In this document: positions 1-64,000 of the stretch, piece after piece | How positions within the stretch are numbered: the stretch's first letter is position 1 | How the letters are laid out: each line of letters opens with the position of its first letter | Origin: a virus | Lineage: Duplodnaviria > Caudoviricetes | Strand: one strand, 5' to 3' | Virus record (IMG/VR): IMGVR_UViG_3300028805_000070 | Coordinates: 69,083 to 133,082 of that record | DNA: 64,000 nucleotides | Notes under the pieces: model-generated | The model's database searches: none | What the model was told of the DNA's origin: nothing | Seen by the model: only the letters and a program-made list of their open reading frames with translations | Position numbers and translations under genes: made by a program

Positions 1-3000
1 AACTCCTGTCGGTGTCAACAATGTAACCGTGTTCTTTAACTTATTCTTATCAATTACCGTACCAATAATTCTATGAAGTCTGAATACTCTTACTTCATTA
101 CCATCCTTTCCTGGAAACGTATACTCAACTTCTGGTTCTTCTGGTAAAGTAAAGAAATCATCATAATTATGAGCTGCGGCCGCCAATTCGTGTTCGTGGC
201 TATAAAAAGATACAGATTCCATTTCCCAATGAGAAATAGTTCCAGCGGCATATTTATCAAACATTTCTTGATATAGGCTATCATTTAGCTTTTTTAATAC
301 TTCATCTTTATGCCCTTTTAAATATACTCGCATTGGTTCCATTGCCTTCTTATATACATTATCCCACCGAGTTTGTGGAATTTCTATACCATTATCAATT
401 AAGTCGGCGCTGAAATTATTTCCAATGAAGTTCACAGCGGCTTCATTTAACTCATAATTATCACCATTCTTACAAGTCTTTAGATATCTATTAAATAAGA
501 ACAGCTTCTGGTAAAACTTCATATCTTCAGGAATCAAACCTTTATTAATTAACATCTGCATATTCTGCAACGTTAACCGTTCTTTCCTGTCTGCAATCAT
601 TCCAATATAATCCGCCATAATCTTCTCGCGTGGTTCGTTCATCAACGAATCAAATGCCCCGCATTTAATCAAATTAGACATTTGAATCTTATTAACTTTT
701 ACACGTTCTAGAAAATCATTCATTGACTTAAATGGACGTTGCGCCATGATATCTTTAATAATAGAAGTTGAAAGCCGCGTAATACCTCTTAACCCATACA
801 AAATGACATTATCTTTCACCACCGGAGTGAAAGTAAAAGAAGAATTATTAATATCGGGCGGCGAAACCTTAATACCATAAGTACTAAACTTTCCAATTGC
901 TGATGCGACTTTACCATAATCTACCGATTTGGTCTTTTCCTTTTTCTTATCTTCTTTTTCGCCCTCTATTACTTCATTTTCTTCTTCCCATTCTTCCAAC
1001 TCTTCTTCCGGATCTTCATCGGGCGCCGATTCAACTATAATTGAAGCTTCACCTTCATCATCATACTCAATCGTTTGTGCGCCGCCGCTATCTACTATTA
1101 AGTTTGCTGTATTCCAGAAAATAATTGGTTCAAACCGTGCAAGATTCATTTCTTGTAGAGCGACCATAGAATAGGCGTATGTGTGAGATGCGTTAAAGCC
1201 ATAACCACGACTTAGCGCGACCTCGACATTCCATACATATGAACAGAACTTCTCGCTGAGATGTTTTTCCTTTACTCGCGCGAAAAACTCAGTTGTTAAT
1301 TGCTCATACTCTTTTGGATTCTTTTTCGCAATACTTTTTCTCAAACGGTCTGCCCATTGTAAGTCCCAGCCGCCGCATTCTGGCAATTGAACCAACTGCA
1401 TAAACTGTTCTTGTGTAATTGACATTCCATCTGAAATATCCAGTTCCCTGTGAAGAATCGCTCGTTCATCATCCGTCAATCCATATTGAATCATTTCTCG
1501 TTCCCAATCATTAGGATTGAAACGGAATCTTGCATATTTATCCAATGGACTTTCGGCGCCCTTTTCAGTCGCCATTAGACGAATAACTGAATTCAAAACT
1601 GCTAATTCGTCTACTGTTCTTGGATGTGTTAATGCAATCCCTCTGGTTCCAGATTGCTGTTCCATCTGAAACAAACTAACAATTTCGTGATGTTGAATCA
1701 TATCCCACATCTTTTTATCATCACGATTTATTTTATACACATTAAGAACTGACTCATAAGTTTCGCGCAATGTTGCCTTTTTTTCTACATATCCTTGCTC
1801 TACCAATAAATCAAGACAAGTATGAATTTTATCCGCGGCTTCAACACTCAGCAAGTCCATTTTAATTTCAGAAACATCTTCCAAATCATGTAATTCAAAC
1901 TGAGTAATTATTGTGCCATCGGGCGCGCGCATCAGAGCACTAGAAGCAGTGAAATCTTCATCTTTAAAAACGACTCCTCCCGCGTGAATACCAACACCGC
2001 AAATCAATCCTTCAATACGACTCGCAACTTCCCATAACTGTGGATACTTACTAATCTCATTAATAAAAGTCTGATTTGGTTCAATCCCCGCTTCTTCATC
2101 ACCATAATACATTTGTTTCAATGTATATGATTGACCACGTTCAGCACTAATAAGATTTGCAATATAGGATGCTTCATCAACATCAATTCCCAATCCTCGT
2201 GCCGCCGTTAAAATTGCAGAACGAGATTTTTCGGTTCTAAAAGTTGCTACATTTGAGACTCGATTTTCGCCATATACTTTTCTCAAATATTCCAATACTT
2301 GCCCTCGACGCAGCCCTTCAATATCCACATCGATATCGAGAACAGAAACACGGGCAGGATTAAGGAAACGCCAAGGATACATCTTAGTCTTTTCCCGAAG
2401 GCAATTTATTTGTATGATATCCAGCGCATACAGAAGAACAAATCCACCACCGGAACCTCGCGCCGGGAGAACAATACTCCCGGCATTCCAACATTCATCT
2501 ATAATCTTTTGTAGATTTAAGAAATATGCTGACCATTGCGCTTTATTAACCTGAGAAGACTCCCAAGTCATTTCAAGACATTCATTTAATGCATCAAATG
2601 CATCTACATTTTGCAAATCTTCATGTTTTTTGATACCCTCAATTAGAGCCATTACTAATGTTCTATCTGCTTTATACTCTGACTTAATAAAATGCACCAA
2701 AGCAGGCATCTTATGAATATAAAAATCTAATTCTTGACTATCAATTTCTGAAGGAAATTCACGCCACGGAAGATTTGGAATTTTCAGTGGTTTCAAAATA
2801 CTAAAATCTTCACACCTATCCTTAATCTCTTTAATTGCTGAGTATGCGGCTTGAAGTTCATCTTCATTTAAATATGGAAAGAAACTTCTAATCTCTTCAT
2901 CCGACATCATATACGTTGTGGCATAGAATGAACGGACTTCACGCTCACCATCCTGAGAATTAAGGAATGCTTCGTGAACTGCCGCATCTTCTGGCCGCCC

Positions 3001-3712
3001 ATAATGGCTATCAGTTGTGATTATATATTTAATTCCAAGCTCTTTACTAATTTGCAATAGATGTTTATTTACAAATACCTGTTCCTTTCCATTTGAAGGT
3101 TGCATCTCCAAATAGAAATTTCCTTTACCAAAAATATCTTCAATATATAAACACCAACGTTTTGCTGTTTCATAATATTCTTCATTATCAGTATCCATAT
3201 ATTGAAGAAGAAACTTATCTAATTGCGAACCTAAACAAGCACTACTTGCAATCAAATGTCCTTGATTTGGTTTTACAATTTCTTTTAAGTCCGAATAGTA
3301 AGTTGGACGTCGCCGCATTTTTCTACTCATATATGAGCGATTCCAGGCCCGAGTTGAAAGTTCGCAAATTTGATGATAGCCTTCCAAATCTCGCGCCAAA
3401 AGGATAAAGTGGAAATACTTATCTTTCGTTCTATCGAAATTTTTTGCGTTTAAACCATTACGAGTTAAGTAAATCTCGTTACCACGAATTAATTTAAAGT
3501 CTGGATGGTCTTTTTTTATTTTCTTATAATATTTTTCAGCCTTGATATAACTTGATATAGTTTCATGGTCTGTGATTGCTACGCATTCGTGTCCGAGCTG
3601 TATTGCAAGATTAAACAAATCTTCAATACGATTTGTGCTATCTCGTAGGGTTTCATTACTAAACATTGTGTGGTTCCTAATTATGAAGACTTCCAGGATA
3701 AGTCATCTTCAT
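1..3712 (-). CDS. dnaE: DNA polymerase III alpha subunit (DnaE-type), C-terminus beyond the left edge; 7-nt frame discontinuity at about 3673-3682
   Basis: Manually translated open frame 3675->1 has no stop: AITDHE (PHP), ITTDSHY, RGSGGG, RFLNPAR, catalytic DIDVD, GIHAGG, KMDLL, GYGFNASH. SD AAAGGAGGTG precedes ATG 3712 (MKMTYPGSLHN-TAG). Missing from the ORF track because it runs off the window. Confidence 0.95.
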
Positions 3713-4431
3713 ATAGGTACCACCTCCTTTCGTGCTTCATTACGCACATTTTTATTATAATTATGTAAATATTTCCAAGTTCTGCATCTATTTATATCAT
3801 ACAATATATTTAAACTAATGTCAAGATCTCGTGACAATTGAGCCAATGAACGAGTATCATTTTTTAATAATTCAATAATTTCTCTTGCTTGATTTTCTGT
3901 AATTTTATTTGTACCTAATTCACCATTATGAGTATTACGCTGTTCATTTCGCAATAATAATGATTCTTGACGAATATTCTTAACATAATTATGTAGGTGA
4001 CCCCAAGTTCTACATCTATTAATAAAATCAATTGTATTTATATGTACATTAAATTGTTCTGCAATTTCACGATTGTTTAATTTACATTCTTCTAATAGAT
4101 GAATAATTTGTAAAACCTCTTTATCATTTAATTTGGCTTGAATATTATTTTCTCCTCGATAACAGTTTCCTCCCTTAATTAAATTATATCCATTTTGAAT
4201 TGAATCATAATATTCAATCCAATACTTTTCTCGCTCATCCAATAATTCAACTGGACATTCTTCAATAATAGAGAAAGTGAAATTATCGCGTTCATTGCGT
4301 AGAGCATCATCTATTTTAGAATAAGGTGAAGGATTATAAAGATGATCTTGCTTTCGTTTTGAAATGTTTGTACTTTGTCCTATATATTTTTTATGAGTTT
4401 CTTTATGTTCAAACATATAAATACCTATCAT
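3709..4431 (-). CDS. Free-standing GIY-YIG homing endonuclease
   Basis: GIY...YIG N-terminus, ERE..WI and GYN motifs, duplicated C-terminal HTH-like repeat; TGA stop overlaps the dnaE ATG (ATGA). Confidence 0.9.
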   Translation of the reverse strand: MIGIYMFEHKETHKKYIGQSTNISKRKQDHLYNPSPYSKIDDALRNERDNFTFSIIEECPVELLDEREKYWIEYYDSIQNGYNLIKGGNCYRGENNIQAKLNDKEVLQIIHLLEECKLNNREIAEQFNVHINTIDFINRCRTWGHLHNYVKNIRQESLLLRNEQRNTHNGELGTNKITENQAREIIELLKNDTRSLAQLSRDLDISLNILYDINRCRTWKYLHNYNKNVRNEARKEVVPI

Positions 4432-4482
4432 ATTTATTCACCTCCCTATCTATATCAATTATATCATAAATTTTATTAAAAG

Positions 4483-4881
4483 TCAAAAGTAATCTGGGAA
4501 TACCTTCATTAGTTTCTCATAAGCTGATTCTTTCTTTAAACTTGGACAATAATCATACTGAATATCATCTACTTCATTCCATACTTGCGCTTGATTACGG
4601 GTTAAGTCTAACTCAGTCGCAATTACTAGCCTATCTTGATAAGATGCTCCATCATAGTACCAGTATCCATATTCATTCCAAAGCATATAATATTCAGTAC
4701 GTTCCTTATTTACAACATAGTAAACATCTGGCGCCAAATTCGGATTATCATTTTCACGCATATATTCAAGAAAACACTTATCTTGTGTATTAACTTCCAA
4801 TTTAAGTTCTGGCGTGCGAGTACCCATGAATACATGGCCTTGCGCTATCTGAGGGTACATCTTATAAATTTCAAAAATCAT
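4483..4881 (-). CDS. hypothetical protein
   Basis: ORF track, co-oriented with neighbours. Confidence 0.65.
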   Translation of the reverse strand: MIFEIYKMYPQIAQGHVFMGTRTPELKLEVNTQDKCFLEYMRENDNPNLAPDVYYVVNKERTEYYMLWNEYGYWYYDGASYQDRLVIATELDLTRNQAQVWNEVDDIQYDYCPSLKKESAYEKLMKVFPDYF

Positions 4882-5031
4882 TTTATATTATCTAGCCATC
4901 CCATCTGCCACATACGGAATAGGATATTATCTATTACAGCCATTTCTTCCGGACTATCTTCTATATTCGTGCCTTCAATTAGTTTTTCTCGACACATTTG
5001 AATTAATTCTTCTCTGTTATCATCGCACGTA

Positions 5032-6804
5032 TTAAAATTCATATTTACTCTCATCCTCTTTCAATTCATAATCATCAATAAATACTTGAACCGAAGTGCG
5101 CCCATTGAACGTATTAAGGTTTGCGCGCCCATATATAGTAAGCATCTTTGTTCTATCTTCCATTACTTGCTCTACAAAATCTGAATCTTTAAAGCGTACA
5201 TAGTCGATATTGTTGTATGAAATTTTCATACTGTCCTTATTTGCGCCCATAGGCATCACACTCATAAGCGGAATATTTTCTACTACAATTCGTACTTCAT
5301 CAATATGATTACCAAAGTATTCTGGATGAGAGGCAAGCGCAGCGATAAGTTCATCGTTATAATCAGATGCTTTTAAAATATAATCTACAAGATAACAATT
5401 CTCAAAGTCTGATGAACTTAGGTGCTTATTAGCATAATCAATAAGAGAATCAACTCTATTTCCATTTAAGCCCCAGCCACAAGCATTATCATGCCCAGCG
5501 GTATAATTAAGCAATTTGCTATCTTCCAAGAACTTTTTAAAGCTCGGTAAGCCTGCGAAATTCCCGTCTGAACGAATACTTCCTTGAATTTCATTATCAT
5601 TATTGCGGCGGCCAATCATTACGGGCTTATGGTATTTAGAAACCACGTTCATAGCAATGAGGCCAGTCAGTTCTTGTGGGATATTATCAGAATTATCTAG
5701 CTCAACTAAGATGATATTATTCGCATCCAAACAATCTTTTTGAATCTTAAAATCTACTATTCCAAGCGCTTGTTCCTTTAACCGGTCTTGGCGCGCTTTT
5801 GCGTTTTTGCCTACGCGTGCAGTCTGCTCTGCGGCAGTCTCAGTATCACCAGGTTTCGCGCCACGTTTTGTGCTCTTCATTTCACGCCTAGGTTCAATAA
5901 AACAATAGAACATTGTTTCTTTTTCTTCCATAGTGCCCACGCGAGTAATTGCATTAATAAGAGGAGCAATATAAAAAGCAATATCAATAGGAGTTAATCC
6001 ATTATAGGGGAAAATAGCTTTTTCTTTTAAAGAGAAAGCCTGCGCTTCAATTAAAGTTTTAAATCCTTCATTCTGAATATATGATAATCCTTCCATCATA
6101 ATATAATTAGTTTCGGTATCTGTTCTATCCATAACGTCAGCAATTTCTCCTAATGCCGCGAGATCCATATAATTCTGAGCTTGGTCTATTCCTAAAATAT
6201 CATCCAATACTTCACAAAACTTATATACTACTCCCGCGCCACACAAAGATTTATTAGAATACTCTGGTGAGAGTTGATTATTTACTATAATGGTATTTGG
6301 ATAGTCAGATATAATAGGATTTCCTTGTGTATCATATTCCTGCTCGTGATGGTCTAGACAAATGACATCCATTCCTAGTTCGCCGCAGCGCCGATGTTCA
6401 TCTTTATCATAACTGCTTGAATCTGGGCATAGTATTAAATCATAGTCTGGATTGTCTTCTAGCCACTCAATCTTATCATCCAAACCGTGCTGTTTATGGT
6501 TATGTACTGTAAAATGCAAATCAGCATTTGGGAAAATATGTTTTATATAGAGCCATAAGATTGCGCTGCTTGTAAATCCATCAGCATCGCAATCTACGTT
6601 GAAAAGAATAGAACTTCCTTTGCGTAAATGATATAGTAGTCGTTCTGCCGCCGCATCAATATTTTTTAATAAATGTGGATTAAGTTCACAAGCAGATGTT
6701 GGATACATAAAATTCTCAATATCTTGAACGCCGCGGTCACGAAGAACATCTTCTAGCGCGCCTTCCGGGTCGGTCGTGTATTTCTTTCTTAGCTTATACT
6801 TCAT
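5032..6804 (-). CDS. recJ: RecJ-like ssDNA exonuclease (DHH family)
   Basis: DCDADG, LDHH, LCGAGV, GEIAD, GSIRS and AGHDNA motifs. Confidence 0.9.
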   Translation of the reverse strand: MKYKLRKKYTTDPEGALEDVLRDRGVQDIENFMYPTSACELNPHLLKNIDAAAERLLYHLRKGSSILFNVDCDADGFTSSAILWLYIKHIFPNADLHFTVHNHKQHGLDDKIEWLEDNPDYDLILCPDSSSYDKDEHRRCGELGMDVICLDHHEQEYDTQGNPIISDYPNTIIVNNQLSPEYSNKSLCGAGVVYKFCEVLDDILGIDQAQNYMDLAALGEIADVMDRTDTETNYIMMEGLSYIQNEGFKTLIEAQAFSLKEKAIFPYNGLTPIDIAFYIAPLINAITRVGTMEEKETMFYCFIEPRREMKSTKRGAKPGDTETAAEQTARVGKNAKARQDRLKEQALGIVDFKIQKDCLDANNIILVELDNSDNIPQELTGLIAMNVVSKYHKPVMIGRRNNDNEIQGSIRSDGNFAGLPSFKKFLEDSKLLNYTAGHDNACGWGLNGNRVDSLIDYANKHLSSSDFENCYLVDYILKASDYNDELIAALASHPEYFGNHIDEVRIVVENIPLMSVMPMGANKDSMKISYNNIDYVRFKDSDFVEQVMEDRTKMLTIYGRANLNTFNGRTSVQVFIDDYELKEDESKYEF

Positions 6805-6996
6805 TCTTTTTCACCCACTTTCTTAGCATTACTTAGAACTAATGAGTCAGAATTAAGATAAACCGGAATATCCTCTTTATCACTCTTCAAATAAATTACA
6901 TAACAATCACCGCTATTACTTATACTAAAGGAATGAACGGTGCCACGCATAGTTAATTCAATTTCATCATTAATATCAAATAATGTCGTCATTTTA

Positions 6997-8118
6997 TTAC
7001 CTCACTCTTATTCTAGTCTTATAAAGTTGCTCAAATACTTCTTTCCCCTTATCATATGGAGAATCTTTTTCTGCAAGTAAGTTATCCATATCCCATATAT
7101 AATAAAAAGTTGCTTGGCCTGCATATTTTCGGCAGGCTGCTTCAATTCTTTTTCTATATTCGCGCGCCTTTTCAGTGCGCCAATCTGTATATTCTTTATC
7201 AAAGGCAATTGTTATCTCATTCGCGCCCAAAATATTAGTTAGCAAGTTAATTTGATATTTATTAATTTTTGAGCCGCAACACGCTACCGCATTTGCCCAT
7301 TGCCCATAATACCCGTCATCTAGAAGAACAGATTTTTCACCTTCAACAATAATGGCACTTTGACGCTTTCTAATTGCATTTTGATGTTCATATATTCCAT
7401 ATAAATTAAAATGTAATGGATGTGCGTATAATACGTTTCCTAGCTGCAATGGCCGATATTTACCATATTGTTCTGCTTCTTCTTCATCTAAGGTTCGCGC
7501 GCGAATTCCCACTAAATTCCCATCTAAATCCAAATGTGGAATTGTTATTTTATTTTGCGCCAGAGAAAAACCAATATGAAATTTATCCATAATTTCTGGC
7601 TTGATTCCATCCTTTAACCAAAGAGGATGGTGATATGATGGAAAATAAGTTAGCATAGTTCGAGGATACTGGGTTAGATGCGGAATAGAAGAATCAAACT
7701 TGTATTTATCTATATTAAAGTCTGAGCGGTATTTTTTCGCGCCTGTAACTATAAGATGCTTAATGCTTTTTTTCACATAATCTACTGCTTCTTCAAAACT
7801 AACATTGTGATAGTTGATGTGCATAAATTTTTGATACAGCGTGAAAATTGACATTGCCTCATTACATTCTGTATAGCATCGGAATATCTTATTATTCTGA
7901 TACCAATATAGTTTCATAGATTCGGCTTCTTCTAATGGATTATGACAGATGGTTGGGCAGACCAAGTATCCTTTATCTTCATACATAGCTATCTGTTCTA
8001 CTCCCAACCCTTCTAAGAAATTCTGTACATCCTCCAAAGTAATAGAATTGACAATATCTTGAAGACTAATATCCAATAATTCTAGTTCTTCATCCGCGCC
8101 TTGTAATGTGGCGAGCAT
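6997..8118 (-). CDS. DNA primase (DnaG-like, Zn domain + TOPRIM)
   Basis: Cys/His Zn motif, ITIPH..GNLVGIRAR, VEGEKS, AFDKE; adjacent to the helicase. Confidence 0.85.
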   Translation of the reverse strand: MLATLQGADEELELLDISLQDIVNSITLEDVQNFLEGLGVEQIAMYEDKGYLVCPTICHNPLEEAESMKLYWYQNNKIFRCYTECNEAMSIFTLYQKFMHINYHNVSFEEAVDYVKKSIKHLIVTGAKKYRSDFNIDKYKFDSSIPHLTQYPRTMLTYFPSYHHPLWLKDGIKPEIMDKFHIGFSLAQNKITIPHLDLDGNLVGIRARTLDEEEAEQYGKYRPLQLGNVLYAHPLHFNLYGIYEHQNAIRKRQSAIIVEGEKSVLLDDGYYGQWANAVACCGSKINKYQINLLTNILGANEITIAFDKEYTDWRTEKAREYRKRIEAACRKYAGQATFYYIWDMDNLLAEKDSPYDKGKEVFEQLYKTRIRVR

Positions 8119-8133
8119 TTATTACTCTCCTTC

Positions 8134-9717
8134 CTATATCTTAATTACTCGTTCACTGCTACTCGAAAACAAATCAATCGGCTCATTAATAGGTTGATTT
8201 TCCGCAGTTGTAATAAATAAATCTTCTCGTTCTCCGGTACCAAGATGTAATCTTGTCCAGATACGAACCATTTTATAGCGGCCACGCCGCATCTTATAAA
8301 TATCCAATACGTGTGTTGGTCTATTATCAAAGATAGTTGATGAAATCACTCCTTCTCGTGCAGCTACTTTCAACCCTGGTAATACTGAATTCCACGCCTT
8401 ATCTGAAATACGTTGCATTCCATATCCCATATCGGCCTTATCTGCCACAGCCTTAGACCCACGAATTGTCTTTTCATCCATAAAAGGAAGGTCATCCATA
8501 TTCATTCCAGCCGCATTTACCTGTGTTGCTGAAAATATAAATAAACCATAATCTTTTGCTAGCTGTTTCAGCTGATTAGCCAGCATCATCAGTATAACAT
8601 CCTCGCGTATATTATTTCTGGTGAATTGAGAAATCATACTCGCAGTACTATGTATATAGTCAAAGAATACATATTTTACATTATCTACTGTCGCATACTT
8701 ACGAATCGTTGCTTCTACATTTTGTAGATTTGGATCGCTAATTTCTTCAATCAAAAAATATCCACTATATTCTTCCATAATTTTACCGGCACATTTTACT
8801 CTTGTCAACTCTCCTAGTTCATAATGCCCCGTTAAAATATGATCTTCATCCACCCCAGATAAATAAGCCAACATAATTGTTTGAACTTCTTCTTTATCCA
8901 TTTCTGTCACAATAAACAGAACTTTACGAGGTTCTCGTGGATCGCCAGTCGCATCTATCTCTTCAATAAATGCTTGTTGTGTATGCGACCAACGTTTTGG
9001 ATATGCGAGATGACAAGCATCAAAAATACTTGTACGAGTTTTACCTGCACTCGTACTTGCACTTTTTAAGAAAAAACATCCATCTCGCGCCCCGCGACAT
9101 ACTGAGCTAAATATCTTCCCTTCCAAACTCGGCCCAATACTTGGCGATTTACGTAAGTCTTCAATTAACTCAAAAATTCCTTCCGCCGGATCACCTTTAA
9201 GTCGGCCGCCATTCAGAAACTCATTTCTAATTTCTGAATAATTCTTCTCTACACTATTTAATATATCTTCCAATGATGATTCATTGAAATGCTGTATTAC
9301 TTGCTGTTCTCTTGCTGGATCTACTGTACTTCTTTCATCAATATAAAATTCACTAATATCATAATTGGCTCTTTGTAACTTTCTTAAAAGTGAGCATTTC
9401 TTTAATCTATCATAATAAATTTTAAAGTTGCCTAAACTCGCGGTTTCATATGCGTTTTTTACGAAGTCTAATCCGCCCTCGCTTTTATATATTTGCAATG
9501 CCGCGCCGCCATTACGTTCAATCTCTTGGTCTATTTCAAGTACAGATAATTCCATTGCGCCCGCAGCATACATTTTTTTAATTACGTTAAAACATATTCG
9601 TGCGGGCTTATAATCAAAGTCTACTGGATTAATATCCTGATATTCCAAAAGTAATTGAGGCTGATACATTAAGCAACCGATAACATTGCGATAAGCCGCA
9701 TTATCGGATAACGTCAT
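8134..9717 (-). CDS. Replicative DnaB-like helicase
   Basis: Walker A-like ASTSAGKT, TEM, Walker B FFDYIH, ATQVN, IRGSKAVADKAD, KMRRG; ends in TAG with a backup TAA at 8122. Confidence 0.85.
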   Translation of the reverse strand: MTLSDNAAYRNVIGCLMYQPQLLLEYQDINPVDFDYKPARICFNVIKKMYAAGAMELSVLEIDQEIERNGGAALQIYKSEGGLDFVKNAYETASLGNFKIYYDRLKKCSLLRKLQRANYDISEFYIDERSTVDPAREQQVIQHFNESSLEDILNSVEKNYSEIRNEFLNGGRLKGDPAEGIFELIEDLRKSPSIGPSLEGKIFSSVCRGARDGCFFLKSASTSAGKTRTSIFDACHLAYPKRWSHTQQAFIEEIDATGDPREPRKVLFIVTEMDKEEVQTIMLAYLSGVDEDHILTGHYELGELTRVKCAGKIMEEYSGYFLIEEISDPNLQNVEATIRKYATVDNVKYVFFDYIHSTASMISQFTRNNIREDVILMMLANQLKQLAKDYGLFIFSATQVNAAGMNMDDLPFMDEKTIRGSKAVADKADMGYGMQRISDKAWNSVLPGLKVAAREGVISSTIFDNRPTHVLDIYKMRRGRYKMVRIWTRLHLGTGEREDLFITTAENQPINEPIDLFSSSSERVIKI

Positions 9718-9728
9718 ATAATTCCTCC

Positions 9729-10217
9729 TTAGTCGTCAAATAGCCCATCTTCCAAACTAATTTCTTTGCGCTTTGTTTTATTTTCACGAATTGGCACAAC
9801 GTATTCCTTCATTTCGGTATTTGCAATTGCTGCGGCCATACTTGCCCCTTCGGCTTGTTTTTGTTCCTTCCACTTTCGTGTTTCTTCCATATTGCGCGGA
9901 TTTACCAATCCCAATGTATCAGAAAGTTTCTTCATCTGTTTTACATTGTAAATATAATCTAAGCAATCAATGATTGCATCGTCCGTATATCCGTACTCAT
10001 TTTGAAGTCGTTTACGTTGTGTCCAGATTACTGGCCCTGGCGCCTTAATACCAAAAATTTGGCATACCTTATTTGAAAAGCGTTCGCGCGCCTGCTTCTC
10101 CGCTAAACATTTTGGACAATACCAATTTGAAGTTTTACCTGTGATGGATGTATACTCTACCAATTCGGTTTTCCTAAATTGTTCTTTACATCCACTACAC
10201 TGTCTTGTTAGTTTCAT
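9729..10217 (-). CDS. Zn-finger protein, possible helicase-loader or replication accessory
   Basis: CxxC...CxxC, directly upstream of the helicase. Confidence 0.5.
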   Translation of the reverse strand: MKLTRQCSGCKEQFRKTELVEYTSITGKTSNWYCPKCLAEKQARERFSNKVCQIFGIKAPGPVIWTQRKRLQNEYGYTDDAIIDCLDYIYNVKQMKKLSDTLGLVNPRNMEETRKWKEQKQAEGASMAAAIANTEMKEYVVPIRENKTKRKEISLEDGLFDD

Positions 10218-10302
10218 CTATTTCACTCCTATACTATCTCTTTATTTTATTATAGCATAGATTACGAAAAATGTCAAATAAAAAAGACCCTTGCGGGTCT
10301 AA

Positions 10303-10484
10303 AATGCTGGTGAGGATTTGCACCTTACATACGGGCTTTATTCTCCACGGTTCCGAGTTTTAATGTCCTCTGCGACTGGTACAGCTTTTTCGGCGCGTAG
10401 TCTCAACCCTCGCATGCCCGCCAACCGTCTACTGCTGCATTCCTGTGGATTTGTATTTGTGTCTACCTATTCCACCACTACATT
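10303..10484 (-). ncRNA. tRNA-like RNA with about 130 nt replacing the anticodon arm
   Basis: 5' GTAGTGGTGGAATAGGTAGACAC (Leu-type D arm), 3' GTAAGGTGCAAATCCTCACCAGCA (T arm + acceptor); followed by a terminator hairpin. Confidence 0.55.
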
Positions 10485-10488
10485 ATAA

Positions 10489-11493
10489 TTACATAAGCTG
10501 CTTTACTTCATCAATAAAGTATTCAACTAAGCTACTTTGAGAAGGTACCGCCTGACTTAGCTTAAAGTCCTCAGACCCGAATACTTTCTTAATAATATCC
10601 TTCATAATCATCAGATGCTGATCCTTATTCTCTTCACCGCCAAGGTCAAGATACTTAATCCAAATTTCTTTGGCTTCAGCCATAACCTCGCCGAATGGCC
10701 TGTCCTTAATTTGGGCGATTTCGGTATGGTCAGTTACCTGTGCGCCATCTTTTTCAACTGCTTCATCAATTGCATCACCTATCGCATCCACCAACTCTTG
10801 GTAACCGAATTTAATTTTAGGTGCCAGATACTGATAGCGGCTTCCAGCAAATACTGTCGGTGTTGAACGTGTATATAGAAAACGTTCAGAAGTTCCATCA
10901 GGATTCATCTGCACCTGTAGATAACCAATAATATCAACAATTGAATTAATAATAGTATAAGCCTGATTTGGAAGATCTGGACATACAGCAGTAATTTCAT
11001 TACCATCTTCATCACGCATTTCAGTAGGCTTATCCTTACTATGCGCGATAAAAAGAATTCCAAAACCAAGTAGCGTAATCTCACGCCAGAATTCAGAGAA
11101 CTCAGTTTTCAGCATATTCCAACCTTGTCCCCAAGGTACATCACGAATACTGTCTACATTCTCTCTCTGACAAATATATTTTTCACACAGCTGCCACGCA
11201 ATAGAAGCAGTATCAACTACGATACTATCATACATTTCCTTAGCCTGAGGTTTGCGTAGCTGTGTAAGAACTTTCTTAGCATCAGTCCAACGTAGAATAG
11301 GAACCGCGCGAATACCAGCTAGAGCATTAGTTCCTTGTTCAAAATTAAGGAATAGAGAACGAGGTAGCTGGCTACCAAACGTGGACTTACCAGTCTTAGG
11401 CTGGCCGTAAATCAGCAAGAACTTGCCTTTAAGGTCACGCGAAATCTTGGAGGGCTCCAAACTAAAAATATCAATATCTGCCATTTTATTCAC
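10489..11493 (-). CDS. AAA_24 / Sak4-like recombination ATPase
   Basis: LLIYGQPKTGKST, IVVDT, FIAHSKDK, DIIGY. Confidence 0.8.
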   Translation of the reverse strand: MNKMADIDIFSLEPSKISRDLKGKFLLIYGQPKTGKSTFGSQLPRSLFLNFEQGTNALAGIRAVPILRWTDAKKVLTQLRKPQAKEMYDSIVVDTASIAWQLCEKYICQRENVDSIRDVPWGQGWNMLKTEFSEFWREITLLGFGILFIAHSKDKPTEMRDEDGNEITAVCPDLPNQAYTIINSIVDIIGYLQVQMNPDGTSERFLYTRSTPTVFAGSRYQYLAPKIKFGYQELVDAIGDAIDEAVEKDGAQVTDHTEIAQIKDRPFGEVMAEAKEIWIKYLDLGGEENKDQHLMIMKDIIKKVFGSEDFKLSQAVPSQSSLVEYFIDEVKQLM

Positions 11494-11530
11494 CTCTTTT
11501 CAGTAAGAAAAGGAAAGTAAGGCTTACGCC

Positions 11531-12430
11531 TTACTCCCATTCATACTTCTTAGCATCAGAATTAGAACCACTGCCACCCTGGTTCTTAGTGCGAGACCGA
11601 GCATCAATCTGCATCTGCTCAATCATAGCCTTACGCTGATTGAATGCCTTTTTAATTTCAACTGGATCGTAGCTGAAATCTTCATCCTTTGCGGTGTCTT
11701 CGCCACCAGTAATAACTAGTTCGCGCACATAGGTGGTCGTAGTATCAGGGAGGTCTTCACCCCAACTACCGGTACCACCACCGGTACTTACTTCGTGCGA
11801 AGTAACACGAACACGACCCTTAACAAGCTGAGTTGTATTAGGTTCCCAATTACGGGAAACAAATTCTACCTTATCAGGAGCTTCTACAACAAAGTCTAGA
11901 ACATCGAGCTTGCCGCCATACTGTACGATACCACCCCGGACAATTAGACGACCAGTTGGATCGCCTTCCTTATCCACTTCATCGTGCATATCCATAATAA
12001 AGATTTCAGTTGTAAATGATGCAATATCACTTAGCTTCGCGGAAGAGATGAAAGAACCGCGAATCTGGAATCCATTGATGAGATTACCGCTACGAGAGAC
12101 AAAATTATTTTCAGAAAGCACACCGCTCGTAATACGCACTTGATCAGCGGCGTCAATACCGACATTCTGTGCGGTCTTTAGGTCTCGAAGTTCTATTAGA
12201 GATTTATAAGCTGGATTCTGCTTCCCTGTGCTAGTATAAGGAGTTGCAAAGAAACCAATTGGAATCTCGCTCATTTCCTCTTTCCCATCTACGGGCTGAT
12301 TAACACGAATAGTGACGGTCGCACGCTTATATTCGCGCCCATCGGAAAGCTTTCCCTCACCAAAATCTACATTCATTAGCTTACCAACTAGATTCATCTT
12401 ATTTGTTGCCTGTACATTAATATCTTTCAT
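11531..12430 (-). CDS. Putative single-stranded DNA-binding protein
   Basis: Beta-rich OB-like segments, low-complexity tail ending YEWE, next to the Sak4-like ATPase. Confidence 0.55.
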   Translation of the reverse strand: MKDINVQATNKMNLVGKLMNVDFGEGKLSDGREYKRATVTIRVNQPVDGKEEMSEIPIGFFATPYTSTGKQNPAYKSLIELRDLKTAQNVGIDAADQVRITSGVLSENNFVSRSGNLINGFQIRGSFISSAKLSDIASFTTEIFIMDMHDEVDKEGDPTGRLIVRGGIVQYGGKLDVLDFVVEAPDKVEFVSRNWEPNTTQLVKGRVRVTSHEVSTGGGTGSWGEDLPDTTTTYVRELVITGGEDTAKDEDFSYDPVEIKKAFNQRKAMIEQMQIDARSRTKNQGGSGSNSDAKKYEWE

Positions 12431-12463
12431 TTTACTTTCTCCTTTTTATTTTATTTCTTACTA

Positions 12464-12847
12464 TTAAGCTTCTTTTGCGGCTTCCTTAGCGGCTTGCTTA
12501 GCGGCTTTCTTAGCAGCCCTTTCAGCGGCACGAGCAGCCTTCGCGGCTTCATCCTTCGCGGCCTTCTTGGCTTCCTCAGCAACTGGATCATAAGCCAAAC
12601 CAGCCTCAGTTAGGGTATGATATAGTACCTTATGAGTCTTCGCCTTACGAGTTTCAGTCGCAGGTTCATCTTCCACTACTTCTTCACGAGTAGTAACTGC
12701 ATACTTCTTCTTAATTAGGGCATTAACAGAACCAGTTACCGCTGGAATTGTAATATCCAGAGCGTCACTAATCTGAGCCTTTGTTAGTTCTTCACCATAA
12801 TGTTCCTTTAGATAATTCAATACACGTTCACTATTAACTGTCGCCAT
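12464..12847 (-). CDS. Winged-HTH protein with Ala/Lys-rich tail
   Basis: LTKAQISDALDITIPAVTGSVNALIKK HTH; histone-like C-terminus. Confidence 0.6.
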   Translation of the reverse strand: MATVNSERVLNYLKEHYGEELTKAQISDALDITIPAVTGSVNALIKKKYAVTTREEVVEDEPATETRKAKTHKVLYHTLTEAGLAYDPVAEEAKKAAKDEAAKAARAAERAAKKAAKQAAKEAAKEA

Positions 12848-12926
12848 TTTTCATTTCTCCTTTTTATTCGGGTTTTTCCCTTTTCTATACATATATTATA
12901 ATATAAATTTGACTAAAAGTCAAATA

Positions 12927-13310
12927 TTATTCGTCCTTAATAATAAACTCTTCATCGGCGATTCGCATTGCCTCTTCATCAGATTCAGCTTTCAGAATCT
13001 TATCTAGCTTTGGCATCAGGTCAGTCTGATAGCCTGCAATAGCCTTTTTAAGCGCATCCATGCGGCTTTGCAGTGTTCCAAGTGTTACATAACATCCCAC
13101 CAGTAACTTGGCGAAATCTCCCTTGGTAAGGGTACCATCAAAGTTCGTAGTAATTTTTTCGTGTAGGGCTTCAAAATCATCACGCATTGATTGCGCTGTT
13201 TCTACTCCCTTATCATCGCCTTTTTCGCGATCATACTCCATTACCTGCTCAGCTGATACAGCTGTAGCACGAGTTAGTTCTTTAAACAGTTCAAGATATT
13301 TCTTATCCAT
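12927..13310 (-). CDS. hypothetical helical protein
   Basis: ORF track; overlaps the topoisomerase A stop. Confidence 0.65.
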   Translation of the reverse strand: MDKKYLELFKELTRATAVSAEQVMEYDREKGDDKGVETAQSMRDDFEALHEKITTNFDGTLTKGDFAKLLVGCYVTLGTLQSRMDALKKAIAGYQTDLMPKLDKILKAESDEEAMRIADEEFIIKDE

Positions 13311-16300
13311 TCTTTACTCCTTTTACTGCGCGTCCAGTATTTTTATATTCAGAATCTCCTACCCACTTAGCTTCTTTTACATATCCATCTGTATCTAGTT
13401 TAATAGCTTTCACGCCCTTGGTAAGGCGCCCAGTGTAACTTAGTTCGGAAAGAGGATAACAATTATAGTAATCATTATTTCCAATAACTACTACTCTATC
13501 ATCATCATCATCGCTACTTAGGATTACTGATATGAGTGAATCGCCTTCTTCCAGTTTAATTGCGGCCGTACCCTTCTTTGTACGAGTTAAATATTCTGCA
13601 ATATGACTTTTCTTGATAAAGCCGTGTTTAGTTACACAAGTAGCTGATTGGAACGCATTAAAAGTACGAGAATCAATTAGAAGAAGTGGTGTTTCTGCGC
13701 CAATTGGGAATATATCTGCAAGCTTTGTATCCTTATCATACTTAATTTTACTAAGCGATTCACTATACATTTTCCCGCCAGAGGTAAATAGAATCAAAGA
13801 GCCAAGATTAGTTGTATATAACGCTTCTCCACGTTTTCCTCTACTTACTTCCTTCTTAATTACCTTAATGGAACTTCCATTTTTAAAAACGATTACATCT
13901 TCCTCTTTGATTTCCTCAGGCTCTTCCTCATCGCCCAAAATATTCTCAATCTTGGTTCTACGAGCGTCGCCAAATTTTTGAGATACTAGATTTAGTATTT
14001 CAATTAATTTTTCATCTAAAGCGGTAGGTTCATTTAATAGGTGGTTACACGACCCAATAAATCTAGTAATTTCTGCCAGTTCTTCATTTATTTTAATACC
14101 GTCTAATCGGCACAAGCGCGATAGCTTCATATCTAGAATTGCATCAACCTGAGGTTCATTGAATTGATATTTAGCTATCAGAGCTTTCTTAGCTTCTGCT
14201 GGACTATCACTACCTTTAATGATAGCAACCACATTATCAATATCAGCAAGCGCAATTAGTAATCCATTCAGGATATTTTCGCGCGCGAGTGCTTTATCCA
14301 AATCAAATTGAATCATATTATGCTTGCACTGTCTAATGTGTGCAATATAAGCATCACATGCTTCGCGCCATCCAAATACTTTCGGGAAACGCCCACGGTC
14401 TAGCAAAATCATATTGATAGAATAATGATTTTCTAGCGAAGTATCATGATAAAGTTTAGCAATCATCTTATCAGGGTTTTGTCCCTTAGAAAGATAGATA
14501 CGAATATCTGCTTCCTTCTTGGTATGGTCTATAACTTTATCAATACCATATTCTGGATTATCATTAACCAAAGCCGCAAGCTGGTCCATTACTGTATTGG
14601 TAAACACACCATATGGAAGTTCGATAGCTTGAAGCATATTTTCCTTAGGCACGAACTTAATATTTGCGCGCAAACGAATAGATTTTCCTTTACCTACTCT
14701 TAGACTTTCTTTGACTTCCGCGGCATTAGTAATAGTACCGCCAGTTGCGAAATCAGGTGCACAATAAATATCATCATATGTGACTTCTGGATTCTGAATA
14801 ATCTTAATAAGGGCATTATTTACTTCTTTAAGATTAAACTGTGGTACAGAAGTAGCCATAGCAACTGCGATACCTTGACAGCCATTTACAATATTCCAAT
14901 ATCCGATTGAAGGAAATACGGATGGAATCTGCTCAGTACTATCATAGTTATCATACCATTCTGTAATAGCATTTTTCTTAAGGCCATCAAACATAAAGTC
15001 TGCAACTTCACCCGCTTTCATTTCAACATAACGGGCGGCCGCATGACTATCTGGAGATGACGGGTTGCCGTAGCTGCCTTGTACATCTTCGAGTGGGTAG
15101 CGACTTGACCAAGGCCGTGCCGCACGTATGAGCGCGTCATACATTGCTACATCCAAATGTTATTATCGTTTAGCTTTTTATCTAAACCTCTGGAGATTTC
15201 TCTCATTTTCATCAACTAGTCTTTTCTAGTTCAGTTTAGCATATCTTTTCACGTTATTACGCGTCGCGGCCTCGTGGAGAGATTATATCTTTTCACTCTC
15301 TATGCGTTGCCCCTGACTATACTATGTATAGCCTTCGGTTCGGATTAGCAGTTAAGCTTTCCCGCTTAATTCCGCGATTTAGTCACGGCAATATTGCATA
15401 TATAAATTATATTTTCGGTCCAGATAGATATGACTATCATCATATAATAAATGTAATATATCTTGTGAAATATTCTTTCCGCCAACAGCAAACTTATAAA
15501 TTATCCCATGTGGATGAATATATTTCTCAAAATAGTTTTCCCAGTGTAGTTGTTGTCCCAAAAAATTTCTTACATAAGTTAATATTTCTTGAGATCCAAC
15601 TAATCCTACACCATATTGTGTGCTACGAATATATCCATCTCCATCTAATAATCCGCGAATATACGCAATTTCCAATGCAGTTGAAGAACATTGATAAGGA
15701 ATTTCTTTACCGCTTTTTCCTTGAAACAGTCTATATTGTTTCAAATTGTTAATTAACTGTCTTCCGCAGATGGTAACAGAGTAAACGATGTTATCTTGCG
15801 TATATGCCCCACCCGTATGCTGTTTAATTACCTATGGGATTTCTTCTTCAGTAAATTGCATATATCGTAAAAACTTTTTTAAATGTTCTAAATCAATTTC
15901 TCCTAAATTGATATTTAGCCATCCATTAGTTTCATTGATATATCCATCCGCTGTAATAAATCCTAACCAATATGCATCTTCTTCTGTTTCAATCTTGGAA
16001 AAAGCATTCTAATTATTACTATATTTATAATGCGGTTTATATTCTTCTCCTAAAATATTTAACCAATTTTTAAATGTTCTACTTATTGTAGTAGAATTAA
16101 ACATTCTTTGTAATTCTAAATATTTAATATGAGGATGACTTAAATAATAATCAATCATTGCCAATTCATTATCATCAAAGCCATAACAGTAACCATCATC
16201 TTTAAATATAGTATAATAATCAATTTCTGGCATAGTTTTACTTACCGCATTTCTATCTACGCCAAACATTTTAGATATCTAAGTAATACTTTGTTCTGGA

Positions 16301-16666
16301 TGCTCAACTGCATATTTTGCTGCATTTAGAATATTTTGTGATTTCTTTTTCATATTCATCGCCTCCACTATTATAGTGGGTTAGATGAACAAAATATATA
16401 ACATTTTCTTCCGAAAAAAATAATTTTTTGTCATCTTACCTACCGTGAACGTAGCTCTGGCTCATTGCCGCGGCTACGCTTTTTTGAGCCTTCTGGAATT
16501 TATCTTTATGAGTAAGTTTATTTGTAAATTGAGCGTACAATCCTTGACGCAATCCTATCTTTAAAAAGTCTCGTACATCCGGTAATGCCCTTTCTTGAGC
16601 AATACTACTACCGTACTTTAGAAATGCATCTTCAATTGTTTGCTGAAAATCTACTTGCTTAATCAT
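13303..16666 (-). CDS. gyrA: Type IIA topoisomerase subunit A (GyrA/ParC family), two exons: 16666-16442 and 15153-13303
   Basis: Exon 1 ERALPDVRD...YVHG joins exon 2 DVAMYDAL to rebuild the HGD motif; catalytic AAARYVE; beta-pinwheel repeats. Confidence 0.9.
15154..16441 (-). mobile_element. Group I intron in topoisomerase subunit A
   Basis: 5' exon ends in U (CACGGU), intron ends in G (ACAUUUG|GAU), removal restores the frame; structured core about 15155-15378; internal LAGLIDADG ORF. Confidence 0.85.
15379..16359 (-). CDS. Intron-encoded double-motif LAGLIDADG endonuclease with N-terminal HTH (3 in-frame TAG)
   Basis: SD GGAGG + ATG 16359; AYWLGFITADG and AYIRGLLDGDG in one frame interrupted only by TAG. 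Confidence 0.85.
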
Positions 16667-16704
16667 TTCCTCACTCCTTTCTTTTTATTTATTATAACAT
16701 AAAT

Positions 16705-17556
16705 TTAAATATCAGTCAAATATTCATCAAGATTTTTATAATTATATGGAATTTCAATCAATCTTAGATTATGAGCCTTGCAGTAATTTCTTTTAAGCGT
16801 ATCATGTATTTTTTGAATTTTAAATTGCTCTTCACCGCCAAAAAAATCTACAGGCTGATAATGCTGTATTCCTTGAAATTCAATTAAAACAGGTTTATTC
16901 AAAATTTTAAAATCAAAGCGTAGATAACCATCATTGATACCTTTTAAATCTTCAAAAGTATCTTCAATATTAAATTTTATATTATGTTCAAGCAACCATT
17001 TTTCAACTGCCTGCTCTCCTAAAGAGCGTTGGCCTTTATTAATTTCTGCTATATTTTTAGCAATAATACTGGCATTTGTATAAGTATTATCTATATTGTG
17101 CGGTAAACTATCTAAACGAGAGGATTTAATTTTCCCTGTTTTAATATTAATAACTTTATAATAAGTATGACCATGTGCTATATCTGTAGTATAATCAACT
17201 GCATTTATAAACCAGTCACCACGAATTTCCCCAATATGCTTACCAGTAAGATTATTTAGATTAATTTCTTCTGCGGTTCGTTTTTGATATTTCCAAGTAT
17301 CTTTTGTGTATCCTTCAGGGCGCCTACTTTTTCTCCCGCATTCAGGACATCTACATGTACGACCACTACGAATACGATCAATACGCCCATCATATAAAAT
17401 ACCACTATTACAAGCGGTACAAGCATATTTTATACTTGGGCGGCGTGTTCCAGATGGATCAATAATAATAAATGGTTCACTTTCAATTCGTATAAGCGTA
17501 CCAGGATAAATTTCTCCAATAATAAAATCACTATAATCTCCACGTTTATGTGCCAT
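16705..17556 (-). CDS. Free-standing putative endonuclease (PD-(D/E)XK/Vsr-like C-terminus, Zn motifs)
   Basis: SLGE..., LRFDF, IEFQGIQHY, HD..KR.YC..HNLRLIEIPY; lies between the two topoisomerase genes. Confidence 0.7.
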   Translation of the reverse strand: MAHKRGDYSDFIIGEIYPGTLIRIESEPFIIIDPSGTRRPSIKYACTACNSGILYDGRIDRIRSGRTCRCPECGRKSRRPEGYTKDTWKYQKRTAEEINLNNLTGKHIGEIRGDWFINAVDYTTDIAHGHTYYKVINIKTGKIKSSRLDSLPHNIDNTYTNASIIAKNIAEINKGQRSLGEQAVEKWLLEHNIKFNIEDTFEDLKGINDGYLRFDFKILNKPVLIEFQGIQHYQPVDFFGGEEQFKIQKIHDTLKRNYCKAHNLRLIEIPYNYKNLDEYLTDI

Positions 17557-17568
17557 TTATATTCTCCT

Positions 17569-19434
17569 TTAATTATTCAAAATATTAAAATCCACATTAT
17601 CAAACAAGAAATCCCGGCGTCCCTCAACTTCCGTACCCATCAGCATTTGTAGCGATTCAGCCGCAGCTTCGGCATCACTTATAGTTAGAATTTCCAAACG
17701 CCGATTTGTCGGGTGCAACATTGAACCTTCCATATCCTCTGATGTGCACTCCCCGAGGCCCTTAAAACGGGATTGCTCCCACCCAGACCGAGTTTTTCTT
17801 AACTCAGCAAGCTCATCCTCATCATAAGCATAAACGTGCTGATTTCCTTTGCTCAATCTATAAAGGGGCGCGCGCAGCCATCCAAGTCGTCCTTCCTCAA
17901 TGAATTTTGGCATTAGGACATAGAAGAGCGTAGTGATAAGACACATAATATTGTAGCCGTCTACGTCAGCATCGACTGCAATTGCGACTTTTCCATAGTT
18001 AAGTTTCTTACTATTATATCGGTCCTGAATGCCGCACCCAAGTGCCATGATGATATCAGATACTTCCTGATTTGCCAAACATTCATCAAGCGGATGCTTC
18101 ATTAGGTTCTTAACCTTTCCGCGTACTGCGTACAATGCTTCAGTTTTTACATCGCGCGCAGGCATTAGGCCACCTAATGCAGAATTACCTTCGCATATGA
18201 TAAGCATTGAATCCTGACCGTGCTTTTCACAATCCTTAAATTTATCAGAGGAAGTAACCTTACGCTTGCGCTGTTCGGTTTCTTTTTTCTCCATATTAAG
18301 GATTGCATTACGAGCTTTTTCCGCGGCGGCATCAGCGCGGGCTTCCTTAGTTAAAAGCCCAACGATTTTATCAAAATCTTCTCTATTCTTAGATGCCCAG
18401 TCTTTGATAGCTTCCGTAAACACGGTCTGCGTATAACCGCGCAATTCCTGATTTTGAATCTTATCCTTAACCTGATTCTGATAAACAGGATGTGGGTGCT
18501 TAATATTGATAATAGTAACAAGCCCTTTACGAATCATATCGCCATCGAATGATTCTTTTGACAAGTCATTTATAGTACGAGTAAAAGCTGTTTTCATCCC
18601 GCTCACAGGCGTACCACCGCCACTATTCAAAGCACCATTAGAAAATACGTAGCACTTTTCACGCCCAGCAGTCCACTGCGCGAAAACTTCAATATCAATA
18701 TCTCCATCAAAAGTCTTGGCGCTATAAATATATTGTTTATGAAGCGGCTTGGTAATATTGTTTGCGGCAAAATCTTTTAATCCATTCTTAGATAGAAATT
18801 TCTCTTCTTTTCCATCCGCTCTATATATAAAAGTAACATTGGGAATAAAGTAACTAGTTAATTGTAGTTCTTTCCTAATGCGCTCTTTATCAAATGAAGG
18901 AGTATCTTCACTTAAATGGAATATGGTCTTATCAGGCTTAAAATACACTGTCGTACCTGTTTCTTTTGTAGCTCGTATTCTGTTCGCAGTAGAAGATTGT
19001 GGTATGCCGTCTTTGAATACAATGTTCCATTCTGCTCCGTCTCTACGTGTCCAGACTTCAAAGATTTCCGAGCAAACGCACACTGTACTTGACCCAATAC
19101 CGTGCATACCACGAACTCTTTTATAGTTAGTCGAATCAAATTTGCCAGAAGAATGAGCAGAAGTATATATTTCGATGAGTACTTCTTCTGTATCTTTATT
19201 TTTTCCATGTGGCACTCCCGCACCTTTATCGGTGACTTTAATGTCATTATCATTAACTTCTACTGTGATTTCATTGCCGCGGCCCATAATCGCTTCATCA
19301 CAGGCATTATTTAGTATTTCCAAGAAGCAGTTAAACATCGCATCTTGTCCGTCTGCTCCAATATACATACCGGGAGTTGATCTCGCCGCAGTACGAAAAT
19401 CCCGTACCTGTATTGAGTCTGCATTATATGCCAT
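17569..19434 (-). CDS. gyrB: Type IIA topoisomerase subunit B (GyrB/ParE family)
   Basis: PGMYIG, EILNNACDE, HSSGKF, GMHGIG, EGNSA, RGKVKN, DADVDG, RFKGLGE; start at MAYNADS chosen from SD and promoter. Confidence 0.93.
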   Translation of the reverse strand: MAYNADSIQVRDFRTAARSTPGMYIGADGQDAMFNCFLEILNNACDEAIMGRGNEITVEVNDNDIKVTDKGAGVPHGKNKDTEEVLIEIYTSAHSSGKFDSTNYKRVRGMHGIGSSTVCVCSEIFEVWTRRDGAEWNIVFKDGIPQSSTANRIRATKETGTTVYFKPDKTIFHLSEDTPSFDKERIRKELQLTSYFIPNVTFIYRADGKEEKFLSKNGLKDFAANNITKPLHKQYIYSAKTFDGDIDIEVFAQWTAGREKCYVFSNGALNSGGGTPVSGMKTAFTRTINDLSKESFDGDMIRKGLVTIINIKHPHPVYQNQVKDKIQNQELRGYTQTVFTEAIKDWASKNREDFDKIVGLLTKEARADAAAEKARNAILNMEKKETEQRKRKVTSSDKFKDCEKHGQDSMLIICEGNSALGGLMPARDVKTEALYAVRGKVKNLMKHPLDECLANQEVSDIIMALGCGIQDRYNSKKLNYGKVAIAVDADVDGYNIMCLITTLFYVLMPKFIEEGRLGWLRAPLYRLSKGNQHVYAYDEDELAELRKTRSGWEQSRFKGLGECTSEDMEGSMLHPTNRRLEILTISDAEAAAESLQMLMGTEVEGRRDFLFDNVDFNILNN

Positions 19435-20045
19435 TTTCTCACCTCTTTCTTTCTTACAATATATTATATCATAATTTAAAAAAGAAGTCAATTATTTAAT
19501 TGACTTCTTATTCGTTAGACCAGTTAGGAAAAATTGATTTTAATTCTTTTTGTAAATGTTTTATTTTATCATTTTGTAACTGTAAGATATGAGTGGCTAA
19601 ACTTTCTGGCAAAACAATTTCAGTAATTTCAGCATCGGGCTTAACGATTACTGGAATACCGCGAAATTGTCCAACATATCCTTCTTCCATATTATTACTC
19701 CAAATCTATATAATCAAAATCTGGCTTATCATAGGGCCAATTTCCTTGCGTCCAAGTTTTCTTAGACACCTTAATCCAATGAGGGTCTAAAGCCGCATTT
19801 GGACCAATATCTTGCATTGTAGCAACCGGCATATCTTGCGGCCATTTTTGTAATTCTTCAATTAGCTCTTTTACTAGCATATGGAATCTCCAATTTTTCA
19901 CTACATTTAATCCTTATTGGGGTGGCTCGCCAATCTGTAGTAGTACCAATTTTAACTTCATACTGCTTAAGAGTTTCAGTATATTTACATACTGTTCTAT
20001 GCACACAAGTATAACAATATTTAGCGACTTGTACTGTTTCTTCCA

Positions 20046-20495
20046 TTATGTCAACACCGTCCTACATTTATTATGATTTTCTTCCGTCGGATGTTCCAAT
20101 ATCCATCTTAGCGCGCTAGTAAGATTGCCTTGTCCCTTAGGGATATTAATGAAACTGGTACAGCCGCAGTACGTCATTAGAGAAGTTGGTTCTTCTGTAA
20201 TTTGAATAATATGTACTGGCTTACCAATTGCGTAAGCATATCCGTTCTCCCAGTTTACTCCAGCAGTACTTTTGCGCCCTTCGCTAATCATAATAATGGC
20301 TTCACACGCATTTATTGCGGCAATATCAGCTTCAAAGACGAGACGTGCCCAATCTTCCTGACTATAATCCCAGGCATTCTCAATTTTCAGTTCCCAAGGA
20401 CAGTAAATTTCGGCGCCCTTTTCGCGCAGGTATTTAGCAATTTGAGTCATAAAAGTACGATGTTCTGTATCACATGGCCCAGCAAGATAAAACAT
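20046..20495 (-). CDS. Nucleoside 2-deoxyribosyltransferase-like protein
   Basis: FYLAGP, FEADIAAI, STAGVNWENGYAYAIGKPV. Confidence 0.8.
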   Translation of the reverse strand: MFYLAGPCDTEHRTFMTQIAKYLREKGAEIYCPWELKIENAWDYSQEDWARLVFEADIAAINACEAIIMISEGRKSTAGVNWENGYAYAIGKPVHIIQITEEPTSLMTYCGCTSFINIPKGQGNLTSALRWILEHPTEENHNKCRTVLT

Positions 20496-21071
20496 TTTAT
20501 TCCTCCCATTTTACATCCACAGAGCACTTATAGCCATCTGGTAAGCAATTTTCCGCGCGACTATCAAGTTTATGAATGCGGTCATTATAGGCGCCATTAT
20601 ACTCATAGTATCCTTTTACGTTGGTAATACCTTCTGCTTCGTATTCTTCGGGGTGTATCGTTTCCTCCCAAGTATAAGTCACCGATACTTTAAGCTTTAG
20701 TGGCATTATTTTCCTCGTTTCTACTAAAAATTTCAGATATACATTCATTTAAAAGGTAGCATCTAATGGTAGAATCCATATAACGCGCAGGCTCTTCATA
20801 AAGAGTAGGCGGCAAGTCACTTAAGTTCATGCCCCACTCAGATAGTGCTTCAAAGAATAGTTTTAGATTATGGCATATATATTCTTCACATTTTTCTTCA
20901 GTATCATAGTAATTGAAGCCATTACCAGTTACTTCATCCTTATCCCATAGCTCCTCGGTTAAGTAGTCAATATAACCGTCTCGTGACATCCCTTCTTCGG
21001 GCTGCAAATCATTGGCCCACACGTAATCCTTAATATCTTGAATTAATGCTTTTCGATAGTCATAATACATA

Positions 21072-21353
21072 TTATAACCTCCATTTCAGTTCTTCTAACG
21101 GTCTCGCACATCCACGGCAACTTGGCCGTACTACCGTTTGAAATAGCTCATTGTCTATTTCTTCATCATAAAAACATAAGTCAAATCTATAACCGCGCAC
21201 TCTATGGTGTGTTATAATTACAAGCTATAATAAGTCAGAAATAAATTCTGTGAAGCCTTTCGTGCGGCGATGCAGTGCTGCTTTACGGCACATTAATTCT
21301 GTAATCTCAGCTACCTAAGCTTCATCCTTACATATAATGCCAATACGAAACAT
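21072..21353 (-). CDS. hypothetical protein (2 in-frame TAG)
   Basis: 93-aa frame from ATG to TAA fills the gap between neighbours only if TAG is read. Confidence 0.7.
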
Positions 21354-23940
21354 ATTATTCCTCCGTCGCTACGCTATAACCACATAGAGTAAGTCCAAAG
21401 TCTTTCTTAAAATATTCCGCCATAGTGTCATCTAGCTTATTTACAAATAGCGGCTTAGAGTTATCATAGTTGCCATAGAGCAAGTCGGCCCAATCTACAA
21501 TATCAAGTGAGTCGAATCCATATGCTTGTGCCTTTGCAATCAGAGCACGCTTATTTGTAGTAAGTAGGATTCCATCGGCGTCAAGTACCGCATCCATAAG
21601 TTCTTTTGTCTTACCAGTTCCAACTGGCCGCGCAATTACTTTCATTCATTTTCAATCTCCTTTACCTGAACTACATCAGAATATTCAAAACGCTTGGTAA
21701 CATCATAACGTTCAATGAATTCTTTTGTAGATATATTATCTATTTTTATAATATACTCATCGTGGCTATATTCAGTATTATCAAGTATAAACATAAACGT
21801 AAAGCCGACAACAAGCATAATTAATCCAATTATGAATATAATAATTCCAGCATAATCTGTATCTTTTATTATTGCCACACCTATAATAAATAAACTTAAA
21901 CCAATTAGCGCTATTATTACTGGCCAAATTGGAGATGTATATATTGGAATAGTTTCAAGAATTTCCATTAATGCCTCCTTATACCACAATTCGGGCACCA
22001 AAGTTCATTTTCGGGGTCATAGAGAATGCTGATTACCTTACATTCCGGGCATTTATATGCCATTACTTCATCAGTGATAATGGTTGGCGCGGTGTCAATA
22101 ACTGCTTGCGCGCGGTCCATTACCGCTTTTGCAAAATTAAACACTTCTTCTGAGTCGGGCATTCCCATTTCATAAATCAAATCCCATAGCATTTCATCGC
22201 GGTCGAGGGATGGTGCATTGAGGTCGCAGTCATCACGATATATAAGTTCGCGCATTTTCATTTCGCCGCCTTACTTCTATTTTTTCTAAAAATGTATTTA
22301 TATACTTTCCATAATTTGTCAAACACTTTATGCAAGCACACTACGGAAAATATCAAAATATAACCTGGTAAAAGTAATAATGATATTGCAACAATAGCTA
22401 TCGTTAATCCAGCAGAATTAAGTCGGTCTTTATTGTTTTCATAAAATATCGACACATACCAAAAAGCTGTTTTAAAAGATAGTTTATCATCACAAGATGC
22501 AATCATGATTTGTAAAAAACCGCCTACAAAACTACCCAATGTAAGCCAAAAAGCTAAAATCCACATTAATAGATTATTCACTCCACTTCACTGCCTTTCC
22601 GCAATAGTAGCAAAAGTTGATTTTCCCATATACCGCTCTATTTGGAAGCACTTTCTCACAGTTCCCACAGTGTGGGAGATAATCTTCATATTTTTCTTTA
22701 TTATAAATTGGCTCAATGGCTTTCTGCTCTTTTAGCAGAGCGATAACCATAGCGAGGTCATTTGCAATTTTCGTAGTTTCTGCTGACTCTTGTTCTTTGT
22801 CGTATGTTAGAAGATCGTAATCCTCCTGCAAGTCTCCGATAAGCGTTTCTATATCTTTCATTGTCATTCTGCTCTCCATCGCGCGTGAGAACATTTGTTC
22901 AGATTGTTCCCATTTTATTCCAGTTTACCTTTCTTATAAGGATAATTCTTTTTTAATTCATCACCGCACCAAGGGCAATATTTAATAGGAAGAGAAACTT
23001 CGATACTTTGATTTCCACTATAACAGCCGTCTAAATGGACAATAAGATTATTGAAGAAATCTATAAAGGCTTCACCCTCATATCCAACATTTACATCCTG
23101 TCCTTCGCGTATCTTTTGCGCGGCTTGGGTGAATTTGCGGCAATAATCACACATTTTTATCTCTCCTTTATGTCGCTGGCATCATAATGCTTTGCAAAAT
23201 GTCCTGATCGCCATATTCCATCAGTCTGAGTTTCTCTTCAAGTCCGTTGATTCTTCGCTCTTGATTTTTCAAAAGGGCAAGAGCCTCTCCCGCTAACACA
23301 TTCGTACATGACTGCCAAACAGTATAAGCATTCATGACGTTCCGCTCTTTGTAAGGGCACTCGTTACATTTATTCTTCTCGGGTTGAACATTCTGGCGGC
23401 TCCACTTACAACATTCTAGTCCCTTAATAACTTTTTCTTTATCAGTCATTTTATCTCCTATTCTTATGAAAGACGTCCGCATTATGCCATCTACTCATAT
23501 ACTTCCTATATCGCACCTTGCGATAAGACTTTCTGAAAGGAACCACAGCACCCGTACTGTTTATAGTGTACAAAATCGTTCTACTCATTTTCATCTCCCC
23601 TTTCATAAGTATATTATACTATAAATTTGAGATAGTGTCAAATATTAATTTTCATACTACCATTCAATATCTTCAATGTTAATTTCATCATAACCTTCGC
23701 GTGCGAGCGTCATACCAAGCTGGACTGCTTCAAGCCATTCATATGCGCTTACAAGGTCACGATGGATACAGGCATCTTCTGGACAGTCCCATAGATTGGA
23801 AACGCTGTATTTAATGCGCGAGTCCTCGTCACTCCAAACGCGCTGATAATCTGGGGTATCACCATCTACGAAACGGGTTGCTACTTTTACATTTAGTGTT
23901 TTCATTTTATTCCTCCTTGCGCCAAGGCGCGTTTTTATTT

Positions 23941-24113
23941 TTTATAGTATTTATATTTATTTATAGTATTTATATTTCTCTATTCAATTTGACTATACCC
24001 CTATAGTCAATTTGACTTAAACTCTATGTCAATTTGACTATACCCCTCTATTCAATTTGACTATAGGTTCAAGTCAAATTGACATAGAATTTTTTCTCCT
24101 ATGTCAAATTGAC
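23941..24113. repeat. Iteron-like array, putative replication origin
   Basis: Six copies of near-palindromic (G)TCAA(T/A)TTGAC at 23983, 24006, 24028, 24051, 24073 and 24103, plus a duplicated AT-rich TTTATAGTATTTATATTT. Confidence 0.7.
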
Positions 24114-24499
24114 TATAGGTCTGGGCGCGCGATAAAATCATAAAGAGGACAACTTAATCCATCTTTATCAGTTACATTTTCGTGCATAAATATGAGAAAT
24201 CCTTTTTCAATGAGTTCGTTTACTGCGCGATTATAAGAAGAGTCACTGATGCCGGTTTTTGCTACTACGTCTACCTTGCTTAAGCCGCCTACATAGCCAT
24301 CTTGATTAGAAATAAGATAAATATAAAGTTTAAAGCCCTTTTCGCTTAATTCGCGGCTAGCGTAAAATAAATCTTCTTTAAATAAATCAGATATACGTAC
24401 ATCACTGCTACGCTGCTTTTCGCGCACCTTCTTCACTCGAAATACTTTTTGATTCTTATTCAGACTATAGTCTGAACTAGTTAATTTTACATTTGCCAT
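24113..24499 (-). CDS. Winged-HTH replication-initiator-like protein
   Basis: LSEKGFKLYIYL...TGISDSSYNRAVNELIEKGFL; abuts the iterons. Confidence 0.55.
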   Translation of the reverse strand: MANVKLTSSDYSLNKNQKVFRVKKVREKQRSSDVRISDLFKEDLFYASRELSEKGFKLYIYLISNQDGYVGGLSKVDVVAKTGISDSSYNRAVNELIEKGFLIFMHENVTDKDGLSCPLYDFIARPDL

Positions 24500-24696
24500 T
24501 TAGGTTCCTCCTTATCGCTTAGATTGCGATATGCGGCGGAAAGCTTCTTGAAACTCTGGCGAGTCCTCAAATATCCATACTTTAAATTCTGGATTATATT
24601 CATTTATATCAGTACCTATAATTTTAAAGCCTTCGCGCCGAAGCTGTAAGGCTATCCAACGAGTATATACTCGGTAGCCTTCGCTTTGTAATTTTG

Positions 24697-25251
24697 TCAT
24701 TTATTTGCCTCCTATAGCTATTTAATATCTTTAATTGCGTCATAAAAAGCAGTTTTCTTTATTTTAAGCTTAGTTTGTATTAATTCTTTATCATAATTAT
24801 CTGTGCTAATGCCGTCAAACATAAGAAAACTTAATAATACACCAAAAGATGCCTTACTTAAATTATTATAATAATATAAAAGCCATTCTTGTTGGGTTTC
24901 GTTTAACTATGGAAAAGTTCCTTTATTTATTTGTATGATTGTATCATTTTTATTAATTTTCCTTTCATTACAAAGTGGCTTATACTTATTTATATAATTA
25001 GTTTCTAGGCATTCAAGCTATTCATTAGATAAAGGGCAATCATTACATTCAAATAATGGTATCAATATTAAATCATTTATAGATATATTCTTCTAACGGC
25101 AATAATTATAAAATTGAGTATGAATCTAATTAGATTTAATTTCTATTTTATGCTAAGAAAATCGCGTCTGAAAAGGTTGATTAGTTTTACCAACATATAA
25201 TAATTCATTATTATAATATATACCATATATTCCGCCATTATTATTTAACAT
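24697..25251 (-). CDS. GIY-YIG-like endonuclease (7 in-frame TAG)
   Basis: GGIYGIY...YVGKT...RF.*H; frame ends at TGA overlapping the next ATG (ATGA, 24697-24700). Confidence 0.75.
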
Positions 25252-25518
25252 TCTTATCACTCTCCATAATTTCTTCCATTTTATCTAGTAATTTTACCGA
25301 TGGATTTTTAGTTCCTTTAAAAATACGACTTAAATGTTCCTAGCTGCATCCAATGTGATTGGCCGCCTCAGTTTGCGTCCATCCTTTATTATATACAAAT
25401 AATTCATATTGCTTTATAATATCTCGTGTCAATTTTCTCACCTGCCTTAAAGACATATATTAAAATAAAAGAAATATGACATATCCTTCATAGAACATGT
25501 CATAATATAACCTTATAA

Positions 25519-26028
25519 TTACATCAAATGCTTCCCTTCATTAACAAATTTTTTAATTGCCTCTGGGCTTGTAAAAATCAGCCCATTCAAATATTTTTCG
25601 TGGTCAAACATATATGCAGCCTGCTCGCGCCGCCACTTATCATCTAGCAAATCTTCTAGCGGCCATCCCAATGTTACTGCAAGTTCACCATCTGGCACCA
25701 AAATTGTATCTGAATAAAAAGAATCAATTGGTTCCCATCCAAAATCTTCTGAGTAAACGGCTGGATAAAATTCATCAAAATCATCTGTTTCATTAATATA
25801 GCCGCGCACTCTAAAAAATCCAAATGTCCAAACTACAAAACGCTTATTGGCTGGCTCGAATTCTACAAATGAATAGCAAGAATTATCTTCCCAAAAGGGG
25901 TTATCGTCCCATTGTTCAATATTATCTACATTATGGCCGCTAGGTACGCTAAAAGATTGCTCAGTTTCATAAGAGCCAACTAGCGTGTGAATACGCGGGA
26001 AATCTGTTACACAATCCATAAAAGTCAT
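25519..26028 (-). CDS. hypothetical protein
   Basis: ORF track, SD present. Confidence 0.65.
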   Translation of the reverse strand: MTFMDCVTDFPRIHTLVGSYETEQSFSVPSGHNVDNIEQWDDNPFWEDNSCYSFVEFEPANKRFVVWTFGFFRVRGYINETDDFDEFYPAVYSEDFGWEPIDSFYSDTILVPDGELAVTLGWPLEDLLDDKWRREQAAYMFDHEKYLNGLIFTSPEAIKKFVNEGKHLM

Positions 26029-26923
26029 TTTACTTCCTCCAATCAGTAATCAAACTCCATATAATAATTATATCCTTCTTCTTCATCTTCATCAAAATGC
26101 CGAAGAATTTCGCAGAGCTTGGGGACAGTTGTAAATCCATCAAAATAGTCTGCATTATGGGTTGCGATATTAATGAGTTCCTCTACATTTTCGCGCGAAA
26201 GTTCGATGAACTCGCCGCAATCGTCATTTACATTAAGAAATGATGCCTGTTCGATAAGAGTCCAAAATTTACGGGCATAATAGACTTCGGTTACTGCATC
26301 TGAGTTGTACCAATCTTCATTACTAAAAACTTTATGATTGCGCGCACGATAGATGTTTATATCAAGACCCATTTTTATTCTCCTTCCTTTTTTACATATT
26401 CTTTTTTCAAAACACAACGATAAGGAATACCATCATCTGGATAAAACATAACATTACCAGTTTTGTGAGTAAAAGAATAATCAATCATACCGGTTTTTCC
26501 TTTACACGGGGTCATACCACTTTTAGCATTATCCTCAATAGCAATTCCGCGTACCATTTTCTTACTTCCTTTCTCTCTTTCTATAATAATTATACCATAA
26601 ATTATAAAAATGTCAAATAAGAGGAGCTCAATTTTGAGCTCCCCAAAAATTAAAATTCATCTGGTACATAAATGGACCATCCCATGCTATCCTTAGTCAT
26701 TGGCGCCCATTCGTCTCCATTATACAAGTATCCTTCAATTATAGTTGGAACTATACGTGTTACAGTAGCATGATGCGGAGAGGTCTGCCTTACTTCTGCG
26801 CCTACAAACCACTTCTTTAGCTTGTCTAAAGTAAGCGAATCCGCGCAATAAAAACGTTGATAAATTGGTTCTTCACTTACTACTGTGCCGAGCGGCCAAG
26901 CTTTCTCTACTTCTTCTTTTGTT

Positions 26924-28288
26924 TTATACATTCTTATTCTCCTGCTTAGTAACCTTAATAACTATGTCTTCTGGTATTTCACAATAGTCATCAATAGGAT
27001 GCGCTTTTGCGCGAAGACCACGCATTGGCGGTATTGTTTCTTTAAGAGTTAGATTCAATATAATACCCACAATCATTGCTAATGCTGTGGTTCCAATGCT
27101 TACAACTCCAAAATTACATACCGCCCCACTAACGCCAAGCGTCAAAACTGCGGCAATAATAGTAACATTCTTATTATTATTCAAATCAATATTATTATCT
27201 TTAATAGTACGAATACCGCTCAAAGTAATGTATCCATAGAGAATGGCGGCGCAACCACCAAAAATAGCACTTGGAATACTTACAAGGAAAGCCTGCAAGG
27301 GGCCAATAAATGCGGCAACGCCCATAATAACTGCCGCTAAAGTAATAACATACTTAGAGCAAATCTTACTAAATCCTGTCGTACCAACACTCTCACCGTA
27401 AGAAGTGTTAGGCATTGCGCCAATAAAAGTGCCTAATGCCGTTGCGGCGCCATCACCCATCAGTGTATATCCAAGACCGGGTTTCTGGGTTAAATCAGTT
27501 CCAATAACAGTGCTTAAAGCCTTATGGTCTGATGTATGCTCACAAATTGTAACCAAACTTAGCGGCAGGAATAGTAAGAGAATTTGGGGTAGATAGCTCC
27601 AATCCCAACTGCCGAAATGTGTAAAGGCAAAATCCGGCATCTGGAATAGTCTTACATCTTTAAATACGCTAAAGTCAATTATCTTAATTCCACATACAGT
27701 AAGGATTGCGGCGAAAGCATATACAATTAGAATTGCTACTAGAAAAGGCAGATTCTTAATAAAGCCTTTTCCATAGTGCGAAATTAGTGCTGTAATAAGT
27801 AACGTTAGCATTCCTAGTCCAAATCCAATTAAGCTATATTGGCCATTGATTTGAAAGTAAGTTGGTAGGAATGTCGCTAGGTTAAGGCCAATAACTGCTA
27901 CAATTGGCCCAATTACAACTGGCGGCAATAGCTTATTAATCCAAGCCGTACCAAAATGATTAATTGCCAGTCCAACCGCGAAGTAAATTGCACATACAAT
28001 TAGACCGCCAATAAATACTGCTAAGTAGTTTGGGGTGGCTCCAAGTGCCAAGGCACCCATTACTGCGGCAACAAATGCGCCGGAAGAACTAATAAACATC
28101 GGGCTCTGGCCACGGGTAATTAGCTGATATAATAGGGTGCCTAGGGCCGCGCCCAACATTGCGGGTGCGATTGGTACTCCACAAATCTGTGGAATAAGTA
28201 CTGTAGCAACAAAGCAAGCTACAACCTGCTGAAGTGCGGCTACAATTAGCCGTTTAGTTGGAAGTTTGTCGTTAATGTTATAAAGCAT
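26924..28288 (-). CDS. Uracil/xanthine permease (NCS2/UraA family)
   Basis: LQQVVACF, SSSGAF, PPVVIGP, EHTSDH, PNTSYGES, about 12 hydrophobic helices. Confidence 0.9.
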   Translation of the reverse strand: MLYNINDKLPTKRLIVAALQQVVACFVATVLIPQICGVPIAPAMLGAALGTLLYQLITRGQSPMFISSSGAFVAAVMGALALGATPNYLAVFIGGLIVCAIYFAVGLAINHFGTAWINKLLPPVVIGPIVAVIGLNLATFLPTYFQINGQYSLIGFGLGMLTLLITALISHYGKGFIKNLPFLVAILIVYAFAAILTVCGIKIIDFSVFKDVRLFQMPDFAFTHFGSWDWSYLPQILLLFLPLSLVTICEHTSDHKALSTVIGTDLTQKPGLGYTLMGDGAATALGTFIGAMPNTSYGESVGTTGFSKICSKYVITLAAVIMGVAAFIGPLQAFLVSIPSAIFGGCAAILYGYITLSGIRTIKDNNIDLNNNKNVTIIAAVLTLGVSGAVCNFGVVSIGTTALAMIVGIILNLTLKETIPPMRGLRAKAHPIDDYCEIPEDIVIKVTKQENKNV

Positions 28289-28293
28289 ATAAA

Positions 28294-28779
28294 TTACCCC
28301 TTATAATTTGTTTTTCCTGTATGAATAGTTTTAGTAGTTATATTATTCCAAGCAGTAGTTACTGAATTTGGGTTAACTTTATTAGATTGTGTTCCGCTTA
28401 CATTTACGTAAGTATCTCCTACTTTATAATCGCTACCGCCAACTTGAAATACAGTAGATTCCGGATGAATTTTAAAGGTATCTGAATCAATTTGTGTCTA
28501 TACTGAAGTCCCATTACAAGTAACTTTATAATCATACCACCAGGGCTTTGTACAATAATCATCTTTGGTCCAAGTAATATCCCATTTATCCCATTTATCA
28601 TTTCTAGAGCAATCGCATTGTCTTACCCAAGGCGCATTGATTTTCCCGCAACGTGGACATTCCCATCCCTTTTCACTCTAATAGTGAGGTGGGATTGTAT
28701 AATAATTATCACTTGTATTAATAGTTGCAGTTTTACCAGTAGTTGAATTGCCAACCTAAACTTTATCTGTTGTTTTCAT
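28294..28779 (-). CDS. Zn-ribbon protein (3 in-frame TAG)
   Basis: SD GGAGG + ATG 28779; GWECPRCGKINAPWVRQCDC; ends TAA 28294. Confidence 0.75.
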
Positions 28780-28782
28780 AAA

Positions 28783-29340
28783 TTACCTCCAATCTGATAC
28801 AGATTCTTCTGTATTTTCAATAAATTCATGCTCTTTCTCTTTCACGAATGCGATTGCATCTTCTATATTAGATACAAGAATACCGCCCTGTTTGATAAGT
28901 CCAGTTACATATAAATTTTGATAACTGTATTGCTGTTCTCCCAATGAGGCGGCGCCACCCCTGTCCTTTGCTTCACTATGTGTTAAATACATTTGTCTGT
29001 TATCTGTACAGATACCAACAATATACTTATGGTCGCCGCGCTCAATCTTCTCATGGAACTTACCAATTTCCGCACAAGTTCCGCTTGGGAGCACGTCACC
29101 GTCAATACAAGCGATGAGAATATCGGTTTTATTTAGCCGAATGTTGTCTCCATTTGCGATTTCTTGTGAGCCTGCAAACTTCTTTTTTCCTTCAACTCCA
29201 TTGATATCAGTATTTTCCACAGGAGAATACAAGTCTACTTCTGGAATTGCGTCACGAATTTTTTTCGCCCATTCGGTATTACGAAGTAGATCGCCATAAG
29301 TAAAAATAGGGCCTGCTAAATAAATTTTCATTTTATTCAT
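28783..29340 (-). CDS. Nucleoside 2-deoxyribosyltransferase
   Basis: IYLAGPIF, YSPVEN, SGTCAEIG, NLYVTG. Confidence 0.8.
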   Translation of the reverse strand: MNKMKIYLAGPIFTYGDLLRNTEWAKKIRDAIPEVDLYSPVENTDINGVEGKKKFAGSQEIANGDNIRLNKTDILIACIDGDVLPSGTCAEIGKFHEKIERGDHKYIVGICTDNRQMYLTHSEAKDRGGAASLGEQQYSYQNLYVTGLIKQGGILVSNIEDAIAFVKEKEHEFIENTEESVSDWR

Positions 29341-29578
29341 TCTCCTTATGCGTCAAATCCCACATAATATCATACATCTCTTGCTTAAACCCATCGGGCT
29401 GCTCTTCTACTGGTAGCATCCACCACGCAAGTCCTGCATCTGGATGGCGCTTGAAGTATTCATCAATTAGCTGGTCATATAGATTTTCCATATTTTTGCC
29501 TCCCATTTTTCTTTTATTATATCATGAATTTGAGAAAAAGTCAAATAAAAAAAGAGGGACGCAAAATGCGTCCCAATA

Positions 29579-30802
29579 TTAAATTCTACTAGCCAACTCA
29601 GCTACCTTACTACGTTCAGTTTTTAACAACTTTACCGTACCAAATTGCTCATCGCCAGCAAGTGCAGTTAACATACGTTCTAGTCCATTATTAGATTCAA
29701 ATTTTTTTCCGTCGGTTTGATAAGTATCTCCATTAATCCAAAGCTCAGAACCTTTCCCACAACGGCTAATTAATAATTTGTAGCCGCCACCGGTAATGTT
29801 CTGTCCTTCAGATACATACAAAATTACATTATCCCAACTCATTCCGCGTATAAAACCTAGATTAACAGCTTCAATTTGTCCTTGTTGCTCTGCCATTTGT
29901 AATCCTTCTTCACCAAGGATACTTGCAATTGGACCAAGGCCCCATTCAATTTTCTTTTGAAGTGACCCTTCTAGAAATCCAATTTCAGGTGCATCTTTAA
30001 AAGGTACAAGATTACGAACAAAGATAATCTTATCTTTCTCGCCGCGTAAAACTAAATCCCACGCGTGAAGGAACATTAAAAAGTCCTTTCCGCCGCCAGG
30101 TACACCAGATAGGAGTTTAACTGGAATGTTAGGATTTTGTAATAGGTCAAAGGCCATTTTCTGTTCTAGGTTAAGCGGGCTAATTGTTTTGCCTAAAAAA
30201 TTATTATGAATATCTTTATACTTCAAGCGCCGATACTCCTGCCCAGTCCAAAATAATATATCTTTTAATGTAGAACCTTCATATATTTCTGCAAACTCAT
30301 TCGTCCTACATTTTAGAATATTCATTTTTGGGTCAGTATAAAGCATTGCCATTTCTTCTTCATTAGGATAACACTTAGACCAGCCATTCCATTCTTCTTT
30401 TGCTTCATATTTACTATCACAATATGCGGCAAGTAAATGCGGCATTTGTAGTGCAAAAGTATATTGAGCAGCATCGCTTGTTAGAAAGATAATATCCTTG
30501 CCTTGCTCTCTTGCAGTAATTTCCGCCGCAAGAAGAATACGGTGGTCATTAATATTACTTAAAAAATTATATTTTTTTAATAGTTTATCAATCTTGTTAT
30601 TGTCTACTAGCACAGGAATAAATGCATCAGTATTAATAATTTTGCGAATGGCTTCGCGCGCGAGGTACTTTATTTCTTGAGTCTCACGTTCATTAGATTT
30701 AATATGTTCTAATTCCTATAGTGTTAATGGACTAATAGCCACTTTCGTTTCATTTAAATTCCAATGTAAAATTGCAGAAGTATCTGCCCAGTGCTAAATC
30801 AT
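29579..30802 (-). CDS. phoH: PIN-PhoH protein (2 in-frame TAG in the PIN domain)
   Basis: Start overlaps the clpP stop (TAATG); MI*HWADTSAIL...TL*ELEHIK PIN motifs, NDHRIL, LTSD; PhoH GVPGGGKD, FIRGMSW, EGQN, GDTYQTD. Confidence 0.85.
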
Positions 30803-31404
30803 TAGTCATCAACTCCATAAATATGGTCTATCAGATTCAGTTCTTTCAATTCCTGTCCCTTAATAAACCATTGTTTACGAGCGTGGCTGTCATATACTTC
30901 TGGGGTAATGTTTGTATTGGCAATAATAAAGTCGCGGATATCTGCATCCACGCCCTTATTAAATTCCATAATGTCATCCGCAGTTCTGGCTTCACTAGCA
31001 TCTAATGCGACATAACCATCATGAAGTAGCACATAAGACGCAGAGAAACCATAACGTGTTACATGTTTATTTTTTCCGCCGCCAGCAAGTATAATACCTG
31101 CCATACTAGCGGCCATACCTGGTACAATAATATTAAGGGGTTTAGAATACATAGAAATGTATTGCGCGAGGTAGAGCCCATTCGTTACGCTACCGCCGCC
31201 AGAATTGAGAATTAAAGTTACTGGTTCGGTTGAGCTATCTTCCTCGAATTCTTTCATTGGAAGATATACTTTTTCTACGGTTGCATCAGTCACATAATCA
31301 TTTAAAATGATAGTGCGTTTATCGAGCAACTGATGAAAATACTGGTAGGTAATGGGGTCAAAACCAAACTTCTCCACTTCGCCAAATAGTTCTTCTAAGT
31401 CCAT
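30802..31404 (-). CDS. clpP: ClpP-like protease
   Basis: LNSGGGSV, AASMAG catalytic Ser, LLHDG. Confidence 0.8.
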   Translation of the reverse strand: MDLEELFGEVEKFGFDPITYQYFHQLLDKRTIILNDYVTDATVEKVYLPMKEFEEDSSTEPVTLILNSGGGSVTNGLYLAQYISMYSKPLNIIVPGMAASMAGIILAGGGKNKHVTRYGFSASYVLLHDGYVALDASEARTADDIMEFNKGVDADIRDFIIANTNITPEVYDSHARKQWFIKGQELKELNLIDHIYGVDD

Positions 31405-31434
31405 AAGTCCTCCTCAGCAACACTTTAAGTGTGC

Positions 31435-32568
31435 TTAGTTTAAAATTTTATCGAGCGTGCAGTCCTCTGGATTGAGATCATCCTTTCTTACTGAGCGTAA
31501 GATTGGATGGCGGATTGAAATCCCTTCTCCATGAGAATTTGCGCGTCGTTCTGAAACCATCATTCCTGTAATTGTTACTGGTACGCCAATCCACTCAACT
31601 AGGTTATCACGTAGTTGTGTCTTAAAATCCTCAGTTAGGCCGCTTACCTTACACAAAGGAATAATGTTTCCTTCTTTATTATAAACACCCACTTGAATAG
31701 CTGCGGGCCATTTATTCCAATAATTTTTTGTCACCGGTAGATAAGGACCACCATTCTGGTATTCACCGAAGTATTCTCCATATACTAGCTCTCCGGTTCT
31801 ACTATTTTCCCATAGCTCCCAGTGCCCGATATCATCACCTTGATACATCTTTTCGCCAGGAACAACGCCAGTGATAATAGCATCAACTTCAGAAGTAATT
31901 TCCTGTTTTACTTTGATAGTGGTCCAAGCAGAACTTCGTTTACCAGGAGTATATAATACTCCCTTCTTGTAGCACACAGCTCCTTCGCCACCGTGCCCGA
32001 TTATATCAGCAACCTTATCAAAGAAAGTCTCGTCCATTTCGTAGAATTTGATTGCCTTAACTAGCGGGTTATTAATGCGAGTTACGACATCATCAATGTA
32101 CTTGACTCGTTCTTCAATGGGCTTATCTAGGAAACTAGTACCGTCTAGGGCCAAAACATCAAAAATGCGCCATTCTACTGGTTGCTCCTTTTGGCGCGCA
32201 AGTGCCTTTGGCGCCAAACATCTCAGAACCGACCCCACCGTGGCATCTACTCCACCGGGAATATAACCTTCCCCTAGTAGAACAGTCGTTCCATTTTGGA
32301 AAGCCTTACATACATCATCCCAGAACAGTACTTTATCTTGTACTTCACCATAAGTCTTAGTTACGGTACTAATACCCCGTGTTTGTAGGGCAGTACGTTC
32401 TGGTGTAATAATACCACGTAGGAAGTTGCCATCATATTTCTGGCTCCAAATATACTGTCCACTCGCGGCCGCGGCCTCAAGTTTCATCTGGCGTACTTCT
32501 TTCGTTGTAGTAGCGGTTGGTGCCCAATATTTCTGAATACCAAGAGAGAACCACTCCAAATCAGTCAT
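31435..32568 (-). CDS. ATP-dependent DNA ligase
   Basis: QKYDG, LLGEGY, IFDVL, EGAV, KVK, VSGLT, IRHP. Confidence 0.85.
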   Translation of the reverse strand: MTDLEWFSLGIQKYWAPTATTTKEVRQMKLEAAAASGQYIWSQKYDGNFLRGIITPERTALQTRGISTVTKTYGEVQDKVLFWDDVCKAFQNGTTVLLGEGYIPGGVDATVGSVLRCLAPKALARQKEQPVEWRIFDVLALDGTSFLDKPIEERVKYIDDVVTRINNPLVKAIKFYEMDETFFDKVADIIGHGGEGAVCYKKGVLYTPGKRSSAWTTIKVKQEITSEVDAIITGVVPGEKMYQGDDIGHWELWENSRTGELVYGEYFGEYQNGGPYLPVTKNYWNKWPAAIQVGVYNKEGNIIPLCKVSGLTEDFKTQLRDNLVEWIGVPVTITGMMVSERRANSHGEGISIRHPILRSVRKDDLNPEDCTLDKILN

Positions 32569-33136
32569 TTTCTTTCTCCTTTTCTACTAGCTGTAAATCT
32601 TCCAATAGCGCGATTGCACTTTCTTTTAATTCCTGCAAACCATCATCATTATGTACAATATAATCAAATACATATTTATCAAGCGAAGTTTCACTTGGAT
32701 GTGCTAATTGCTCAGAGGTAAAAGCAGGATTAATCCACGGTGAACCATTTGGGTTTTTACGCTCAATTCTTACGCAAACAGAATTTGGTACCATATCCAT
32801 AACAATTTCTATTTCATTAGGAAAGCGTGCATCGGGAATCAAAGCTACATCAAAGTCTTCATCAAGTGCTGAAACCAATCCAGCGACAATACCAGTCCAG
32901 AAATTCGGATACTTCGCGCGCACAACATCTGTGCCAATATGCTGTAAAAGTGTGCGGCCGTGTTCATCTTTCTGACCGTCCCAGTTATAAAAATCGCGCA
33001 ATACCCATTTTACGGCGTCTCCATAATGAATAGTTAGGACTCTTTTTCCACAGGATTCTAACTTTTCTTTCATAAAGTGCGCGAGCATATCCTTACCGGC
33101 GCCGCTTTTACCAGAGATAATAATAACTTTATTCAT
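32561..33136 (-). CDS. Deoxynucleoside monophosphate kinase
   Basis: ISGKSGAGKD, R.LLQ.IGT, PDARFPNE, HPSE. Confidence 0.85.
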   Translation of the reverse strand: MNKVIIISGKSGAGKDMLAHFMKEKLESCGKRVLTIHYGDAVKWVLRDFYNWDGQKDEHGRTLLQHIGTDVVRAKYPNFWTGIVAGLVSALDEDFDVALIPDARFPNEIEIVMDMVPNSVCVRIERKNPNGSPWINPAFTSEQLAHPSETSLDKYVFDYIVHNDDGLQELKESAIALLEDLQLVEKEKEND

Positions 33137-33631
33137 CCTTTTTACTCTCCATCTATAGATTAAAATAAAAGCGCAAGAAGTCTTGCTCTTCTGCCGAATG
33201 TTTAAATTGAGTATAAGCAGAGAGGAACTTGGCAGCATCTATAAAATTCATAGTTTGCGCGAGTTCCCACGCGGTTTTTGCTTCTGCTCTCAACTCATCA
33301 CTAATATTCTAAAAAATTTCAATCATTTTTTTCTCCTTTTTGAATTTTATTTAAGATATCAAAAAAGGCTTGAACTTCTTCCTTTGTTTGAAGTTCATAT
33401 TTGCGTATCTTTTTTGGCGCGAGTCTCTCATTGTTTTCTGGCAAGTCGTAAATATAATAGGTTTCATTTCCTTCTGTATCAATAACTCGCTTAGTAATTA
33501 GCTTACCAGTTGCCTTACTCGTTAAAGTAATAACAGTTGCATTTTCTTGATAAGCCGTATCCATATGGAAGCAATCGGTTTTCATTTCGCCTATTAAGCC
33601 TGCATATTGGTCACGTTCAACCTCATAAATC

Positions 33632-34147
33632 TCATCCATTTTGTAGTCCTCGAAAATTATCTTTTAATGTTTGAGCCTCTGCCTGAGCTAGTCTATCGCA
33701 TTCATTATTCCAAAAATTTTTATCATGCCCTTTGACTTTTATAAAAGAATACCAAAAGTTATCAAAATAGGGAATAATTTCCATCCATAGATCGGCGTTA
33801 GCCACAGGCTCATTACTTGAATTAACCCAGCCATTTACTTGCCATTTACTATACCATTCTTGCTTATAGCAATTAATTGCATAGGCTGAGTCGCTATAAA
33901 TACATACTCGTTCGTTCGGTTGCCGATTCTGCTGCGCGTATCTCAAAGCATTACGTATTGCTAATAATTCCATACGTTGATTAGTGGTTTCTTGTTCGCA
34001 GCCAGATACTCGGTATAAGAACTCTCCACCGCGCAGTGCTATAAAGCTCCAGCCGCCAAATCGCACTTTGGCGAGACTTTTACATGACCCATCTGTATAA
34101 ATCTCCATGACTGGAATTTGTTCGTTACTACGTTTTTCTTGAATCAT
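33632..34147 (-). CDS. rnhA: Ribonuclease HI
   Basis: YTDGS, TTNQRMEL, SDSAY, NADLW, KVKGH, NECDRLA. Confidence 0.93.
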   Translation of the reverse strand: MIQEKRSNEQIPVMEIYTDGSCKSLAKVRFGGWSFIALRGGEFLYRVSGCEQETTNQRMELLAIRNALRYAQQNRQPNERVCIYSDSAYAINCYKQEWYSKWQVNGWVNSSNEPVANADLWMEIIPYFDNFWYSFIKVKGHDKNFWNNECDRLAQAEAQTLKDNFRGLQNG

Positions 34148-34199
34148 TTATTTGCTCCTCTTTTTAATTTATTATACAATAAATTAAATGAAAAGTCAA

Positions 34200-34643
34200 T
34201 TATTTAAGAAAGTCGTTCTTCTCTAAACGCTGCTTATACAATGATTCAATCCATTGATATTCTAAGTCGAATACTCCATTAGAATCGCCAGTGCGTTTTA
34301 GCAGTCTAACATATTTATCGTGTAGGTCGGCAATATGCTTAAATTCATCATGAGAATGATTAACTCCATTGCGGCACGAGTTTGCAAATGCTAAAATTTC
34401 CCAGCGAATACGGTCTTTTTCATTCGCATTAACGTCACCCTATATTTCTTCTACTCGATCAGAAACATCATTCATCTTATCGGTTAAATCGCCTGTGAGT
34501 AATTTACTTATCCATTTAAAGAAAGATGAAATAGGGTTCCATTTAACAGGTGTGATCTGAATGAAAATTGAGAATATTAGAAGGACTTGGATAAAATTAT
34601 GTACAAGCCAATCTAATATTTGTTCAAGTTGTGTAGCTTGCAT
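34200..34643 (-). CDS. Putative holin-like membrane protein (1 in-frame TAG)
   Basis: N-terminal TM + IQITPVKWNP; continues through TAG 34440 into RIRWEILAFANSCRNG...SNGVFD, TAA at 34200. Confidence 0.55.
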
Positions 34644-34678
34644 TGTTGGGTCTCACCTCCGGTGGATTTTTATATATG

Positions 34679-37177
34679 TCAGAAGACATTAGCTAAAATC
34701 TTATTTATGTCTTCTAGAACATCTAAGTAACTTCCTAAAATAGCCATATTAAGCGTAACTTTAGGTAAACCCTATTCAGCAGTAGCATACCAGTCTCCAA
34801 TGTAATATTCGCGTCCACGATGTGGCGATTTATATTTTTTACTTACCTTATCAGTAGCTTCATTGACTGGATTAAAAATAGTTACTTTTGCACCTGCGTT
34901 ACCGTCTAATACGGCCGTACCTAATGTATTTACACACTTTTCTAATCCTATATATATTAAGTGTAATATATAGGATAAAGGAACATAAAGTTTCCCAAGT
35001 GAAAAAATATGTATTTTAGTAGTGCTCATTGAGCCAATACCTTCAATCTAACTTGCAGCCTATTTTACACTTTCAGCATAATCTTTTAACGACTATGCGC
35101 CAGAAGAAAACATACATACTGCCGCGATAGAACTTAGATAGGTTTCTAATTTATCTTTCTAATTATATCCTAACATGCCAGGACCAGCATTCATAATCGC
35201 ATTAATTAAAAAATTATAATCTAAAGGTGTAATACCACCAAGCTCAAGCATATTATTTATATTCTTTACTTGTTCTTCAATTCCTGCACCAAGGCTGCCG
35301 CCAGAAAAACCGAATTCAGCAGCATTGAATGTAGTAGCAAATTTTTCTGAGCCTTCTATTATGAATAGATTTTGTAGCATATCATGAAGCTTTTGCATAT
35401 CATTAATTTGATATTTTTGCATTAGCTCTTCTGCAATTTTCTAATCTTCCTATTGGGATGCTCGTAAAGTAGCATTTACATCATATTCATTATTAGAACG
35501 TCCTTCCTTTCTGTTGATTTGACGGATATTTTTATATAAGTTGGTTTTTCTTTGAGCTAAAAGTTCAGCAGACATTTTTTGAAGTCTTGTAATATCTTCA
35601 TCTAATAAAGTGTTATCTTCATTCTCGTCATCGTAAGTTGTATATGTAGCGGTTCCAACTGTAATCCAGTCTTCTCTAAAATTCTACTGTCCTAATCGTG
35701 TTGTAAGCGCTTGCATTATTTTAGCTAAATCTAGTGCTCCGCCTGTTTCAGAAGTTATAGTAATGATTTGCTTTTTTGTTGCTGAATCGCTAGATTTAAC
35801 GAGCTCCTCTAATTTGTTTATTAAATTAGTTGTTGAAAGATTTTTATATTCTGGGACTGTCTTACGTAATAATGCCAGGTAAGTATCAAAGTCTTTTTTT
35901 CGTCTGATGTCAAAACGATCTTCTTTAGTAGTATTTAGGCCAGTTCTGCTTTCCAGTTCTTCCAAGCTGTGTAAGTTGTCTACATTCACGCCCGGCATTC
36001 GAGAAATAGCTCGCAAAATTGCAGAGCGGCGTGCTTTAGTTAATCCACTATATTGCGCGCCAGCTTTCCAATTTCCTTTACTTGTGTTTATCTTCTTGGC
36101 ACTGTTAAATATTTTTTCAATTGACTAGTATTGCTATTCTAAAAGGTCTGAATATTCAAAACATGCTTTTAAGCTATCTACCAACTACTTAGTAGCGTCC
36201 GTTCTTATATCATTGGCCGAATCTTCCTATACATCTAAAGGTTCTAATTCTTGATTAAGCTAAGTAAGGTATGCTTGAAAAGTTTTATCAGAAGCTTTTG
36301 CTTGTCGCTATAGTTCTCCAATAAACTAAAACATATAAGCATTTTTATCAGCAAGTTTTGCTTCTTTGCGTATATCTTCATAATCGTATTTAGACTCACC
36401 TAGTGTAATCATTTTTTGCACTATAGCTTCTATTTGTTTCATATCTAACTGGTCTTGTTTGGTTCTTTTTTTTATAAGTCGAATACGCTATAAGCCATTA
36501 GAAAGTAATTCTTCCATATCACTCATAGACTTTGCAACATTTTCACGCGCTTCTTCCACGCGTTCCACACGTGTTTGTAAGCTTAGAGTGTATTTATCAA
36601 CGGGGCCGGTATATTTGTTAGTTTCTGCAACTCGTGCAGCAGCATCTAATGCTTCTTGGTACTTATCATTAAAATCCTTCGCGTGAGCCTATAAGTCTAA
36701 TAGTTCATGCTGTACAGTCTTTATATCTTGATTGAGAATCTTTAATAAAGCCATGAAACGTATATAATCTATTTTCCCATCTTTAAACGTATCAGAAAAT
36801 TCTTGATATAAGTCTGGAGCAAGTTCTAATAATGGTTCAAGTTTTTGCTGAAAGATCGCATACTCATTTGCAGCCTCATATTGTTGGAAGCCTTCAATTA
36901 CCTATAGTATACTTTTTAACGTTTCCATATAGTCTTGCTGCTAGGCATCAAAAGTAGTATCTTGATGAGCAGAACTAAGAGCTCTCATTGCCCGTGTAGC
37001 ATATTGCTTTGCATTGGGCCCATTATATCCTTTTCCTAGAGACACAAAGTAAAAGAAACGGGCACCAGGCTATACAGCCTATTCTGTGAAAAAGTCTTCA
37101 AAGGCGTATCCGGTACCTTTTATATTATGATTCGTACTAATATTATTTTTATATTTAGGGGACTTTTTTCTAGCCAT
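34679..37177 (-). CDS. 832-aa hypothetical protein, possibly virion-associated (21 in-frame TAG)
   Basis: SD AGGAGG + ATG 37177; no in-frame TAA/TGA until 34679; ORF-track fragments 34772, 35159 and 35684 share this frame. Confidence 0.85.
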
Positions 37178-37246
37178 GGTAACCTCCTATCTATATAAAA
37201 ATAAACCTATCTTTCGATAGGTTCTCCTTAATAGTAAGTCTTAAAA

Positions 37247-38092
37247 TTACAGTTGAATTACTTCAATTTCTTCCACTCTATTATTTTTTTCATTATATAC
37301 AAATCCTTGTGCTTCCAATGTTAAGCAATTCAATACATACAACCTATTAGTATTGGCAGTCCCCACATCCATATCAATTTTCGCGCCTGTAAGTCTTTCA
37401 TCTAAATTCCCGACATATTTGCATGGATGTGCTTTACTTAAACTTTTATCTTTCCCATAATACTTTGCGGGTAAGTGCGGTGTTGGAGTATGCCCATATA
37501 CACATATACGATTTGGCGCCCATCCATATCCGAGCATATTTCTATCCCATAGAAGGAGTTCAGCATCTTCTCTATCTGGGATATCACCATTATACTCATC
37601 TTCTGCGACCCGATTAAAGACTTTAGGAATTGTACCTGCATGGCAAAAGTCGATTGTATCTGTGCTAAAAGTAAGCGGTAGCTTATCAATTTGGCTTACG
37701 AAATCATTAGGCATTCCCGCGGCCATCCAAGCCGCTAACGTAGGAAAGCCGCCATTATAGATGCAGTTGATAATCTGAGATACGCAGTTATCCTTTATAG
37801 CTAAAGAATAAAGGTAATTTTTAATAACTTGCTCATCCATCGGCCCATGATAGTCATTCAAAATAAAGCGCGCAGCCGCGACAAACATATCTTCATGATT
37901 ACCTTTCAAATAAACAATTTGCGGATTCTCCAAAAGCTCGCGCATTATTTTATATCCATCAGGCCCACGGTCACATGCATCGCCAAGATACAAAATAAGA
38001 CCTTCCGGATCTTGTTTATAGCAGTAATCTATTGCAGCCTTATATAAATTATAATAGCCATGTACATCAGTAAAACAAAATATGTCGTGCAT
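37247..38092 (-). CDS. Metallophosphoesterase (Ser/Thr phosphatase-like)
   Basis: TDVHG, LGDACDRG, KGNHE, CHAG, YGHTP. Confidence 0.88.
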   Translation of the reverse strand: MHDIFCFTDVHGYYNLYKAAIDYCYKQDPEGLILYLGDACDRGPDGYKIMRELLENPQIVYLKGNHEDMFVAAARFILNDYHGPMDEQVIKNYLYSLAIKDNCVSQIINCIYNGGFPTLAAWMAAGMPNDFVSQIDKLPLTFSTDTIDFCHAGTIPKVFNRVAEDEYNGDIPDREDAELLLWDRNMLGYGWAPNRICVYGHTPTPHLPAKYYGKDKSLSKAHPCKYVGNLDERLTGAKIDMDVGTANTNRLYVLNCLTLEAQGFVYNEKNNRVEEIEVIQL

Positions 38093-38093
38093 T

Positions 38094-38834
38094 TTATCTT
38101 TCCTCTTTCTTAATATACCAATCCAAACCTTTTTCCCACATATCTAAGAGTTTAATATTTTGAAATCCATATAATCCACAGGCTACAAATGGATGTACTT
38201 CTAATGGAATTGTAGTTTCTGTCGTAACCATTACATCTAACGTATAAGCCTTTGGCGCAGTAGTAAATGAATATTCATAAATCATATTATAAATTATTTC
38301 TTTATTTGGAAAGCTTATAGGATTCCCGCTATAGCACTGGCATCCCAATACTTCATTATAATATACAAAAAGTCGATATTCAGCTAGAATGGAATGTAAA
38401 GGGCTGATAGCATATAATCCATTCTTACTAATATGAGGTCTCGCGCTTATATATGGATTCATTAAACTAACCCAACTTTTCATTTTATCAATACGCTTGA
38501 TAAAATATTTATCATTGTCATACCCTAATTTTAATAGTTCTTCACCGGTAAGTTTTTGATATCCAGGAGAATATTTCATTAATACTTCAGGTAATTCAAT
38601 AGGTTTAAGTGAAGTATGATAGTTTGTATTTAACCATTTTCTAGTATGCTCTACACTAGAAATTGGAATTACTTTCAATATGCCTGAAGTTTTACCATAT
38701 TTTGATAGATTATCCGTACGTACTACTTGATCACAATTGTGCTTGTGAAAATGATCACAGATATATTCAATAATTTTTCCATCGGCTTCAAAATTCGTCA
38801 ATGCAGGCATATCTAATACATATAATCTATCCAT
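38094..38834 (-). CDS. ATP-grasp-like protein
   Basis: YFIK, EYRLFV, YTLDV, LEVH, CGLYG. Confidence 0.65.
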   Translation of the reverse strand: MDRLYVLDMPALTNFEADGKIIEYICDHFHKHNCDQVVRTDNLSKYGKTSGILKVIPISSVEHTRKWLNTNYHTSLKPIELPEVLMKYSPGYQKLTGEELLKLGYDNDKYFIKRIDKMKSWVSLMNPYISARPHISKNGLYAISPLHSILAEYRLFVYYNEVLGCQCYSGNPISFPNKEIIYNMIYEYSFTTAPKAYTLDVMVTTETTIPLEVHPFVACGLYGFQNIKLLDMWEKGLDWYIKKEER

Positions 38835-39343
38835 ACTATCACTCCTTTTCTATAAAAATTATAGAATAATTTTAGAAAAAAGTCAAATAAAAAAGAGGGT
38901 TGAATTACTCAACCCAATGAAAATATATACCTAGAACTCCTATAAGAATTAATAGCGCATCTGCGGTAATAAGTCCACGATTAATTTCTTTAGAGTTAGC
39001 TTCAATAATTATCCATAAGGATAAAGTTACAAGGCAACAAAAAATTACCCAACTCATTCTTGCTCCAGTCTCCGAATTTTTCGCTGGAGTTTATGTACAA
39101 TACCCCGATTACCCTCGGGGTCGCGCGCATTTAGCAAATTAATACGAGCTTGATACTTCATAATTAGTGCTTCTTTACTCATTTTCTTCCTCCTCAATAT
39201 TCTCCTTTAAAGGACAATCTTCTGGTTCTACATTATTCCAATATTCCCAATCTATAAAGCGTGATGTTTTTATGCACATCACAAAATTGCCAAATTGGTC
39301 TTTAAAGAAAGGGCATTTATCACATTTGTTCATCATTTGCTCC

Positions 39344-40570
39344 TTATCCATGATACTTCAGCAAGAAGCTGTTGCTTACCGCCTTAAAAGACTTAGTACC
39401 ATCAGTAGAGCGGAATACAATTCCTTCGCGCGGCTTTCCGTCCTTTACAGAGTTGCCATCAGCATATGCAAGGATAGCATCTACATTTTCAAACTGATTA
39501 ATTTTCATACAAGCTTCAAGTACAGGTACACAAGGCACGTTGTATTCTGCAAGAATCTTTGACATCTCTAGAGTACCGACACGGCCCTTAGAAGAAAAAA
39601 TTAGATTAAAGGCGGCAAAATCATGTTCGGTTAGAGAATAGTCACGCCGCTGCACCCCATCACCATAGGTTTCACCCTGAATAGTGATCCATTCTTCTTG
39701 CGGATACTTTTTAAGCATCTCGGAAAGTACGCTAAAAATATTATATTTCTTTGCCATTTCCCAATATACGTTGGTATCATAGTAACAGGGCTTATTTTCT
39801 TCGCCAAAACAAACATTACGTGAACATACATAGAAATTCTTTTTACCGAACTTACCGCGTTTCATAGTGAAAGTAGTGCTAGTACCATCAATCTTCTCAG
39901 TAGCTACCCAGTCACCAGAATCTTCCAGGATCCAAGGCATATTCTGTACACGTTCTTCATCAGTCTTGGAAACCCAAGAAGGCCATCCATTCTTCTTATC
40001 TTTCTTCTTCCCAAAGAAGAAAAACATAATCTTACGGCCCCACTCACGACGCATCATCCAACGCGCCCAAGGCTTTTTAAACAGAGAAGCATGACGCTGC
40101 GCCATTTTCTTATACTTATCTACCGGCGCGGCCTTACGGGCATTATCCTCATCATCTGCATAAGTTACTCCCAGTTTCTTAGTCAGGAAGCGAGATTCAT
40201 CAGTTACATAATGAGGTTTGCCTTCATCATCAATAATTACGGAATGATCATCCATAGCACTATTTTCAGTAGTCCAACCAAAATCAGACGGATGCATAAG
40301 CAAACCCTGAGAAATAGTTTTGCACATCTTCAAAGTCTTAACTTTGTAGTTACGCTTTTCCAGAAAAGCAAAGCACTCCTTATCAGAGGGGACACGAGAA
40401 TCAATTTCGAAATAAATAGCAGGATCGCCGACCTTAAACTGATCTTTCTGTACAATTACGCGCCAACCACCAACGATAGCGTGTTCTACACGGTCATAGC
40501 CAGGAATTGGTTCAATACCATCAATCAGGACTACATAGGCAAGTTCACGTTCTTGATTCTTATTCAGCAT
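39344..40570 (-). CDS. ATP-dependent RNA ligase (DRB0094/Rnl2-like with N-terminal OB domain)
   Basis: YFEIDS, SQGLL, KTDEERVQN, TEKIDGTS, QGE, REGIV, SFKAVSN. Confidence 0.88.
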   Translation of the reverse strand: MLNKNQERELAYVVLIDGIEPIPGYDRVEHAIVGGWRVIVQKDQFKVGDPAIYFEIDSRVPSDKECFAFLEKRNYKVKTLKMCKTISQGLLMHPSDFGWTTENSAMDDHSVIIDDEGKPHYVTDESRFLTKKLGVTYADDEDNARKAAPVDKYKKMAQRHASLFKKPWARWMMRREWGRKIMFFFFGKKKDKKNGWPSWVSKTDEERVQNMPWILEDSGDWVATEKIDGTSTTFTMKRGKFGKKNFYVCSRNVCFGEENKPCYYDTNVYWEMAKKYNIFSVLSEMLKKYPQEEWITIQGETYGDGVQRRDYSLTEHDFAAFNLIFSSKGRVGTLEMSKILAEYNVPCVPVLEACMKINQFENVDAILAYADGNSVKDGKPREGIVFRSTDGTKSFKAVSNSFLLKYHG

Positions 40571-40634
40571 TTAAATCATCCTTTCTCTTTCTTACATAAT
40601 AATTATATCATAAATTTAGAAAATGTCAATTACT

Positions 40635-42793
40635 TTATTTCCATCTTACAATACGCCAATCACTGGCAGCATACGTTACACCATCAATTGTAATTACCAG
40701 CCAGTTACCTGAAATGCGGCAAAAATCACTACATTTTCCTTTAATAATTGAGCCATCCGGCATAATAATCATACCCATACCGTAATCTTCATCCGAGGTA
40801 GATTTAGCGGAAGTATTTATTGAGGTGCATCCAGAAAGCATAATACACATTATGATACATAATAGGATAATTATAATTTTCTTCATTTATCTGTCTCCCT
40901 ATGTTCAATCTTCCATTCACCCAGTGCATTATCGAACCAAACCATTAATGTGACTCTTTGCCCATTTTTCCATCCGTGAACATAAGTTTTTATAAAAGAT
41001 GGATTCGGTATTTCTTCAATTCTATCCATTGCGCCTGATTCAAGTACAACGTCGCCTATTTCATCTTCAAGCCAATCTTTAAATTCATTACTCATTACCA
41101 CAAATCCTCCGAAAATAAGGCGGAGCACTCAGTATCTTTAATCTGCCCGCTAGCTATAGCTAATCGTTTAGCCTGTACTCTAGTATAAAAATGATCACTT
41201 TCATCAAGAAACCCTTGATCTTCTTGAGTGGAAATAAAATCATCCTTCATATACCCAAGTTCTTTTAGAATATAAAAGGCATCGCAATGGCGGTGTACGG
41301 GCAAAATGATTTCTTTATTTTGTCGCTTATCAAAAATACGAACTGCCGCGGATGTAATCATCAACATTCACTCCTTTGAAATATAGAAGAACTCGCTCCA
41401 ACTGCCCACGTCTATCTTAGTCATCCCTTTTTCTTCGTCTTCCCAAATGCGCTTATAGTATGACTTAAATCTAGTCGTGCCAGGGCTTTTTGCCGCGTTA
41501 GCTTGATCAATAAAGTCATCAATAGACCGGTATACATCTGCCCACGTATCGCAGTGTGCGATTTGCCGTATATAACCACGACTGTTTTCAAACCACAGTG
41601 TCATTTTTTTTCTCCTCGCTTTCTTTTACTATTCCATCATACTCTATATTTAGCGGTACCCAAAGGTTAAAGCCGCATTGCGGACAGGTCACATTTTGTC
41701 CTTTAGACACATCATTTGGCCCATATCCTAAAATCGCATAGCAATTGGGGCATCGCGCCAGAAGGCCACCCCATCGTCTATTTAGTACTATCATTTCCAT
41801 AGTTTGCAGTACCATACAATAGTACAGCATTCTCCTTTAATTTCCTTGTGTGCTTTTACTTTCATCTTTAAGTTAATTTCCATACCAACTTCAAAATTTT
41901 GGGCGCCTGTTTCCCAAATATACGTATTGCCTTCGGAATCCACCATATAATGCGTATGCTTTTCACCATATTGGCTTTCGCGCGCGATATTCTCTCGAAT
42001 AGTAACTTTCTTTTGGAGCCATTCGTTTTCGGTGCCTTGGAAGGTACTAGTAGTATTAGCGCGAGGGCGAATAAGATTTGAGACATAGGTTTCTACTTCT
42101 CCATACGGCTTTATTTGCGTCTCATTGACACATATATCCTCCCATTTAAGGACAATCGGAGTGACTCCATCTGGTACATTTTCCACAGGCAAATGCGCGG
42201 GAGTATAAAAATGAAAAATTTCATTATACCAAGCCTTAGGCGGATAAGTAGCTTGCGCCCAATCGCGGATAACGTTTTCATCGCCCTTATAAAGGGTAAT
42301 GAAGCCACCTTCACGAAAGCCAAAAGCATAACGTGCGTTAAAACCATCTTTAATAGGAGTATTGGGATACATCTTGCGGTATTCTGCATCAGAATACCAG
42401 CGCACCTTTTTTGCGCCCTTAGGTGTCAGTACATATACATAGTTCCGTTTATTCTCTTCAAAAGGCTCTCCCTGAATTTCATATGATTCATAAGACTTCG
42501 CTACTGCCACTCTTCTCTCCCCTTTCTATAAAAATTATACCATAAATTTAAAAAAAGTCAAATGATTAAGAAACCATCTGACTGAGAACTAATTTTTCAA
42601 ATTTGTCTGGCGCAATATGCGTATCAAGGAAATCAAACAGCGTTTGAATATGGATAATTTTTTCTTCGTCTTTTAGAATGTAACAACAGCGTAGCTGCTC
42701 TGCTAATGGATTACCAGTTTTGACAAGCGCTGTTCCTTGTATATAAATCTGAGGTATATCCTCGGGCGCGATTATCTTATGTTCAAATGTCAT
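40635..42793 (-). other. Block of short hypothetical ORFs, including a lipoprotein-like ORF 40635-40886 and a 239-aa ORF 41791-42510
   Basis: ORF track, SD sites; LSGC lipobox-like motif. Confidence 0.6.
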
Positions 42794-43395
42794 TAATTTG
42801 TACTCCAAATAGCCTGTATATATTTAGATTTAATAAGCTGCTCGGGCGTCATAGTGACAAGACTGGTTGGACACCCATCGAGATAGTGATTTTCCGCGTA
42901 CTGTAAATCGGAAAAAATTATATCTAGCATATGCTTATTGCGCGCAGGCATAGCGCGCGAACCGTGGTCACGTTCGTGAAGCCACCATTTATATTCATTG
43001 CTATAAGAAAACGCATCGCCCGAATAAGTGCGCCCGGCCGCAAGAAAGTCGCATACCATTTCTACAAAATCATTTTTAGGCATATCGTGTACAATCATAC
43101 CTTCACTAAAATTATCAGCCCAATATGCCCAATGATGTGGATTTCGGCCGCGATGATGTAACCACGCACGTGAATAACCCTGTTGCCGCTTGGCCTCAGT
43201 AATGGGAGAATGTGTACCTGTCCAGAAGCGCGCTGACTCAAAGAATTCGGTAGGAGAATACTTTGATAGGTCATGCTTCCAGCCTCTCCACCTTATACCT
43301 GCTAGGCGGCAGTAATAATGAACCCACTTACGATGGGTTCTAATAGTATTCCAATGTCCAAACATTTTTTTAAATGTTAGTTTCGGATACCGCAT
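42793..43395 (-). CDS. HD-like phage protein (DUF5662-like)
   Basis: HDLSKYSPTEF, AWLHH.GRNPHH, EMVCD. Confidence 0.65.
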   Translation of the reverse strand: MRYPKLTFKKMFGHWNTIRTHRKWVHYYCRLAGIRWRGWKHDLSKYSPTEFFESARFWTGTHSPITEAKRQQGYSRAWLHHRGRNPHHWAYWADNFSEGMIVHDMPKNDFVEMVCDFLAAGRTYSGDAFSYSNEYKWWLHERDHGSRAMPARNKHMLDIIFSDLQYAENHYLDGCPTSLVTMTPEQLIKSKYIQAIWSTN

Positions 43396-43790
43396 TTAAT
43401 CTAACCTCACAATATAATCAAATGGCTGCTTTTCTAGCCAGTTGCGGGTAAACTTATTTACTTTATAGTAATAATATTCGCCATCAGAAACATAGGCTAT
43501 TTCGACATCTTTAATAAAGTCTTCACTTTCTATAAAATCGCCGTATTCATCTTTTGTCATAAAGATATCACTATAGTCTTTCCATGACTCATTCATAGGA
43601 ACAGCGTCAAGAAATAATTCGTTAATCTCTTTAGTAATAAGATTTCCGTTTGTTTCTGTAATTGGCAAGTGTAAGCCTTTTTCATCCAATTGTCCTACAC
43701 CTTCTGCTAATGTTCCTGGTACCCACTGGTTATTTACCTTATAAAGTACTCGTTTGCCCGCTTTAATATCTAGTTTCATTTTATCTCCTC

Positions 43791-44552
43791 TTATAGAATA
43801 TATTTAAGGTAAAACTGCATGAGTTCTTTTTGAAAGTCCTCGATGAGCTTTAAACCTTTTTCTTGTACATTTGCTTTGAACTCGCTGAGTTCAAACTCTT
43901 CTTTTCGTTTATCTAATAGATTAGCAATAATGTCGCATTGCGCATTATAATAATTTTCCAAAGTATCGCTCTGGTCACGTTTAGCATTATACGCTTCCTC
44001 ATAATCTCGCGGCAAAAGCTCAAGTAAATGAGTGACATCAAGACTTTCTGTAAAAACATCCATCATACTATATAGCCGCAGAGCGTGAGAAAAGCGCTTC
44101 CCAGCGGGCATATTGCGCTTAGAAAGCTGATGTGCCATACCAGCCATCGCGTATAGCATATGGCCATAATTACAATGAGCCATATAATTCAGGCAAAACT
44201 GGTCTTCTAGGTACTTCTTTACAATTGACGCATAAGTGGGCTCATAATAACGATACTTGCCCACAAAGCATTCAACGCTATTGGGAGAAGTCTTTTTGAG
44301 AAGATTAAGCGCAAGACGAATGTCTTTATACATACATTTGCCATCTTCTACTTCAAACTCCCCGCTCTTAGGTTCGCGTGCGAACGCTAAATCTTCGGCG
44401 CTAGGAAGAATAAAGGTAAATGTATCAACATCGCTATTTGCATTATTTAATTTATAATTCTGCGAGCCAATTAGCACTGTAAAAACAGGCTCATATCCCT
44501 GTTCTTTTACTTTCATATGATGTGCATAAACATCAGTAAGAATACTCATCAT
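43791..44552 (-). CDS. Nucleotidyltransferase (Pol-beta superfamily)
   Basis: GSQNY.L....SDVD motif; HALRL. Confidence 0.75.
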   Translation of the reverse strand: MMSILTDVYAHHMKVKEQGYEPVFTVLIGSQNYKLNNANSDVDTFTFILPSAEDLAFAREPKSGEFEVEDGKCMYKDIRLALNLLKKTSPNSVECFVGKYRYYEPTYASIVKKYLEDQFCLNYMAHCNYGHMLYAMAGMAHQLSKRNMPAGKRFSHALRLYSMMDVFTESLDVTHLLELLPRDYEEAYNAKRDQSDTLENYYNAQCDIIANLLDKRKEEFELSEFKANVQEKGLKLIEDFQKELMQFYLKYIL

Positions 44553-44634
44553 GTCACTCCCTTTCTTTATATATTATATCAGAAAATAGAAAAAAAGTCA
44601 AGCATTTGATTGCTTGACTTTAAGAAGATTGAAT

Positions 44635-46110
44635 TTATCTAATACTAGAAATTGGCGCATAGCGCTCGCTTTCTAGTACATCCAGCATCATTTCGATTCC
44701 ATCCTTCCCAGAAAGCACACCTTCAAGCGCACTCATAGAGAAGCCGCTGCAATAGGAGAAACCAGGGCCAATTGCAGGAATGTTATTCTGGCGGGCGTCA
44801 AGGTTCCAGAAAATAACGCGAGGAGCAGTATAGCCATAAGACTTCCATTCCCGCATTTTTCTCTCGATAAGAGTATCAATCTGCGAGCGATTCATCGTAC
44901 GGATACGGCTTACATCGCAAGTCAAACCCCTATCGAATTCCATATCACTAAAGATATAAATCGTCTTGGGCATTTCAGCATTGGGCACATGATTACGCAG
45001 GCCAGTTTCCAGCAGCATATCAAACACCGCTTCAAGGTTGGTATTCATTCCCCAATCGGCATCAATAGCACGAGTAAACTTGTCATAAATATCAACACCT
45101 TCAAACTCTACGAGCTGCGGACGGGCGCTGAAAGTAATAAAGTGGTTATGGAACGGTCCCTTGCCGCGTTCTGCAATATAAGCGCCCATAGAAACCGCGG
45201 CTTCCATAGGAGTACCAGTCATACTGCCGCTTACATCGACCACGGCAATTCCGGGCTCTTCGCGCCCATGGTAATAATCCTTTAGATTATCCCAATATTT
45301 CTGCCAAGCCTGGCGCTCCGTACTAGAAGGCTTATTCCACCGTGCATTTAGAATCTGGTGTGCAATTTCTACGGGGTTCAGGACATTAGCATTTACCTTA
45401 GTCTTAGTGTCAGACATAAATGCAGCATAGCGCTCTTTGGTTTCTTCACGGCGCATAAAGGCATTCTTGTAAAGAAGCCCTGCGCGAGAAGGGAGCTTAT
45501 CAAAGGCAATCTGGTCCCACTGGTTCTGACTCATTAGAGTTTCAACCAAGTGGCAAGCCTTACGGCCCTCTGTAAGCATCTTACGATACTCACGAGAAGT
45601 CATACCAAAAGTCTGACGAGTCTTTAGCGCAATGCGCTTAGACTCTTTAGAAGAGCAGTTCTCACTCTTAAGCCACTTATATACAAGATGGTCATCATTA
45701 TGGAAAACCATATTGTGCAAATACTGGAACAGCATCTCCTCGCAAGGAGTGTTTTCAAGCACATAAAGGTCATCATAACGCCCATAGGTAGGAACAGAAG
45801 GAATCAGATGTTCTGCTTCCTCCGGAAAGTGCTGAGCTAGCCACTTTAGACAGACGCGGAAAAATCTACGTTCACCTGCGCCGCCGCGTACGTCACGCAG
45901 ATAGAACAGACATTTCAGCGCCAGAGTAGCATCCTCTTCATACGCTGACTTAAACATATTAATTACGTCCTCGTCAGAACGATTACGCATAGAGCCACCC
46001 ATAGCAAACATGTCTAGCACTTTGTTTAGAGTAGACTTATGGGTAATAGCACCGTTCTCAGTACGAGTATAGTTGGTTTCCTTCTTCATTGCCTTTAGAA
46101 ATTCGTTCAT
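44635..46110 (-). CDS. TROVE/Ro60-like protein with C-terminal vWA domain (DUF2828-like)
   Basis: TENGA, LFYLRDVRGGAGER helical region; MIDAS DVSGSM, NTNLEAVF, IFSDMEFD, IFWNL, SGFS. Confidence 0.75.
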   Translation of the reverse strand: MNEFLKAMKKETNYTRTENGAITHKSTLNKVLDMFAMGGSMRNRSDEDVINMFKSAYEEDATLALKCLFYLRDVRGGAGERRFFRVCLKWLAQHFPEEAEHLIPSVPTYGRYDDLYVLENTPCEEMLFQYLHNMVFHNDDHLVYKWLKSENCSSKESKRIALKTRQTFGMTSREYRKMLTEGRKACHLVETLMSQNQWDQIAFDKLPSRAGLLYKNAFMRREETKERYAAFMSDTKTKVNANVLNPVEIAHQILNARWNKPSSTERQAWQKYWDNLKDYYHGREEPGIAVVDVSGSMTGTPMEAAVSMGAYIAERGKGPFHNHFITFSARPQLVEFEGVDIYDKFTRAIDADWGMNTNLEAVFDMLLETGLRNHVPNAEMPKTIYIFSDMEFDRGLTCDVSRIRTMNRSQIDTLIERKMREWKSYGYTAPRVIFWNLDARQNNIPAIGPGFSYCSGFSMSALEGVLSGKDGIEMMLDVLESERYAPISSIR

Positions 46111-46243
46111 TTTCATTCTCCTTTTCATCTTGACCGTTGTCACGGTTGTGGGATTGATGATAGCCGCATGATTCTATACACTCGAAACAGGGGCTACCAA
46201 TTAAGCATCTTTTGTCTTCTAACATAATTATTATAATCCAATT

Positions 46244-46828
46244 TTAAGAAAAAGTCAAATAATTACCATTTCTTTCCTCTATCCTTTTATTTCTAATGTC
46301 TTCTTTAATTTGTTCTAAGTTCACAGGATAACAATTATGTGCATCCATCTCTACATGATAGCACATTTTGTCCCAATCGGCCCATTTATCCTGAGTATGA
46401 GAATGGCCACACAAATTCGCTACTCGGCGCCATTCTTCATGATTGCAAGTAAGTGTCGGATAGTGCGAGAGATAAAAACTCCACTTTCCAGATTTAATTA
46501 CCGTGGCATAGGAGCTCTCCATTCCCGCAAGAAGGGAGATATTAGGGCAAGTTTCAAGAATACGAGTAACTCGATTAACTGTACAATGATTACCTCTAAG
46601 CCAAATCTGATGTCCCTTTAAACGCTGAATATAAGGAATTGCTGCTTCGGTATCCGAGAGCGTGATGTCTCCCAGATTATAAATAACATCATCGTTGCTC
46701 ACAACCGAATTCCATCGTTCCACAATTGCTTCGCACATTTCTTCTGTGGATTCAAAGCCACGTGGGCGCCAAAGAAAATCTTTGCTATGCATCAGATGTA
46801 AATCTGAAGTTAGCCAGATTTCTCCCAT
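46244..46828 (-). CDS. Calcineurin-like phosphoesterase
   Basis: SDLH, LGD, RGNH, SHYP, GHSH. Confidence 0.85.
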   Translation of the reverse strand: MGEIWLTSDLHLMHSKDFLWRPRGFESTEEMCEAIVERWNSVVSNDDVIYNLGDITLSDTEAAIPYIQRLKGHQIWLRGNHCTVNRVTRILETCPNISLLAGMESSYATVIKSGKWSFYLSHYPTLTCNHEEWRRVANLCGHSHTQDKWADWDKMCYHVEMDAHNCYPVNLEQIKEDIRNKRIEERNGNYLTFS

Positions 46829-46830
46829 TA

Positions 46831-47310
46831 TTATGACACCTCCATTATATTAATAGCTCGTTCATCTTCATCAAGTGAGGGTGCTTTAAAATCTTTACAC
46901 ATATTACGAATTACGGCTTCAGGAACATTAGCCCTGCCCGTACGCTTAGCATTATGTTCAATACATACATCTACATTTACATTAAAACTAACATAAACAA
47001 TTTCATAATCTTTAAAGTACATATCAATTGCGTGCGTAAGTTTACGACGCGAAAACTCATTCAGATGAGTAGCATCAGCAATTACATCAAACCCATCTAC
47101 TAGAGTCTGAGTTAAGTAGCCAGTAAAGCGCCGAAAGACTTCTTTTTCGCGCGAAAAATACTCTTTATTTGGGTCGATAAGTTCAAAACGAATTTCATCC
47201 CGAGATACGTAACGAATATCATCAGTATCACGATGCTCTTTAATAAAATTTGCTGCCCAGGTAGTTTTACCGCATCCACTCGGTCCACAAAGAATATAAA
47301 GTTTAGGCAT
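46831..47310 (-). CDS. Polynucleotide kinase (T4 Pnk kinase-like, AAA_33)
   Basis: CGPSGCGKTT, SRDEIR, DATHL, VPEAVI. Confidence 0.8.
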   Translation of the reverse strand: MPKLYILCGPSGCGKTTWAANFIKEHRDTDDIRYVSRDEIRFELIDPNKEYFSREKEVFRRFTGYLTQTLVDGFDVIADATHLNEFSRRKLTHAIDMYFKDYEIVYVSFNVNVDVCIEHNAKRTGRANVPEAVIRNMCKDFKAPSLDEDERAINIMEVS

Positions 47311-47900
47311 CTTTATCCTCCCATAATAAACAAGTATGCTCTTTAGGTAGCGGGCCGCCATATTCACATCCATGATGTGTATTATATTTATCTGACATGT
47401 CGAGACAGCGCTTACATGCGAAACAATCTCGATTTTCTTTCCACTCTTTCTGCCACTTTTCAATTAAATCATTATTATCATCTTCATCAAAGAGACTTTT
47501 AAATGTACTAATCATTTCATCTCTCCTTTATGTTCATTCGTATATTTTTTCGGTAATTTTCCATTACGCTTCTCCATCTCTCATGCGCCAATAACGCATA
47601 AATTTATATTTAATAGGACTAATTCTATAAAGGTCCCATGAATATTCTCTATTACAATTAGGGCAGGGCCCAGTTCTATTTGTACTAGGAATTACATCTA
47701 TATGAAGTAAAAAAATTGCGTTGCAATAAGGACACTCGCATGGAATTACTTTCGGCTTATTTGGTCTAATAATACCACTAAAGGCTTCTTCACGCTTTAC
47801 TTTCATTTTACCCTTTCCCTTCCTTTCATAAAAATTATACTATAATTTTTAAAAAAAGTCAAATAAAAAATAGGCGGTAATTTTACTTACCGCCGATTAT

Positions 47901-48281
47901 GAATTGCCAGTCTTAAGGGGCAACTTTTGCGCGAAAGCGCATTATCCCACTGGCGCCGTACGGTGGCGATTTTAGGTGCCGCCGCCATCACACCTATGAT
48001 ACACGGTCGTTATTAGCAGAGTGACCGGTACCTCTGAGGCCGATTTAACGAGCTGGCCGCGTACTCGAAATACCTAGCGTTTCAGGCTCTTTTTAGGGTT
48101 ATTGTGCCTCGAAGAAGGCTGGTAAGAATTAAACTTCGATATTTTGACAGTTCCCCATTCACGCATAGTCCGTTAGAGCCATGGGCTTTAGGATTCATCT
48201 CGTATAGCCGGATTCACATTTCATATCCCCTACTTACGAGAGATGGTTACATATTTTTATTGCGCCGCACCCATCAAGCGC
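47901..48281 (-). ncRNA. Candidate structured ncRNA of about 380 nt
   Basis: GC-rich, hairpin-dense intergenic stretch with no credible ORF, followed by a terminator hairpin at about 47865-47896. Confidence 0.4.
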
Positions 48282-48807
48282 ATATAATTAATCATGCTCG
48301 AAAGCGTGAATAATTTCATCATAAGAAATACAATGTACATCATCTGTATTCATAACAATTTGTTTTAGATACATATCAATAACAAGGTCTTTTCCGTAAT
48401 CTGCGATTACATTATTTGCGGCTTGGCCGTATGAATCGGCCCAGACCAATCCCTCTTCTACCTTTTCTGTGTCAGTATACTCTTCATACCAATTAACACG
48501 ATACTTAAATATCATTATTTTTGCTCCTCCGGAAAGTGCTCATAATAAGTAGTAAGATTGTTATGGACTTTACCTGCTCGCAGCATACGACCAAAGCGTT
48601 TAGCCGCGCGATTGCGAATCAAAGGATGACGATAAGACATTGAAAAAAATCGCATTGCACCCTTAATAGTCTGCCAACCATTATTAACTGACCAAACTTC
48701 TAAGTCACACATTTCTCTCGCTTGCTGACTCCAAGATTTAGGATGGTACGTATACATTCTCATCTCCCCTTTCTGTATAACTATTATACCAGAAAATTAC
48801 CTAAAAG

Positions 48808-49248
48808 TCAAATATTAGGATGCCATTCTTCAATTTTAATATTACGCTCTCGAAACCATTGCTGCACTACAACACGTTCGCTACAGGGATTCGTAGGAGT
48901 TTCATAGAAGAGGAATGCGAAATCAACTTCTGGAAGGCGCTCATCCGCGCAGATTTGTGTGGCAAGTTTTCCTAAGCTATCTTGAATGGTAACTAAACTA
49001 ACTTTATCAAGCTGCTTTTTATAGTTTTGAAGAAAGAGACAGTCAGCTGGATGCTTAGGATCACATTTTCCATTACATAAACCATCGCATTCGCGCCCGG
49101 GCTTGAATGGCGGACAGTCTACACAGATTACTCCGCGCGCGTCTTTACCCATAGGGCGCCACTTGGGGTTCCACACACATGTGGAAAGTCCGACGAGATT
49201 AGTAGGGAAGTGACGTACTTGCGCCCAATATGAGGTATATAGTTTCAT
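48808..49248 (-). CDS. DUF488-like protein
   Basis: LYTSYW start; YETP..PCSER..V..W motif. Confidence 0.5.
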   Translation of the reverse strand: MKLYTSYWAQVRHFPTNLVGLSTCVWNPKWRPMGKDARGVICVDCPPFKPGRECDGLCNGKCDPKHPADCLFLQNYKKQLDKVSLVTIQDSLGKLATQICADERLPEVDFAFLFYETPTNPCSERVVVQQWFRERNIKIEEWHPNI

Positions 49249-49423
49249 TTCTTATTCTCCCAAATTAACATTCATCTTCCCACAATCGTAAAAGTAAATC
49301 GTGAGTTTGATTATACCATTTAAAATGACTAAAAAATGAATCTAGTGTAGGATAGTTGGCAATAAATATACATATTTTCTCTAGCATATTTTCTCTCATA
49401 TCGTTCATAATTCCTCCAATAAG

Positions 49424-49511
49424 CGACACTACGAGGATTCGAACCTCGGCACCCTTTTACAAGTGACTTCTGATTAGCAATCAGATGCCTTACCAACTCG
49501 GCCATAGTGTC
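49424..49511 (-). tRNA. tRNA-Ser(GCT)
   Basis: Cloverleaf, TCTGA-TTGCTAA-TCAGA, long variable arm. Confidence 0.9.
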
Positions 49512-49860
49512 ATATTAAACTTCAGTAATCTTAAATTCAGTAGTAAAATACGTACCACAAAAATCGCACCTACCGTGCCCAAATGCTAATTCAAACGTAC
49601 TACCGCATTTAGGACAAGTAATTGGATGTGCTTCAATCAATTTACATTGAAGTGCATATACTTTTCCATTTGGCATTTGTATTTTGTCAATGATACCATC
49701 TACTTGCGTTCTATCCTCTAATGTATACATATTTCCTCCAATGAAAAAACGCCGCGGAAGAGTTGCGGATACTACTCGGCCTCTTTCAAATAGGGCTTTT
49801 CACCTGAACGGTTCCCAACGCGGCAATCTATTAGCGCCGAAGCGCGAATATTCAAATAAA

Positions 49861-49957
49861 CTAGGCCATTTAAATTTGAAGGGATCGAACCTTCTCAAAA
49901 ATTTTAACATCAAAAAATTTTCTTCAACCTTTATTATAAAATTGCTGTAATGGCCTA
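49861..49957 (-). ncRNA. CAGCA-stem RNA 1 (contains a T arm)
   Basis: TAGGCCATT-ACAGCAA...GAAGG-TTCGATC-CCTTC...AATGGCCTAG. Confidence 0.7.
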
Positions 49958-49961
49958 AAAA

Positions 49962-50012
49962 CTAGACGGTCTTCTTACATACACTATGTAGTTAATATGC
50001 TGTATCCGTCTA
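49962..50012 (-). ncRNA. CAGCA-stem RNA 2
   Basis: TAGACGGAT-ACAGCAT...CCGTCTAG. Confidence 0.65.
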
Positions 50013-50017
50013 TAACG

Positions 50018-50093
50018 TCCGAGTTGAGGGATTCGAACCCATTCGACCTCACGGTCCCGAACCGCGCGCTCTACCAAGCTGAGCTAAACCCGG
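50018..50093 (-). tRNA. tRNA-Pro(CGG)
   Basis: CGCGG-TTCGGGA-CCGTG. Confidence 0.88.
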
Positions 50094-50205
50094 ATATGCG
50101 GCTTCCGCCGCGAAAAAAGAAAGGAGATGATTCACAAATGTTTTGCAAGCTCAAATCTTGTTGCCTCTTATATCTACTCTTATCTCTCTTTCTGTAATTA
50201 TTATA

Positions 50206-50737
50206 TCATAAATTTTGTTCATTGTCAAACATTTGATCTTTTATTTCTTCAAGTTTACGTTTATCAGAAATATTATTTTCACCATGTTTAGTTAGCCCTC
50301 GACACAAAGGACATGAGCAATATATTTTATTCTTGGAGTATTGATGAAGATTATCATACCATCCTTCTGGCCACTGATACACCTCTTCTACAATTTTGCG
50401 CTTACGAATGGCTTTTTTCCAATCATTATGCCGTTTTTCGGCCTTATTCCTCATAATTATCATCCCCATTTAATTGTTCATTAATTGAGTCTAATTTTTT
50501 TTGATCAGAGGGACTCCAATTTTTTGAAGGAGCATAATTTTTTGGACGATATCTATGCTTACCTTTATTATTCGTTTTAAAAATTCTATTAGGATTATGA
50601 AGTTTATCTTTAGCATATTGATGAATATATTTAAAAACAGGCTTTCGATATCCTCCTTCAGTATCCATCTCTAACTCTACTCTTCGATGAATTTTAGCCC
50701 ATGTATTTTTACGGCGTTCAGCTCTACTTCTCATATG
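50206..50737 (-). CDS. Two tandem paralogous small basic proteins
   Basis: MRNKAEKRH.. and MRSRAERRK.. starts; shared HQY.K.K and D..KL motifs. Confidence 0.55.
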
Positions 50738-50759
50738 CATCAACTCCAATATAATAATA

Positions 50760-50844
50760 CTGCGCGCGAAGGAATCGAACCTTATGCCTTTTACAACACC
50801 GCCCGATTTCCAGTCGGGGCTAGCTCCAAGCTAGGTCACGCGCA
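50760..50844 (-). tRNA. tRNA-Ser(GGA), 8/4 fold
   Basis: 8-bp acceptor TGCGCGTG/CGCGCGCA, 4-bp T stem, loop CTGGAAA, G73. Confidence 0.75.
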
Positions 50845-50847
50845 TCG

Positions 50848-50935
50848 TGGCGACAGGCAGAGGACTCGCACCCCAACCCATAAGGGTCCATCCGCTTTCG
50901 AGGCGGCGCCAGCGGGCTTTACTGGTTTACCTGCC
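50848..50935 (-). tRNA. tRNA-Ser(CGA), 8/4 fold, CCA encoded
   Basis: 8-bp acceptor GGCAGGTA/TGCCTGTC, 4-bp T stem, loop CTCGAAA, GCCA end. Confidence 0.75.
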
Positions 50936-51175
50936 ATTATTCCCATGGAAATTTATTGACAATTATTGGTACATTATTATGCTATTTCTTATGTGCTCCA
51001 CAATTTGGGCAATAGCTATATAAGGAACCAATTTCTTGTTCAAAAATAAAATCATTTTCTATTTTTTTATTGCGCGAACAGGCGTATTCAAATCCACATC
51101 GACAATGAGCATATAAAGCCAAATCAAAATTATATTTTCTTATTTCCCAATGATGGTCAATACCTCGACCTTTTC

Positions 51176-51484
51176 TCATACTGACTCCATAAACATAACT
51201 GCTTTTCCATGTTCGAGCGCATATTTAATTTCGCTCTTAGTACTCTCACCAACATATCCGCCTTTATTAATTACATAAATGGCATCAGCCATATCAATTT
51301 TACGCTTATGAATGTCATCTAGCATTACTTTCTAATCATCAGTGAAGCTATCGCCAGAGTGGCCAAAAGCGCCAACACTAATAACGATGTTGCCAGCCAA
51401 GGTAAGTTCTCTATTAACACGTTCGAAATCCTCCTTGAACTTTGTGGAGCCGCATAATGTTATTACTTTATAATTGCCTATCAT
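51176..51484 (-). CDS. NDT-like / DUF4406-like protein (1 in-frame TAG)
   Basis: ITLCGSTKF...DD*KVMLDDIHKRKIDMADAIYVINKGGYVGEST..EI.YA. Confidence 0.8.
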
Positions 51485-51499
51485 ATATCCTCCATAATG

Positions 51500-51571
51500 A
51501 GGTTCCAGTGAGAGTCGAACTCACTAACGTGGATTTTGCAGACACATACCCGACCGACGAGCATTGGAACC
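51500..51571 (-). tRNA. tRNA-Cys(GCA)
   Basis: Loop CTGCAAA, U73; atypical D arm. Confidence 0.75.
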
Positions 51572-51725
51572 TATAATAAAGTTGATGGTAAATCCACGTG
51601 GTTCCTTATTTAATTACGACAACCTCACTATTAATATCGTGTTTAATAGTTACTAAATCCGTCTCCCATCTATCGACACTTCTGCCGCTGCTTGGAGTTT
51701 TTCTCCTAGGATAGCAGTACCCTTG

Positions 51726-51796
51726 TGGAGATACGGGGTGACGCTCCCCGGCCTGAAGCTTGCAAAGCTACTGTTCTACTGTTATACTATATTCCC
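51726..51796 (-). tRNA. tRNA-Ala(TGC)
   Basis: G3:U70, loop TTTGCAA. Confidence 0.8.
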
Positions 51797-51801
51797 ATAA
51801 G

Positions 51802-51875
51802 TACCCGAAAGAGGATTTGAACCTCCAAAACTCTGGTTCTTAGCCAGATACCTATGCCAATTCGGTTATTCGGGC
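51802..51875 (-). tRNA. tRNA-Leu(AAG), short variable arm
   Basis: TCTGG-CTAAGAA-CCAGA. Confidence 0.8.
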
Positions 51876-51962
51876 AAATACCTCCCTGGTTGTGCAGTCA
51901 AAGTACCCAGGGCACAAGGATTTTTAGGGGTTTGGCTTGATCTTCAAATACTGCGCTAAATG

Positions 51963-52034
51963 CGCCCGAGGTAGGGATCGAACCTACTTCTTCGCATCTA
52001 TTCGCGCCGGCCTTCCAACCTAGACGACTCGGGC
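51963..52034 (-). tRNA. Degenerate tRNA-like element, anticodon undetermined
   Basis: Good acceptor, D and T arms; irregular anticodon arm CGCGAATAGATGCG. Confidence 0.5.
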
Positions 52035-52039
52035 TTAAA

Positions 52040-52108
52040 CAAGACCTGTTTGTAAAGCGGGTTAGATTAACAGTCTAATACTTAATAAAATAGTTGCTGA
52101 CAGGTCTT
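52040..52108 (-). ncRNA. CAGCA-stem RNA 3 (Asn GUU anticodon stem-loop payload)
   Basis: AAGACCTGT-CAGCAA...TTAGA-CTGTTAA-TCTAA...ACAGGTCTTG. Confidence 0.7.
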
Positions 52109-52111
52109 TTA

Positions 52112-52185
52112 TGGCAGGGAATACGCGATTCGAACACGTATCAAGGCTTTTGGAGAGCCGTATGCTACCGTTACACCAATCCCCT
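52112..52185 (-). tRNA. tRNA-Trp(CCA)
   Basis: Loop CTCCAAA, GCCA end. Confidence 0.9.
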
Positions 52186-52192
52186 ATGGGAA

Positions 52193-52660
52193 TTATTTTC
52201 CCTTATTTTTACCTGCATAGGTTTCAGTCTGTGAATGACAATTAGGACATAAAAATCTAAGATTTTCTAATCTATTATCTCGGTTATTACCATTTTTATG
52301 ATCTAGCTGTAAACTAATAGGTTTATTTAACCATTCAGTAATACCACAGATAGCACATTTATAATCTAATAATTTAGCATCAAGTAATCTATTTTTTAAA
52401 TGTGTTGTAGAAGCATATGTAGAATTTTCTACTAATATATCATCTAAACTACGCTTTATGCCCTAATTACCTATACTTTTACCACGATTAAAATGTTTGG
52501 TAGAACATTCTAATTCTTGAATTCGTCTTTTTAGAACATCGGTAGAAGAACCGCCATTTGTACCTAAACCCAATGCTCTTAAACAATCTGAATAACTAAA
52601 ACTGTTAGCGACGATTGTTTTAAACTCTTCATCAGAAACCTAATAAATTTTACTTTTCAT
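52193..52660 (-). CDS. HNH endonuclease (2 in-frame TAG)
   Basis: CAICG...LQLDHKNGNNRDNRLENLRFLCPNCHS; paralog of 53820-54281. Confidence 0.85.
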
Positions 52661-52746
52661 ATTAATCACTCCTATGATTATATAAAATAGAGCCGGTGTA
52701 GGAGCACCTTATACTCATTAGAGAGCGACTCTAATGCTACCTCAAG

Positions 52747-52823
52747 TCGGAGTGGGTAGATTCGAACTACCGAAACCTCTTGTTTATCAGACAAGCGCTC
52801 TTGACCTACTGAGCTACACTCCG
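52747..52823 (-). tRNA. tRNA-Ile(GAT)
   Basis: CTTGT-CTGATAA-ACAAG. Confidence 0.9.
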
Positions 52824-53819
52824 GAAGCTTCCCCTGTGCCAACTCATTAACGTAACGGGCCACAGGGAGACCGACTACACATACATCTATTTAAAACTCA
52901 CGTGATATCTCTATCTTGCATTACTAATGCCTTTCATCCCAAGGGTGTATATCGTTTCAACTTGCTCGGGCAAGAGATTACCGCCACCTTTCCGCGCCTT
53001 GTAGTCACAGCCATATCAGGTGGATTCGGTACTTTCCTTATATAAACCAATATCGTTTATTTCTTGTTTTGTGGCATAACGCCATTTATAACCGCCTACA
53101 CCACAACGTCTATTATGACAAGTATCTTGTATATGACTATATGATAATCCAGTGTGTTTTGCCGCGGCATAAGCAGAATTATAAATATGTACTATTTTTT
53201 TATCCTTTAATTGAGCTACCGGTTTACTTGGATTATTTATCATCATCTTTATTTCCTGTAACTTCATTTAAAAATTCGCGCATAAACTTAAAAAACTCTT
53301 CGTCTTCAAGGAAAAATACATCTCTGCTAGTATTTACGCGACAGGCACGTTCCATATTAAGAACAAACTGCCCGAAGCGCCAATCCGGAAATTTGTGCCA
53401 TAATTCTGCAAGTTCATTACAATACTTATCAATACGATTCGGATCGCGCATACTTATCTCCTTCCATAGTCTTCCGTGCCACAATAAGCGCATTTATGAT
53501 TAGTCATTGGAGCACCACAATTAGGGCAATTTGTAGCATATTCTTTTACTTCTTCAAAATATGATTCTTCTATACAAGTCCAGCTAGACCCATCAAATAT
53601 CCACACTTGACCATATCTCATAGTTATGTCACCATAATTATAAAATATATTAGGATCATATTCACCCATAAAATTAGCTGCAGGAGTAGTTATATCTTTA
53701 ATATATCCCATAACTTTTCCATCAACAGTCATAAGTGTGCTCCTTTCTTTTTACATATAAATTATAATATAATTTATATAAAAAGTCAAATACTAGGTGC
53801 TAGATGGGACTCGAACCCA

Positions 53820-54281
53820 TTATTTCATATCTACTCTTCCAGCGCCTTTAGAATAAGTAGGTAATTGCCTATCACAATTTGGGCACACCCATCTTAAATT
53901 TTCTAATCTGTCATCATGATGTTTACCATTAATATGATCTAACGTCAAAACTAATGGTTTGCCATTCCATTCTGGCGGTAATCCACAAATAGCACATTTA
54001 TATTCTGTATAATGTCCTCGCTCATACCATCTGCGTAAAACACTTTGATTAGCGGTAGAATTTTCAACAAAAATATTTTCTGGAGTTCTTATTGTTGCTT
54101 CTTTAGTATAAAAATGACTAGTATCAATTCCATATTTTTCTATACGGTTACGCACTGTTTTATAACCCGTACCGCCATCAGAACTATAACCTAATTTTAA
54201 TGCTAAATCTCGCCAACAATTAGATTGCTTAACCTTTTCGGTTAATTCTTCAATACTAAATTGATCTACTAATGCTTTCAT
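53820..54281 (-). CDS. HNH endonuclease
   Basis: CAICG...LDHINGKHHDDRLENLRWVCPNC. Confidence 0.88.
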   Translation of the reverse strand: MKALVDQFSIEELTEKVKQSNCWRDLALKLGYSSDGGTGYKTVRNRIEKYGIDTSHFYTKEATIRTPENIFVENSTANQSVLRRWYERGHYTEYKCAICGLPPEWNGKPLVLTLDHINGKHHDDRLENLRWVCPNCDRQLPTYSKGAGRVDMK

Positions 54282-54303
54282 TTTATCACCTTCATAATAT
54301 TAG

Positions 54304-54375
54304 GAGGAAGGATAGGAGTCGAACCTACATCACTTGAGCCACAATCAAGGGTTTTACCGTTAAACTACCAACCAC
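54304..54375 (-). tRNA. tRNA-His(GTG), weak acceptor stem
   Basis: CTTGA-TTGTGGC-TCAAG, G-1. Confidence 0.75.
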
Positions 54376-54382
54376 ATGACAG

Positions 54383-54454
54383 TACCGGAGTAGGGAGTCG
54401 AACCCTAATCAAGAGATTAGAAGTCTCTTGTCGTATCCGTTGGACCACTCCAGC
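54383..54454 (-). tRNA. tRNA-Arg(TCT)
   Basis: AGAGA-CTTCTAA-TCTCT. Confidence 0.9.
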
Positions 54455-54458
54455 ATAG

Positions 54459-54530
54459 TGCGCGTGACAGGACTCGAACCTGCGACTCATGGATTAAAAG
54501 TCCATTACCTTACCACTTGGTTACACGCGC
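54459..54530 (-). tRNA. tRNA-Lys(TTT)
   Basis: ATGGA-CTTTTAA-TCCAT. Confidence 0.9.
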
Positions 54531-54732
54531 AAGATATAATGTTTAAATCTCCTATGTTTTCGTTTCATTTCAATCACTTCCTATTATATTTCCAAATATG
54601 ATAATTATCAATCATATCTGACCACCAAATAATAAATCTAGTTCTAAATTGCCACCACTTTACATCGGGTAAACTATCAAGATATTCTTGCAATGGCTTA
54701 AACTTACCTGGATTCATAAAATCACTCCGATG

Positions 54733-54805
54733 TGCGCCATGAGGGACTCGAACCCACAACTCCAGCATTAAGAGTGCCGTACTCTACCAATTGAATTAAT
54801 GGCGC
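54733..54805 (-). tRNA. tRNA-Lys(CTT)
   Basis: CGGCA-CTCTTAA-TGCTG. Confidence 0.9.
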
Positions 54806-55236
54806 AAATTTTCTAATTGTTTATTAAATTCATAATCAGTGGCAAAACGAATACCTTTGGTTTGACCATTTTTACTTGGAACTAATCTTAAAGTTAATTC
54901 TTGTCTAAATGTTCCATCTTCATCACCAAAATACAATCCACACCAATTATTTTCTTGACAGTATAAAAAGAACATATCAATTTCTTCTTTTGTATATTTA
55001 TTACTACTCCAGTTCCCTTTTACATAATTTGTAGTTTTGGTGGCAAATACCATTGCTGCCGCGTCTTTAATTGATGTAGTAGTTTTTACTTGTACACGAT
55101 ATAGTTTATTATCAATTTCAACAATCAAATCATATCGTGCATTGTTACTAAAAGGTTTTGATACAATGCAATCTGCCTGTGTAAATTTAGTAATAGCCAT
55201 AACTTCTCCTAAATCACCAACACTTACAGTATTCAT
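54796..55236 (-). CDS. PD-(D/E)XK endonuclease (group I intron-associated type)
   Basis: GDLGE, RYDLIV, RVQVKT, YTKEEIDMF. Confidence 0.8.
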   Translation of the reverse strand: MNTVSVGDLGEVMAITKFTQADCIVSKPFSNNARYDLIVEIDNKLYRVQVKTTTSIKDAAAMVFATKTTNYVKGNWSSNKYTKEEIDMFFLYCQENNWCGLYFGDEDGTFRQELTLRLVPSKNGQTKGIRFATDYEFNKQLENLRH

Positions 55237-55260
55237 TATATCACCTCAATAATCAAAATA

Positions 55261-55355
55261 TGGCGTGCCAGGAAGAGAATTACACTCTCAATGCTATTGT
55301 CGACTTAATAGCACCGGACTTACCGCCGGTTCCTTACCTACTTGGATACTGACAC
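55261..55355 (-). tRNA. Atypical class II tRNA-like gene (8-nt anticodon loop)
   Basis: GTGTCAG/CTGGCAC-GCCA acceptor, ACCGG-CGGTAAGT-CCGGT, long variable hairpin, non-canonical T loop. Confidence 0.55.
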
Positions 55356-55446
55356 ATGTGGCGGAAAGGGGATATTTACGACCTCCTCTCCCCGTTACAG
55401 GTCCGCCATTGGCGCAAGTCTTCTACGGTAACTTGTTCCCAAATAA

Positions 55447-55986
55447 TTATGGCCACTCTCCAAGCGGCATTCCAAGTCCTGCACGCTCTACATTGGTGTT
55501 GAAGAATACACCTTCGGTCGCGGGGCCAGTTAGAAGTTCGTTCGCAATTGTCTCATACAAAGTACTAATAACACCATGGCAATCATTTAGATTATCGGCC
55601 GCGAACTGCACAACACAATTGTTAAATACAACATAGGTAGTACCAATCCACTGATAGCCTTCTTCCGCGGGGCAGACAGAATACGCATAGGCAGGATTTC
55701 CCTTAAACGCAGTTTCAAATAGCACAACCTTGCTCTTGAAGGTGCGATTACTTGGAACTCCATCAATCATTATCTTTAGCTTAATATTGCCAAAACTTAC
55801 TTCTTCAGGTAGAATCTGTAGAAGAGCGGCTACTTTGTCTCCATTGTTACAAGAAAGAACAACAGAAGGATGCTCGCCACTAAAATCGACATTAAAAGCA
55901 ATTTGAGGATCGCCATCAAATAGAGCTTCTAGCTTGCGTACCACGATAGTCCAGGGCGGTAGGATTTTTAGTCTGGGTTCATTCAT
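55447..55986 (-). CDS. hypothetical phage protein
   Basis: SD GGAGGT, 179-aa ORF. Confidence 0.7.
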   Translation of the reverse strand: MNEPRLKILPPWTIVVRKLEALFDGDPQIAFNVDFSGEHPSVVLSCNNGDKVAALLQILPEEVSFGNIKLKIMIDGVPSNRTFKSKVVLFETAFKGNPAYAYSVCPAEEGYQWIGTTYVVFNNCVVQFAADNLNDCHGVISTLYETIANELLTGPATEGVFFNTNVERAGLGMPLGEWP

Positions 55987-56028
55987 ATTATAGGTACCTC
56001 CAAAATGAATTTACGCTTTTGCGCAAAG

Positions 56029-56100
56029 TCTCCAGCCGACGATTTGAACGCCGATTCCATGGTCCGTAGCCATGTGTTCTATCCCTTAGACTAGCCGGAG
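56029..56100 (-). tRNA. tRNA-Arg(ACG)
   Basis: CATGG-CTACGGA-CCATG. Confidence 0.85.
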
Positions 56101-56580
56101 AAGCAGGACGCGCTCTCGCGCACCCGAAAACTCCTTGTACACTTGGTACATGAGATTGAGGAGACCATTACTTTGCTTTCTTATATACCGCTTTCCACTA
56201 AGCCACATATCAACAACCTTATTGGGTCACTTAAATTGGCTTCTCTAATTCAGTTATTGCCGGTGGTAGTTTATCGTCTCCATAAATCCATGTTAGCGGT
56301 TCTGCCATCTCTTTCCCGTGGGCTCTTGTTATAACGGAATTTGGTACCAACCCAAGCTTCTATCCTTTCGGTCTTGCCATACGCCAAGAGAGATGGTGGA
56401 AGGCGCCGACTAGTATATTCTCCATGGATGCCGGTCGGCTCAGCACGGTATTCATTCCTACCGAGGACGTTGTGCTACCTTTATGGGCCGTGGTGCGCTT
56501 GCAAAGCCTAGGCGTGAACCCTCTCGCAGTAGTAGCACGGGATGCGTCAAATCCATCCACTGGGTTGTCAGCTGAACAAC
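56101..56580 (-). ncRNA. Large structured RNA A (AGAACCGC...GCGGTATATAA family)
   Basis: Non-coding GC-rich gap between tRNAs; motif at 56296-56303 and 56181-56191. Confidence 0.55.
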
Positions 56581-56585
56581 AATCG

Positions 56586-56659
56586 TACCTCTCGTGAGAT
56601 TCGGACTCACACTTTACATGTTTTGAGCGTGTCATCTCTGCCAGTTGGATTAGAGAGGC
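56586..56659 (-). tRNA. tRNA-Leu(CAA), short variable arm
   Basis: ACACG-CTCAAAA-CATGT. Confidence 0.8.
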
Positions 56660-56767
56660 ATGGACGGGATTTTTGACAAGAACCCGAAAACTTGCCGCAA
56701 TATTTGTGGAATTGGCCAGCACGTTCCTGGTTGCGAAGTTTACCTCCCATGGGATTAGAGAGGCATA

Positions 56768-56853
56768 TGGTGCGCCGGGGTGGAGTCGAACCACCGATGT
56801 TTCTTCGTCGCGGATTTACAGTCCGCTGTCTTCGCCACTGGACATACCGACGC
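56768..56853 (-). tRNA. tRNA-Tyr(GTA)
   Basis: GCGGA-CTGTAAA-TCCGC, ACCA end. Confidence 0.9.
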
Positions 56854-56963
56854 ATATAAATGGGAAGCTTCCCGCGTAGCAACGGTTATCCCTATCCCTG
56901 CAGGTTTGATTTCTGGAGCTCAACCTACTGAACATCTCCGAAGCCTTTCATGCTACTATGGCC

Positions 56964-57038
56964 TGGTACCGGTGGGTGGATTTGGACCACCGACCCACAG
57001 GATATGAATCTGTTGCTCTACCACTGAGCTACACCGGC
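56964..57038 (-). tRNA. tRNA-Met/Ile2(CAT)
   Basis: Loop TTCATAT, ACCA end. Confidence 0.85.
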
Positions 57039-57257
57039 ATATTACCAACCACTCGCGTCCCACCGCCCTGTTCTACTTGCTTAGTAGTATAACGATAATC
57101 ATTACTGTATGACTACTATTTCAGACCATACCGCCTACCCTTACCCACATTCGTGGCATCCATCGCGGCTTCCTTATTCGTACTTCCGCCTACTCCTCAT
57201 GATTATCTTCTACATTCGTCAAGTAGTCATGCGCCAAAGCCTTGTCCGTTGGTAGAG

Positions 57258-57328
57258 AGCCTCCAGACGGATTTGAACCGCCAGTTCCATATTACAAATA
57301 TGGAGTATTACCATTATACTATAGAGGC
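57258..57328 (-). tRNA. tRNA-Thr(TGT)
   Basis: CCATA-TTTGTAA-TATGG. Confidence 0.88.
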
Positions 57329-57331
57329 AGA

Positions 57332-57403
57332 AGCCGCTAGCTAGAATTAAACCAGCATCGCTGCTTTACGAGAACAATATAATAACCATTATACTATAGC
57401 GGC
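57332..57403 (-). tRNA. tRNA-Thr(CGT)
   Basis: Loop CTCGTAA; degenerate T loop. Confidence 0.7.
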
Positions 57404-58150
57404 TTATATTTTCTCCCAATCTTCATCAGAATAAGAATTAATTTCTTTCTTAGTTCTTGGCAATTGTAATTTATCACACCACTTTCTTACCGTATTACCA
57501 TCTACATTAAAATTACGTCCTAATTGTTCAAATGAGATATTTCTAATCATATTTTTTAATTCATCTCGTGCTGGTAATTCAACTTTTGTTTGATGCTTTA
57601 ATGCACATTCTTTACAACGTTTTGCACCTTTAGTAATTTTTTTCCCACATTCAATACAATAGCTATGAATTTCAGTAGTATGTATTGTTTTATTATTTAT
57701 CTGTACTATTTGTATTGGACCATTCATTTGCTGTACTATTTTACTTAATTCATAATCTCTTGCGGGTGTAATATTTTTAGTACTACCTTGTAAAGTTATA
57801 TCACTAAGATATAAGCTTTTTTGAGTCTCACCACAAATTTCTACTGGAACTAAATATGAAGTACCATTGAAATAAGTATAAAAATAATCAATTTCATCTG
57901 TAGTATATGTATGCTCTAATACTTCTTTTGTATTTCCTCGTATACTGGTTGTTTTAAATGAAATACTTGTTCCATATTCATTTAATAAACTAGTTTTACA
58001 TTGTATACGTTTTAACTGTCCTCCAATATCAGCAATATAATCATAACGACAATCATGTGATATTGGTTTACTCAACATAATACCCAATTCAGTAAAAGCT
58101 AATTGACAATAAGTTTCAGTTATAAGTCCTTTTTGATTAGTTTCATTCAT
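57404..58150 (-). CDS. PD-(D/E)XK endonuclease with Zn finger and HTH
   Basis: KGLITE, RYDYIAD, RIQCKT, YTTDEIDYF, CIECG..RCKEC, HTH. Confidence 0.8.
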   Translation of the reverse strand: MNETNQKGLITETYCQLAFTELGIMLSKPISHDCRYDYIADIGGQLKRIQCKTSLLNEYGTSISFKTTSIRGNTKEVLEHTYTTDEIDYFYTYFNGTSYLVPVEICGETQKSLYLSDITLQGSTKNITPARDYELSKIVQQMNGPIQIVQINNKTIHTTEIHSYCIECGKKITKGAKRCKECALKHQTKVELPARDELKNMIRNISFEQLGRNFNVDGNTVRKWCDKLQLPRTKKEINSYSDEDWEKI

Positions 58151-58631
58151 AATATCACTCTCCTGATATTTAAAATATATTTGGGCTTGCGGAAGAGCGC
58201 ATTACTCGTTGGTTAATTACTCCAACGCTACCCCAGTACTACCATTATACGATGGAGGCAGATTGGGAGAAGTCAGTCATTCCTAATGCTCCCTGGAGTT
58301 CAACTTATATCCCGCCTAAAAATGACACTCATCGGCGGCATACAAGAAAGATTGTTCTTTCTCGGGATCTCTCCCCTTGGTACATTAATATTATAACAAA
58401 ATTTTTATTAAAAGTCAAATATTAGATTTTTGGAGTTCCATTATAGCAGTCATTTAAAATTACGAGTATGAAAAATATAACGAGTATAAGTAATCCCCAA
58501 CTCATAGTTATCATCTCAGTATGCGATACGCATTGTTAGGAAGAGGAATAGAAGGATAAGTATAGGGATAAAGAAGAGTTTCTTCATATGCATCAACTCC
58601 ATATAGAAAATGCCCCATTTAATGGGGCGAG

Positions 58632-58715
58632 TCCGGGTGGTGGGATTCGAACCCACAAGGAGCTACGCTCCGACAGATTTTAAGTCTGTTGCCTGGGCCG
58701 TTCGGCTACACCCGG
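58632..58715 (-). tRNA. tRNA-Leu(TAA)
   Basis: ACAGA-CTTAAAA-TCTGT, long variable arm. Confidence 0.9.
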
Positions 58716-58827
58716 ATAAAATACAGGATTTGTTCGCCATACGTCTATGGTCAAGCAGAGTATTAAGTGAAGTAGCTTCTCATCACTCCTGTAAATTTGA
58801 TAGTATATAACCCTTACCACACTATCA

Positions 58828-59272
58828 TTGCGCTCTAGAAACGCCGGTTTTGTTGTCGGGAACCATCACTCTCTTTATATACCGCAAGTTACCGGCGGTT
58901 CTTGATTTCGGGGAACTTCCCCTGCGGCCAAGAGAAGCCTTATCTACGGCGCGGAGTGGTATCCGGCGTAGGGGAGGACCCGGGCCTTACAGCCAGCCCT
59001 AATGGTAGTTTTTCCTCATACTGGAGATTGCTAAGGAAAATGCAACTAGTACTCAGCGCCATTCTCGACGCTGACATTTACCTTTCATACAAAGCGTGTA
59101 CTCATTAAGCACACACCCACGGCTTTTGTTTTAGCTCCCATCTTATAAAAGCCGTAAAACCGGAGCACAACTAGTTCCGACATTTATAACGCGCACATCT
59201 CAGTTGTCAGCAATTGCGCGGGCGAAGGGTCTATTTTTTACTTGCTTACTACCATCGTCCATTAAAGCGCAA
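58828..59272 (-). ncRNA. Large structured RNA B (AGAACCGC...GCGGTATATAA family)
   Basis: 10-bp terminal helix TTGCGCTTTA/TAGAGCGCAA; long-range pairs CCGGTTTT/AAAACCGG and GGGAGCTA/TGGTTCCC. Confidence 0.6.
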
Positions 59273-59347
59273 GTGTCCGTTTCCTATGATAGAATACCTC
59301 GACCAGAGCAGGCTCCGAGCGGTACAACGGCTCATACTATCAAAATA

Positions 59348-59410
59348 CTAGGCACATTTGAAAACTTTTTAATAGCAAGTTGTTCCTCATAGGGTTGCTG
59401 TGTGTGCCTA
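59348..59410 (-). ncRNA. CAGCA-stem RNA 4
   Basis: TAGGCACAC-ACAGCAA...TGTGCCTAG. Confidence 0.7.
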
Positions 59411-59413
59411 TAG

Positions 59414-59475
59414 CATGACACCTTATATTTCATCAGAATATATGTAAGTGATTATAATATTGCTGTCGGTGTCAT
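59414..59475 (-). ncRNA. CAGCA-stem RNA 5 (anticodon-like loop CUGAUGA)
   Basis: ATGACACCG-ACAGCAA...ATATT-CTGATGA-AATAT...GGTGTCATG. Confidence 0.7.
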
Positions 59476-59561
59476 TTTAAATACCAAGGCCCTCGCATAT
59501 ACATAATATATGGATACCTTGTGCCTCCTGCTATAGTAGGTCGGTCTGTCTTGCACTTTAT

Positions 59562-60179
59562 TTATTCTTCTATATAATATTTCCATTTGTATCCACCAGA
59601 AGTTTTGTTAGGATTTTTACACGCTTTGGAAATATTACTATGATCTCCTTTTATTGCTTTAGCAGCAGCGGATACAGAAGGAAAAATTTGTATAATCTCA
59701 TTAGTATTTATATCTATTTGTGCAACAGGTCTGGCTTTATATTTATTATTCTAATTAGTATTTAATTTAGATTGCTTTATGGCAGTTTGAACTGTTTCTT
59801 TTGCACAATGATATTTTCGAGCAATGGCTAAAATTCCCATTCCAGATAAAAAATCATCAATAAATAAATCATAATTATATAATTGTTTTCCATCACCGCC
59901 ATGAGTAGCATTATATCCATTATGAAATGTATTTAATTCATTAATCCAATATTTTTCTCGTTCTTCTAATATAGATAATTCACATTTTTCAAGCTATGAA
60001 ACTGAGAAATGTTCAATTCCATATTTATTCATAGCATCATATAAAGGTCGTTTTTCACATCGAGAGCGTGTAGAATCTTTTATATGCTCTCTAAACCTTT
60101 TTTCTATAGTGTCAGTGGTTTTTCCTACATACTATTTCCCATTAATATCATTTGTAATACAATAAATAAAACCTGTCAT
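59562..60179 (-). CDS. GIY-YIG/NUMOD1 homing endonuclease (3 in-frame TAG)
   Basis: GFIYCITNDINGK*YVGKT...RF.EH...EREKYWI...GYNAT.GGDG...FPSVSAAA...GGYKW. Confidence 0.88.
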
Positions 60180-60274
60180 AATAATTCCTCCTATGAATTA
60201 AAATTGTGGCCGGTAATAGGAGTACCTTAATCTCGTTGGTCATGACTCCAACGCTACCCAAAATATAAAATATA

Positions 60275-60393
60275 CAAGACACACTTTAACCGCGCTTCTG
60301 CCAATTGAGCGACCTCCCATCAGCTGGGAGGGTTGGAGTCGAACCAACACTTGACGGGCTCCCTAAGCAAAGAAAATAATGCTGATGTGTCTT
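60275..60393 (-). ncRNA. CAGCA-stem RNA 6: YrlA-like Y RNA with circularly permuted tRNA domain
   Basis: AAGACACAT-CAGCAT...T arm GTTGG-TTCGACT-CCAAC, closed acceptor CCTCCCA-GCTGA-TGGGAGG, D arm GCTCAATTGGCAGAAGC...GTGTGTCTTG. Confidence 0.8.
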
Positions 60394-60398
60394 TAAAG

Positions 60399-60469
60399 CG
60401 GCCCCTGAGAGAATCGGACTCCCATCAAGCGGTTAACAGCCGCCCGCTTTACCATTAAGCTAAGGGGCC
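60399..60469 (-). tRNA. tRNA-Asn(GTT)
   Basis: GGCGG-CTGTTAA-CCGCT. Confidence 0.9.
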
Positions 60470-60560
60470 AAATATTGCCTACCCAAAGTTCCTCAAATGA
60501 GGCGGAACAGGCGGCTAATAGTGTTCCTTATGATGGCTCAGGCGGGATACCCTTGCCGAG

Positions 60561-60633
60561 TGGCACAGACAAGAATCGAACTTGCATTTGTTGGGTATGA
60601 GCCAACTGTCCTAAGCCTTTAGACGACCGTGCG
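60561..60633 (-). tRNA. tRNA-Met(CAT), initiator-like 1:72 mismatch
   Basis: GTTGG-CTCATAC-CCAAC; C1 unpaired. Confidence 0.8.
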
Positions 60634-60731
60634 ATATAAAAAGGTCAACTTGTAGCTATCAAGCTGACCGAGGTAATCCTAGCTACAGAAACCATACCAT
60701 AAGCGCACCTTCTGCCGAGTCGCCAATACGC

Positions 60732-60918
60732 GGCGACCCGCTGGACTTGAACCAGTTCTCTATGTATAGGCTGTCCCTCTTCTCAGATTGGCCCTGAGAT
60801 ACGGCCGCAACTTTTTTAAACACGTACAGTTGCTGGTACAATCGCGATACCCTCAGAGGATTTGAACCTTCATCTCCGCCACTGGCGTTGTTTTCTCCAA
60901 CTTAAACTATCTTTGGGC
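60732..60918 (-). pseudogene. Two degenerate tRNA-like elements (60732-60808 and 60848-60918)
   Basis: T arms (CTGG-TTCAAGT-CCAG; GAAGGTTCAAATCCTC) and acceptor-like ends but no canonical anticodon arm. Confidence 0.45.
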
Positions 60919-60924
60919 ATATAA

Positions 60925-61760
60925 GGAGCTTGATATCCGAGCCTCCCAACCTCGGTCATATGATACCGCCGATTCAGAGTAGGCAGCGAGTTTCCCGACT
61001 TGCTCTGACAAATCTGTTGGTTCCTCATATCATATGAAAGACTACCAAGCTAGTAGCAGTTTGCTCTTGCTTGTAGACACCGGCTTATTTTATATACCGC
61101 GGACGGTGCGCGGCACCTTTTTTTTACGTGGGTTATGTATCCACGGAGGTTGCTCGTCGCAACCCGCTTCATAGAGCGGCCTCGATTTTTTATCCTCGGT
61201 CTCTCCGAGACCAACGGCCTACTCCGGGCTTACTCCGGTATTCCGATGCGCTTCGTTTGGTGTCTTATGCGCGTTTCAGGCTTGCAATCCTGCGAGAGCA
61301 TCCGACGTCCGGCTCTCCTGCCGGTCGGCAGCTTCCCTCCCATCGGTTCTTCAGCCAAATACCAATTCATCGACTGGACTACTAATGTTTATACTCGTAA
61401 GCTCTACCGAGTGTTCCGGCCTACACATTGTGACGAGGAGTGGGCGGCGAAGAACGCGGTTCTTCTAATCCACTTACTTTGTTCTAGGTAGCTACTCCTA
61501 GCCAAACGGAGCCTTCTCCATATTTCTCTCGTTTTTCAGCCGTTAAGTTTTCCGCCTAAGCGAGGATAACTTATAACCCATACGCGTACTATGTTTGCAC
61601 TGCCATCTCGCTGCGTTGCATAACAGATGAATCTTCTGCGACCTAGCCGGCTCCTTTTGATGTTCTCGGACATCTGCGTGTGGGGAGTCTAGATATACCT
61701 TCTCACTTAACCGCTCAACTGCATCTTTTACTTGCACCAGTGAGAGGCAAGCCCATTATA
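60925..61760 (-). ncRNA. Large structured RNA C of about 800 nt (AGAACCGC...GCGGTATATAA family; ROOL/GOLLD size class)
   Basis: No credible ORF, GC-rich, many hairpins; motif at 61456-61463 and 61090-61100; boundaries approximate. Confidence 0.55.
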
Positions 61761-61765
61761 TGGGA

Positions 61766-61824
61766 CTAGGCGCATCAATATTATATTACCCTCTAATATA
61801 TATAAATATTGCTGTAAGCGCCTA
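61766..61824 (-). ncRNA. CAGCA-stem RNA 7
   Basis: TAGGCGCTT-ACAGCAA...GCGCCTAG. Confidence 0.7.
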
Positions 61825-61827
61825 TAG

Positions 61828-61948
61828 TCCGCCACCCTGGACTCGAACCAGGGACACACGGCTTATTGGTGGAGCCCAAGAGTGCTGCCCTCTCGTAAAG
61901 CCTAGCAAGCCCCAAGGCCGCCGCTCTAACCGACTGAGCTAGTGGCGG
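61828..61948 (-). tRNA. tRNA-Ile(TAT) interrupted in the anticodon by a 47-nt mini-tRNA-like insert (61867-61913)
   Basis: Canonical acceptor, D and T arms; GCGGC-CTT[insert]ATAA-GCCGT. Confidence 0.8.
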
Positions 61949-62567
61949 ATAAAATCAGCAGTGCAAGCAGTCATCTTACCAAGCGCGGCATCGCCATCCG
62001 AGCGGCGTGCCCAGTTGACTAAACTGGGAAGCAAGTCACCGCTTGAGGATTTGAACCTCTACACTACGTTCCTACCCTTTCAACATATTTATTATAACAT
62101 AATTTTTATTGAAAGTCAAATATTAGTCAAGGAAATTTTCAACCAGATTTTCCGTAGAGTAACCAATGCTTTCGATAAAGCGCGCAAAGGCATCGCACAC
62201 ATCGGGCAACTTGATACCAGATTCATTTGAAATAGTTATTTCTACGTCTTCCGTGGGTATCTCGCTATCCTTATCTTCATCTTCAAAAGTATACCAGAAT
62301 CTAATCGTTTCCATCTCTTTCCCTTCCTTTCGTAAATATTATACCTTAATTTTCCTCTTTTGTCAAGTAATCGTTTTCCAAATCTTCAATAGACCAATCT
62401 TCATCTTCAAGTTCTTCCCAAGAGAAATTCATAATGAAATCATCTAGCATCAATTTCGCCCCTTTCTCTTCCTTACAAACATATTATAACAAAAATTCAA
62501 TTAAAAGTCAAATAAAAAACTCCGTATATTTCAGAAACTAATTGCGTTAGCCTGATAGGGATACGGA

Positions 62568-62812
62568 GGTGCGGCCGCGGGTTCGCAACTCCCCGACCAC
62601 GGGCGATGTATGGCGTCGCCTTGCCCGCAATATAACGTGTTGTGACTACGCTCCTATTTAACATCGGGGAGATAGATGAGTATTTTTACGGAATACTAAA
62701 TTCGTTGCTATATTACTATAGTAGCCTAACACCGGCTCTCATACATCTGTCATCCTAGGCTGACTTAACGGGGTAATGACTCCCGGGTAGCATACGTGCT
62801 TGCCTGCGCACC
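62568..62812 (-). ncRNA. Candidate structured ncRNA of about 245 nt
   Basis: Terminal helix GGTGCG/CGCACC, GC-rich, downstream of tRNA-Gly, followed by a terminator-like hairpin 62520-62568. Confidence 0.4.
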
Positions 62813-62848
62813 CATTCTTTTCGCGATAGGTGAATGAGAGAAACCCAG

Positions 62849-62919
62849 AGCGCCATACCCGAATCGGACGGGCATTAGATGCTTGGAAGGCACCTGTGTT
62901 ACCTTTACACCAATGGCGC
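62849..62919 (-). tRNA. tRNA-Gly(TCC)
   Basis: GGTGC-CTTCCAA-GCATC, U73. Confidence 0.88.
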
Positions 62920-63903
62920 AATATATTCATCTATCCAATCATAAATAGTCATATATTCTATGAATGGATATTGTTCCGCAGTCATATTACGAATTAAAGT
63001 ATACTCAACTTTATTAGAAGTAAGAATACTTTTTAATTCTTTAATATCTATTTCTAGATAAGAAAGAAAGATTGGAATATAAGGCTACAAAGTTTCTTTC
63101 ATTTTCGTCTTCAATATCTCTTTTTCTTCGTCATTGTTGGCCGTTTGAGAATAAAAATAGAATGATAAAAGGTCGTGCATTCCCATATCATATATCGTAT
63201 ACATTTGCGCGCCTGTTAATGATTCGTGTTGAATCATTTGTACTATTGGAACAAACGTACTTTGAATAGTATCAGATATTACTGCACAATGATAGGTTTC
63301 CTATTGAGATATTGATCCTTTTGACTTAACCCAAATATAAAAACTTTCTTCCCAGATATTAGGTTCTATATTATTTTTAATACAAGTTAAAATAATTTTA
63401 CGTGTAAAATTAATATCTTCGCTATAAATTAATTTATCATAATTGATATTATTTTTTCTTAAAAAAGAAAGCTCAAAAAATTTACCGTGCGTATAAATAT
63501 CCATAGGAGTATATGATACTGATTCATCATCATTAGAATGATGCTCTACTCCCGTATATAGGGTATTCTAAATATGATTTTTAATTATATATTCACGTAC
63601 TTTATCAAAGGTATAATCACAAAAATAGTCATCTTGATCCTAAAAACATATCCATTCGCCTTGTACTTCTTCTAATCCGTGCTGACGACCTGGCCGCGGG
63701 AATCCATAATGCTTATCATTTTGGATTACTCTAATATGAAGCATAGGGAATTGCGCCAAAACATCATCAAATGGTTCAGTAGAGATATCGTCTGATATGA
63801 TAACTTCAATATCGTCTATACACTTATTTGTAGCGATAGCCTAAAGCGCGGCTGGGAGATACTTGTTAGGATTATAAGTCGGTATAATAATTGAGAAGAA
63901 CAT
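62905..63903 (-). CDS. Glycosyltransferase family 2 (5 in-frame TAG)
   Basis: FSIIIPTYN, IISDD.S, GEWICF*DQDD (DxD), SEDINF; TAA at 62905. Confidence 0.85.
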
Positions 63904-63927
63904 AATTACCTCGTTTTAGAAAGAATA

Positions 63928-63992
63928 CTCGGCACATTGATAATTAGCTGTTATCTTCTAAATGGTGCTAAAAAAGTTGCTGTATGTGCCGA
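63928..63992 (-). ncRNA. CAGCA-stem RNA 8
   Basis: TCGGCACAT-ACAGCAA...ATGTGCCGAG. Confidence 0.7.
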
Positions 63993-64000
63993 TAGTTATT

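What the first reader, a model, noticed from the sequence alone, without database searches (positions are those of the whole stretch)
49861..63992. Family of eight covarying 'CAGCA-stem' small RNAs with interchangeable payloads: candidate phage Ro60/Y-RNA system
Seen: eight dispersed 50-120 nt elements (49861-49957, 49962-50012, 52040-52108, 59348-59410, 59414-59475, 60275-60393, 61766-61824, 63928-63992). On the minus strand each has a 7-9 bp terminal stem followed by (A)CAGCA(A/T) and ends one G after the stem. The stem sequence changes but pairing is kept (TAGGCC/GGCCTA, TAGACGG/CCGTCTA, AAGACCTG/CAGGTCTT, ATGACACC/GGTGTCAT, TCGGCAC/GTGCCGA), which indicates RNA structure rather than a DNA repeat. 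Interiors differ: a permuted tRNA domain, lone anticodon stem-loops, a T arm, or plain hairpins. Known: Y RNAs are modular, with a terminal stem bound by Ro60/Rsr plus an effector domain, and bacterial Ro genes associate with RNA-repair genes. Inference: the CAGCA stem is the binding site of the TROVE-like vWA protein at 44635-46110, giving one protein a set of different RNA adaptors or decoys. The motif differs from the Ro-binding consensus I know for YrlA.
Basis: partly seen in the sequence, partly recalled or inferred. Interest (0 to 1): 0.92.

Follow-up and report, generated by a model that had tools for sequence, protein, structure and literature searches.

The report
Phage Ro60-like protein's partner RNAs
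A 133-kb gut or rumen-type phage hides eight small RNA genes among its tRNA genes; they share one short "handle" but carry different tRNA look-alike parts, and across very different phages this handle sits beside the gene for a Ro60-shaped ring protein, so they are most likely its partner RNAs, a pairing I found in neither Rfam nor the papers searched.

Summary
All eight elements exist on the minus strand at the stated places. Each has a 7-bp closing stem (pairs 8-9 optional), two free bases, ACAGCAA (CAGCA invariant), a variable interior and a 3' G-U. About one such element is expected by chance in the window.

The family is real and widespread. A pattern scan of IMG/VR gave 72 loci. In 63 the unconstrained stem positions pair perfectly, and in the other 9 they differ only by G-U pairs. 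Covariation on 80 members is strong. No Rfam 15 family matches.

- The protein at 44635-46128 (DUF2828 + DUF7788) is predicted to fold like Ro60 (VIA-align Z 20.1 over 419 residues).
- 46 of 49 handle-bearing contigs encode it (19 of 19 complete ones), against 6 of 40 tRNA-bearing control contigs.
- In 80 DUF2828 loci, 183 handles lie upstream on the gene strand, 9 downstream and 8 on the other strand.
- No other neighbouring gene is constant.

Payloads are tRNA parts: anticodon loops, T arms, a YrlA-type permuted tRNA (E6) and, in relatives, whole tRNA bodies. Binding itself is not shown.

The handle also equals that of the orphan Dictyostelium Class I RNAs.

This scan has noted the same system before on other DNA. 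I class it as a new variant of the Ro60-Y RNA kind.

The parts
49862..49957 (-). E1: handle RNA, 96 nt. Closing stem UAGGCCAUU/AAUGGCCUA, then ACAGCAA. The payload is a D-like hairpin, an anticodon-like arm and a T arm (GAAGG UUCGAUC CCUUC).
   Evidence: Sequence; fold (z -3.3). CM R1 finds it although it was not in the training set (33.8 bits). Its ortholog L104:272-343 scores 28.4 bits on the Rfam tRNA model, just under the cut-off of 29.
49963..50012 (-). E2: handle RNA, 50 nt. Stem UAGACGG/CCGUCUA, then AU + ACAGCAU, with a small hairpin payload. It starts 4-5 nt after tRNA-Pro(CGG).
   Evidence: 42 bits. A consensus promoter at 50228-50200 lies upstream of tRNA-Pro.
52041..52108 (-). E3: handle RNA, 68 nt. 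Stem AAGACCUGU/ACAGGUCUU, then CAGCAA. The payload is UUAGA CUGUUAA UCUAA, an Asn-type anticodon loop. It starts 3 nt after the CCA end of tRNA-Trp.
   Evidence: 57.7 bits. Orthologs carry compensatory stem changes and a Lys-type loop (CUUUUAA) instead.
59349..59410 (-). E5: handle RNA, 62 nt. Stem UAGGCACA/UGUGCCUA, then C + ACAGCAA, with a hairpin payload. It lies 4 nt after E4.
   Evidence: 50.2 bits.
59415..59475 (-). E4: handle RNA, 61 nt. Stem AUGACACC/GGUGUCAU, then G + ACAGCAA. The payload is AUAUU CUGAUGA AAUAU, an Ile-like GAU loop.
   Evidence: 43.1 bits.
60276..60393 (-). E6: handle RNA, 118 nt. Stem AAGACACAU/GUGUGUCUU, then CAGCAU. The payload is a circularly permuted tRNA body: T arm (GUUGG UUCGACU CCAAC), a closed 7-bp acceptor hairpin (CCUCCCA GCUGA UGGGAGG) and a D arm (GCUC AAUUGGCAG AAGC). 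It starts 4 nt after tRNA-Asn.
   Evidence: Sequence; fold. The Rfam YrlA model matches exactly this interior (60294-60349, model positions 30-81 of 114, 19.8 bits, E 4.6). A relative's element L104:144-254 matches YrlA over its full length at 34.9 bits.
61767..61824 (-). E7: handle RNA, 58 nt. Stem UAGGCGC/GCGCCUA, then UU + ACAGCAA, with an AU-rich hairpin payload. It starts 3 nt after the intron-bearing tRNA-Pro(UGG).
   Evidence: (58.1 bits). A promoter at 62119-62091 lies upstream of the unit.
63929..63992 (-). E8: handle RNA, 64 nt. Stem UCGGCACAU/AUGUGCCGA, then ACAGCAA. The payload is GAUAA CAGCUAA UUAUC, a Ser-like GCU loop. It lies 8 nt from the contig end.
   Evidence: 61.9 bits. 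The contig ends at window base 64000, so the array may continue beyond it.
44635..46128 (-). Gene for the DUF2828 + DUF7788 protein (497 aa; an alternative start is at 46110). It is predicted to form a Ro60-like ring of helical repeats plus a vWA domain with an intact MIDAS motif, and it is the proposed partner of the handle RNAs.
   Evidence: Pfam PF11443 (4.5e-28) and PF25043 (1.1e-40). Model pLDDT 93.6. Ro60 chains are the top hits. D298, S300, S302, T363 and D395 are invariant in 79 homologs.
46244..47463 (-). Two genes directly upstream of DUF2828: a calcineurin-like phosphoesterase (46244-46828) and a P-loop kinase of the AAA_33 type (46831-47463). Together they form an RNA end-healing pair like Pnkp.
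   Evidence: Pfam PF00149 (1.7e-6) and PF13671 (3.5e-18). They are present in only 8-9 of 80 DUF2828 loci.
43791..44552 (-). Gene directly downstream of DUF2828: a weak RlaP-like (RNA-repair pathway) nucleotidyltransferase.
   Evidence: PF10127 at 1.4e-4 and 22.1 bits, just under the cut-off of 23. Homologs are present in 26 of 80 DUF2828 loci.
39344..40570 (-). RNA ligase gene (PHA02142 OB-fold domain plus RNA_ligase domain) in the same gene block.
   Evidence: PF09414 (1.5e-22) and PF21189 (1.5e-21).
50200..50228 (-). Consensus sigma-70-type promoter (TTGACA, 17 nt, TGnTATAAT) in front of the unit tRNA-Pro, E2, E1.
   Evidence: 12 of 12 hexamer matches. A G+C-rich hairpin followed by a T run, read in the sequence at about 49745-49775, follows E1.

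Best explanation
The eight elements are genes for small stable RNAs of one widespread family.

Anatomy. Each RNA has two modules. The first is a constant 'handle': its 5' and 3' ends pair in a 7-bp stem, followed on the 5' side by two free bases and the single-stranded word ACAGCAA, and on the 3' side by G-U. The second is an exchangeable body that copies parts of tRNA: anticodon stem-loops, a T arm, or a permuted T arm, acceptor and D arm as in YrlA.

Expression (inferred). They are transcribed from the minus strand inside short tRNA cassettes with their own promoters. They lie 3-5 nt from neighbouring tRNAs, so the enzymes that cut out tRNAs probably release them.

Partner (inferred). The handle is the docking site for the phage's DUF2828 protein, a remote structural homolog of the Ro60 ring (helical-repeat toroid plus vWA/MIDAS domain). 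The RNAs would then work like Y RNAs: one protein loaded with a set of different tRNA-mimic bodies.

Role (more speculative). The gene sits among RNA end-healing and sealing genes (kinase, phosphoesterase, RNA ligase, RlaP-like nucleotidyltransferase). The bodies copy Lys, Asn, Ile and Ser anticodon loops. The likeliest role is therefore in the conflict over tRNA cleavage: either presenting tRNA look-alikes to tRNA-acting enzymes or nucleases as adaptors or decoys, or gating the ring's access to damaged tRNA.

Shown: the RNA family, its covariation, the fold of the protein and the genomic linkage. Inferred: binding, processing and the role.
For: 1. The family is real. There are 8 copies against about 1 expected. 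72 IMG/VR loci match a pattern that leaves four stem positions free; 63 pair perfectly there and the other 9 differ only by G-U. Covariation is 0.506 against 0.155 in shuffles, with 0 of 500 shuffles reaching it.

2. The protein is Ro60-like. Foldseek's top 12 hits are all Ro60/TROVE chains, E 4e-8. VIA-align gives Z 20.1 over 419 residues at rmsd 4.1. The MIDAS residues are invariant.

3. Linkage, starting from the RNA. 46 of 49 handle-bearing contigs and 19 of 19 complete ones (33-245 kb) encode DUF2828. Among tRNA-bearing control contigs the figures are 6 of 40 and 2 of 15. Fisher p is 5e-15 and 1e-7.

4. Linkage, starting from the protein. In 80 DUF2828 loci (37-80% identity) all 106 CM hits are on the gene strand and 105 lie upstream. 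My scanner finds 183 upstream, 9 downstream, 1 inside and 8 on the other strand; 30 of the nearest copies are within 500 nt of the start. Density is 15.2 per 100 kb on the gene strand, 0.73 on the opposite strand and 0.91 in DUF2828-negative controls.

5. Natural control in cellular genomes. Of 39 pattern hits, the 28 without a stem have DUF2828 nearby in 0 cases. Of the 11 with a stem, 5 do, four of them 86-290 nt away.

6. It is not a by-product of tRNA arrays. A complete 36-kb phage with no tRNA gene has two handles beside DUF2828. In a 33-kb phage the order is promoter, two handles, ribosome-binding site, DUF2828.

7. No other neighbouring gene is constant: the RlaP-like gene occurs in 26 of 80 loci and all others in 10 or fewer.

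8. Precedent. Yrl1 and Yrl2 lie upstream of the Ro60 gene of Thermus phage phiLo and bind it (PMC12135203). YrlA RNAs carry tRNA-like domains (PMC4201824).

9. Bodies are tRNA-like. 137 of 390 elements have 5-bp/7-nt hairpins with U33 and a purine at 37, against 18.6 in shuffles. 68 have GTTCRANTC. Relatives carry YrlA-like and whole-tRNA bodies.
Against: - No experiment shows the RNAs exist as discrete species or bind the protein.
- In this window the nearest copy is 3.7 kb and the farthest 18 kb from the gene, so linkage here rests on the wider family.
- DUF2828 is related to Ro60 by predicted fold only. Sequence searches see nothing: Pfam TROVE is absent, and the PDB profile search gives E 1.9.
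- The handle lacks the known Ro60 site (GNCGAAN0-1G, or the bulged helix).
- 10-15 of 80 DUF2828 loci showed no handle within 6 kb. Some were truncated, and some were rescued by a looser scan.
- CM R1 misses a second stem class (AGGAU...AUCCU), so my counts depend on the detector.
- Related phages share ancestry, so the counts are not independent events.
Confidence: 0.72

Rival explanations
1. The handle is bound or used by a different factor: a host RNA-binding protein, RNase P or another processing enzyme, or another phage protein. DUF2828 would then be linked only functionally, as part of the same RNA-damage module, and would not dock on the handle.
For: Binding is untested. The Dictyostelium Class I RNAs carry the same ACAGCAA word, and the one protein shown to bind them directly is the RRM protein Rnp1A, not a Ro-like protein (PMC7919456). 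In this window the elements sit among tRNAs and not next to the gene.
Against: DUF2828 is the only constant neighbour (80 of 80 loci; the next best gene is in 26 of 80). In minimal phages the handles and the gene form one promoter-to-gene unit with nothing else in it. The protein has the fold of a known RNA-binding ring whose partner RNA genes lie in the same position.
Confidence: 0.12
2. The elements are punctuation or processing modules of tRNA operons, or decayed tRNA remnants kept as spacers. They would have no trans-acting role and no specific tie to DUF2828.
For: Four of the eight directly abut a tRNA 3' end, at tRNA-like spacing of 3-5 nt. The interiors are tRNA pieces. The 7-bp stem plus one 3' base recalls an acceptor stem. 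DUF2828 is itself fairly common in tRNA-bearing phages (6 of 40).
Against: A complete phage without any tRNA gene has two copies beside DUF2828. CM R1 found no copy in 34 tRNA-bearing contigs that lack DUF2828, and density near their tRNAs is at background, 0.91 against 15.2 per 100 kb. ACAGCAA is invariant while everything else changes, which decay would not preserve.
Confidence: 0.08
3. The elements are cis-acting leaders or operators of the DUF2828 messenger, used for autoregulation or attenuation, rather than free RNAs.
For: In many phages they lie within tens of nucleotides upstream of the start codon, on the same transcript.
Against: In this window all eight are 3.7-18 kb from the gene. 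They sit in separate promoter-driven tRNA cassettes, with other genes in between. Copies occur downstream of the gene as well. Two to thirteen copies with different tRNA-like bodies are hard to explain as one operator. A dual role, as partner RNA and as autoregulatory site, is not excluded for the gene-proximal copies.
Confidence: 0.06

Closest known systems
Ro60 (Rsr/TROVE2) with Y RNAs, especially bacterial and phage YrlA/YrlB (Rfam RF02553; Chen et al. 2014, PMC4201824) and Thermus phage phiLo Ro60 with Yrl1/Yrl2 (PMC12135203)
   Same: - The protein is a ring of helical repeats plus a vWA/MIDAS domain.
- The small RNA genes lie next to, and mostly upstream of, the protein gene on the same strand, often in several copies.
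- The RNA ends pair in a terminal stem, with a conserved single-stranded word just above it on the 5' side.
- A second module mimics tRNA. E6 and L104:144-254 have the YrlA order: T arm, closed acceptor, D arm.
- The system is associated with RNA-repair genes.
   Different: - The protein belongs to another sequence family: PF11443/PF25043, not PF05731, with about 12% identity to Ro60. Sequence searches do not connect the two.
- The conserved word is ACAGCAA, not GNCGAAN0-1G.
- The second helix of YrlA is missing.
- No member reaches the YrlA cut-off: the best scores 34.9 bits against 69.
- Bodies are far more varied (lone anticodon loops, T arms, whole tRNA bodies, plain hairpins), and there are up to eight or more copies per genome, embedded in tRNA arrays.
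Dictyostelium Class I RNAs (Rfam RF01414; Aspegren et al. 2004; Kjellin et al. 2021, PMC7919456; search pattern in PMC5054030)
   Same: - The size is about 42-65 nt.
- The 5' and 3' ends pair in a short covarying stem of 6-7 bp.
- The stem is followed by two or three bases and the same heptamer ACAGCAA. The published pattern is GTTGRC-CTT-ACAGCAA ... GTCAAC-TG.
- A short G/U tail follows the 3' strand.
- The rest of the RNA varies in sequence and structure.
- There are many gene copies per genome.
   Different: - They are eukaryotic, with their own promoter element (DUSE).
- The stem sequence differs.
- The Rfam model RF01414 gives no match to the window's elements even at E 10 in a 141-nt search.
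- The only protein shown to bind them directly is the RRM protein Rnp1A.
- I could not test here whether dictyostelids encode a DUF2828-family protein.
- A shared 7-nt word could be convergence.
tRNA genes and tRNA-like small RNAs of phage tRNA clusters
   Same: They share the strand, spacing and transcription units of the tRNAs. The bodies reuse T arms, D arms and anticodon loops.
   Different: None of the eight is called by ARAGORN or reaches the Rfam tRNA cut-off. None has a cloverleaf with a standard acceptor end. The conserved handle has no counterpart in tRNA.

Membership tests
Y RNA (functional class: partner RNAs of a Ro60-type ring protein) | Gene lies next to a Ro60/TROVE-type protein gene | tested here: met
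   The family-wide linkage is to DUF2828, a structural Ro60 homolog. In this window the distance is 3.7-18 kb, on the same strand.
Y RNA (functional class: partner RNAs of a Ro60-type ring protein) | 5' and 3' ends pair in a terminal stem that carries the protein-binding site | tested here: inconclusive
   The terminal stem is present and covaries. Whether it is a protein-binding site is untested.
Y RNA (functional class: partner RNAs of a Ro60-type ring protein) | Known Ro60 recognition motif (bulged helix in animals; GNCGAAN0-1G or CGAA in bacteria and phages) | tested here: not met
   The handle has ACAGCAA instead. The alignment to the YrlA model places it where AUGCu lies, and the second helix is absent.
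Y RNA (functional class: partner RNAs of a Ro60-type ring protein) | Physical association with the ring protein | not testable with these tools
   This needs EMSA, RIP-seq or a co-structure.
Rfam YrlA (RF02553) | Covariance-model score at or above the gathering cut-off (69 bits) | tested here: not met
   E6 scores 19.8 bits and only over model positions 30-81. The best relative scores 34.9 bits over the full length. The other seven give no match.
Rfam YrlA (RF02553) | tRNA-like domain in the order T arm, closed acceptor stem, D arm | tested here: met
   This holds for E6 only: sequence, fold, partial model match. The other seven have other bodies.
Dictyostelium Class I RNA (RF01414) | Covariance-model match | tested here: not met
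   RF01414 gives no match at E up to 10 on window 59340-59480, nor at E up to 5 on 47000-64000.
Dictyostelium Class I RNA (RF01414) | Short terminal stem followed by the conserved motif ending in ACAGCAA, with a variable remainder and a length of about 60 nt | tested here: met
   The published pattern is GTTGRCCTTACAGCAA ... GTCAACTG (PMC5054030), with features as described in PMC7919456.
tRNA (RF00005) | Cloverleaf recognised by ARAGORN or by the Rfam tRNA model at its cut-off | tested here: not met
   None of the eight is called. An E1 ortholog reaches 28.4 bits against a cut-off of 29.
Ro60/TROVE protein family (for the protein at 44635-46128) | Pfam TROVE (PF05731) or other sequence-level match to Ro60 | tested here: not met
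   Pfam gives only PF11443 and PF25043. phmmer and the profile search against PDB sequences give no significant hit. The contig has no PF05731 match.
Ro60/TROVE protein family (for the protein at 44635-46128) | Ro60 fold: helical-repeat ring closed by a vWA domain, aligned over the full length | tested here: met
   Foldseek E 4e-8, TM 0.56-0.60, with the top 12 hits all Ro60/TROVE. VIA-align gives Z 20.1, 419 aligned residues, rmsd 4.1. This is a predicted model, not a solved structure.
Ro60/TROVE protein family (for the protein at 44635-46128) | MIDAS metal site in the vWA domain (DxSxS ... T ... D) | tested here: met
   D298, S300, S302, T363 and D395 are invariant in 79 homologs.

The most novel reading that the evidence does not exclude
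The ACAGCAA handle is the recognition element of an ancient ribonucleoprotein built on DUF2828-family Ro60-like rings. That system would reach from phages and bacteria to eukaryotes. The orphan Class I RNAs of Dictyostelium have the same short closing stem, spacing, heptamer and size, and are said to be unique to dictyostelids. They would be its eukaryotic members, which would give them a candidate protein partner and tie them to RNA surveillance or repair.
Probability: 0.2. Interest if true: 0.95.

Novelty: new variant of a known kind. Interest (0 to 1): 0.85.

Why it matters
DUF2828 is a very large family of unknown function. In one search, 6420 cluster representatives matched at E up to 0.001. 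About 15% of a sample of tRNA-bearing phage contigs carry it. The family also occurs in bacteria, and papers mention it in plants.

If it is a Ro60-like ring with its own class of partner RNAs, three things follow.
- The Ro-Y RNA principle is far more widespread in viruses than the few canonical phage Ro60 cases suggest.
- Phages load one protein with a whole set of tRNA look-alikes, which points at the conflict over tRNA cleavage and repair.
- Many 'empty' gaps in phage tRNA clusters turn out to be genes.

The handle is short and simple to mutate, so binding and function are directly testable. The identity with the Dictyostelium Class I handle could open an unsolved question in a model eukaryote.

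Tried and rejected
- Rfam 15 at gathering and at permissive thresholds gave no family for the handle. It found only a partial YrlA match inside E6, and RF01414 did not appear.
- Megablast of 44000-52200 against GenBank phages gave no match.
- Sequence searches of the protein against PDB, as a single sequence and as a profile, gave no Ro60 hit. The link is by predicted fold only.
- Literature searches for DUF2828, PF11443, DUF7788, UCP015417 and TROVE/vWA/RNA repair/phage found no paper on an RNA partner of this family.
- Avesson et al. [quoted passage not shown] The ESM Atlas gave only phage and bacterial DUF2828 clusters. I therefore could not test whether dictyostelids have a DUF2828 protein.
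- CM R1 was built from AT-rich UAGRC/AAGAC-stem members. It misses long members (E6 here) and the AGGAU...AUCCU stem class of other lineages: it hit 1 of 6 DUF2828-positive controls, while a looser scan found 5 of 6. It undercounts.
- Hammerhead-like CUGAUGA in E4 was considered and dropped. It is absent from the other copies and is better read as an anticodon-like loop.
- A DNA repeat or mobile element was rejected, because stems change by compensatory pairs and all copies are strand-specific.
- A first PHROGs call failed on a wrong frame and was not repeated.

Full report
**What is there**

The window is the second half of a 133-kb phage contig. Almost everything in it reads on the minus strand, and many reading frames contain in-frame TAG. 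From 49.4 kb to the contig end lies a cluster of 21-23 tRNA genes mixed with small ORFs.

In each, the minimum-free-energy fold pairs the two ends. A strict scanner required a 7-bp stem, then 2-3 nt, then CAGCA, with G after the stem. It finds these eight with 7/7 Watson-Crick pairs and nothing on the plus strand. Shuffled windows give about one hit on both strands together, with a maximum of four. The remaining 69 kb of the contig has no further copy.

**Anatomy of the handle**

I built a covariance model from 14 short members. It recovered E1, which was not in the training set. It missed only the 118-nt E6.

On 80 members aligned to the model, the constant part is as follows:
- A before the stem (76/80).
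- A 7-bp stem, U/A-A-G-R-C-N-N.
- Two free bases, which extend the stem in about half of the members.
- ACAGCAA, with C, A, G, C in 80/80.
- A variable body of 25-95 nt.
- Two A/U bases, then the 3' strand.
- G (80/80) and U (71/80).

Eight of nine pairs show changes on both sides, and one position uses all four Watson-Crick pairs. The covariation score is 0.506, against 0.155 in column shuffles (0 of 500 reach it) and at most 0.125 when partners are slid. The alignment was fitted to the model, which favours the structure.

The independent pattern scan below does not have that bias.

**Spread**

The pattern ATAGRC-N4-ACAGCAW-N25-55-GYCTAGT leaves four stem positions unconstrained. It hit 72 IMG/VR loci. 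In 63 of them the free positions pair perfectly, and in the other 9 the only departures are G-U pairs.

The same pattern in 596 Gb of cellular genomes gave 39 hits:
- 28 have no stem and are chance matches.
- 11 have a stem; most are from Clostridia, Bacilli and similar MAGs, and one is from a Halobacillus isolate.

No Rfam 15 family matches the handle. I found no paper describing it.

**The protein**

The gene at 44635-46128 encodes a 497-aa protein with Pfam DUF2828 and DUF7788. Sequence methods do not connect it to Ro60.

An AlphaFold2 model built on 79 homologs is confident, with pLDDT 93.6 and pTM 0.92. Its 12 best Foldseek matches in the PDB are all Ro60/TROVE chains: Xenopus, human, Deinococcus and Thermus phage phiLo. 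They align over the full length with E down to 4e-8 and TM 0.56-0.60. VIA-align gives Z 20.1 over 419 residues at rmsd 4.1 Å. The first non-Ro hits match only the vWA domain, at Z about 10. The MIDAS residues are invariant.

**Linkage, from the RNA side**

Of 49 handle-bearing contigs that could be searched, 46 encode DUF2828. The three without it are 22-51% complete. All 19 contigs that are at least 90% complete have it, and these range from 33 to 245 kb.

As a control I took 40 IMG/VR contigs found through a generic tRNA D-arm word. DUF2828 is present in 6 of 40, and in 2 of 15 complete ones. Fisher p is 5e-15 and 1e-7. The model finds no handle in the 34 DUF2828-negative controls.

Of the six positive controls, five have handles on the gene strand beside the gene. 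These carry a second stem class (AGGAUNN ... NNAUCCU-GU) that the model misses.

**Linkage, from the protein side**

In 80 DUF2828 loci (37-80% identity, ±6 kb):
- All 106 model hits are on the gene's strand, and 105 lie upstream.
- My scanner counts 183 upstream, 9 downstream, 1 inside and 8 on the other strand.
- 65 of 80 loci have at least one, and 30 of the nearest copies are within 500 nt of the start codon.
- Several apparent negatives have a copy that the strict scanner missed.

With a looser scanner the density is 15.2 per 100 kb on the gene strand. It is 0.73 on the opposite strand and 0.91 in the negative controls.

In the cellular-genome scan, none of the 28 stemless chance hits has DUF2828 nearby. 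Five of the 11 stemmed ones do, four of them at 86-290 nt.

**Not a side effect of tRNA arrays or of another gene**

- A complete 36-kb phage has no tRNA gene at all, yet has two handles directly beside DUF2828.
- A 33-kb phage has the order consensus promoter, two handles, ribosome-binding site, DUF2828. This is the arrangement reported for Yrl1/Yrl2 and Ro60 of phage phiLo.
- Among the window's neighbouring genes, only DUF2828 is constant across the 80 loci. The RlaP-like nucleotidyltransferase occurs in 26; the kinase, phosphoesterase, RNA ligase and the rest occur in 10 or fewer.

**The bodies**

In the window:
- E6 holds a T arm, a closed 7-bp acceptor hairpin and a D arm. The Rfam YrlA model matches exactly that stretch, though weakly.
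- E3, E4 and E8 hold 5-bp/7-nt hairpins with Asn-, Ile- and Ser-type anticodon loops.
- E1 holds a T arm and an anticodon-like arm.
- E2, E5 and E7 hold plain hairpins.

In relatives:
- One element is a textbook YrlA-type permuted tRNA (34.9 bits over the full YrlA model).
- Others enclose a whole tRNA body, with D, anticodon and T arms, in normal order.

Over 390 distinct elements, 137 have tRNA-style hairpins against 18.6 in shuffled interiors. T loops account for 38 of these. The commonest anticodon-like triplets are UUU (18), GUU (10), GAU (8) and GCU (6). Orthologous positions can swap body: Asn-type here, Lys-type in relatives.

**How it most likely works**

Shown:
- A covarying RNA family with an invariant single-stranded word.
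- A protein predicted to fold like Ro60.
- Tight, oriented genomic linkage of the two across very different phages.

Inferred:
- The RNAs are cut out of tRNA cassettes. Consensus promoters lie at 50228-50200 and 62119-62091, and spacing to the tRNAs is 3-5 nt.
- The handle docks on the ring, as Y RNA stems do on Ro60.
- The tRNA-like bodies act as adaptors or decoys towards tRNA-acting enzymes. This fits the end-healing and sealing genes around DUF2828 here and the Lys/Asn-type loops. Those loops resemble the usual targets of anticodon nucleases; that last point rests on my own knowledge.

I give about 0.72 to 'partner RNAs of DUF2828' and much less to any particular role.

**Compared with what is known**

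It works like Ro60 with Y RNAs, most like YrlA. It fails membership of YrlA: the score is below the cut-off, there is no GNCGAA motif and the second helix is missing. The protein is not a sequence-level TROVE member.

Earlier notes of this scan pointed to a second resemblance, which I checked in papers. Dictyostelium Class I RNAs are 42-65 nt long. They have a short covarying closing stem followed by a motif that ends in the same ACAGCAA, and a variable remainder. The published search pattern is GTTGRCCTTACAGCAA ... GTCAACTG. The Rfam Class I model does not match the phage elements. I could not test whether dictyostelids have a DUF2828 protein. This stays a lead.

**Status within the scan**

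The scan has noted this system before on other DNA. Its index lists 164 notes in at least 129 genomes that mention it, and several follow-ups reached the same reading. My scores rest on the tests made here.

**Verdict**

This is a new variant of the Ro60-Y RNA kind: a different protein family, a different handle, and modular tRNA-mimic bodies. It is of high interest. Binding and function remain to be shown at the bench.

Noticed in passing
window 1-64000, e.g. 34679-37177 (-), 59562-60179 (-), 62905-63903 (-): Many long minus-strand frames are open only if TAG is read as a residue: 21 in-frame TAG in 34679-37177, 5 in 62905-63903, 3 in 59562-60179. The phage therefore appears to recode TAG. 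ARAGORN finds no tRNA with a CUA anticodon in the 133-kb contig, which CheckV rates about 75% complete.
   Followed up: partly
window 58973-59117 (-): There is a full-length match to the Rfam family cow-rumen-3 RNA (RF03083, 115 bits against a cut-off of 86.7). It lies about 230 nt downstream of E5 in the same RNA-gene region. A weak DUF3800-XI match overlaps its 3' end.
   Followed up: no
window 61828-61948 (-): This is a tRNA-Pro(UGG) with a 47-nt insert in the anticodon loop (ARAGORN with introns allowed; Rfam tRNA 50.9 bits). E7 follows it directly.
   Followed up: no
window 62520-62847 (-) and 61950-62080 (-): Two G+C-rich, hairpin-rich stretches have no long ORF and no Rfam match. The first lies directly after tRNA-Gly. 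The second lies between a consensus promoter (62119-62091) and the intron-bearing tRNA-Pro. Both are possibly further structured RNAs.
   Followed up: no
window 51726-51796 (-) and 51500-51571 (-): The Rfam model calls two tRNA-like sequences here (39.4 and 29.5 bits), but ARAGORN does not. They may be degenerate or unusual tRNAs.
   Followed up: no
window 59562-60179 (-): The ORF between E6 and E4 begins MTGFIYCITNDINGK(TAG)YVGKT, which looks like a GIY-YIG homing endonuclease. It has three in-frame TAG codons. I did not run it against Pfam.
   Followed up: no
L345:5630-5683, L347:5957-6017, L346:7432-7561, L348 and L350 (loci from the control contigs): In other phage lineages the handle uses a second stem class, AGGAUNN ... 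NNAUCCU followed by GU, with the same spacing and the same ACAGCAA. Model R1 does not detect it. A family model should be built from both classes.
   Followed up: partly
window 47834-62511, minus strand: Nine promoter-like sites with 11-12 of 12 consensus matches, all on the minus strand, stand in front of short tRNA or small-ORF units. Examples are 50228-50200, 62366-62338 and 62119-62091. This suggests that the region is a series of self-contained cassettes.
   Followed up: no

What the first reader, a model, noticed from the sequence alone, without database searches (positions are those of the whole stretch)
56101..61760. Three large ncRNAs share an AGAACCGC-[variable insert]-GCGGTATATAA core
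Seen on the minus strand: AGAACCGC and GCGGTATATAA (ACCGC/GCGGT pair) occur together three times, enclosing 104 nt (56296-56303 / 56181-56191), 9 nt (58895-58902 / 58875-58885) and 355 nt (61456-61463 / 61090-61100). RNAs A and B also share AGT(A/G)ATGGT(C/T)(T/C)CC downstream, complementary to an upstream ATGG(G)AG..TAAA(A)C segment. RNA B has a 10-bp closing helix and crossing long-range helices. Known: very large structured RNAs such as GOLLD and ROOL occur in phage tRNA arrays. Inference: a paralogous family of 450-800 nt ornate RNAs with an expandable domain, either known-family variants or new.
Basis: partly seen in the sequence, partly recalled or inferred. Interest (0 to 1): 0.72.

Follow-up and report, generated by a model that had tools for sequence, protein, structure and literature searches.

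The report
Portable pseudoknot module in phage RNAs
The three "large RNAs" between this rumen phage's tRNA genes are patchworks of smaller RNA pieces, but the short sequence they share is a real, evolution-tested RNA knot that forms the core of an uncatalogued 100-170-base phage RNA gene and is also plugged into other phage RNAs; its job is still unknown.

Summary
GCGGTATATAA occurs three times in the 133-kb phage genome, all on the tRNA strand.

The core is real but small, an H-type pseudoknot:
- a 5-bp stem S1 (ACCGN/N'CGGU);
- an A/U-rich strand (AUAUAA);
- a second stem S2, between the S1 loop and the bases just 3' of AUAUAA.

The three copies sit in different settings:
- **RNA A:** the knot scaffolds a discrete RNA gene of about 140 nt ("type A", 56160-56300). 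On 23 distinct homologs, 92.8% of cells pair against 32-42% for slid controls, and 12 pairs show compensatory changes. There is one copy per phage and no Rfam match.
- **RNA B:** this is a genuine RNA of about 550 nt containing the known cow-rumen-3 motif. The knot is a plug-in that sits at a different site in relatives.
- **RNA C:** the true S1 partner lies 9 nt upstream, not 355 nt.

The three regions are mosaics of modules, not paralogous ornate RNAs. Similar knots lie in intergenic and tRNA-rich regions of unrelated phages. Function is inferred only; my best guess is a stabilising, end-locking or docking element.

This scan has noted enlarged cow-rumen-2 RNAs and "knot-led" tRNA introns on other DNA. 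It has not noted this knot.

The parts
56160..56300 (-). Type A RNA, a discrete pseudoknotted RNA gene. S1 56296-56300 with 56187-56191. A/U strand 56181-56186. S3 56273-56281 with 56160-56168. S4 56263-56266 with 56203-56206. S2 56196-56202 with 56171-56175. Variable domain about 56207-56262.
   Evidence: Alignment A3 and pair counts. Model R1 scores it at 136.8 bits, and it is the only significant hit in the genome. No Rfam match.
56306..56470 (-). Module a2, a stretch of about 166 nt abutting the 5' edge of S1. It is absent from the closest relative.
   Evidence: Pairwise alignment with L019. Its 3' half occurs alone in L029 and L068.
56471..56584 (-). Module a1, a 114-nt piece after tRNA-Leu(CAA). 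It is found in many relatives joined to other partners.
   Evidence: blastn pieces.
56101..56159 (-). Module a4, two hairpins before tRNA-Arg(ACG). In some relatives it follows a1 directly.
   Evidence: L078, L031, L042.
58796..59344 (-). RNA B, a large RNA closed by the helix 59334-59344 with 58796-58806. A further conserved 3' domain (58716-58795) runs up to tRNA-Leu(UAA).
   Evidence: 5 family members, and 20 predicted pairs with compensatory change.
58973..59117 (-). cow-rumen-3 motif (RF03083), an internal domain of RNA B.
   Evidence: cmscan 115.1 bits, gathering score 86.7, E 1e-25. Deleted in relative L026.
58866..58899 (-). Knot copy in RNA B. S1 58895-58899 with 58881-58885, 9-nt loop, AUAUAA 58875-58880. 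S2 is weak.
   Evidence: In relatives this site holds another hairpin or nothing. A competing long-range helix, 58891-58905 with 58834-58848, is possible.
61040..61114 (-). C-type unit. S1 61110-61114 with 61096-61100, 9-nt loop, AUAUAA 61090-61095. S2 61104-61109 with 61077-61082. Two hairpins follow.
61449..61465 (-). Local 7-bp hairpin holding the third AGAACCGC. It is not the partner of the C knot.
   Evidence: Fold z-score -2.36. Identical in L026.
58305..58338 (-). Fourth, variant copy. Stem 58334-58338 with 58312-58316, 17-nt loop, one spacer G, then AUAUAA 58305-58310. It lies 45-80 nt downstream of a canonical promoter.
   Evidence: Promoter TTGACT-17-TATAAT at 58390-58418.
59562..60179 (-). 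Free-standing GIY-YIG/NUMOD1 nuclease gene with three in-frame TAG codons, between the RNA modules.
57404..58150 (-). Free-standing PD-(D/E)XK_5 nuclease gene.

Best explanation
**Shown.** The shared core is a small H-type RNA pseudoknot with three elements:
- stem S1, ACCGN with N'CGGU;
- an A/U-rich strand, AUAUAA;
- stem S2, formed between the loop of S1 and the bases just 3' of AUAUAA.

It appears in the window in three settings.
- **RNA A.** It is the scaffold of a discrete RNA gene of about 140 nt, present once per phage ('type A'). The S1 loop has grown into a domain with helices S3, S4 and S2 and a swappable apical insert.
- **RNA B.** It is a peripheral plug-in of a roughly 550-nt RNA that contains cow-rumen-3.
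- **RNA C.** It opens a unit of about 75-95 nt.

The three intergenic 'RNAs' are mosaics of such modules. They were probably shuffled by the homing-type nuclease genes scattered through the array.

**Inferred.**
- The modules are co-transcribed with the tRNAs and freed by tRNA-processing enzymes.
- The knot works as a compact, nuclease-resistant fold that locks and protects the 5' edge of the RNA it heads.
- It may also serve as a docking surface for a conserved host factor.
- It is neither a catalytic core nor a promoter.

I put the structural part at about 0.9 and the functional part at about 0.3.
For: **Type A fold.**
- 23 distinct homologs, 25 pairs. 92.8% of cells pair, against 32-42% when the partners are slid.
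- 12 pairs show compensatory change. Covariation score 0.313 against 0.099 in shuffles (0 of 500 reach it).
- More distant members swap S1 wholesale yet keep it paired, in five further stem versions.
- Model R1 finds one hit per phage locus (41 of 78 sources, all on the tRNA strand) and one significant hit in the phage's own genome.

**Compact knots.**
- In 24 distinct contexts the mean S2 score is 5.33, against 3.76 with swapped partners; 0 of 5000 permutations reach the observed mean.
- Further independent examples come from unrelated phages. One is a compensated pair of variants, AGAGCA/TGCTCT against AGGACA/TGTCCT.

**5' edge.** Conservation of type A and of the C-type unit begins exactly at the 5' strand of S1, as it appears to in type D. 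The 166-nt indel in A abuts it. Type A and D units start 23-48 nt after a tRNA 3' end.

**Portability.** In the B family the knot sits near the 3' end in the window and L026. It sits near the 5' end in L069, L029 and L036.

**Transcribed, not a promoter.** A canonical promoter lies upstream of the fourth copy, and no sigma-70-like site is found at the three exact copies. There are only 1-4 copies per phage contig.

**Host.** Strong Shine-Dalgarno sites and a TTGACT/TATAAT promoter fit a Firmicutes-like host. From general knowledge, not tested here, such hosts have the 5'-to-3' exonuclease RNase J, and 5' structures are known RNA stabilisers there.
Against: - There are no expression, end-mapping or probing data.
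- In B, and in the 'E-type' copies, the knot is internal rather than 5'-terminal.
- S2 is weak in the window's B copy and differs from the copy in L026. A competing 12-position long-range helix exists there.
- Knots from unrelated phages were fetched with an exact pattern, so the apparent invariance of S1 is partly a sampling bias. G004 shows variant stems.
- Nuclease resistance and factor docking are untested.
- The UAUAA-like strand looks like a -10 element, so a function at the DNA level cannot be fully excluded.
Confidence: 0.5

Rival explanations
1. One reading: three paralogous ornate RNAs of 450-800 nt, each built round one AGAACCGC...GCGGTATATAA helix that encloses an expandable domain.
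For: The motif pair occurs three times on one strand. A does carry a covarying long-range S1 with a variable insert. B is a large RNA with a closing helix.
Against: - There is no similarity beyond the core.
- The modules recombine freely among relatives.
- C's partner is 9 nt away, not 355.
- In the B family the knot is optional at that site.
Confidence: 0.07
2. A processing signal or small ribozyme. The knot marks the site where a host or phage RNase, or the RNA itself, cuts at the 5' edge of S1. This would release units from the tRNA-array transcript.
For: Unit boundaries coincide with the 5' strand of S1. The knots lie between tRNAs and in intergenic regions of other phages. Tandem copies occur.
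Against: - No hit to any ribozyme family in Rfam.
- With a 9-nt S1 loop, the topology does not fit HDV-like or pistol folds as I recall them.
- S1 can change completely in type A, so few candidate catalytic bases remain in the minimal knot.
- Copies inside the B family would be cut apart.
Confidence: 0.13
3. A DNA-level signal. This would be a phage-specific promoter (a TATATAA-type -10 element without a -35) or an operator built on the inverted repeat ACCGC-N9-GCGGT.
For: The motif is intergenic and co-oriented with the genes in several phages. A UAUAA/TATAAT-like hexamer persists even where S1 changes. The half-sites are symmetrical.
Against: - S2, S3 and S4 covary across the motif, so both sides lie in one RNA.
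- S1 spacing ranges from 5 to 124 nt.
- There are only 1-4 copies per contig, clustered near tRNAs.
- No sigma-70-like -35/-10 pair is found at the three exact copies.
- The fourth copy lies downstream of a real promoter.
Confidence: 0.08
4. A cis-acting element read by RNA polymerase (in the manner of HK022 put), or a docking tag for a conserved host machine. It would need to be present once per transcript, and its position would not matter.
For: The position is flexible but each of the five B-family RNAs carries one copy. The same short sequence occurs in unrelated phages of different G+C content. That points to a conserved host partner rather than a lineage-specific protein.
Against: S1 is not sequence-invariant in type A or in G004. 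No terminators were shown to be bypassed. The idea is purely inferential.
Confidence: 0.12
5. An anti-defence decoy. On this reading type A and its kin are pseudoknot RNAs that bind and block a host nuclease. The model is type III antitoxin RNAs, or tRNA-array products that counter tRNA-cutting defences.
For: The location is a phage tRNA array. The pseudoknot architecture and the tandem copies in G004 also fit. Type A is single-copy and conserved across many phages.
Against: No similarity to ToxI or other catalogued families. No partner was identified. No TROVE/Ro60 gene was found in this or five other motif-bearing contigs.
Confidence: 0.08

Closest known systems
cow-rumen-3 RNA motif (Rfam RF03083; from the motif survey of Weinberg et al. 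2017, PMC5737381, whose supplement was not readable here)
   Same: Window 58973-59117 matches the full 141-position model at 115 bits. It is an orphan structured RNA from rumen sequence.
   Different: Here it is only an internal domain of an RNA of about 550 nt with a closing helix. It is missing from one family member (L026). It does not include the knot.
ROOL and GOLLD RNAs (large ornate RNAs near tRNAs in phages and prophages; PMC5737381, PMC12286853)
   Same: The setting is the same: rumen or phage origin, next to tRNA genes, function unknown. RNA B is of similar size.
   Different: Neither model hits even at E up to 10. A and C are not single large RNAs.
Classical H-type pseudoknots with an A-rich strand over a 5-bp stem, such as the preQ1-I riboswitch aptamer (from memory)
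   Same: A 5-bp first stem, a short second stem from loop to 3' tail, and an A/U-rich crossing strand. The size is about 35-45 nt.
   Different: No Rfam hit. The second stem varies freely, so there is no conserved ligand pocket. The knot lies in tRNA arrays and inside other RNAs, not before a regulated gene. Its first loop can hold more than 100 nt.
Small stable RNAs encoded in phage tRNA clusters, such as T4 species 1 and 2 and T5 RNA1 and RNA2 (from memory and from an earlier scan note)
   Same: Non-tRNA stable RNA genes embedded among phage tRNA genes, with unknown function, presumably released by tRNA-processing enzymes.
   Different: Type A is pseudoknotted and not tRNA-shaped.
YrlA / Y RNAs with Ro60 (RF02553; PMC4201824)
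   Same: Weak YrlA-like hits lie nearby (window 60294-60349, 19.8 bits; L019, 30.5 bits), and another reader proposed a Y-RNA system here.
   Different: The knot and type A do not match YrlA. Y RNAs have no pseudoknot as described. Pfam TROVE was found neither in this genome nor in five other motif-bearing contigs.

Membership tests
GOLLD, ROOL, OLE, HEARO, RNase P RNA, group I and group II introns | A match to the family's Rfam covariance model. | tested here: not met
   cmscan of the window at gathering scores, and of 55500-62500 at E up to 10, gave no hit to any of these.
cow-rumen-3 (RF03083) | A full-length match above the gathering score of 86.7 bits. | tested here: met
   58973-59117 on the minus strand, 115.1 bits, model positions 1-141. 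This applies to one domain of RNA B only.
Known self-cleaving ribozymes (HDV-like, pistol, hatchet, twister, hammerhead) | A match to the Rfam model, and a compatible helix order. | tested here: not met
   No hits at E up to 10 on the type A element alone, nor at E up to 1 on knots from other phages. By my reading, a 9-nt S1 loop cannot hold P2 and P3 of an HDV-like fold.
preQ1-I and other pseudoknot riboswitches | A match to the model, a conserved ligand-pocket second stem, and a position upstream of a regulated gene. | tested here: not met
   No Rfam hit. S2 varies freely. The copies lie in tRNA arrays and inside other RNAs.
Sigma-70-type promoter | -35 and -10 hexamers at 16-18 bp spacing. 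| tested here: not met
   The scan of 55900-62000 finds no site at the three exact copies. The region's count equals the shuffled expectation, 14 against 15.5.
Y RNA / YrlA-Ro60 system | A YrlA model match, and a TROVE (Ro60) gene in the genome. | tested here: not met
   YrlA scores only 19.8 bits at 60294-60349, against a cut-off of 69. PF05731 is absent from G000 and from 5 other motif-bearing contigs. Several of those contigs are incomplete.
H-type RNA pseudoknot (structural class) | Two stems whose strands interleave, both supported by covariation. | tested here: met
   S1 crosses S2 and S3 in type A, with 12 compensated pairs. For compact copies, S2 complementarity exceeds swapped controls; 0 of 5000 permutations reach the observed mean.
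Single large ornate RNA (for regions A and C) | Collinear conservation of the whole region in relatives, and long-range helices that close it. | tested here: not met
   The pieces of A and C occur separately and in other orders. The only long-range pair proposed for C is mis-assigned.

The most novel reading that the evidence does not exclude
The knot is a portable RNA 'tag' that phages of many lineages graft onto otherwise unrelated small and large RNAs: type A, the C-type unit, the cow-rumen-3 RNA, and 5' regions of operons. Through it, one conserved host machine (an RNase, RNA polymerase or the ribosome), or a defence nuclease, would recognise, spare or be blocked by those RNAs. That would be a new class of modular RNA element, comparable in logic to kink-turns or tetraloop receptors but specific to phages. 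Type A would be its dedicated stand-alone gene.
Probability: 0.2. Interest if true: 0.8.

Novelty: new variant of a known kind. Interest (0 to 1): 0.6.

Why it matters
Phage tRNA arrays are now seen as weapons in the contest over host translation and tRNA-cutting defences. The non-tRNA RNAs among them are almost wholly unexplained.

This work adds four things:
- It turns three vague "large RNAs" into defined parts.
- It gives one new, well-supported RNA gene family, single-copy and pseudoknotted, with a ready covariance model.
- It shows that the catalogued cow-rumen-3 motif is a domain of a much larger RNA.
- It shows a small knot that moves between sites and between RNAs.

A knot whose position is flexible while its presence is kept is a clear, testable handle. 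It can be mutated, pulled down or probed to find what these RNAs do.

Tried and rejected
- **Global alignment of A, B and C.** No shared architecture.
- **Rfam.** Searches at permissive thresholds on the region, on type A alone, on the relative L019 and on seven loci of other phages. Only tRNAs, cow-rumen-3, cow-rumen-4 and noise came back.
- **Annotated phage collection.** Only nuclease-gene and tRNA pieces matched.
- **Bacterial genomes.** The three pattern hits were chance matches inside coding sequence.
- **General promoter reading.** Rejected on copy number, the sigma-70 scan and covariation across the motif.
- **Group I intron reading.** I considered P7 with P3' and P8 inside it. Rejected because B has only 9 nt between the strands and there is no model hit.
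- **CsrA-site reading.** Type A carries a conserved ACAYGGAU, but GGA is lost in L117 and L118, so I dropped it.
- **Ro60/Y-RNA link.** TROVE was not found.
- **Link to the 'knot-led' tRNA introns seen earlier in this scan.** No intron predicted in my loci contains this knot. I could not see their sequences, so the question stays open.
- **Generic scan for stem + ATATAA + loop complement.** Too unspecific: 3-5 hits per strand against 2.2 in shuffles.
- **Literature.** Searches for cow-rumen-3 found no paper text, and the supplement of PMC5737381 is not held.
- **One script call was lost** and repeated.

Full report
**Setting.** The window is the last 64 kb of a 133-kb IMG/VR phage contig, estimated 75% complete.
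- ARAGORN finds 20 tRNA genes on the minus strand between 49.4 and 62.9 kb. cmscan at a permissive threshold adds one carrying an intron at 61828-61948.
- A GIY-YIG gene in the array has three in-frame TAG codons, and relatives carry a tRNA with anticodon CUA. The phage therefore probably reads TAG as an amino acid.
- G+C rises from about 0.28-0.40 in the coding parts to 0.48-0.54 in the three gene-free stretches.

**The observation.**
- GCGGTATATAA occurs exactly three times in the whole genome, always on the tRNA strand.
- AGAACCGC occurs five times in the window against 0.94 expected.
- A fourth, variant copy (stem, one extra G, then ATATAA) lies at 58305-58338.

**The three regions are mosaics, not paralogous large RNAs.**
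- A global alignment shows nothing in common beyond the core.
- The closest relative is G001, read as L019.
  - It lacks 166 nt of A, ending exactly at the first base of ACCGC.
  - It lacks about 170 nt of B, which is the cow-rumen-3 domain.
  - It shares only the first 340 nt or so of C, and then carries a tRNA-Gly instead.
- In 70 related loci, fetched through the neighbouring 179-aa protein, pieces of A, B and C turn up separately, in other orders and at other places.
- The array also holds four free-standing nuclease genes of homing type: GIY-YIG, two PD-(D/E)XK_5 and one HNH. I infer that these drive the shuffling.

**The core is a pseudoknot.** Lining up all copies of the 11-mer in the related loci showed three things:
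- The base before CGGT always matches a complementary ACCGN upstream.
- That upstream strand lies anywhere from 5 to 124 nt away.
- The loop just before the 3' strand is complementary to the bases just after ATATAA.

For 24 distinct compact copies the mean score of this second stem is 5.33. With swapped partners it is 3.76, and none of 5000 permutations reaches the observed mean. Thirty further contexts from IMG/VR add independent cases. One is a compensated pair, AGAGCA/TGCTCT against AGGACA/TGTCCT.

**Type A RNA (window 56160-56300).** Here the loop of S1 has become a whole domain.
- On 23 distinct homologs the four helices S1, S2, S3 and S4 pair in 92.8% of cells. When the partners are slid by one to three columns the figure is 32-42%.
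- Twelve of 25 pairs show changes on both sides. The covariation score is 0.313 against 0.099 in shuffles, and 0 of 500 shuffles reach it.
- S1 crosses S2 and S3, so the fold is a true pseudoknot.
- The apical part beyond S4 comes in at least three unrelated versions, from 8 to 69 nt.
- A covariance model (R1) finds exactly one copy per phage locus: 41 of 78 sources, all on the tRNA strand. It finds one significant hit in the phage's own genome.
- More distant members replace S1 entirely but keep it paired, in five further versions. They also keep an A/U-rich, UAUAA-like strand after it.
- Conservation starts exactly at the first base of S1.
- No Rfam family matches, even when the 191 bases are searched alone at E up to 10.

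**RNA B.** This one really is a large RNA.
- A helix joins 59334-59344 to 58796-58806. It is 11 nt in the window and 12 bp in the homologs, and it recurs in five family members at distances of 374-597 nt.
- RNAalifold on the five gives 110 pairs, 20 of them with compensatory change.
- The catalogued cow-rumen-3 motif (115 bits) is an internal domain, and L026 lacks it.
- The knot is a plug-in. In the window and L026 it sits near the 3' end, where relatives have a different hairpin or nothing.
- In L069, L029 and L036 a copy sits instead near the 5' end, at a site that is empty in the window.
- Each of the five members thus has one copy, but not at the same place.
- In the window's B copy the second stem is weak, and a competing long-range helix is possible.

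**RNA C.** The strand that pairs with GCGGT is GCCGC, 9 nt upstream (61110-61114), as in all C-type homologs.
- The AGAACCGC 355 nt upstream forms its own 7-bp hairpin.
- The conserved C-type unit starts at S1 and runs through two hairpins, about 75-95 nt in all. What lies upstream differs between phages.

**Beyond this phage group.**
- The exact knot occurs in intergenic regions of unrelated phage contigs, some of them G+C-rich.
- There are one to four copies per contig, clustered near tRNA or non-coding regions.
- In G004, tandem copies use other stem sequences but keep AUAUAA and the loop complement.
- Hits in bacterial genomes were chance matches in coding sequence.

**What it does.** Nothing here measures function.
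- **Against a promoter:** both strands of S2, S3 and S4 flank the motif. Copy number is low. No sigma-70-like site lies on it. One copy sits 45-80 nt downstream of a textbook promoter.
- **Against a known ribozyme or riboswitch:** there are no model hits, S2 varies freely and S1 can be replaced.
- **Against a Y-RNA link:** no TROVE gene was found in this genome or in five other motif-bearing contigs.

Three features are established:
- The knot heads independent units that begin 23-48 nt after a tRNA.
- Indels and flanks break exactly at its 5' edge.
- Its position inside the B family is flexible while its presence is kept.

From these I infer, with about 0.3 confidence, that it is a compact, nuclease-resistant fold. 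It would lock and protect the RNA it heads after tRNA-processing enzymes cut the array transcript. It may also double as a docking surface for a conserved host factor. The rivals are listed separately: a processing signal or ribozyme, an element read by RNA polymerase, an anti-defence decoy, and a DNA signal.

**Novelty.**
- Type A is a new, well-supported RNA family.
- The knot as a portable module is new to Rfam 15.
- RNA B extends a known orphan motif.

Earlier notes of this scan describe enlarged cow-rumen-2 RNAs and small knots leading tRNA introns in other rumen phages. I could not show that those knots are the same as this one.

Noticed in passing
window 61828-61948 (-): A tRNA gene of 121 nt with an insert of about 47 nt in the anticodon loop. 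Rfam tRNA scores it at 50.9 bits, and ARAGORN finds it only in intron mode. The relative L019 has an uninterrupted tRNA-Ile(UAU) at the same place.
   Followed up: partly
window 59562-60179 (-): A GIY-YIG/NUMOD1 nuclease gene that is open only if its three TAG codons are read as an amino acid. The neighbouring PD-(D/E)XK_5 gene (57404-58150) has no TAG.
   Followed up: partly
window 58200-58290 and 60230-60330 (-): Both nuclease genes are preceded by a tRNA 5'-half-like piece and then by the same leader of about 30 nt (GGGTAGCGTTGGAGT..ACCAACGAG). The first piece looks like a partial duplicate of tRNA-Thr.
   Followed up: no
window 58390-58418 and 58612-58628 (-): A near-consensus promoter (TTGACT, 17 nt, TG-TATAAT) and, upstream of it, a terminator-like hairpin right after tRNA-Leu(UAA). 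The array is therefore not one single transcription unit.
   Followed up: no
window 60294-60395 (-): A T-arm plus 3' acceptor strand is followed directly by a 5' acceptor strand and D-arm, which looks like a circularly permuted tRNA. There is a weak YrlA hit (19.8 bits); L019 2584-2652 scores 30.5 bits.
   Followed up: no
window 60740-60920 (-): Two tRNA-like stretches that neither ARAGORN nor Rfam calls. They lie between RNA C and tRNA-Met.
   Followed up: no
L029 1106-1368, L057 11407-11672, L104, L110, L111, L120: The suppressor tRNA(CUA) of related phages carries an insert of about 175 nt. The insert includes a stretch like the group I intron J8/7-P7 signature (AGAUAAAGUCC). This may be a small group I intron in a suppressor tRNA.
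   Followed up: no
L019 165-230: The relative carries a cow-rumen-4 RNA (RF02948, 67.7 bits) just upstream of its tRNA array.
   Followed up: no
window 55447-55986 (-): A conserved 179-aa protein with no Pfam or PHROG family sits directly after the array. Most type A RNAs in the relatives lie a few hundred to about 1,700 nt upstream of it.
   Followed up: partly
whole genome G000: Pfam TROVE (PF05731) finds no match in this phage genome, although another first-stage note speaks of a Ro60-like gene at 39-47 kb of the window.
   Followed up: partly

What the first reader, a model, noticed from the sequence alone, without database searches (positions are those of the whole stretch)
60275..60393. 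Circularly permuted tRNA mimic (T arm, closed acceptor, D arm) inside a CAGCA stem
Seen: GTTGG-TTCGACT-CCAAC, then a 7-bp hairpin CCTCCCA-GCTGA-TGGGAGG, then TC-GCTC-AATTGGCA-GAAGC, all enclosed by AAGACACAT/GTGTGTCTT. Known: this order, with the anticodon arm replaced by the terminal stem, is the YrlA-class bacterial Y RNA architecture. It is the strongest independent support that the whole CAGCA family are Y-like RNAs.
Basis: partly seen in the sequence, partly recalled or inferred. Interest (0 to 1): 0.8.

Follow-up and report, generated by a model that had tools for sequence, protein, structure and literature searches.

The report
Rotated tRNA look-alike, phage Y-like RNA
This 119-base phage gene encodes a complete proline-tRNA look-alike written back-half-first, sealed at the amino-acid end and clamped by a conserved "handle"; it most likely partners the phage's own Ro60-shaped protein rather than decoding codons, and I found this RNA family in neither Rfam nor the papers searched.

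Summary
On the minus strand, 60393-60275 reads terminal stem, CAGCA, T arm, 7-bp loop-closed acceptor stem, D arm, terminal stem.

One correction: the anticodon arm is not replaced. A Pro-type loop (UUAGGGA) sits 5' of the T arm. Its 5-bp stem is split, and the terminal stem enters between tRNA positions 29 and 30. Un-permuted in silico, ARAGORN calls it tRNA-Pro(AGG).

At least 81 distinct relatives in IMG/VR phage contigs share the design, with strong covariation. It is not a formal YrlA member: 19.8 bits against a cut-off of 69, and no GNCGAA motif.

The 502-aa DUF2828/DUF7788 protein at 44635-46143 folds like Ro60 (Z 17.7). All 12 near-complete carrier phages encode it, against 2 of 12 controls, and those two also carry such elements. 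Handle RNAs lie beside this gene in Listeria, E. coli, Mycobacterium and Campylobacter phages.

Best reading: a non-decoding, YrlA-like partner RNA of a divergent Ro60-like protein. Binding and the effector are inferred, not shown. A true permuted tRNA gene is unlikely but not excluded.

This scan has noted the same family in at least 96 other genomes. I rate it a new variant of a known kind.

The parts
60275..60393 (-). Whole element: handle plus circularly permuted tRNA-Pro-like body (119 nt). It starts 4-5 nt after the 3' end of tRNA-Asn (60398/60399-60469).
60385..60393 (-). Terminal (handle) stem, 5' strand AAGACACAT
   Evidence: The matching columns covary across 81 relatives.
60380..60384 (-). 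Invariant CAGCA motif of the handle. Here it is followed by U; the family consensus is ACAGCAA.
60358..60368 (-). Distal anticodon arm: GC, 7-nt loop UUAGGGA (tRNA-Pro type: U33, NGG, G37, A38), GC
60355..60357 (-). Proximal anticodon-stem 3' strand CCG (positions 41-43). It pairs with CGG at 60290-60292.
   Evidence: the split stem is perfect in 57 of 81 relatives; the null with swapped partners has mean 22.5 and maximum 28
60349..60354 (-). Variable region UCAAGU. The last U can form the Levitt pair with A15.
   Evidence: read directly from the sequence
60332..60348 (-). T arm GTTGG-TTCGACT-CCAAC
60313..60331 (-). 7-bp acceptor stem closed by the 5-nt loop GCUGA (CCTCCCA / TGGGAGG)
60294..60312 (-). 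U8, C9 and the D arm GCTC-AATTGGCA-GAAGC (G18 and G19 present; extra A in the 3' strand)
60290..60293 (-). G26 and CGG (positions 27-29), the proximal anticodon-stem 5' strand
60275..60284 (-). Terminal stem 3' strand GTGTGTCTT plus the conserved trailing G
44635..46143 (-). Inferred protein partner: 502-aa DUF2828 + DUF7788 protein with a Ro60-like fold (helical-repeat ring plus vWA domain with a DxSxS MIDAS motif). Same strand, 14.1 kb downstream of the element.
39344..47463 (-). RNA healing-and-sealing cluster around the Ro60-like gene: P-loop kinase (AAA_33), metallophosphoesterase, weak sub-threshold RlaP-like (Pol-beta family) nucleotidyltransferase match, DUF5662, RNA ligase
49861..49958 (-). 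Sibling handle RNA 1, carrying a T-arm-like hairpin
49962..50012 (-). Sibling handle RNA 2
52040..52108 (-). Sibling handle RNA 3, carrying an anticodon-type arm with a CUGUUAA loop
59348..59475 (-). Sibling handle RNAs 4 and 5, in tandem
61766..61824 (-). Sibling handle RNA 7
63928..63992 (-). Sibling handle RNA 8

Best explanation
The element is a small non-coding RNA gene of a rumen or gut phage that reads TAG as a sense codon. It is probably transcribed with the tRNA array.

The RNA has two modules:

1. A handle. This is a 9-bp closing stem with conserved outer pairs, the single-stranded CAGCA motif beside its 5' strand, and a trailing G. All eight handle RNAs in the window share it, as do hundreds in other phages. 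It is inferred to be the docking site for the phage's Ro60-like ring protein (the DUF2828/DUF7788 protein at 44635-46143), as the closing stem and CGAA bulge of Y RNAs dock Ro60.

2. A payload. This is a complete tRNA-Pro-shaped body with D arm, T arm, elbow nucleotides and anticodon loop. Its amino-acid end is sealed by a 5-nt loop. Its own ends leave through the 5' strand of the anticodon stem, between positions 29 and 30.

With no free CCA end, it cannot be charged as made. It is inferred to act as YrlA-type Y RNAs are thought to act. In that model the tRNA shape tethers, baits or gates a tRNA-recognising factor on the Ro60-like protein. That factor could be a repair enzyme of the adjacent kinase/phosphoesterase/ligase cluster, a host nuclease, or a host tRNA-cutting defence.

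Shown here: the architecture, its conservation and covariation, the Ro60-like fold, and the genomic linkage. Inferred: transcription and ends at this locus, the physical binding, and the identity of the effector.
For: - Architecture: all motifs are at the stated coordinates. The YrlA model aligns the T, acceptor and D block. The un-permuted sequence is called tRNA-Pro(AGG).
- Family: 81 distinct relatives align. Of paired cells, 96.5% are standard pairs against 67% in shuffles. The covariation score is 0.76 against 0.19 (0 of 500 shuffles reach it), and slid controls give 37-47%. All 7 terminal-stem pairs and all 7 acceptor pairs covary. Filter bias is small.
- Split anticodon stem: perfect in 57 of 81, against a null mean of 22.5 and maximum of 28. 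Loop position 33 is U in 82% and position 37 is a purine in 96%.
- Non-decoding signs, family-wide: 23% of the anticodons start with A34, including His-AUG, Asp-AUC, Phe-AAA and Cys-ACA. Leu- and Ser-type anticodons sit on bodies with short variable regions. The base after the acceptor 3' strand is A 25, G 20, U 20, C 10. Closing loops are as short as 1-3 nt. Close orthologs carry AGG, UGG or GAG on the same body.
- Partner fold: the AlphaFold model has pLDDT 79. Eleven of the 12 best Foldseek PDB matches are Ro60/Rsr chains and the twelfth is a crystal structure titled Trove domain; these include the Thermus phage Ro60. VIA-align gives Z 17.7 over 410 residues, against 9.9 for the best chain that matches the vWA domain only. 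A DxSxS motif is invariant.
- Linkage: 35 of 49 carrier records encode a homolog, and 12 of 12 among records at least 90% complete. Among tRNA-rich controls the figures are 3 of 50 and 2 of 12. Fisher p is 4e-12 and 7e-5.
- The three positive controls each carry CAGCA-to-T-loop pattern matches 0.3-6.6 kb upstream of the gene on the same strand. Stem-closed handle RNAs were confirmed in all three.
- Handle RNAs lie right beside the gene in Listeria phages cka15/cka16, E. coli phage REP6, Mycobacterium phage Aegeus (gene annotated Ro-like RNA binding protein) and Campylobacter phage F375.
- In CKA15, published transcriptomics report very highly transcribed unannotated regions within 2 kb upstream of this gene and suggest Y RNAs (PMC12282133). 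The three handle RNAs lie in such a gap behind a TTGACA-17-TATCAT promoter.
Against: - No experiment shows that any DUF2828 protein binds a handle RNA.
- The protein matches neither the Pfam TROVE model nor any PDB sequence. Only its predicted fold is Ro60-like.
- The handle lacks the GNCGAA/CGAA motif of known Y RNAs.
- This element scores 19.8 bits against the YrlA model, where the cut-off is 69.
- It lies 14.1 kb from the Ro60-like gene, not within the 4 kb typical of YrlA. The nearest sibling is 3.7 kb away.
- The thermodynamic minimum (-39.0 kcal/mol) pairs an upstream GAGC and a CUUU stretch with the D-arm strand. It beats the tRNA-like fold (-29.0) by 10 kcal/mol.
- The perfect tRNA anatomy, including U33 and G37, is more than a pure protein tether would seem to need.
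- The co-occurrence counts are not corrected for relatedness among the phages.
Confidence: 0.65

Rival explanations
1. It is a true circularly permuted tRNA gene. The handle would be cut out and positions 29 and 30 joined, for instance by the phage's own kinase, phosphoesterase and RNA ligase. RNase P and 3' trimming would open the acceptor loop and CCA would be added. The product would be a decoding tRNA-Pro(AGG, perhaps read as IGG).
For: - The un-permuted sequence is a canonical cloverleaf, as it is for 73 of 75 relatives.
- Joining the two strands gives a perfect 5-bp anticodon stem.
- The loop is typical of tRNA-Pro, and the closest phage tRNA is tRNA-Pro(CGG) at 66% identity.
- The array holds Pro-CGG but no Pro-UGG or Pro-AGG. 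The phage also has an ordinary tRNA-Leu(AAG) with A34.
- The acceptor stem is 7 bp. M. smegmatis YrlA, which has such a stem, is cut by RNase P and receives CCA in vivo (PMC4201824).
- An RNA ligase, a kinase and a phosphoesterase are encoded 13-21 kb away on the same strand.
Against: - No splicing-type endonuclease is known in bacteria (10.1101/312249).
- The junction shows no bulge-helix-bulge motif. It has a 9-bp stem with linkers of 16 and 5 nt.
- Family-wide the anticodons include A34 forms in split codon boxes. Leu and Ser anticodons lack the long variable arm. The discriminator-position base is a pyrimidine in 40% of members, and the first acceptor base is often not G.
- Close orthologs change the anticodon (AGG, UGG, GAG) on one body.
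- The same handle carries payloads that can never become tRNAs, such as single hairpins or anticodon arms alone.
- Listeria and Campylobacter phages have the handle RNAs next to the Ro60-like gene, with no RNA ligase among the annotated genes of the stretches examined (CKA15 and F375).
Confidence: 0.07
2. It is a stand-alone decoy or sponge for a host tRNA-cutting defence or a tRNA-modifying enzyme. The handle would serve only for processing and stability and would not bind the Ro60-like protein.
For: - The anticodon loop is kept in tRNA form: U33 in 82% and a purine at position 37 in 96%.
- Sibling RNAs display bare anticodon arms on the same handle.
- Phage tRNA arrays and RNA repair genes are thought to counter anticodon nucleases (PMC7824862).
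Against: - It does not explain the conserved sequence of the handle.
- It does not explain the tight, same-strand linkage of handle RNAs to the DUF2828 gene in phages of four bacterial phyla.
- More than 20 different anticodons occur, so no single nuclease fits.
- It is compatible with the best explanation if the decoy works while bound to the Ro60-like protein.
Confidence: 0.12
3. It is a decaying remnant of two tandem tRNA genes (the 3' half of one and the 5' half of the next), or a cis-acting leader for the downstream GIY-YIG endonuclease gene, with no function as a tRNA mimic.
For: - It sits in a tRNA array where gaps of 1-7 nt between tRNAs occur.
- A dimeric-tRNA origin has been proposed for YrlA (10.1101/312249).
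- The minimum-energy fold is not the tRNA-like one.
- A homing endonuclease gene starts 96 nt downstream.
Against: - At least 81 distinct relatives keep all helices through compensatory changes.
- The acceptor strands of two different tRNAs would not pair.
- The handle recurs with other payloads and without any endonuclease gene nearby.
Confidence: 0.03

Closest known systems
YrlA (Y RNA-like A; Rfam RF02553), partner of bacterial and mycobacteriophage Ro60/Rsr (Chen et al. 2014, PMC4201824; structure preprint 10.1101/312249)
   Same: - It has the same order of modules inside a closing 5'/3' stem: a stem-loop, then T arm, loop-closed acceptor-like stem, and D arm.
- The conserved D-arm and T-loop sequences are nearly the same.
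- It is encoded on the same strand as, and upstream of, a Ro60-shaped protein gene that sits among RNA repair genes.
- One family member (L074) scores 50.3 bits over the full model, as good as a TROVE-linked actinophage RNA at 50.7 bits.
   Different: - This element scores 19.8 bits (cut-off 69), and only on model positions 30-81.
- The 5' motif is CAGCA(A), not GNCGAA(N)G.
- The partner is a DUF2828/DUF7788 protein that the Pfam TROVE model does not detect.
- A true 7-nt anticodon loop is present, whereas Salmonella YrlA lacks one.
- The closing stem branches from the anticodon stem rather than continuing it.
- It lies 14 kb, not under 4 kb, from the protein gene.
- The same handle carries many other payloads.
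Thermus phage phiLo Ro60 with Yrl1 and Yrl2 (PMC12135203)
   Same: - It is a phage-encoded Ro60-type ring protein with small RNAs encoded upstream on the same strand.
- Those RNAs have a 5'/3' stem flanking an internal loop with a short conserved motif.
- The phiLo Ro60 structure (9l5y, 9kop) is among the best structural matches of the window's protein, at Z 16.
   Different: - Binding is demonstrated there and only inferred here.
- The motif there is CGAA.
- The cited passages describe no tRNA-shaped payload for Yrl1 or Yrl2.
- Structure-based sequence identity between the proteins is 15%.
Circularly permuted tRNA genes of Cyanidioschyzon merolae, some green algae and Thermofilum pendens (reviewed in PMC3978253)
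   Same: - The 3' half is encoded before the 5' half.
- The acceptor strands are joined by a short linker.
- The rotated sequence is a full cloverleaf.
   Different: - Those precursors carry a bulge-helix-bulge motif at their ends. They are cut by the splicing endonuclease, circularised and opened to give working tRNAs.
- Here there is no such motif, no such enzyme is known in bacteria, the break lies in the anticodon stem (26/27 to 30/31), and the anticodon statistics argue against decoding.
Class I RNAs of dictyostelid social amoebae (PMC7919456; search pattern in PMC5054030)
   Same: - They have a short closing stem joining the 5' and 3' ends, with a conserved motif ending in ACAGCAA directly after the 5' strand and a variable interior.
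- They start with AAG and end with CUGU.
- This element starts with AAG and ends with CUUGU, and its siblings carry UUACAGCAA or AUACAGCAA.
   Different: - They are eukaryotic, about 60 nt long and have their own promoter element.
- The known direct binder is an RRM protein.
- No tRNA-shaped payloads are reported.
- This element has only CAGCA of the 11-nt motif.
- Common descent was not tested here.

Membership tests
YrlA (Rfam RF02553; Chen et al. 2014) | T stem-loop, then a loop-closed acceptor-like stem, then a D stem-loop, enclosed by pairing of the 5' and 3' ends | tested here: met
YrlA (Rfam RF02553; Chen et al. 2014) | tRNA elbow and core nucleotides able to form the tertiary contacts (U8, A14, G18 G19, U54 U55 C56, A58, Levitt pair 15:48) | tested here: met
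   Read from the sequence: U8 at 60312, A14 and A15, G18 and G19, T loop UUCGACU, and A15 with the last U of the variable region. The fold itself was not probed.
YrlA (Rfam RF02553; Chen et al. 2014) | GNCGAA(N0-1)G motif near the 5' end, the presumed Rsr contact | tested here: not met
   The 5' region reads AAGACACAU-CAGCAU. The model's positions 1-29 are not aligned.
YrlA (Rfam RF02553; Chen et al. 2014) | Covariance-model score at or above the curated gathering score (69 bits) | tested here: not met
   19.8 bits, E 0.089, model positions 30-81 of 114. Relatives score 35-51 bits.
YrlA (Rfam RF02553; Chen et al. 2014) | Encoded within about 4 kb of a TROVE-domain Ro60 gene and on the same strand | tested here: not met
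   It is on the same strand and upstream, but 14.1 kb away. The gene is DUF2828/DUF7788, not PF05731. In other phages the handle RNAs do lie 0.04-6.6 kb from the gene.
YrlA (Rfam RF02553; Chen et al. 2014) | Bound by Ro60/Rsr in cells | not testable with these tools
   This needs immunoprecipitation or a gel shift.
CAGCAA-handle RNAs linked to DUF2828 Ro60-like genes (uncatalogued; defined in this scan) | 7-10 bp closing stem with conserved outer pairs (5' WAGRY, 3' RYCUW), then one unpaired G | tested here: met
   AAGAC...GUCUU-G
CAGCAA-handle RNAs linked to DUF2828 Ro60-like genes (uncatalogued; defined in this scan) | Single-stranded (A)CAGCAA 0-3 nt after the 5' strand of the stem | tested here: met
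   CAGCA is invariant in 81 of 81 aligned relatives, which were selected by that motif. Here the variant CAGCAU directly follows the stem.
CAGCAA-handle RNAs linked to DUF2828 Ro60-like genes (uncatalogued; defined in this scan) | A DUF2828/DUF7788 gene in the same genome, on the same strand | tested here: met
   44635-46143, minus strand; family-wide linkage
Circularly permuted tRNA genes (Cyanidioschyzon type) | The 3' half lies upstream of the 5' half, and the rotated sequence is a canonical tRNA | tested here: met
   ARAGORN calls tRNA-Pro(AGG) on the rotated sequence. Across the family it of 81 native and 73 of 75 rotated sequences.
Circularly permuted tRNA genes (Cyanidioschyzon type) | Bulge-helix-bulge motif at the paired ends for the splicing endonuclease | tested here: not met
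   By inspection there is a 9-bp stem flanked by unpaired stretches of 16 and 5 nt, with no 3-nt bulges around a 4-bp helix.
Circularly permuted tRNA genes (Cyanidioschyzon type) | Anticodon, body and discriminator coherent with a decoding tRNA | tested here: not met
   The element has an AGG anticodon, U1-A72, and a G after the acceptor. Family-wide there are A34 forms in split boxes, no long arm on Leu/Ser types, and 40% pyrimidine at the discriminator place.
Circularly permuted tRNA genes (Cyanidioschyzon type) | A circular intermediate and a mature linear, CCA-ending tRNA exist | not testable with these tools
   This needs junction RT-PCR and northern blots in an infected host.
Dictyostelid Class I RNAs | AAG start, short closing stem, 11-nt motif CCUUACAGCAA after the 5' strand, CUGU end, DUSE promoter, dictyostelid genome | tested here: not met
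   The start, the stem and a CUUGU end are present. Only CAGCA of the motif is present, and the genome is a phage. This is a resemblance, not membership.

The most novel reading that the evidence does not exclude
The element and its relatives are genuine circularly permuted tRNA genes of bacteriophages. The conserved handle would be a recognition signal for cutting. The phage's own healing-and-sealing enzymes (kinase, phosphoesterase, RNA ligase), helped by the Ro60-like ring, would join positions 29 and 30. RNase P and CCA addition would then open the acceptor loop to release a working tRNA-Pro. That would be the first permuted tRNA maturation pathway outside eukaryotes and archaea, and a physiological substrate for phage RNA repair enzymes.
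Probability: 0.07. Interest if true: 0.95.

Novelty: new variant of a known kind. Interest (0 to 1): 0.7.

Why it matters
- Ro60 and Y RNAs are a conserved but poorly understood RNA surveillance system. The partner of the tRNA-like domain of bacterial YrlA is still unknown.
- This element belongs to a large, uncatalogued family in which one conserved handle displays whole rotated tRNAs, bare anticodon arms or other pieces. The family is tied to a Ro60-shaped protein that sequence models do not recognise as TROVE.
- Homologs of that protein occur in 710 cultured-phage records. These include Felix O1-type coliphages and P100-type Listeria phages used for biocontrol, so the question is testable in standard laboratory systems.
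- The family may explain the extremely abundant unannotated RNAs seen in Listeria phage CKA15.
- It bears on how phages defend or exploit the tRNA pool.
- Its handle resembles the unexplained Class I RNAs of social amoebae. If that reflects common descent, it would give those RNAs a candidate protein partner.

Tried and rejected
- blastn of 60150-60650 against cultured phage records found no match.
- A mismatch search with this copy's stem plus CAGCA found 18 matches against 13.3 expected by chance. The family is therefore not a sequence repeat and is seen only through structure. CAGCA alone is not enriched in the window.
- cow-rumen-4 hits in related loci are RBS-containing leaders, not the handle.
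- The YrlA full-length alignment of relative L074 forces the outer stems and does not align CAGCAA with GNCGAA.
- A last Rfam scan over two short sibling RNAs gave only chance-level snoRNA hits.
- A PDB sequence search with the Ro60-like protein gave nothing meaningful. Only the fold search worked.
- Two sheep-gut metatranscriptome runs and one DNA run were laid on 59300-60700. RNA-library contigs cover the element with no differences and show no joints. Contigs cannot show transcription, ends or rare circular forms, so this says nothing either way.
- A search for a tRNA(CUA) or a CUA anticodon arm, to test whether a permuted tRNA supplies the missing amber suppressor, found none convincing in the 133-kb contig.
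- The protein atlas returned only phage and bacterial DUF2828 clusters, so the amoeba link could not be tested.
- Two reviews (PMC5062991, PMC10870794) are not held.
- A first paper search with the word TROVE was swamped by "treasure trove". A search for DUF2828 found only plant and tardigrade papers.
Full report
**Setting.** The window is the last 64 kb of a 133-kb viral contig. Positions 49.4-63 kb hold a minus-strand array of 20 tRNA genes found by ARAGORN, plus a tRNA-Cys found only by Rfam. The phage appears to read TAG as a sense codon. Reading TAG through doubles the summed length of long open frames. The GIY-YIG endonuclease gene just downstream of the element (59562-60179, minus strand) has three in-frame TAGs. 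The nearest sequencing runs that hold this DNA are sheep gut metagenomes.

**Observation.** On the minus strand the element runs from 60393 to 60275.
- the stem AAGACACAU pairing with GUGUGUCUU
- CAGCA
- the T arm with a UUCGACU loop
- the 7-bp hairpin CCUCCCA-GCUGA-UGGGAGG
- UC, then the D arm with G18 and G19

The Rfam YrlA model aligns exactly the T arm, closed acceptor and D arm (model positions 30-81 of 114). The score is 19.8 bits, far below the curated 69 bits.

The 36 nt between CAGCA and the T arm are not a plain linker. They contain GC-UUAGGGA-GC followed by CCG, and the three bases after G26 on the far side of the D arm are CGG. Joined, CGG+GC pairs perfectly with GCCCG. The RNA therefore holds a complete 5-bp anticodon stem with a 7-nt loop of tRNA-Pro type (U33, NGG, G37, A38). 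The stem is split between positions 29 and 30, where the RNA's own 5' and 3' ends leave through the terminal stem. When I rotated the sequence in silico, ARAGORN called it tRNA-Pro(AGG). In the native order it calls nothing. The closest ordinary tRNA of the phage is tRNA-Pro(CGG), at 66% identity.

- Of 97 distinct matches to a pattern that fixes only CAGCAA, the T loop and GCUCAA, 84 have a 6-7 bp acceptor hairpin and 81 also have a closing stem.
- Eighty relatives plus this element align. RNAalifold recovers the terminal stem, T stem, acceptor stem and D stem.
- Pair counting gives 96.5% standard pairs against 67% in shuffles. The covariation score is 0.76 against 0.19 (0 of 500 shuffles reach it), and controls with slid partners give 37-47%.
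- The split or contiguous anticodon stem is perfect in 57 of 81. After swapping the D-side strands among sequences the mean is 22.5 and the maximum 28. The break point varies from 26/27 to 30/31.
- Rotated, 73 of 75 are called tRNAs; native, 0 of 81.
- Three close orthologs (L001, L070, L193) keep the body with compensatory changes and carry UGG, UGG and GAG in place of AGG.

**Decoder or mimic?** The tRNA anatomy is complete, but several family-wide features speak against decoding:
- 23% of the anticodons begin with A34, including His-AUG, Asp-AUC, Phe-AAA and Cys-ACA.
- Leu- and Ser-type anticodons sit on bodies with short variable regions.
- The base at the discriminator place is a pyrimidine in 40% of members.
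- The first acceptor base is often not G.
- Closing loops can be 1-3 nt.

The same handle also carries payloads that cannot become tRNAs. The seven sibling RNAs in this window are examples, as are hairpin-only members in other phages. I saw no bulge-helix-bulge motif. [quoted passage not shown] I therefore put the true permuted-gene reading at about 7%. It is not excluded: the acceptor stem has the 7 bp that made M. smegmatis YrlA an RNase P and CCA-addition substrate, and the phage encodes a kinase, a phosphoesterase and an RNA ligase.

**The protein partner.** On the same strand, 14 kb downstream, lies a cluster of P-loop kinase, metallophosphoesterase, a 502-aa DUF2828/DUF7788 protein, a protein with a weak, sub-threshold match to the RlaP nucleotidyltransferase family, DUF5662 and RNA ligase.
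- The 502-aa protein has no Pfam TROVE match and no PDB sequence match.
- Its AlphaFold model (pLDDT 79) matches Ro60 over its full length. Eleven of the 12 best Foldseek matches are Ro60/Rsr chains and the twelfth is a crystal structure titled Trove domain. They include Xenopus, human, Deinococcus and Thermus phage phiLo.
- VIA-align gives Z 17.7 over 410 residues, against 9.9 for the best match to the vWA domain alone.
- A DxSxS MIDAS motif is invariant.
- SEA-PHAGES annotators already call the mycobacteriophage homologs "Ro-like RNA binding protein".

**Linkage.**
- Of 49 further IMG/VR records carrying a handle-type tRNA mimic, 35 encode a homolog. Among records at least 90% complete the figure is 12 of 12. 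An earlier test of nine carrier records gave 7.
- Of 50 records fetched for closely spaced tRNA genes but without the element in the fetched stretch, 3 encode it, and 2 of 12 complete ones do. Fisher p is 4e-12 and 7e-5.
- I then predicted that those three would carry the RNA elsewhere. All three have CAGCA-to-T-loop pattern matches 0.3-6.6 kb upstream of the gene on its strand, and stem-closed handle RNAs were confirmed in each.
- In cultured phages, handle RNAs sit directly beside the gene: three in Listeria phages cka15/cka16, four in E. coli phage REP6 (one a rotated tRNA mimic partly overlapped by a 131-nt annotated "tRNA-Thr"), two in Mycobacterium phage Aegeus and two in Campylobacter phage F375.
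- These counts are not corrected for phage relatedness. The proteins are only 28-41% identical to the window's protein, and the hosts span four phyla.

**Expression evidence, indirect.** For Listeria phage CKA15, a multi-omics paper reports extremely abundant transcripts from small unannotated or dubious ORF regions within 2 kb upstream of CKA15_055 and suggests Y RNAs. It also detects the CKA15_055 protein in purified virions (PMC12282133). The three handle RNAs lie in the unannotated gap 25283-25563, just behind a TTGACA-17-TATCAT promoter. Whether they are among the reported peaks needs re-mapping. For this window, RNA-library contigs cover the element, but they cannot show transcription.

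**Mechanism.** I commit to a YrlA-like model at about 0.65 confidence. The handle docks the Ro60-like ring, and the sealed tRNA-Pro-shaped body tethers, baits or gates a tRNA-recognising factor. Candidates are the neighbouring repair enzymes, a host exonuclease as in the Ro60-Y RNA-PNPase complex (PMC12135203), or a host tRNA-cutting defence. The element starts 4-5 nt after tRNA-Asn, so tRNA 3' processing could release its 5' end; this is inference.

One caveat concerns the fold. The thermodynamic minimum (-39.0 kcal/mol) pairs an upstream GAGC and a pyrimidine run with the D-arm strand. It is 10 kcal/mol below the tRNA-like fold. The four Pro-type orthologs all keep this alternative. A conformational switch is possible.

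**Comparison with what is known.**
- The design is that of YrlA, but formal membership fails on score, on the 5' motif, on distance to the protein gene and on the Pfam family of the partner.
- It differs from Salmonella YrlA in having a real anticodon loop.
- Rfam 15 has no family for the handle. I found no paper that describes it.
- The handle resembles dictyostelid Class I RNAs, as an earlier agent of this scan noted. I checked the published pattern GTTGRCCTTACAGCAA ... GTCAACTG and the AAG start and CUGU end. Common descent is untested. One of the four Class I pull-down proteins, DDB_G0281243, has unknown function, and I could not fetch it.

**Earlier findings of this scan.** The same family was noted before in at least 96 other genomes, and other agents reached the same reading. 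I treat these as leads only. The tests above are my own.

**Verdict.** This is a new variant of a known kind (a Y-like tRNA mimic), belonging to a widespread family that is uncatalogued as far as the tools can show.

Noticed in passing
whole contig; example ORF at window 59562-60179 (-): TAG appears to be read as a sense codon. Long-ORF content doubles and the longest frame grows from 1321 to 4758 aa when TAG is read through. The GIY-YIG endonuclease gene next to the element has 3 in-frame TAGs. No tRNA(CUA) or CUA anticodon arm was found in the 133-kb contig.
   Followed up: partly
window 58973-59117 (-): A full-length match to the Rfam orphan motif cow-rumen-3 (115 bits) lies inside the tRNA/handle-RNA array. 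In related locus L016, a sub-threshold cow-rumen-3 match (8513-8608) lies 270 nt after that phage's rotated tRNA mimic.
   Followed up: no
window 60180-60265 (-): The stretch between the element and the GIY-YIG start codon begins GGGTAGCGTTGGAGT and can form GTTGG/CCAAC and GGAGT/ACTCC helices. The same opening words follow the ortholog in L001. It may be a leader of the endonuclease gene or another small RNA. No Rfam match.
   Followed up: no
window 51801-51875 (-) and 51726-51796 (-): An ordinary-looking tRNA-Leu with the unusual A34 anticodon AAG. Next to it is a tRNA-Cys(GCA) that Rfam finds and ARAGORN misses.
   Followed up: no
OR088597.1 (Listeria phage cka15) 25283-25563 (-); locus L254: Three tandem CAGCAA-handle RNAs, each ending in CUGU, lie in an unannotated gap 68-350 nt upstream of the Ro60-like gene CKA15_055. 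A TTGACA-17-TATCAT promoter sits in front of them. The published study reports very abundant unannotated transcripts in this neighbourhood and finds the 055 protein in virions.
   Followed up: partly
L244 1746-1854 (IMG/VR record G072): The same handle carries a tRNA body in normal order (D arm, anticodon arm CUUCUAA, T arm), with the handle stem taking the place of the acceptor stem. The family therefore displays tRNA parts in several topologies.
   Followed up: no
L104 57-171 (-) (173-kb IMG/VR record G008): A rotated tRNA mimic whose anticodon-type loop reads CUCUAAG, an amber-suppressor-like CUA. The Ro60-like gene of that record has one in-frame TAA. It is worth checking whether that phage recodes a stop codon.
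   Followed up: no
L255 5824-5954 (E. coli phage REP6, OQ174505.1): A 131-nt feature annotated tRNA-Thr (GGT) overlaps one handle RNA and part of a rotated tRNA mimic (handle RNAs at 5789-5859 and 5878-6004). Public annotations probably mislabel members of this family as odd tRNAs.
   Followed up: partly
window 60275-60393 and siblings; Dictyostelium literature: The handle (AAG start, short closing stem, ...ACAGCAA, ...CUGU-like end) closely matches the published pattern of dictyostelid Class I RNAs. One Class I pull-down protein, DDB_G0281243, is of unknown function.
   Followed up: partly

Follow-up and report, generated by a model that had tools for sequence, protein, structure and literature searches.

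A 47-nucleotide tRNA-shaped insert between positions 34 and 35 of a phage tRNA-Ile(UAU) gene: conserved architecture and a tentative route of removal

The DNA analysed here (the window, 64,000 nucleotides) forms the end of an IMG/VR virus record of 133 kb that is 75% complete and originates from sheep gut or rumen. The window has a G+C content of 38%, and no close relative of the region was found among GenBank phages. More than 20 tRNA genes, located with ARAGORN and Rfam, are arrayed on its minus strand between 49.4 and 63 kb. Interspersed among them on the same strand are five free-standing homing-endonuclease-like genes (two HNH, two PD-(D/E)XK_5 and one GIY-YIG with NUMOD1) at 52193-52669, 53820-54281, 54796-55236, 57404-58150 and 59562-60179; to judge by their families, they could mobilise neighbouring DNA, the interrupted tRNA gene described below included.

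That gene lies at 61828-61948 (minus strand). Its alignment to the Rfam tRNA model is full-length (positions 1-71, 50.9 bits, E 1.4e-8), with approximately 50 nt extruded from the anticodon loop, in agreement with an earlier note on this DNA, in which the same sequence had been read as a split tRNA with canonical arms. The tRNA body has the acceptor stem CCGCCAC/GTGGCGG followed by A73, normal D and T arms, and the anticodon stem GCGGC/GCCGT; the anticodon loop is CTT[47 nt]ATAA, and CCA is not encoded after A73. The 5' exon (61914-61948, minus strand), delimited by the Rfam alignment, the sequence and ARAGORN, contains tRNA nucleotides 1-34 in 35 bases on account of a long D loop and ends with C32-U33-U34. 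The 3' exon (61828-61866, minus strand), delimited in the same way, runs from A35-U36-A37-A38 to the discriminator A73. When the insert between them (61867-61913, minus strand) is removed, ARAGORN assigns the remaining 74 nt to tRNA-Ile(tat) and draws them in canonical form.

Two comparisons fix the position of the insert. A scan with the pattern of the anticodon arm returned 34 uninterrupted phage tRNAs with an identical arm and the loop CTTATAA, all of them with the anticodon TAT; their acceptor stems are diverse, and the CCGCCAC acceptor of the window gene occurs in none of them. The second comparison is with orthologous interrupted genes, which together with the window gene number four and have in common the upstream sequence TTTATCC, the tRNA body, the CTT that precedes the insert and the sequence CCA-ATAA across its 3' boundary; CTT|ATAA is the sole cut common to all four. 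Uninterrupted homologues and interrupted orthologues thus place the junction at 34/35 (U34|A35) without positional ambiguity. The earlier assignment of a CUU|AUAA junction and Ile(UAU) identity stands, and the comparison shows that the exons, once joined, would be a normal member of a widespread phage tRNA(UAU) family.

The three other interrupted Ile genes (L003 and L002, and later L062) were found by a gapped pattern scan of IMG/VR and lie on viral contigs from other metagenomes, with a related insert at the same site. The search of related phages for which the earlier note had called thus finds interrupted genes at this position. The orthologous gene harbours two lineages of insert, one represented by the window and L003, the other by L002 and L062. 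The exons are near-identical across these four diverged phages; the inserts differ widely, and their pairing is kept by compensatory change. Inserts with the architecture of the window copy also occur in other tRNA genes: in tRNA-Glu(UUC) at 35/36 (L038) and in tRNA-Lys(UUU) at 36/37 (L069). Both tRNA-Glu(UUC) gene copies of the complete 184-kb phage concerned (G001) contain the insert, the second copy (L074) being identical to the first. The near-identity of the L038 and L069 inserts, located as they are in different tRNAs, argues that such elements may move between tRNA genes. A scan for the window type of insert elsewhere found only L003. Scan matches L005-L007 were discarded as chance matches or ordinary tRNAs, as were most of the metagenome-scan matches L009-L027; the exception, L020, is a copy of L003.

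Read 5' to 3' along the minus strand, the insert comprises the 5' strand of an acceptor-like stem, GGGGCTT (61907-61913); a 12-nt linker with GG that resembles a stemless D loop (61895-61906); a T-arm-like hairpin with the 5-bp stem GAGAG/CTCTT and the 7-nt loop GGCAGCA (61878-61894); the 3' strand of the acceptor-like stem, GGGCTCC (61871-61877); and an ACCA tail (61867-61870) directly before the 3' exon. The stems are assigned by covariation, the linker by comparison of six inserts. All six (the four in Ile genes together with L038 and L069) have the same layout in 44-47 nt: a 7-nt strand, a 9-12-nt linker, a 5-bp/7-nt hairpin, a partner strand that follows without a spacer, and NCCA. The acceptor-like stem has 7 bp in five of them and 6 bp in L003; the linker contains GG or GGG in five and GA in L003; the tail is ACCA in five and GCCA in L062; the base preceding the insert is U in every case. 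Pairs were counted by script in a hand-made register of the six inserts, MAFFT not having yielded an in-register alignment. In this register 70 of the 72 stem cells pair and 10 of the 12 pairs covary with compensation; shuffling the 3' partners 5000 times never gave as many as 70 pairs (mean 44.3, s.d. 3.5). The fold of the insert is beyond chance, and the minihelix recognised in the earlier note (a 7-bp acceptor, a T arm, a stemless D loop and an NCCA tail) is a conserved, covarying structure of all six inserts.

Folding energy is a less discriminating guide for the window copy. The nested fold of the precursor is calculated at -42.9 kcal/mol against a minimum of -51.1 kcal/mol (z -0.77), and the insert folded alone has a z of -0.7, so that the nested fold is not favoured on energetic grounds; in L003, L002, L062 and L069 the insert is predicted to have its minimum energy as the minihelix. 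In L002, L062, L038 and L069 the inner arm is CGCAG-TTCAACT-CTGCG, with a loop that fits the T-loop consensus; ten ordinary phage tRNAs with CCA ends, returned by the same scan, have precisely this sequence as their T arm. The loops of the window insert and of L003 (GGCAGCG) lie outside the consensus. The CCA of the insert is not a simple habit of this genome, since only 3 of 21 window tRNA genes encode CCA. Bacterial RNase P prefers substrates with a 12-bp acceptor/T stack, U at -1 and a 3' NCCA, and the predicted fold has these traits in all six inserts.

The acceptor-like end of the window insert has G1-C72, G2-C71, G3:U70, G4-C69, A73 and CCA, a combination that in E. coli is known as the acceptor set for alanine. 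Elsewhere the pair at 3:70 is A-U (L003), U-A (L002 and L062), G-C (L038) or C-G (L069): G3:U70 is present in one of the six inserts, NCCA in all of them. Alanine identity, to which the earlier note had drawn attention, is therefore not a conserved property of the element, the G3:U70 of the window copy being absent from the five others. A resemblance to tmRNA had also been proposed. The insert and the tRNA-like domain of tmRNA do share an acceptor stem and T arm with a stemless D loop, but tmRNA also has a tag reading frame and pseudoknots, and the insert has neither. ARAGORN detected no tmRNA in the window, and the likeness is not conserved; the suggested connection to tmRNA and SmpB is unsupported.

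The tRNA introns generally recognised in bacteria and their phages are of the self-splicing, group I type alone. Group I introns are more than 200 nt long and self-splice by virtue of a P1-P9 catalytic core. At 47 nt and with no match to Intron_gpI, the insert is not one of these, and a search of it against the Rfam intron and ribozyme families returned nothing even at E values up to 10. The intron of tRNA-Leu(UAA) in cyanobacteria and plastids likewise interrupts a bacterial-type tRNA at 34/35, but is a self-splicing group I intron of more than 200 nt, whereas the window insert is 47 nt long and matches no Rfam intron. With the bulge-helix-bulge introns of archaea and eukaryotes (EndA/Sen with RtcB/Trl1), the insert has in common that it is short, that it lies in the anticodon loop, that the tRNA body holds the exons and that a ligase is needed. 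It differs from them in lacking the bulge-helix-bulge motif, the 37/38 position and EndA/RtcB, and in its bacterial-phage setting. The motif consists of two 3-nt bulges with a 4-bp helix between them at the splice sites. By inspection, one of the four central bulge-helix-bulge pairs forms around the 34/35 junction and two of four around 37/38. Neither RtcB nor a tRNA splicing endonuclease (EndA, PF01974) was found in the 133-kb, 75%-complete phage record, and a CCA-adding enzyme was not found there either. The earlier judgement that the insert is too short for group I and has no bulge-helix-bulge is thus borne out. If an insert that is incapable of self-splicing at 47 nt and has no bulge-helix-bulge is removed, a protein or RNP route for its removal must exist.

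Conservation of the insert suggests that it may indeed be removed, and it is probably a genuine intron, excised from the RNA, of a tRNA-shaped class. Its design recalls MALAT1 mascRNA, the t-elements of plant mitochondria and mitochondrial tRNA punctuation, in each of which a tRNA-shaped module in a longer transcript recruits RNase P and RNase Z. The flanks in those systems stay unjoined, whereas the predicted cleavage here would make rejoining obligatory. The architecture, its compensatory conservation and the exact exon junction are established by the comparisons above. What best explains them as a whole, the route included, is a tRNA-Ile(UAU) intron that is cut by tRNA end-processing enzymes and sealed by the phage's own ligase; this explanation leads the field and is put forward tentatively. 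The end-processing enzymes that cut the precursor would take the insert for a tRNA. RNase P would cleave immediately before the first base of the insert, so that the 5' exon would end in U34 with a 3'-OH; an endonuclease that acts on tRNA 3' ends would cut right after the CCA of the insert, leaving a 5'-phosphate on the 3' exon; the tRNA body would hold the exons, and an ATP-dependent phage RNA ligase would seal them.

The candidate sealing enzyme is encoded at 39344-40570 (minus strand), where the earlier note had placed an RNA ligase gene; Pfam domains and a match to a PDB entry bear that placement out. The reading frame has PF21189 (OB) at residues 11-92 and PF09414 (nucleotidyltransferase) at residues 220-398, the domains expected of Rnl5, and matches the Naegleria RNA ligase in PDB entry 5cot with an E value of 1.8e-30, which identifies it as NgrRnl/Rnl5-like. 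The Naegleria enzyme is ATP-dependent and joins a 3'-OH to a 5'-phosphate. Since these are exactly the ends that such a ligase needs, the RNase P route would have no kinase step; the Pnk that the earlier note had enlisted is dispensable, because cuts of the RNase P and RNase Z types leave 3'-OH and 5'-phosphate. In favour of this route are the T arm in four of the inserts, which is that of genuine CCA-ended tRNAs, the NgrRnl-like ligase, and the lack of RtcB and EndA in the record. Its weak points are the 3' cut, the preference of the ligase for duplex nicks, the atypical loop of the window copy, and the occurrence of an insert without CCA (L075, described below). A bacterial enzyme that makes a cut exactly behind an encoded CCA is not generally known, and CCA acts as an anti-determinant that inhibits RNase Z in several bacteria; ligases of the NgrRnl type have been characterised on duplex nicks, not on loops.

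Co-occurrence of inserts with Rnl genes was assessed in 17 further viral records reached via the loci, by setting tRNA matches longer than 100 nt against the presence of an Rnl gene. Among records at least 89% complete, an Rnl gene is present in all three that have such a match (G001, G002 and G004, by PF09414 or PF09511) and in one of the eight that lack it (G013; Fisher p ~0.02, one-sided). The long matches in G002 and G004, and those in G009 and G012, are other kinds of insert, not minihelices; G009 and G012 are incomplete records that have an insert and no Rnl gene in the part recovered. In a sample that is small and heterogeneous and mixes kinds of insert, the co-occurrence is suggestive only.

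The main rival to the RNase P route accepts the intron as genuine and has a dedicated endoribonuclease, of phage or host origin, read the minihelix and leave a 2',3'-cyclic phosphate and a 5'-OH. A kinase and a phosphoesterase would then heal the ends and the ligase would seal them, in the manner of T4 Pnkp/Rnl1. Genes for such enzymes are at hand. A P-loop kinase (AAA_33, a candidate polynucleotide kinase) is encoded at 46831-47463 and, beside it, a metallophosphoesterase that is a candidate 3'-end healing enzyme at 46244-46828 (both on the minus strand and assigned by Pfam, and both with a part in this scheme only); a second metallophosphoesterase, also a Pfam assignment, lies at 37247-38092. 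These three, a weak RlaP-like nucleotidyltransferase and the ligase fall within about 10 kb. Healing and sealing would also avoid the need for an enzyme that cuts just after CCA, and would accommodate the L075 insert, which has no CCA tail. The precedent is close in part: T4 likewise combines a kinase/phosphatase with an ATP-dependent RNA ligase at a break beside the wobble base, but it mends damage by a host nuclease and uses Rnl1, whereas the window phage has an NgrRnl/Rnl5-like ligase for which intron removal is proposed. Against the scheme, no candidate nuclease was found, EndA and RtcB being absent from the record and the nucleases of the tRNA array belonging to DNA homing-endonuclease families (HNH, GIY-YIG, PD-(D/E)XK); the faithful mimicry of acceptor stem, T arm and NCCA is left unexplained; and the repair genes are explained equally well by defence against host anticodon nucleases. 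Removal of the insert by this path is unlikely, if the least unlikely of the alternatives. Also in this part of the window (43791-46143, minus strand), a gene for a 502-aa DUF2828/DUF7788 protein adjoins that for the RlaP-like enzyme; with the genes for the ligase, kinase and phosphoesterase nearby, these two have the look of a gene neighbourhood for RNA repair.

It is less probable still that the insert stays where it is, either as a selfish or degenerate insertion that has killed the tRNA gene or as part of a locus that yields only a tRNA-like RNA and tRNA halves. Two sheep-gut metatranscriptome runs cover most of the region; contig depth over window positions 60000-63500 is very uneven, from 9 to about 740, as expected of RNA and not of contaminating DNA. 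The gene is present in its unspliced form in a 1312-nt RNA-library contig at a depth of 335, which speaks for an unremoved insert. The phage also possesses tRNA-Ile(GAU) and two tRNAs with CAU anticodons, and the region is rich in homing-endonuclease genes. Another contig, from RNA run X3 and found when the likeness threshold was lowered to 90, joins 61866 to 61914, the exact predicted junction, at a depth of 2.01 and with a shorter side of 28 nt; the exact junction occurs in no DNA contig. These 28 nt extend from T8 to U34; other phages, L030 among them, have the same stretch unchanged in their uninterrupted tRNA-Ile(UAU) genes, and the contig stops where the window gene's own acceptor stem starts. 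Being explained equally well by the uninterrupted tRNA of another phage, this contig is not counted as evidence of splicing. What argues against an unremoved insert is that the exons are intact in four diverged phages, and that their inserts keep pairing by compensation, which makes a dead gene less likely. The joined exons would, moreover, match the tRNA(UAU) family perfectly; ATA accounts for 14.3 of every thousand codons when the record's long reading frames are counted; and G001 has an insert of this kind in both of its tRNA-Glu(UUC) copies.

That the gene is instead tRNA-Pro(UGG), interrupted at the canonical 37/38 site by an intron of 47 nt and spliced through a bulge-helix-bulge in archaeal/eukaryal fashion, is next to impossible. 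ARAGORN, when introns are allowed, does call Pro(tgg) i(38,47), and the split tRNA has C1-G72 and A73, which are typical of bacterial tRNA-Pro. Both features are found in many of the 34 uninterrupted TAT tRNAs as well, and for that reason are no argument for proline here. The orthologous inserts of L002 and L062 start with C, so that a cut at 37/38 would give orthologous genes differing anticodons, and the 34 uninterrupted homologues have TAT; on these two grounds the ARAGORN call was rejected. The bulge-helix-bulge pairs are unformed around either junction, no splicing endonuclease was found in the record, and promoter, Shine-Dalgarno sequences and gene content resemble those of a bacterial phage. 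Nor need an assembly artefact that misjoined two tRNA-like pieces, the chimera against which the earlier note had warned, be seriously entertained: a 1700-nt DNA contig (X1) and the 1312-nt RNA-library contig (run X3), independent of each other, cross the locus without any difference, homologous interrupted genes are present in other metagenomes, and nothing in favour of an artefact was found.

Inserts of this general kind have been seen before. Devoto et al. (2019, Nat Microbiol, PMC6784885) reported tRNA introns in Lak megaphages, one of which 'may encode a tRNA', and termed them enigmatic; a 2026 survey (PMC13037316) noted of the tRNA introns in recoded jumbo phages that they 'could encode another tRNA'. 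Like the window insert, these introns are short, lie in the anticodon loop and are not classifiable as self-splicing, and their phages resemble the window phage in having alleles with and without inserts, in coming from gut or rumen, and in apparent TAG recoding. The window phage differs from Lak in being smaller (a 133-kb record, 75% complete), in its sheep rumen source, in having the intron in Ile(UAU) at 34/35, and in the minimal, 47-nt size of its minihelix. As far as sequence and predicted fold can tell, the window insert is one of the tRNA-shaped, 'enigmatic' phage tRNA introns of the Lak type. The two papers contain no structure statistics, mechanism or RNA data on the introns, and full-text literature searches turned up no publication in which a mechanism for them is put forward or tested. 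Of the 'undescribed' splicing route claimed in the earlier note, the novelty of the intron kind is accordingly lost and that of the mechanism retained. The window locus adds a junction fixed by 34 uninterrupted homologues, a pair of insert lineages sharing one site in orthologous genes, and a clear answer against alanine identity as a property of the element.

If removal by RNase P, a CCA-measuring nuclease and the phage ligase were confirmed, a mini-tRNA intron would represent a third kind of tRNA splicing in bacterial viruses, one that needs neither self-splicing nor a splicing endonuclease, a proposal more tentative than the explanation of the window locus itself. AUA decoding in the window phage would then depend on the phage's own ligase, and the case would show that phages make a tRNA conditional on their own enzymes. 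A 47-nt CCA-ended minihelix would also be released, which in the window copy, with its full alanine set, could be charged by AlaRS. The locus makes a convenient test case: its insert is minimal, four orthologues serve as natural compensatory mutants, there is a single candidate ligase, and metatranscriptomes containing the window phage exist.

Other interrupted tRNA genes came to light in the course of the scans. In L075 (63-192, minus strand; record G010, 79842-79971) a 130-nt tRNA, probably Gln(UUG), contains an insert of about 60 nt. This insert combines a 7-bp acceptor-like stem and a T-arm-like hairpin with a further, palindromic hairpin in its linker, and has no CCA tail. A different kind of insert, a hairpin followed by ACAGCAA, occurs in anticodon loops of other phages (L050, 6768-6886, minus strand; L056, 12852-13358, minus strand). 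Within the window, a closing stem with ACAGCAA just inside recurs in eight free-standing elements; one (61766-61824, minus strand) lies directly 3' of the split tRNA, and the others are at seven more sites. CAGCA is also found within the insert loop GGCAGCA, a putative tie to these elements.

TAG is apparently a sense codon in part of the genome (whole record, G000). If TAG is read through, the record's longest reading frame grows from 1321 to 4758 aa; the GIY-YIG/NUMOD1 gene at 59562-60179 (minus strand) needs three read-throughs for a full Pfam match, and a gene for a family-2 glycosyltransferase at 62905-63903 (minus strand) needs five. The record, 75% complete, yielded no suppressor tRNA with a CUA anticodon. 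Two low-scoring tRNAs for which ARAGORN makes no call lie at 51726-51796 (minus strand; anticodon UGC, G3:U70, an odd T loop AGCGUCA, 39.4 bits) and at 51500-51571 (minus strand; anticodon GCA, 29.5 bits). Inside the tRNA array, at 58973-59117 (minus strand), is a full-length match to the cow-rumen-3 RNA (RF03083), which at 115 bits stands well above the Rfam gathering score of 86.7.
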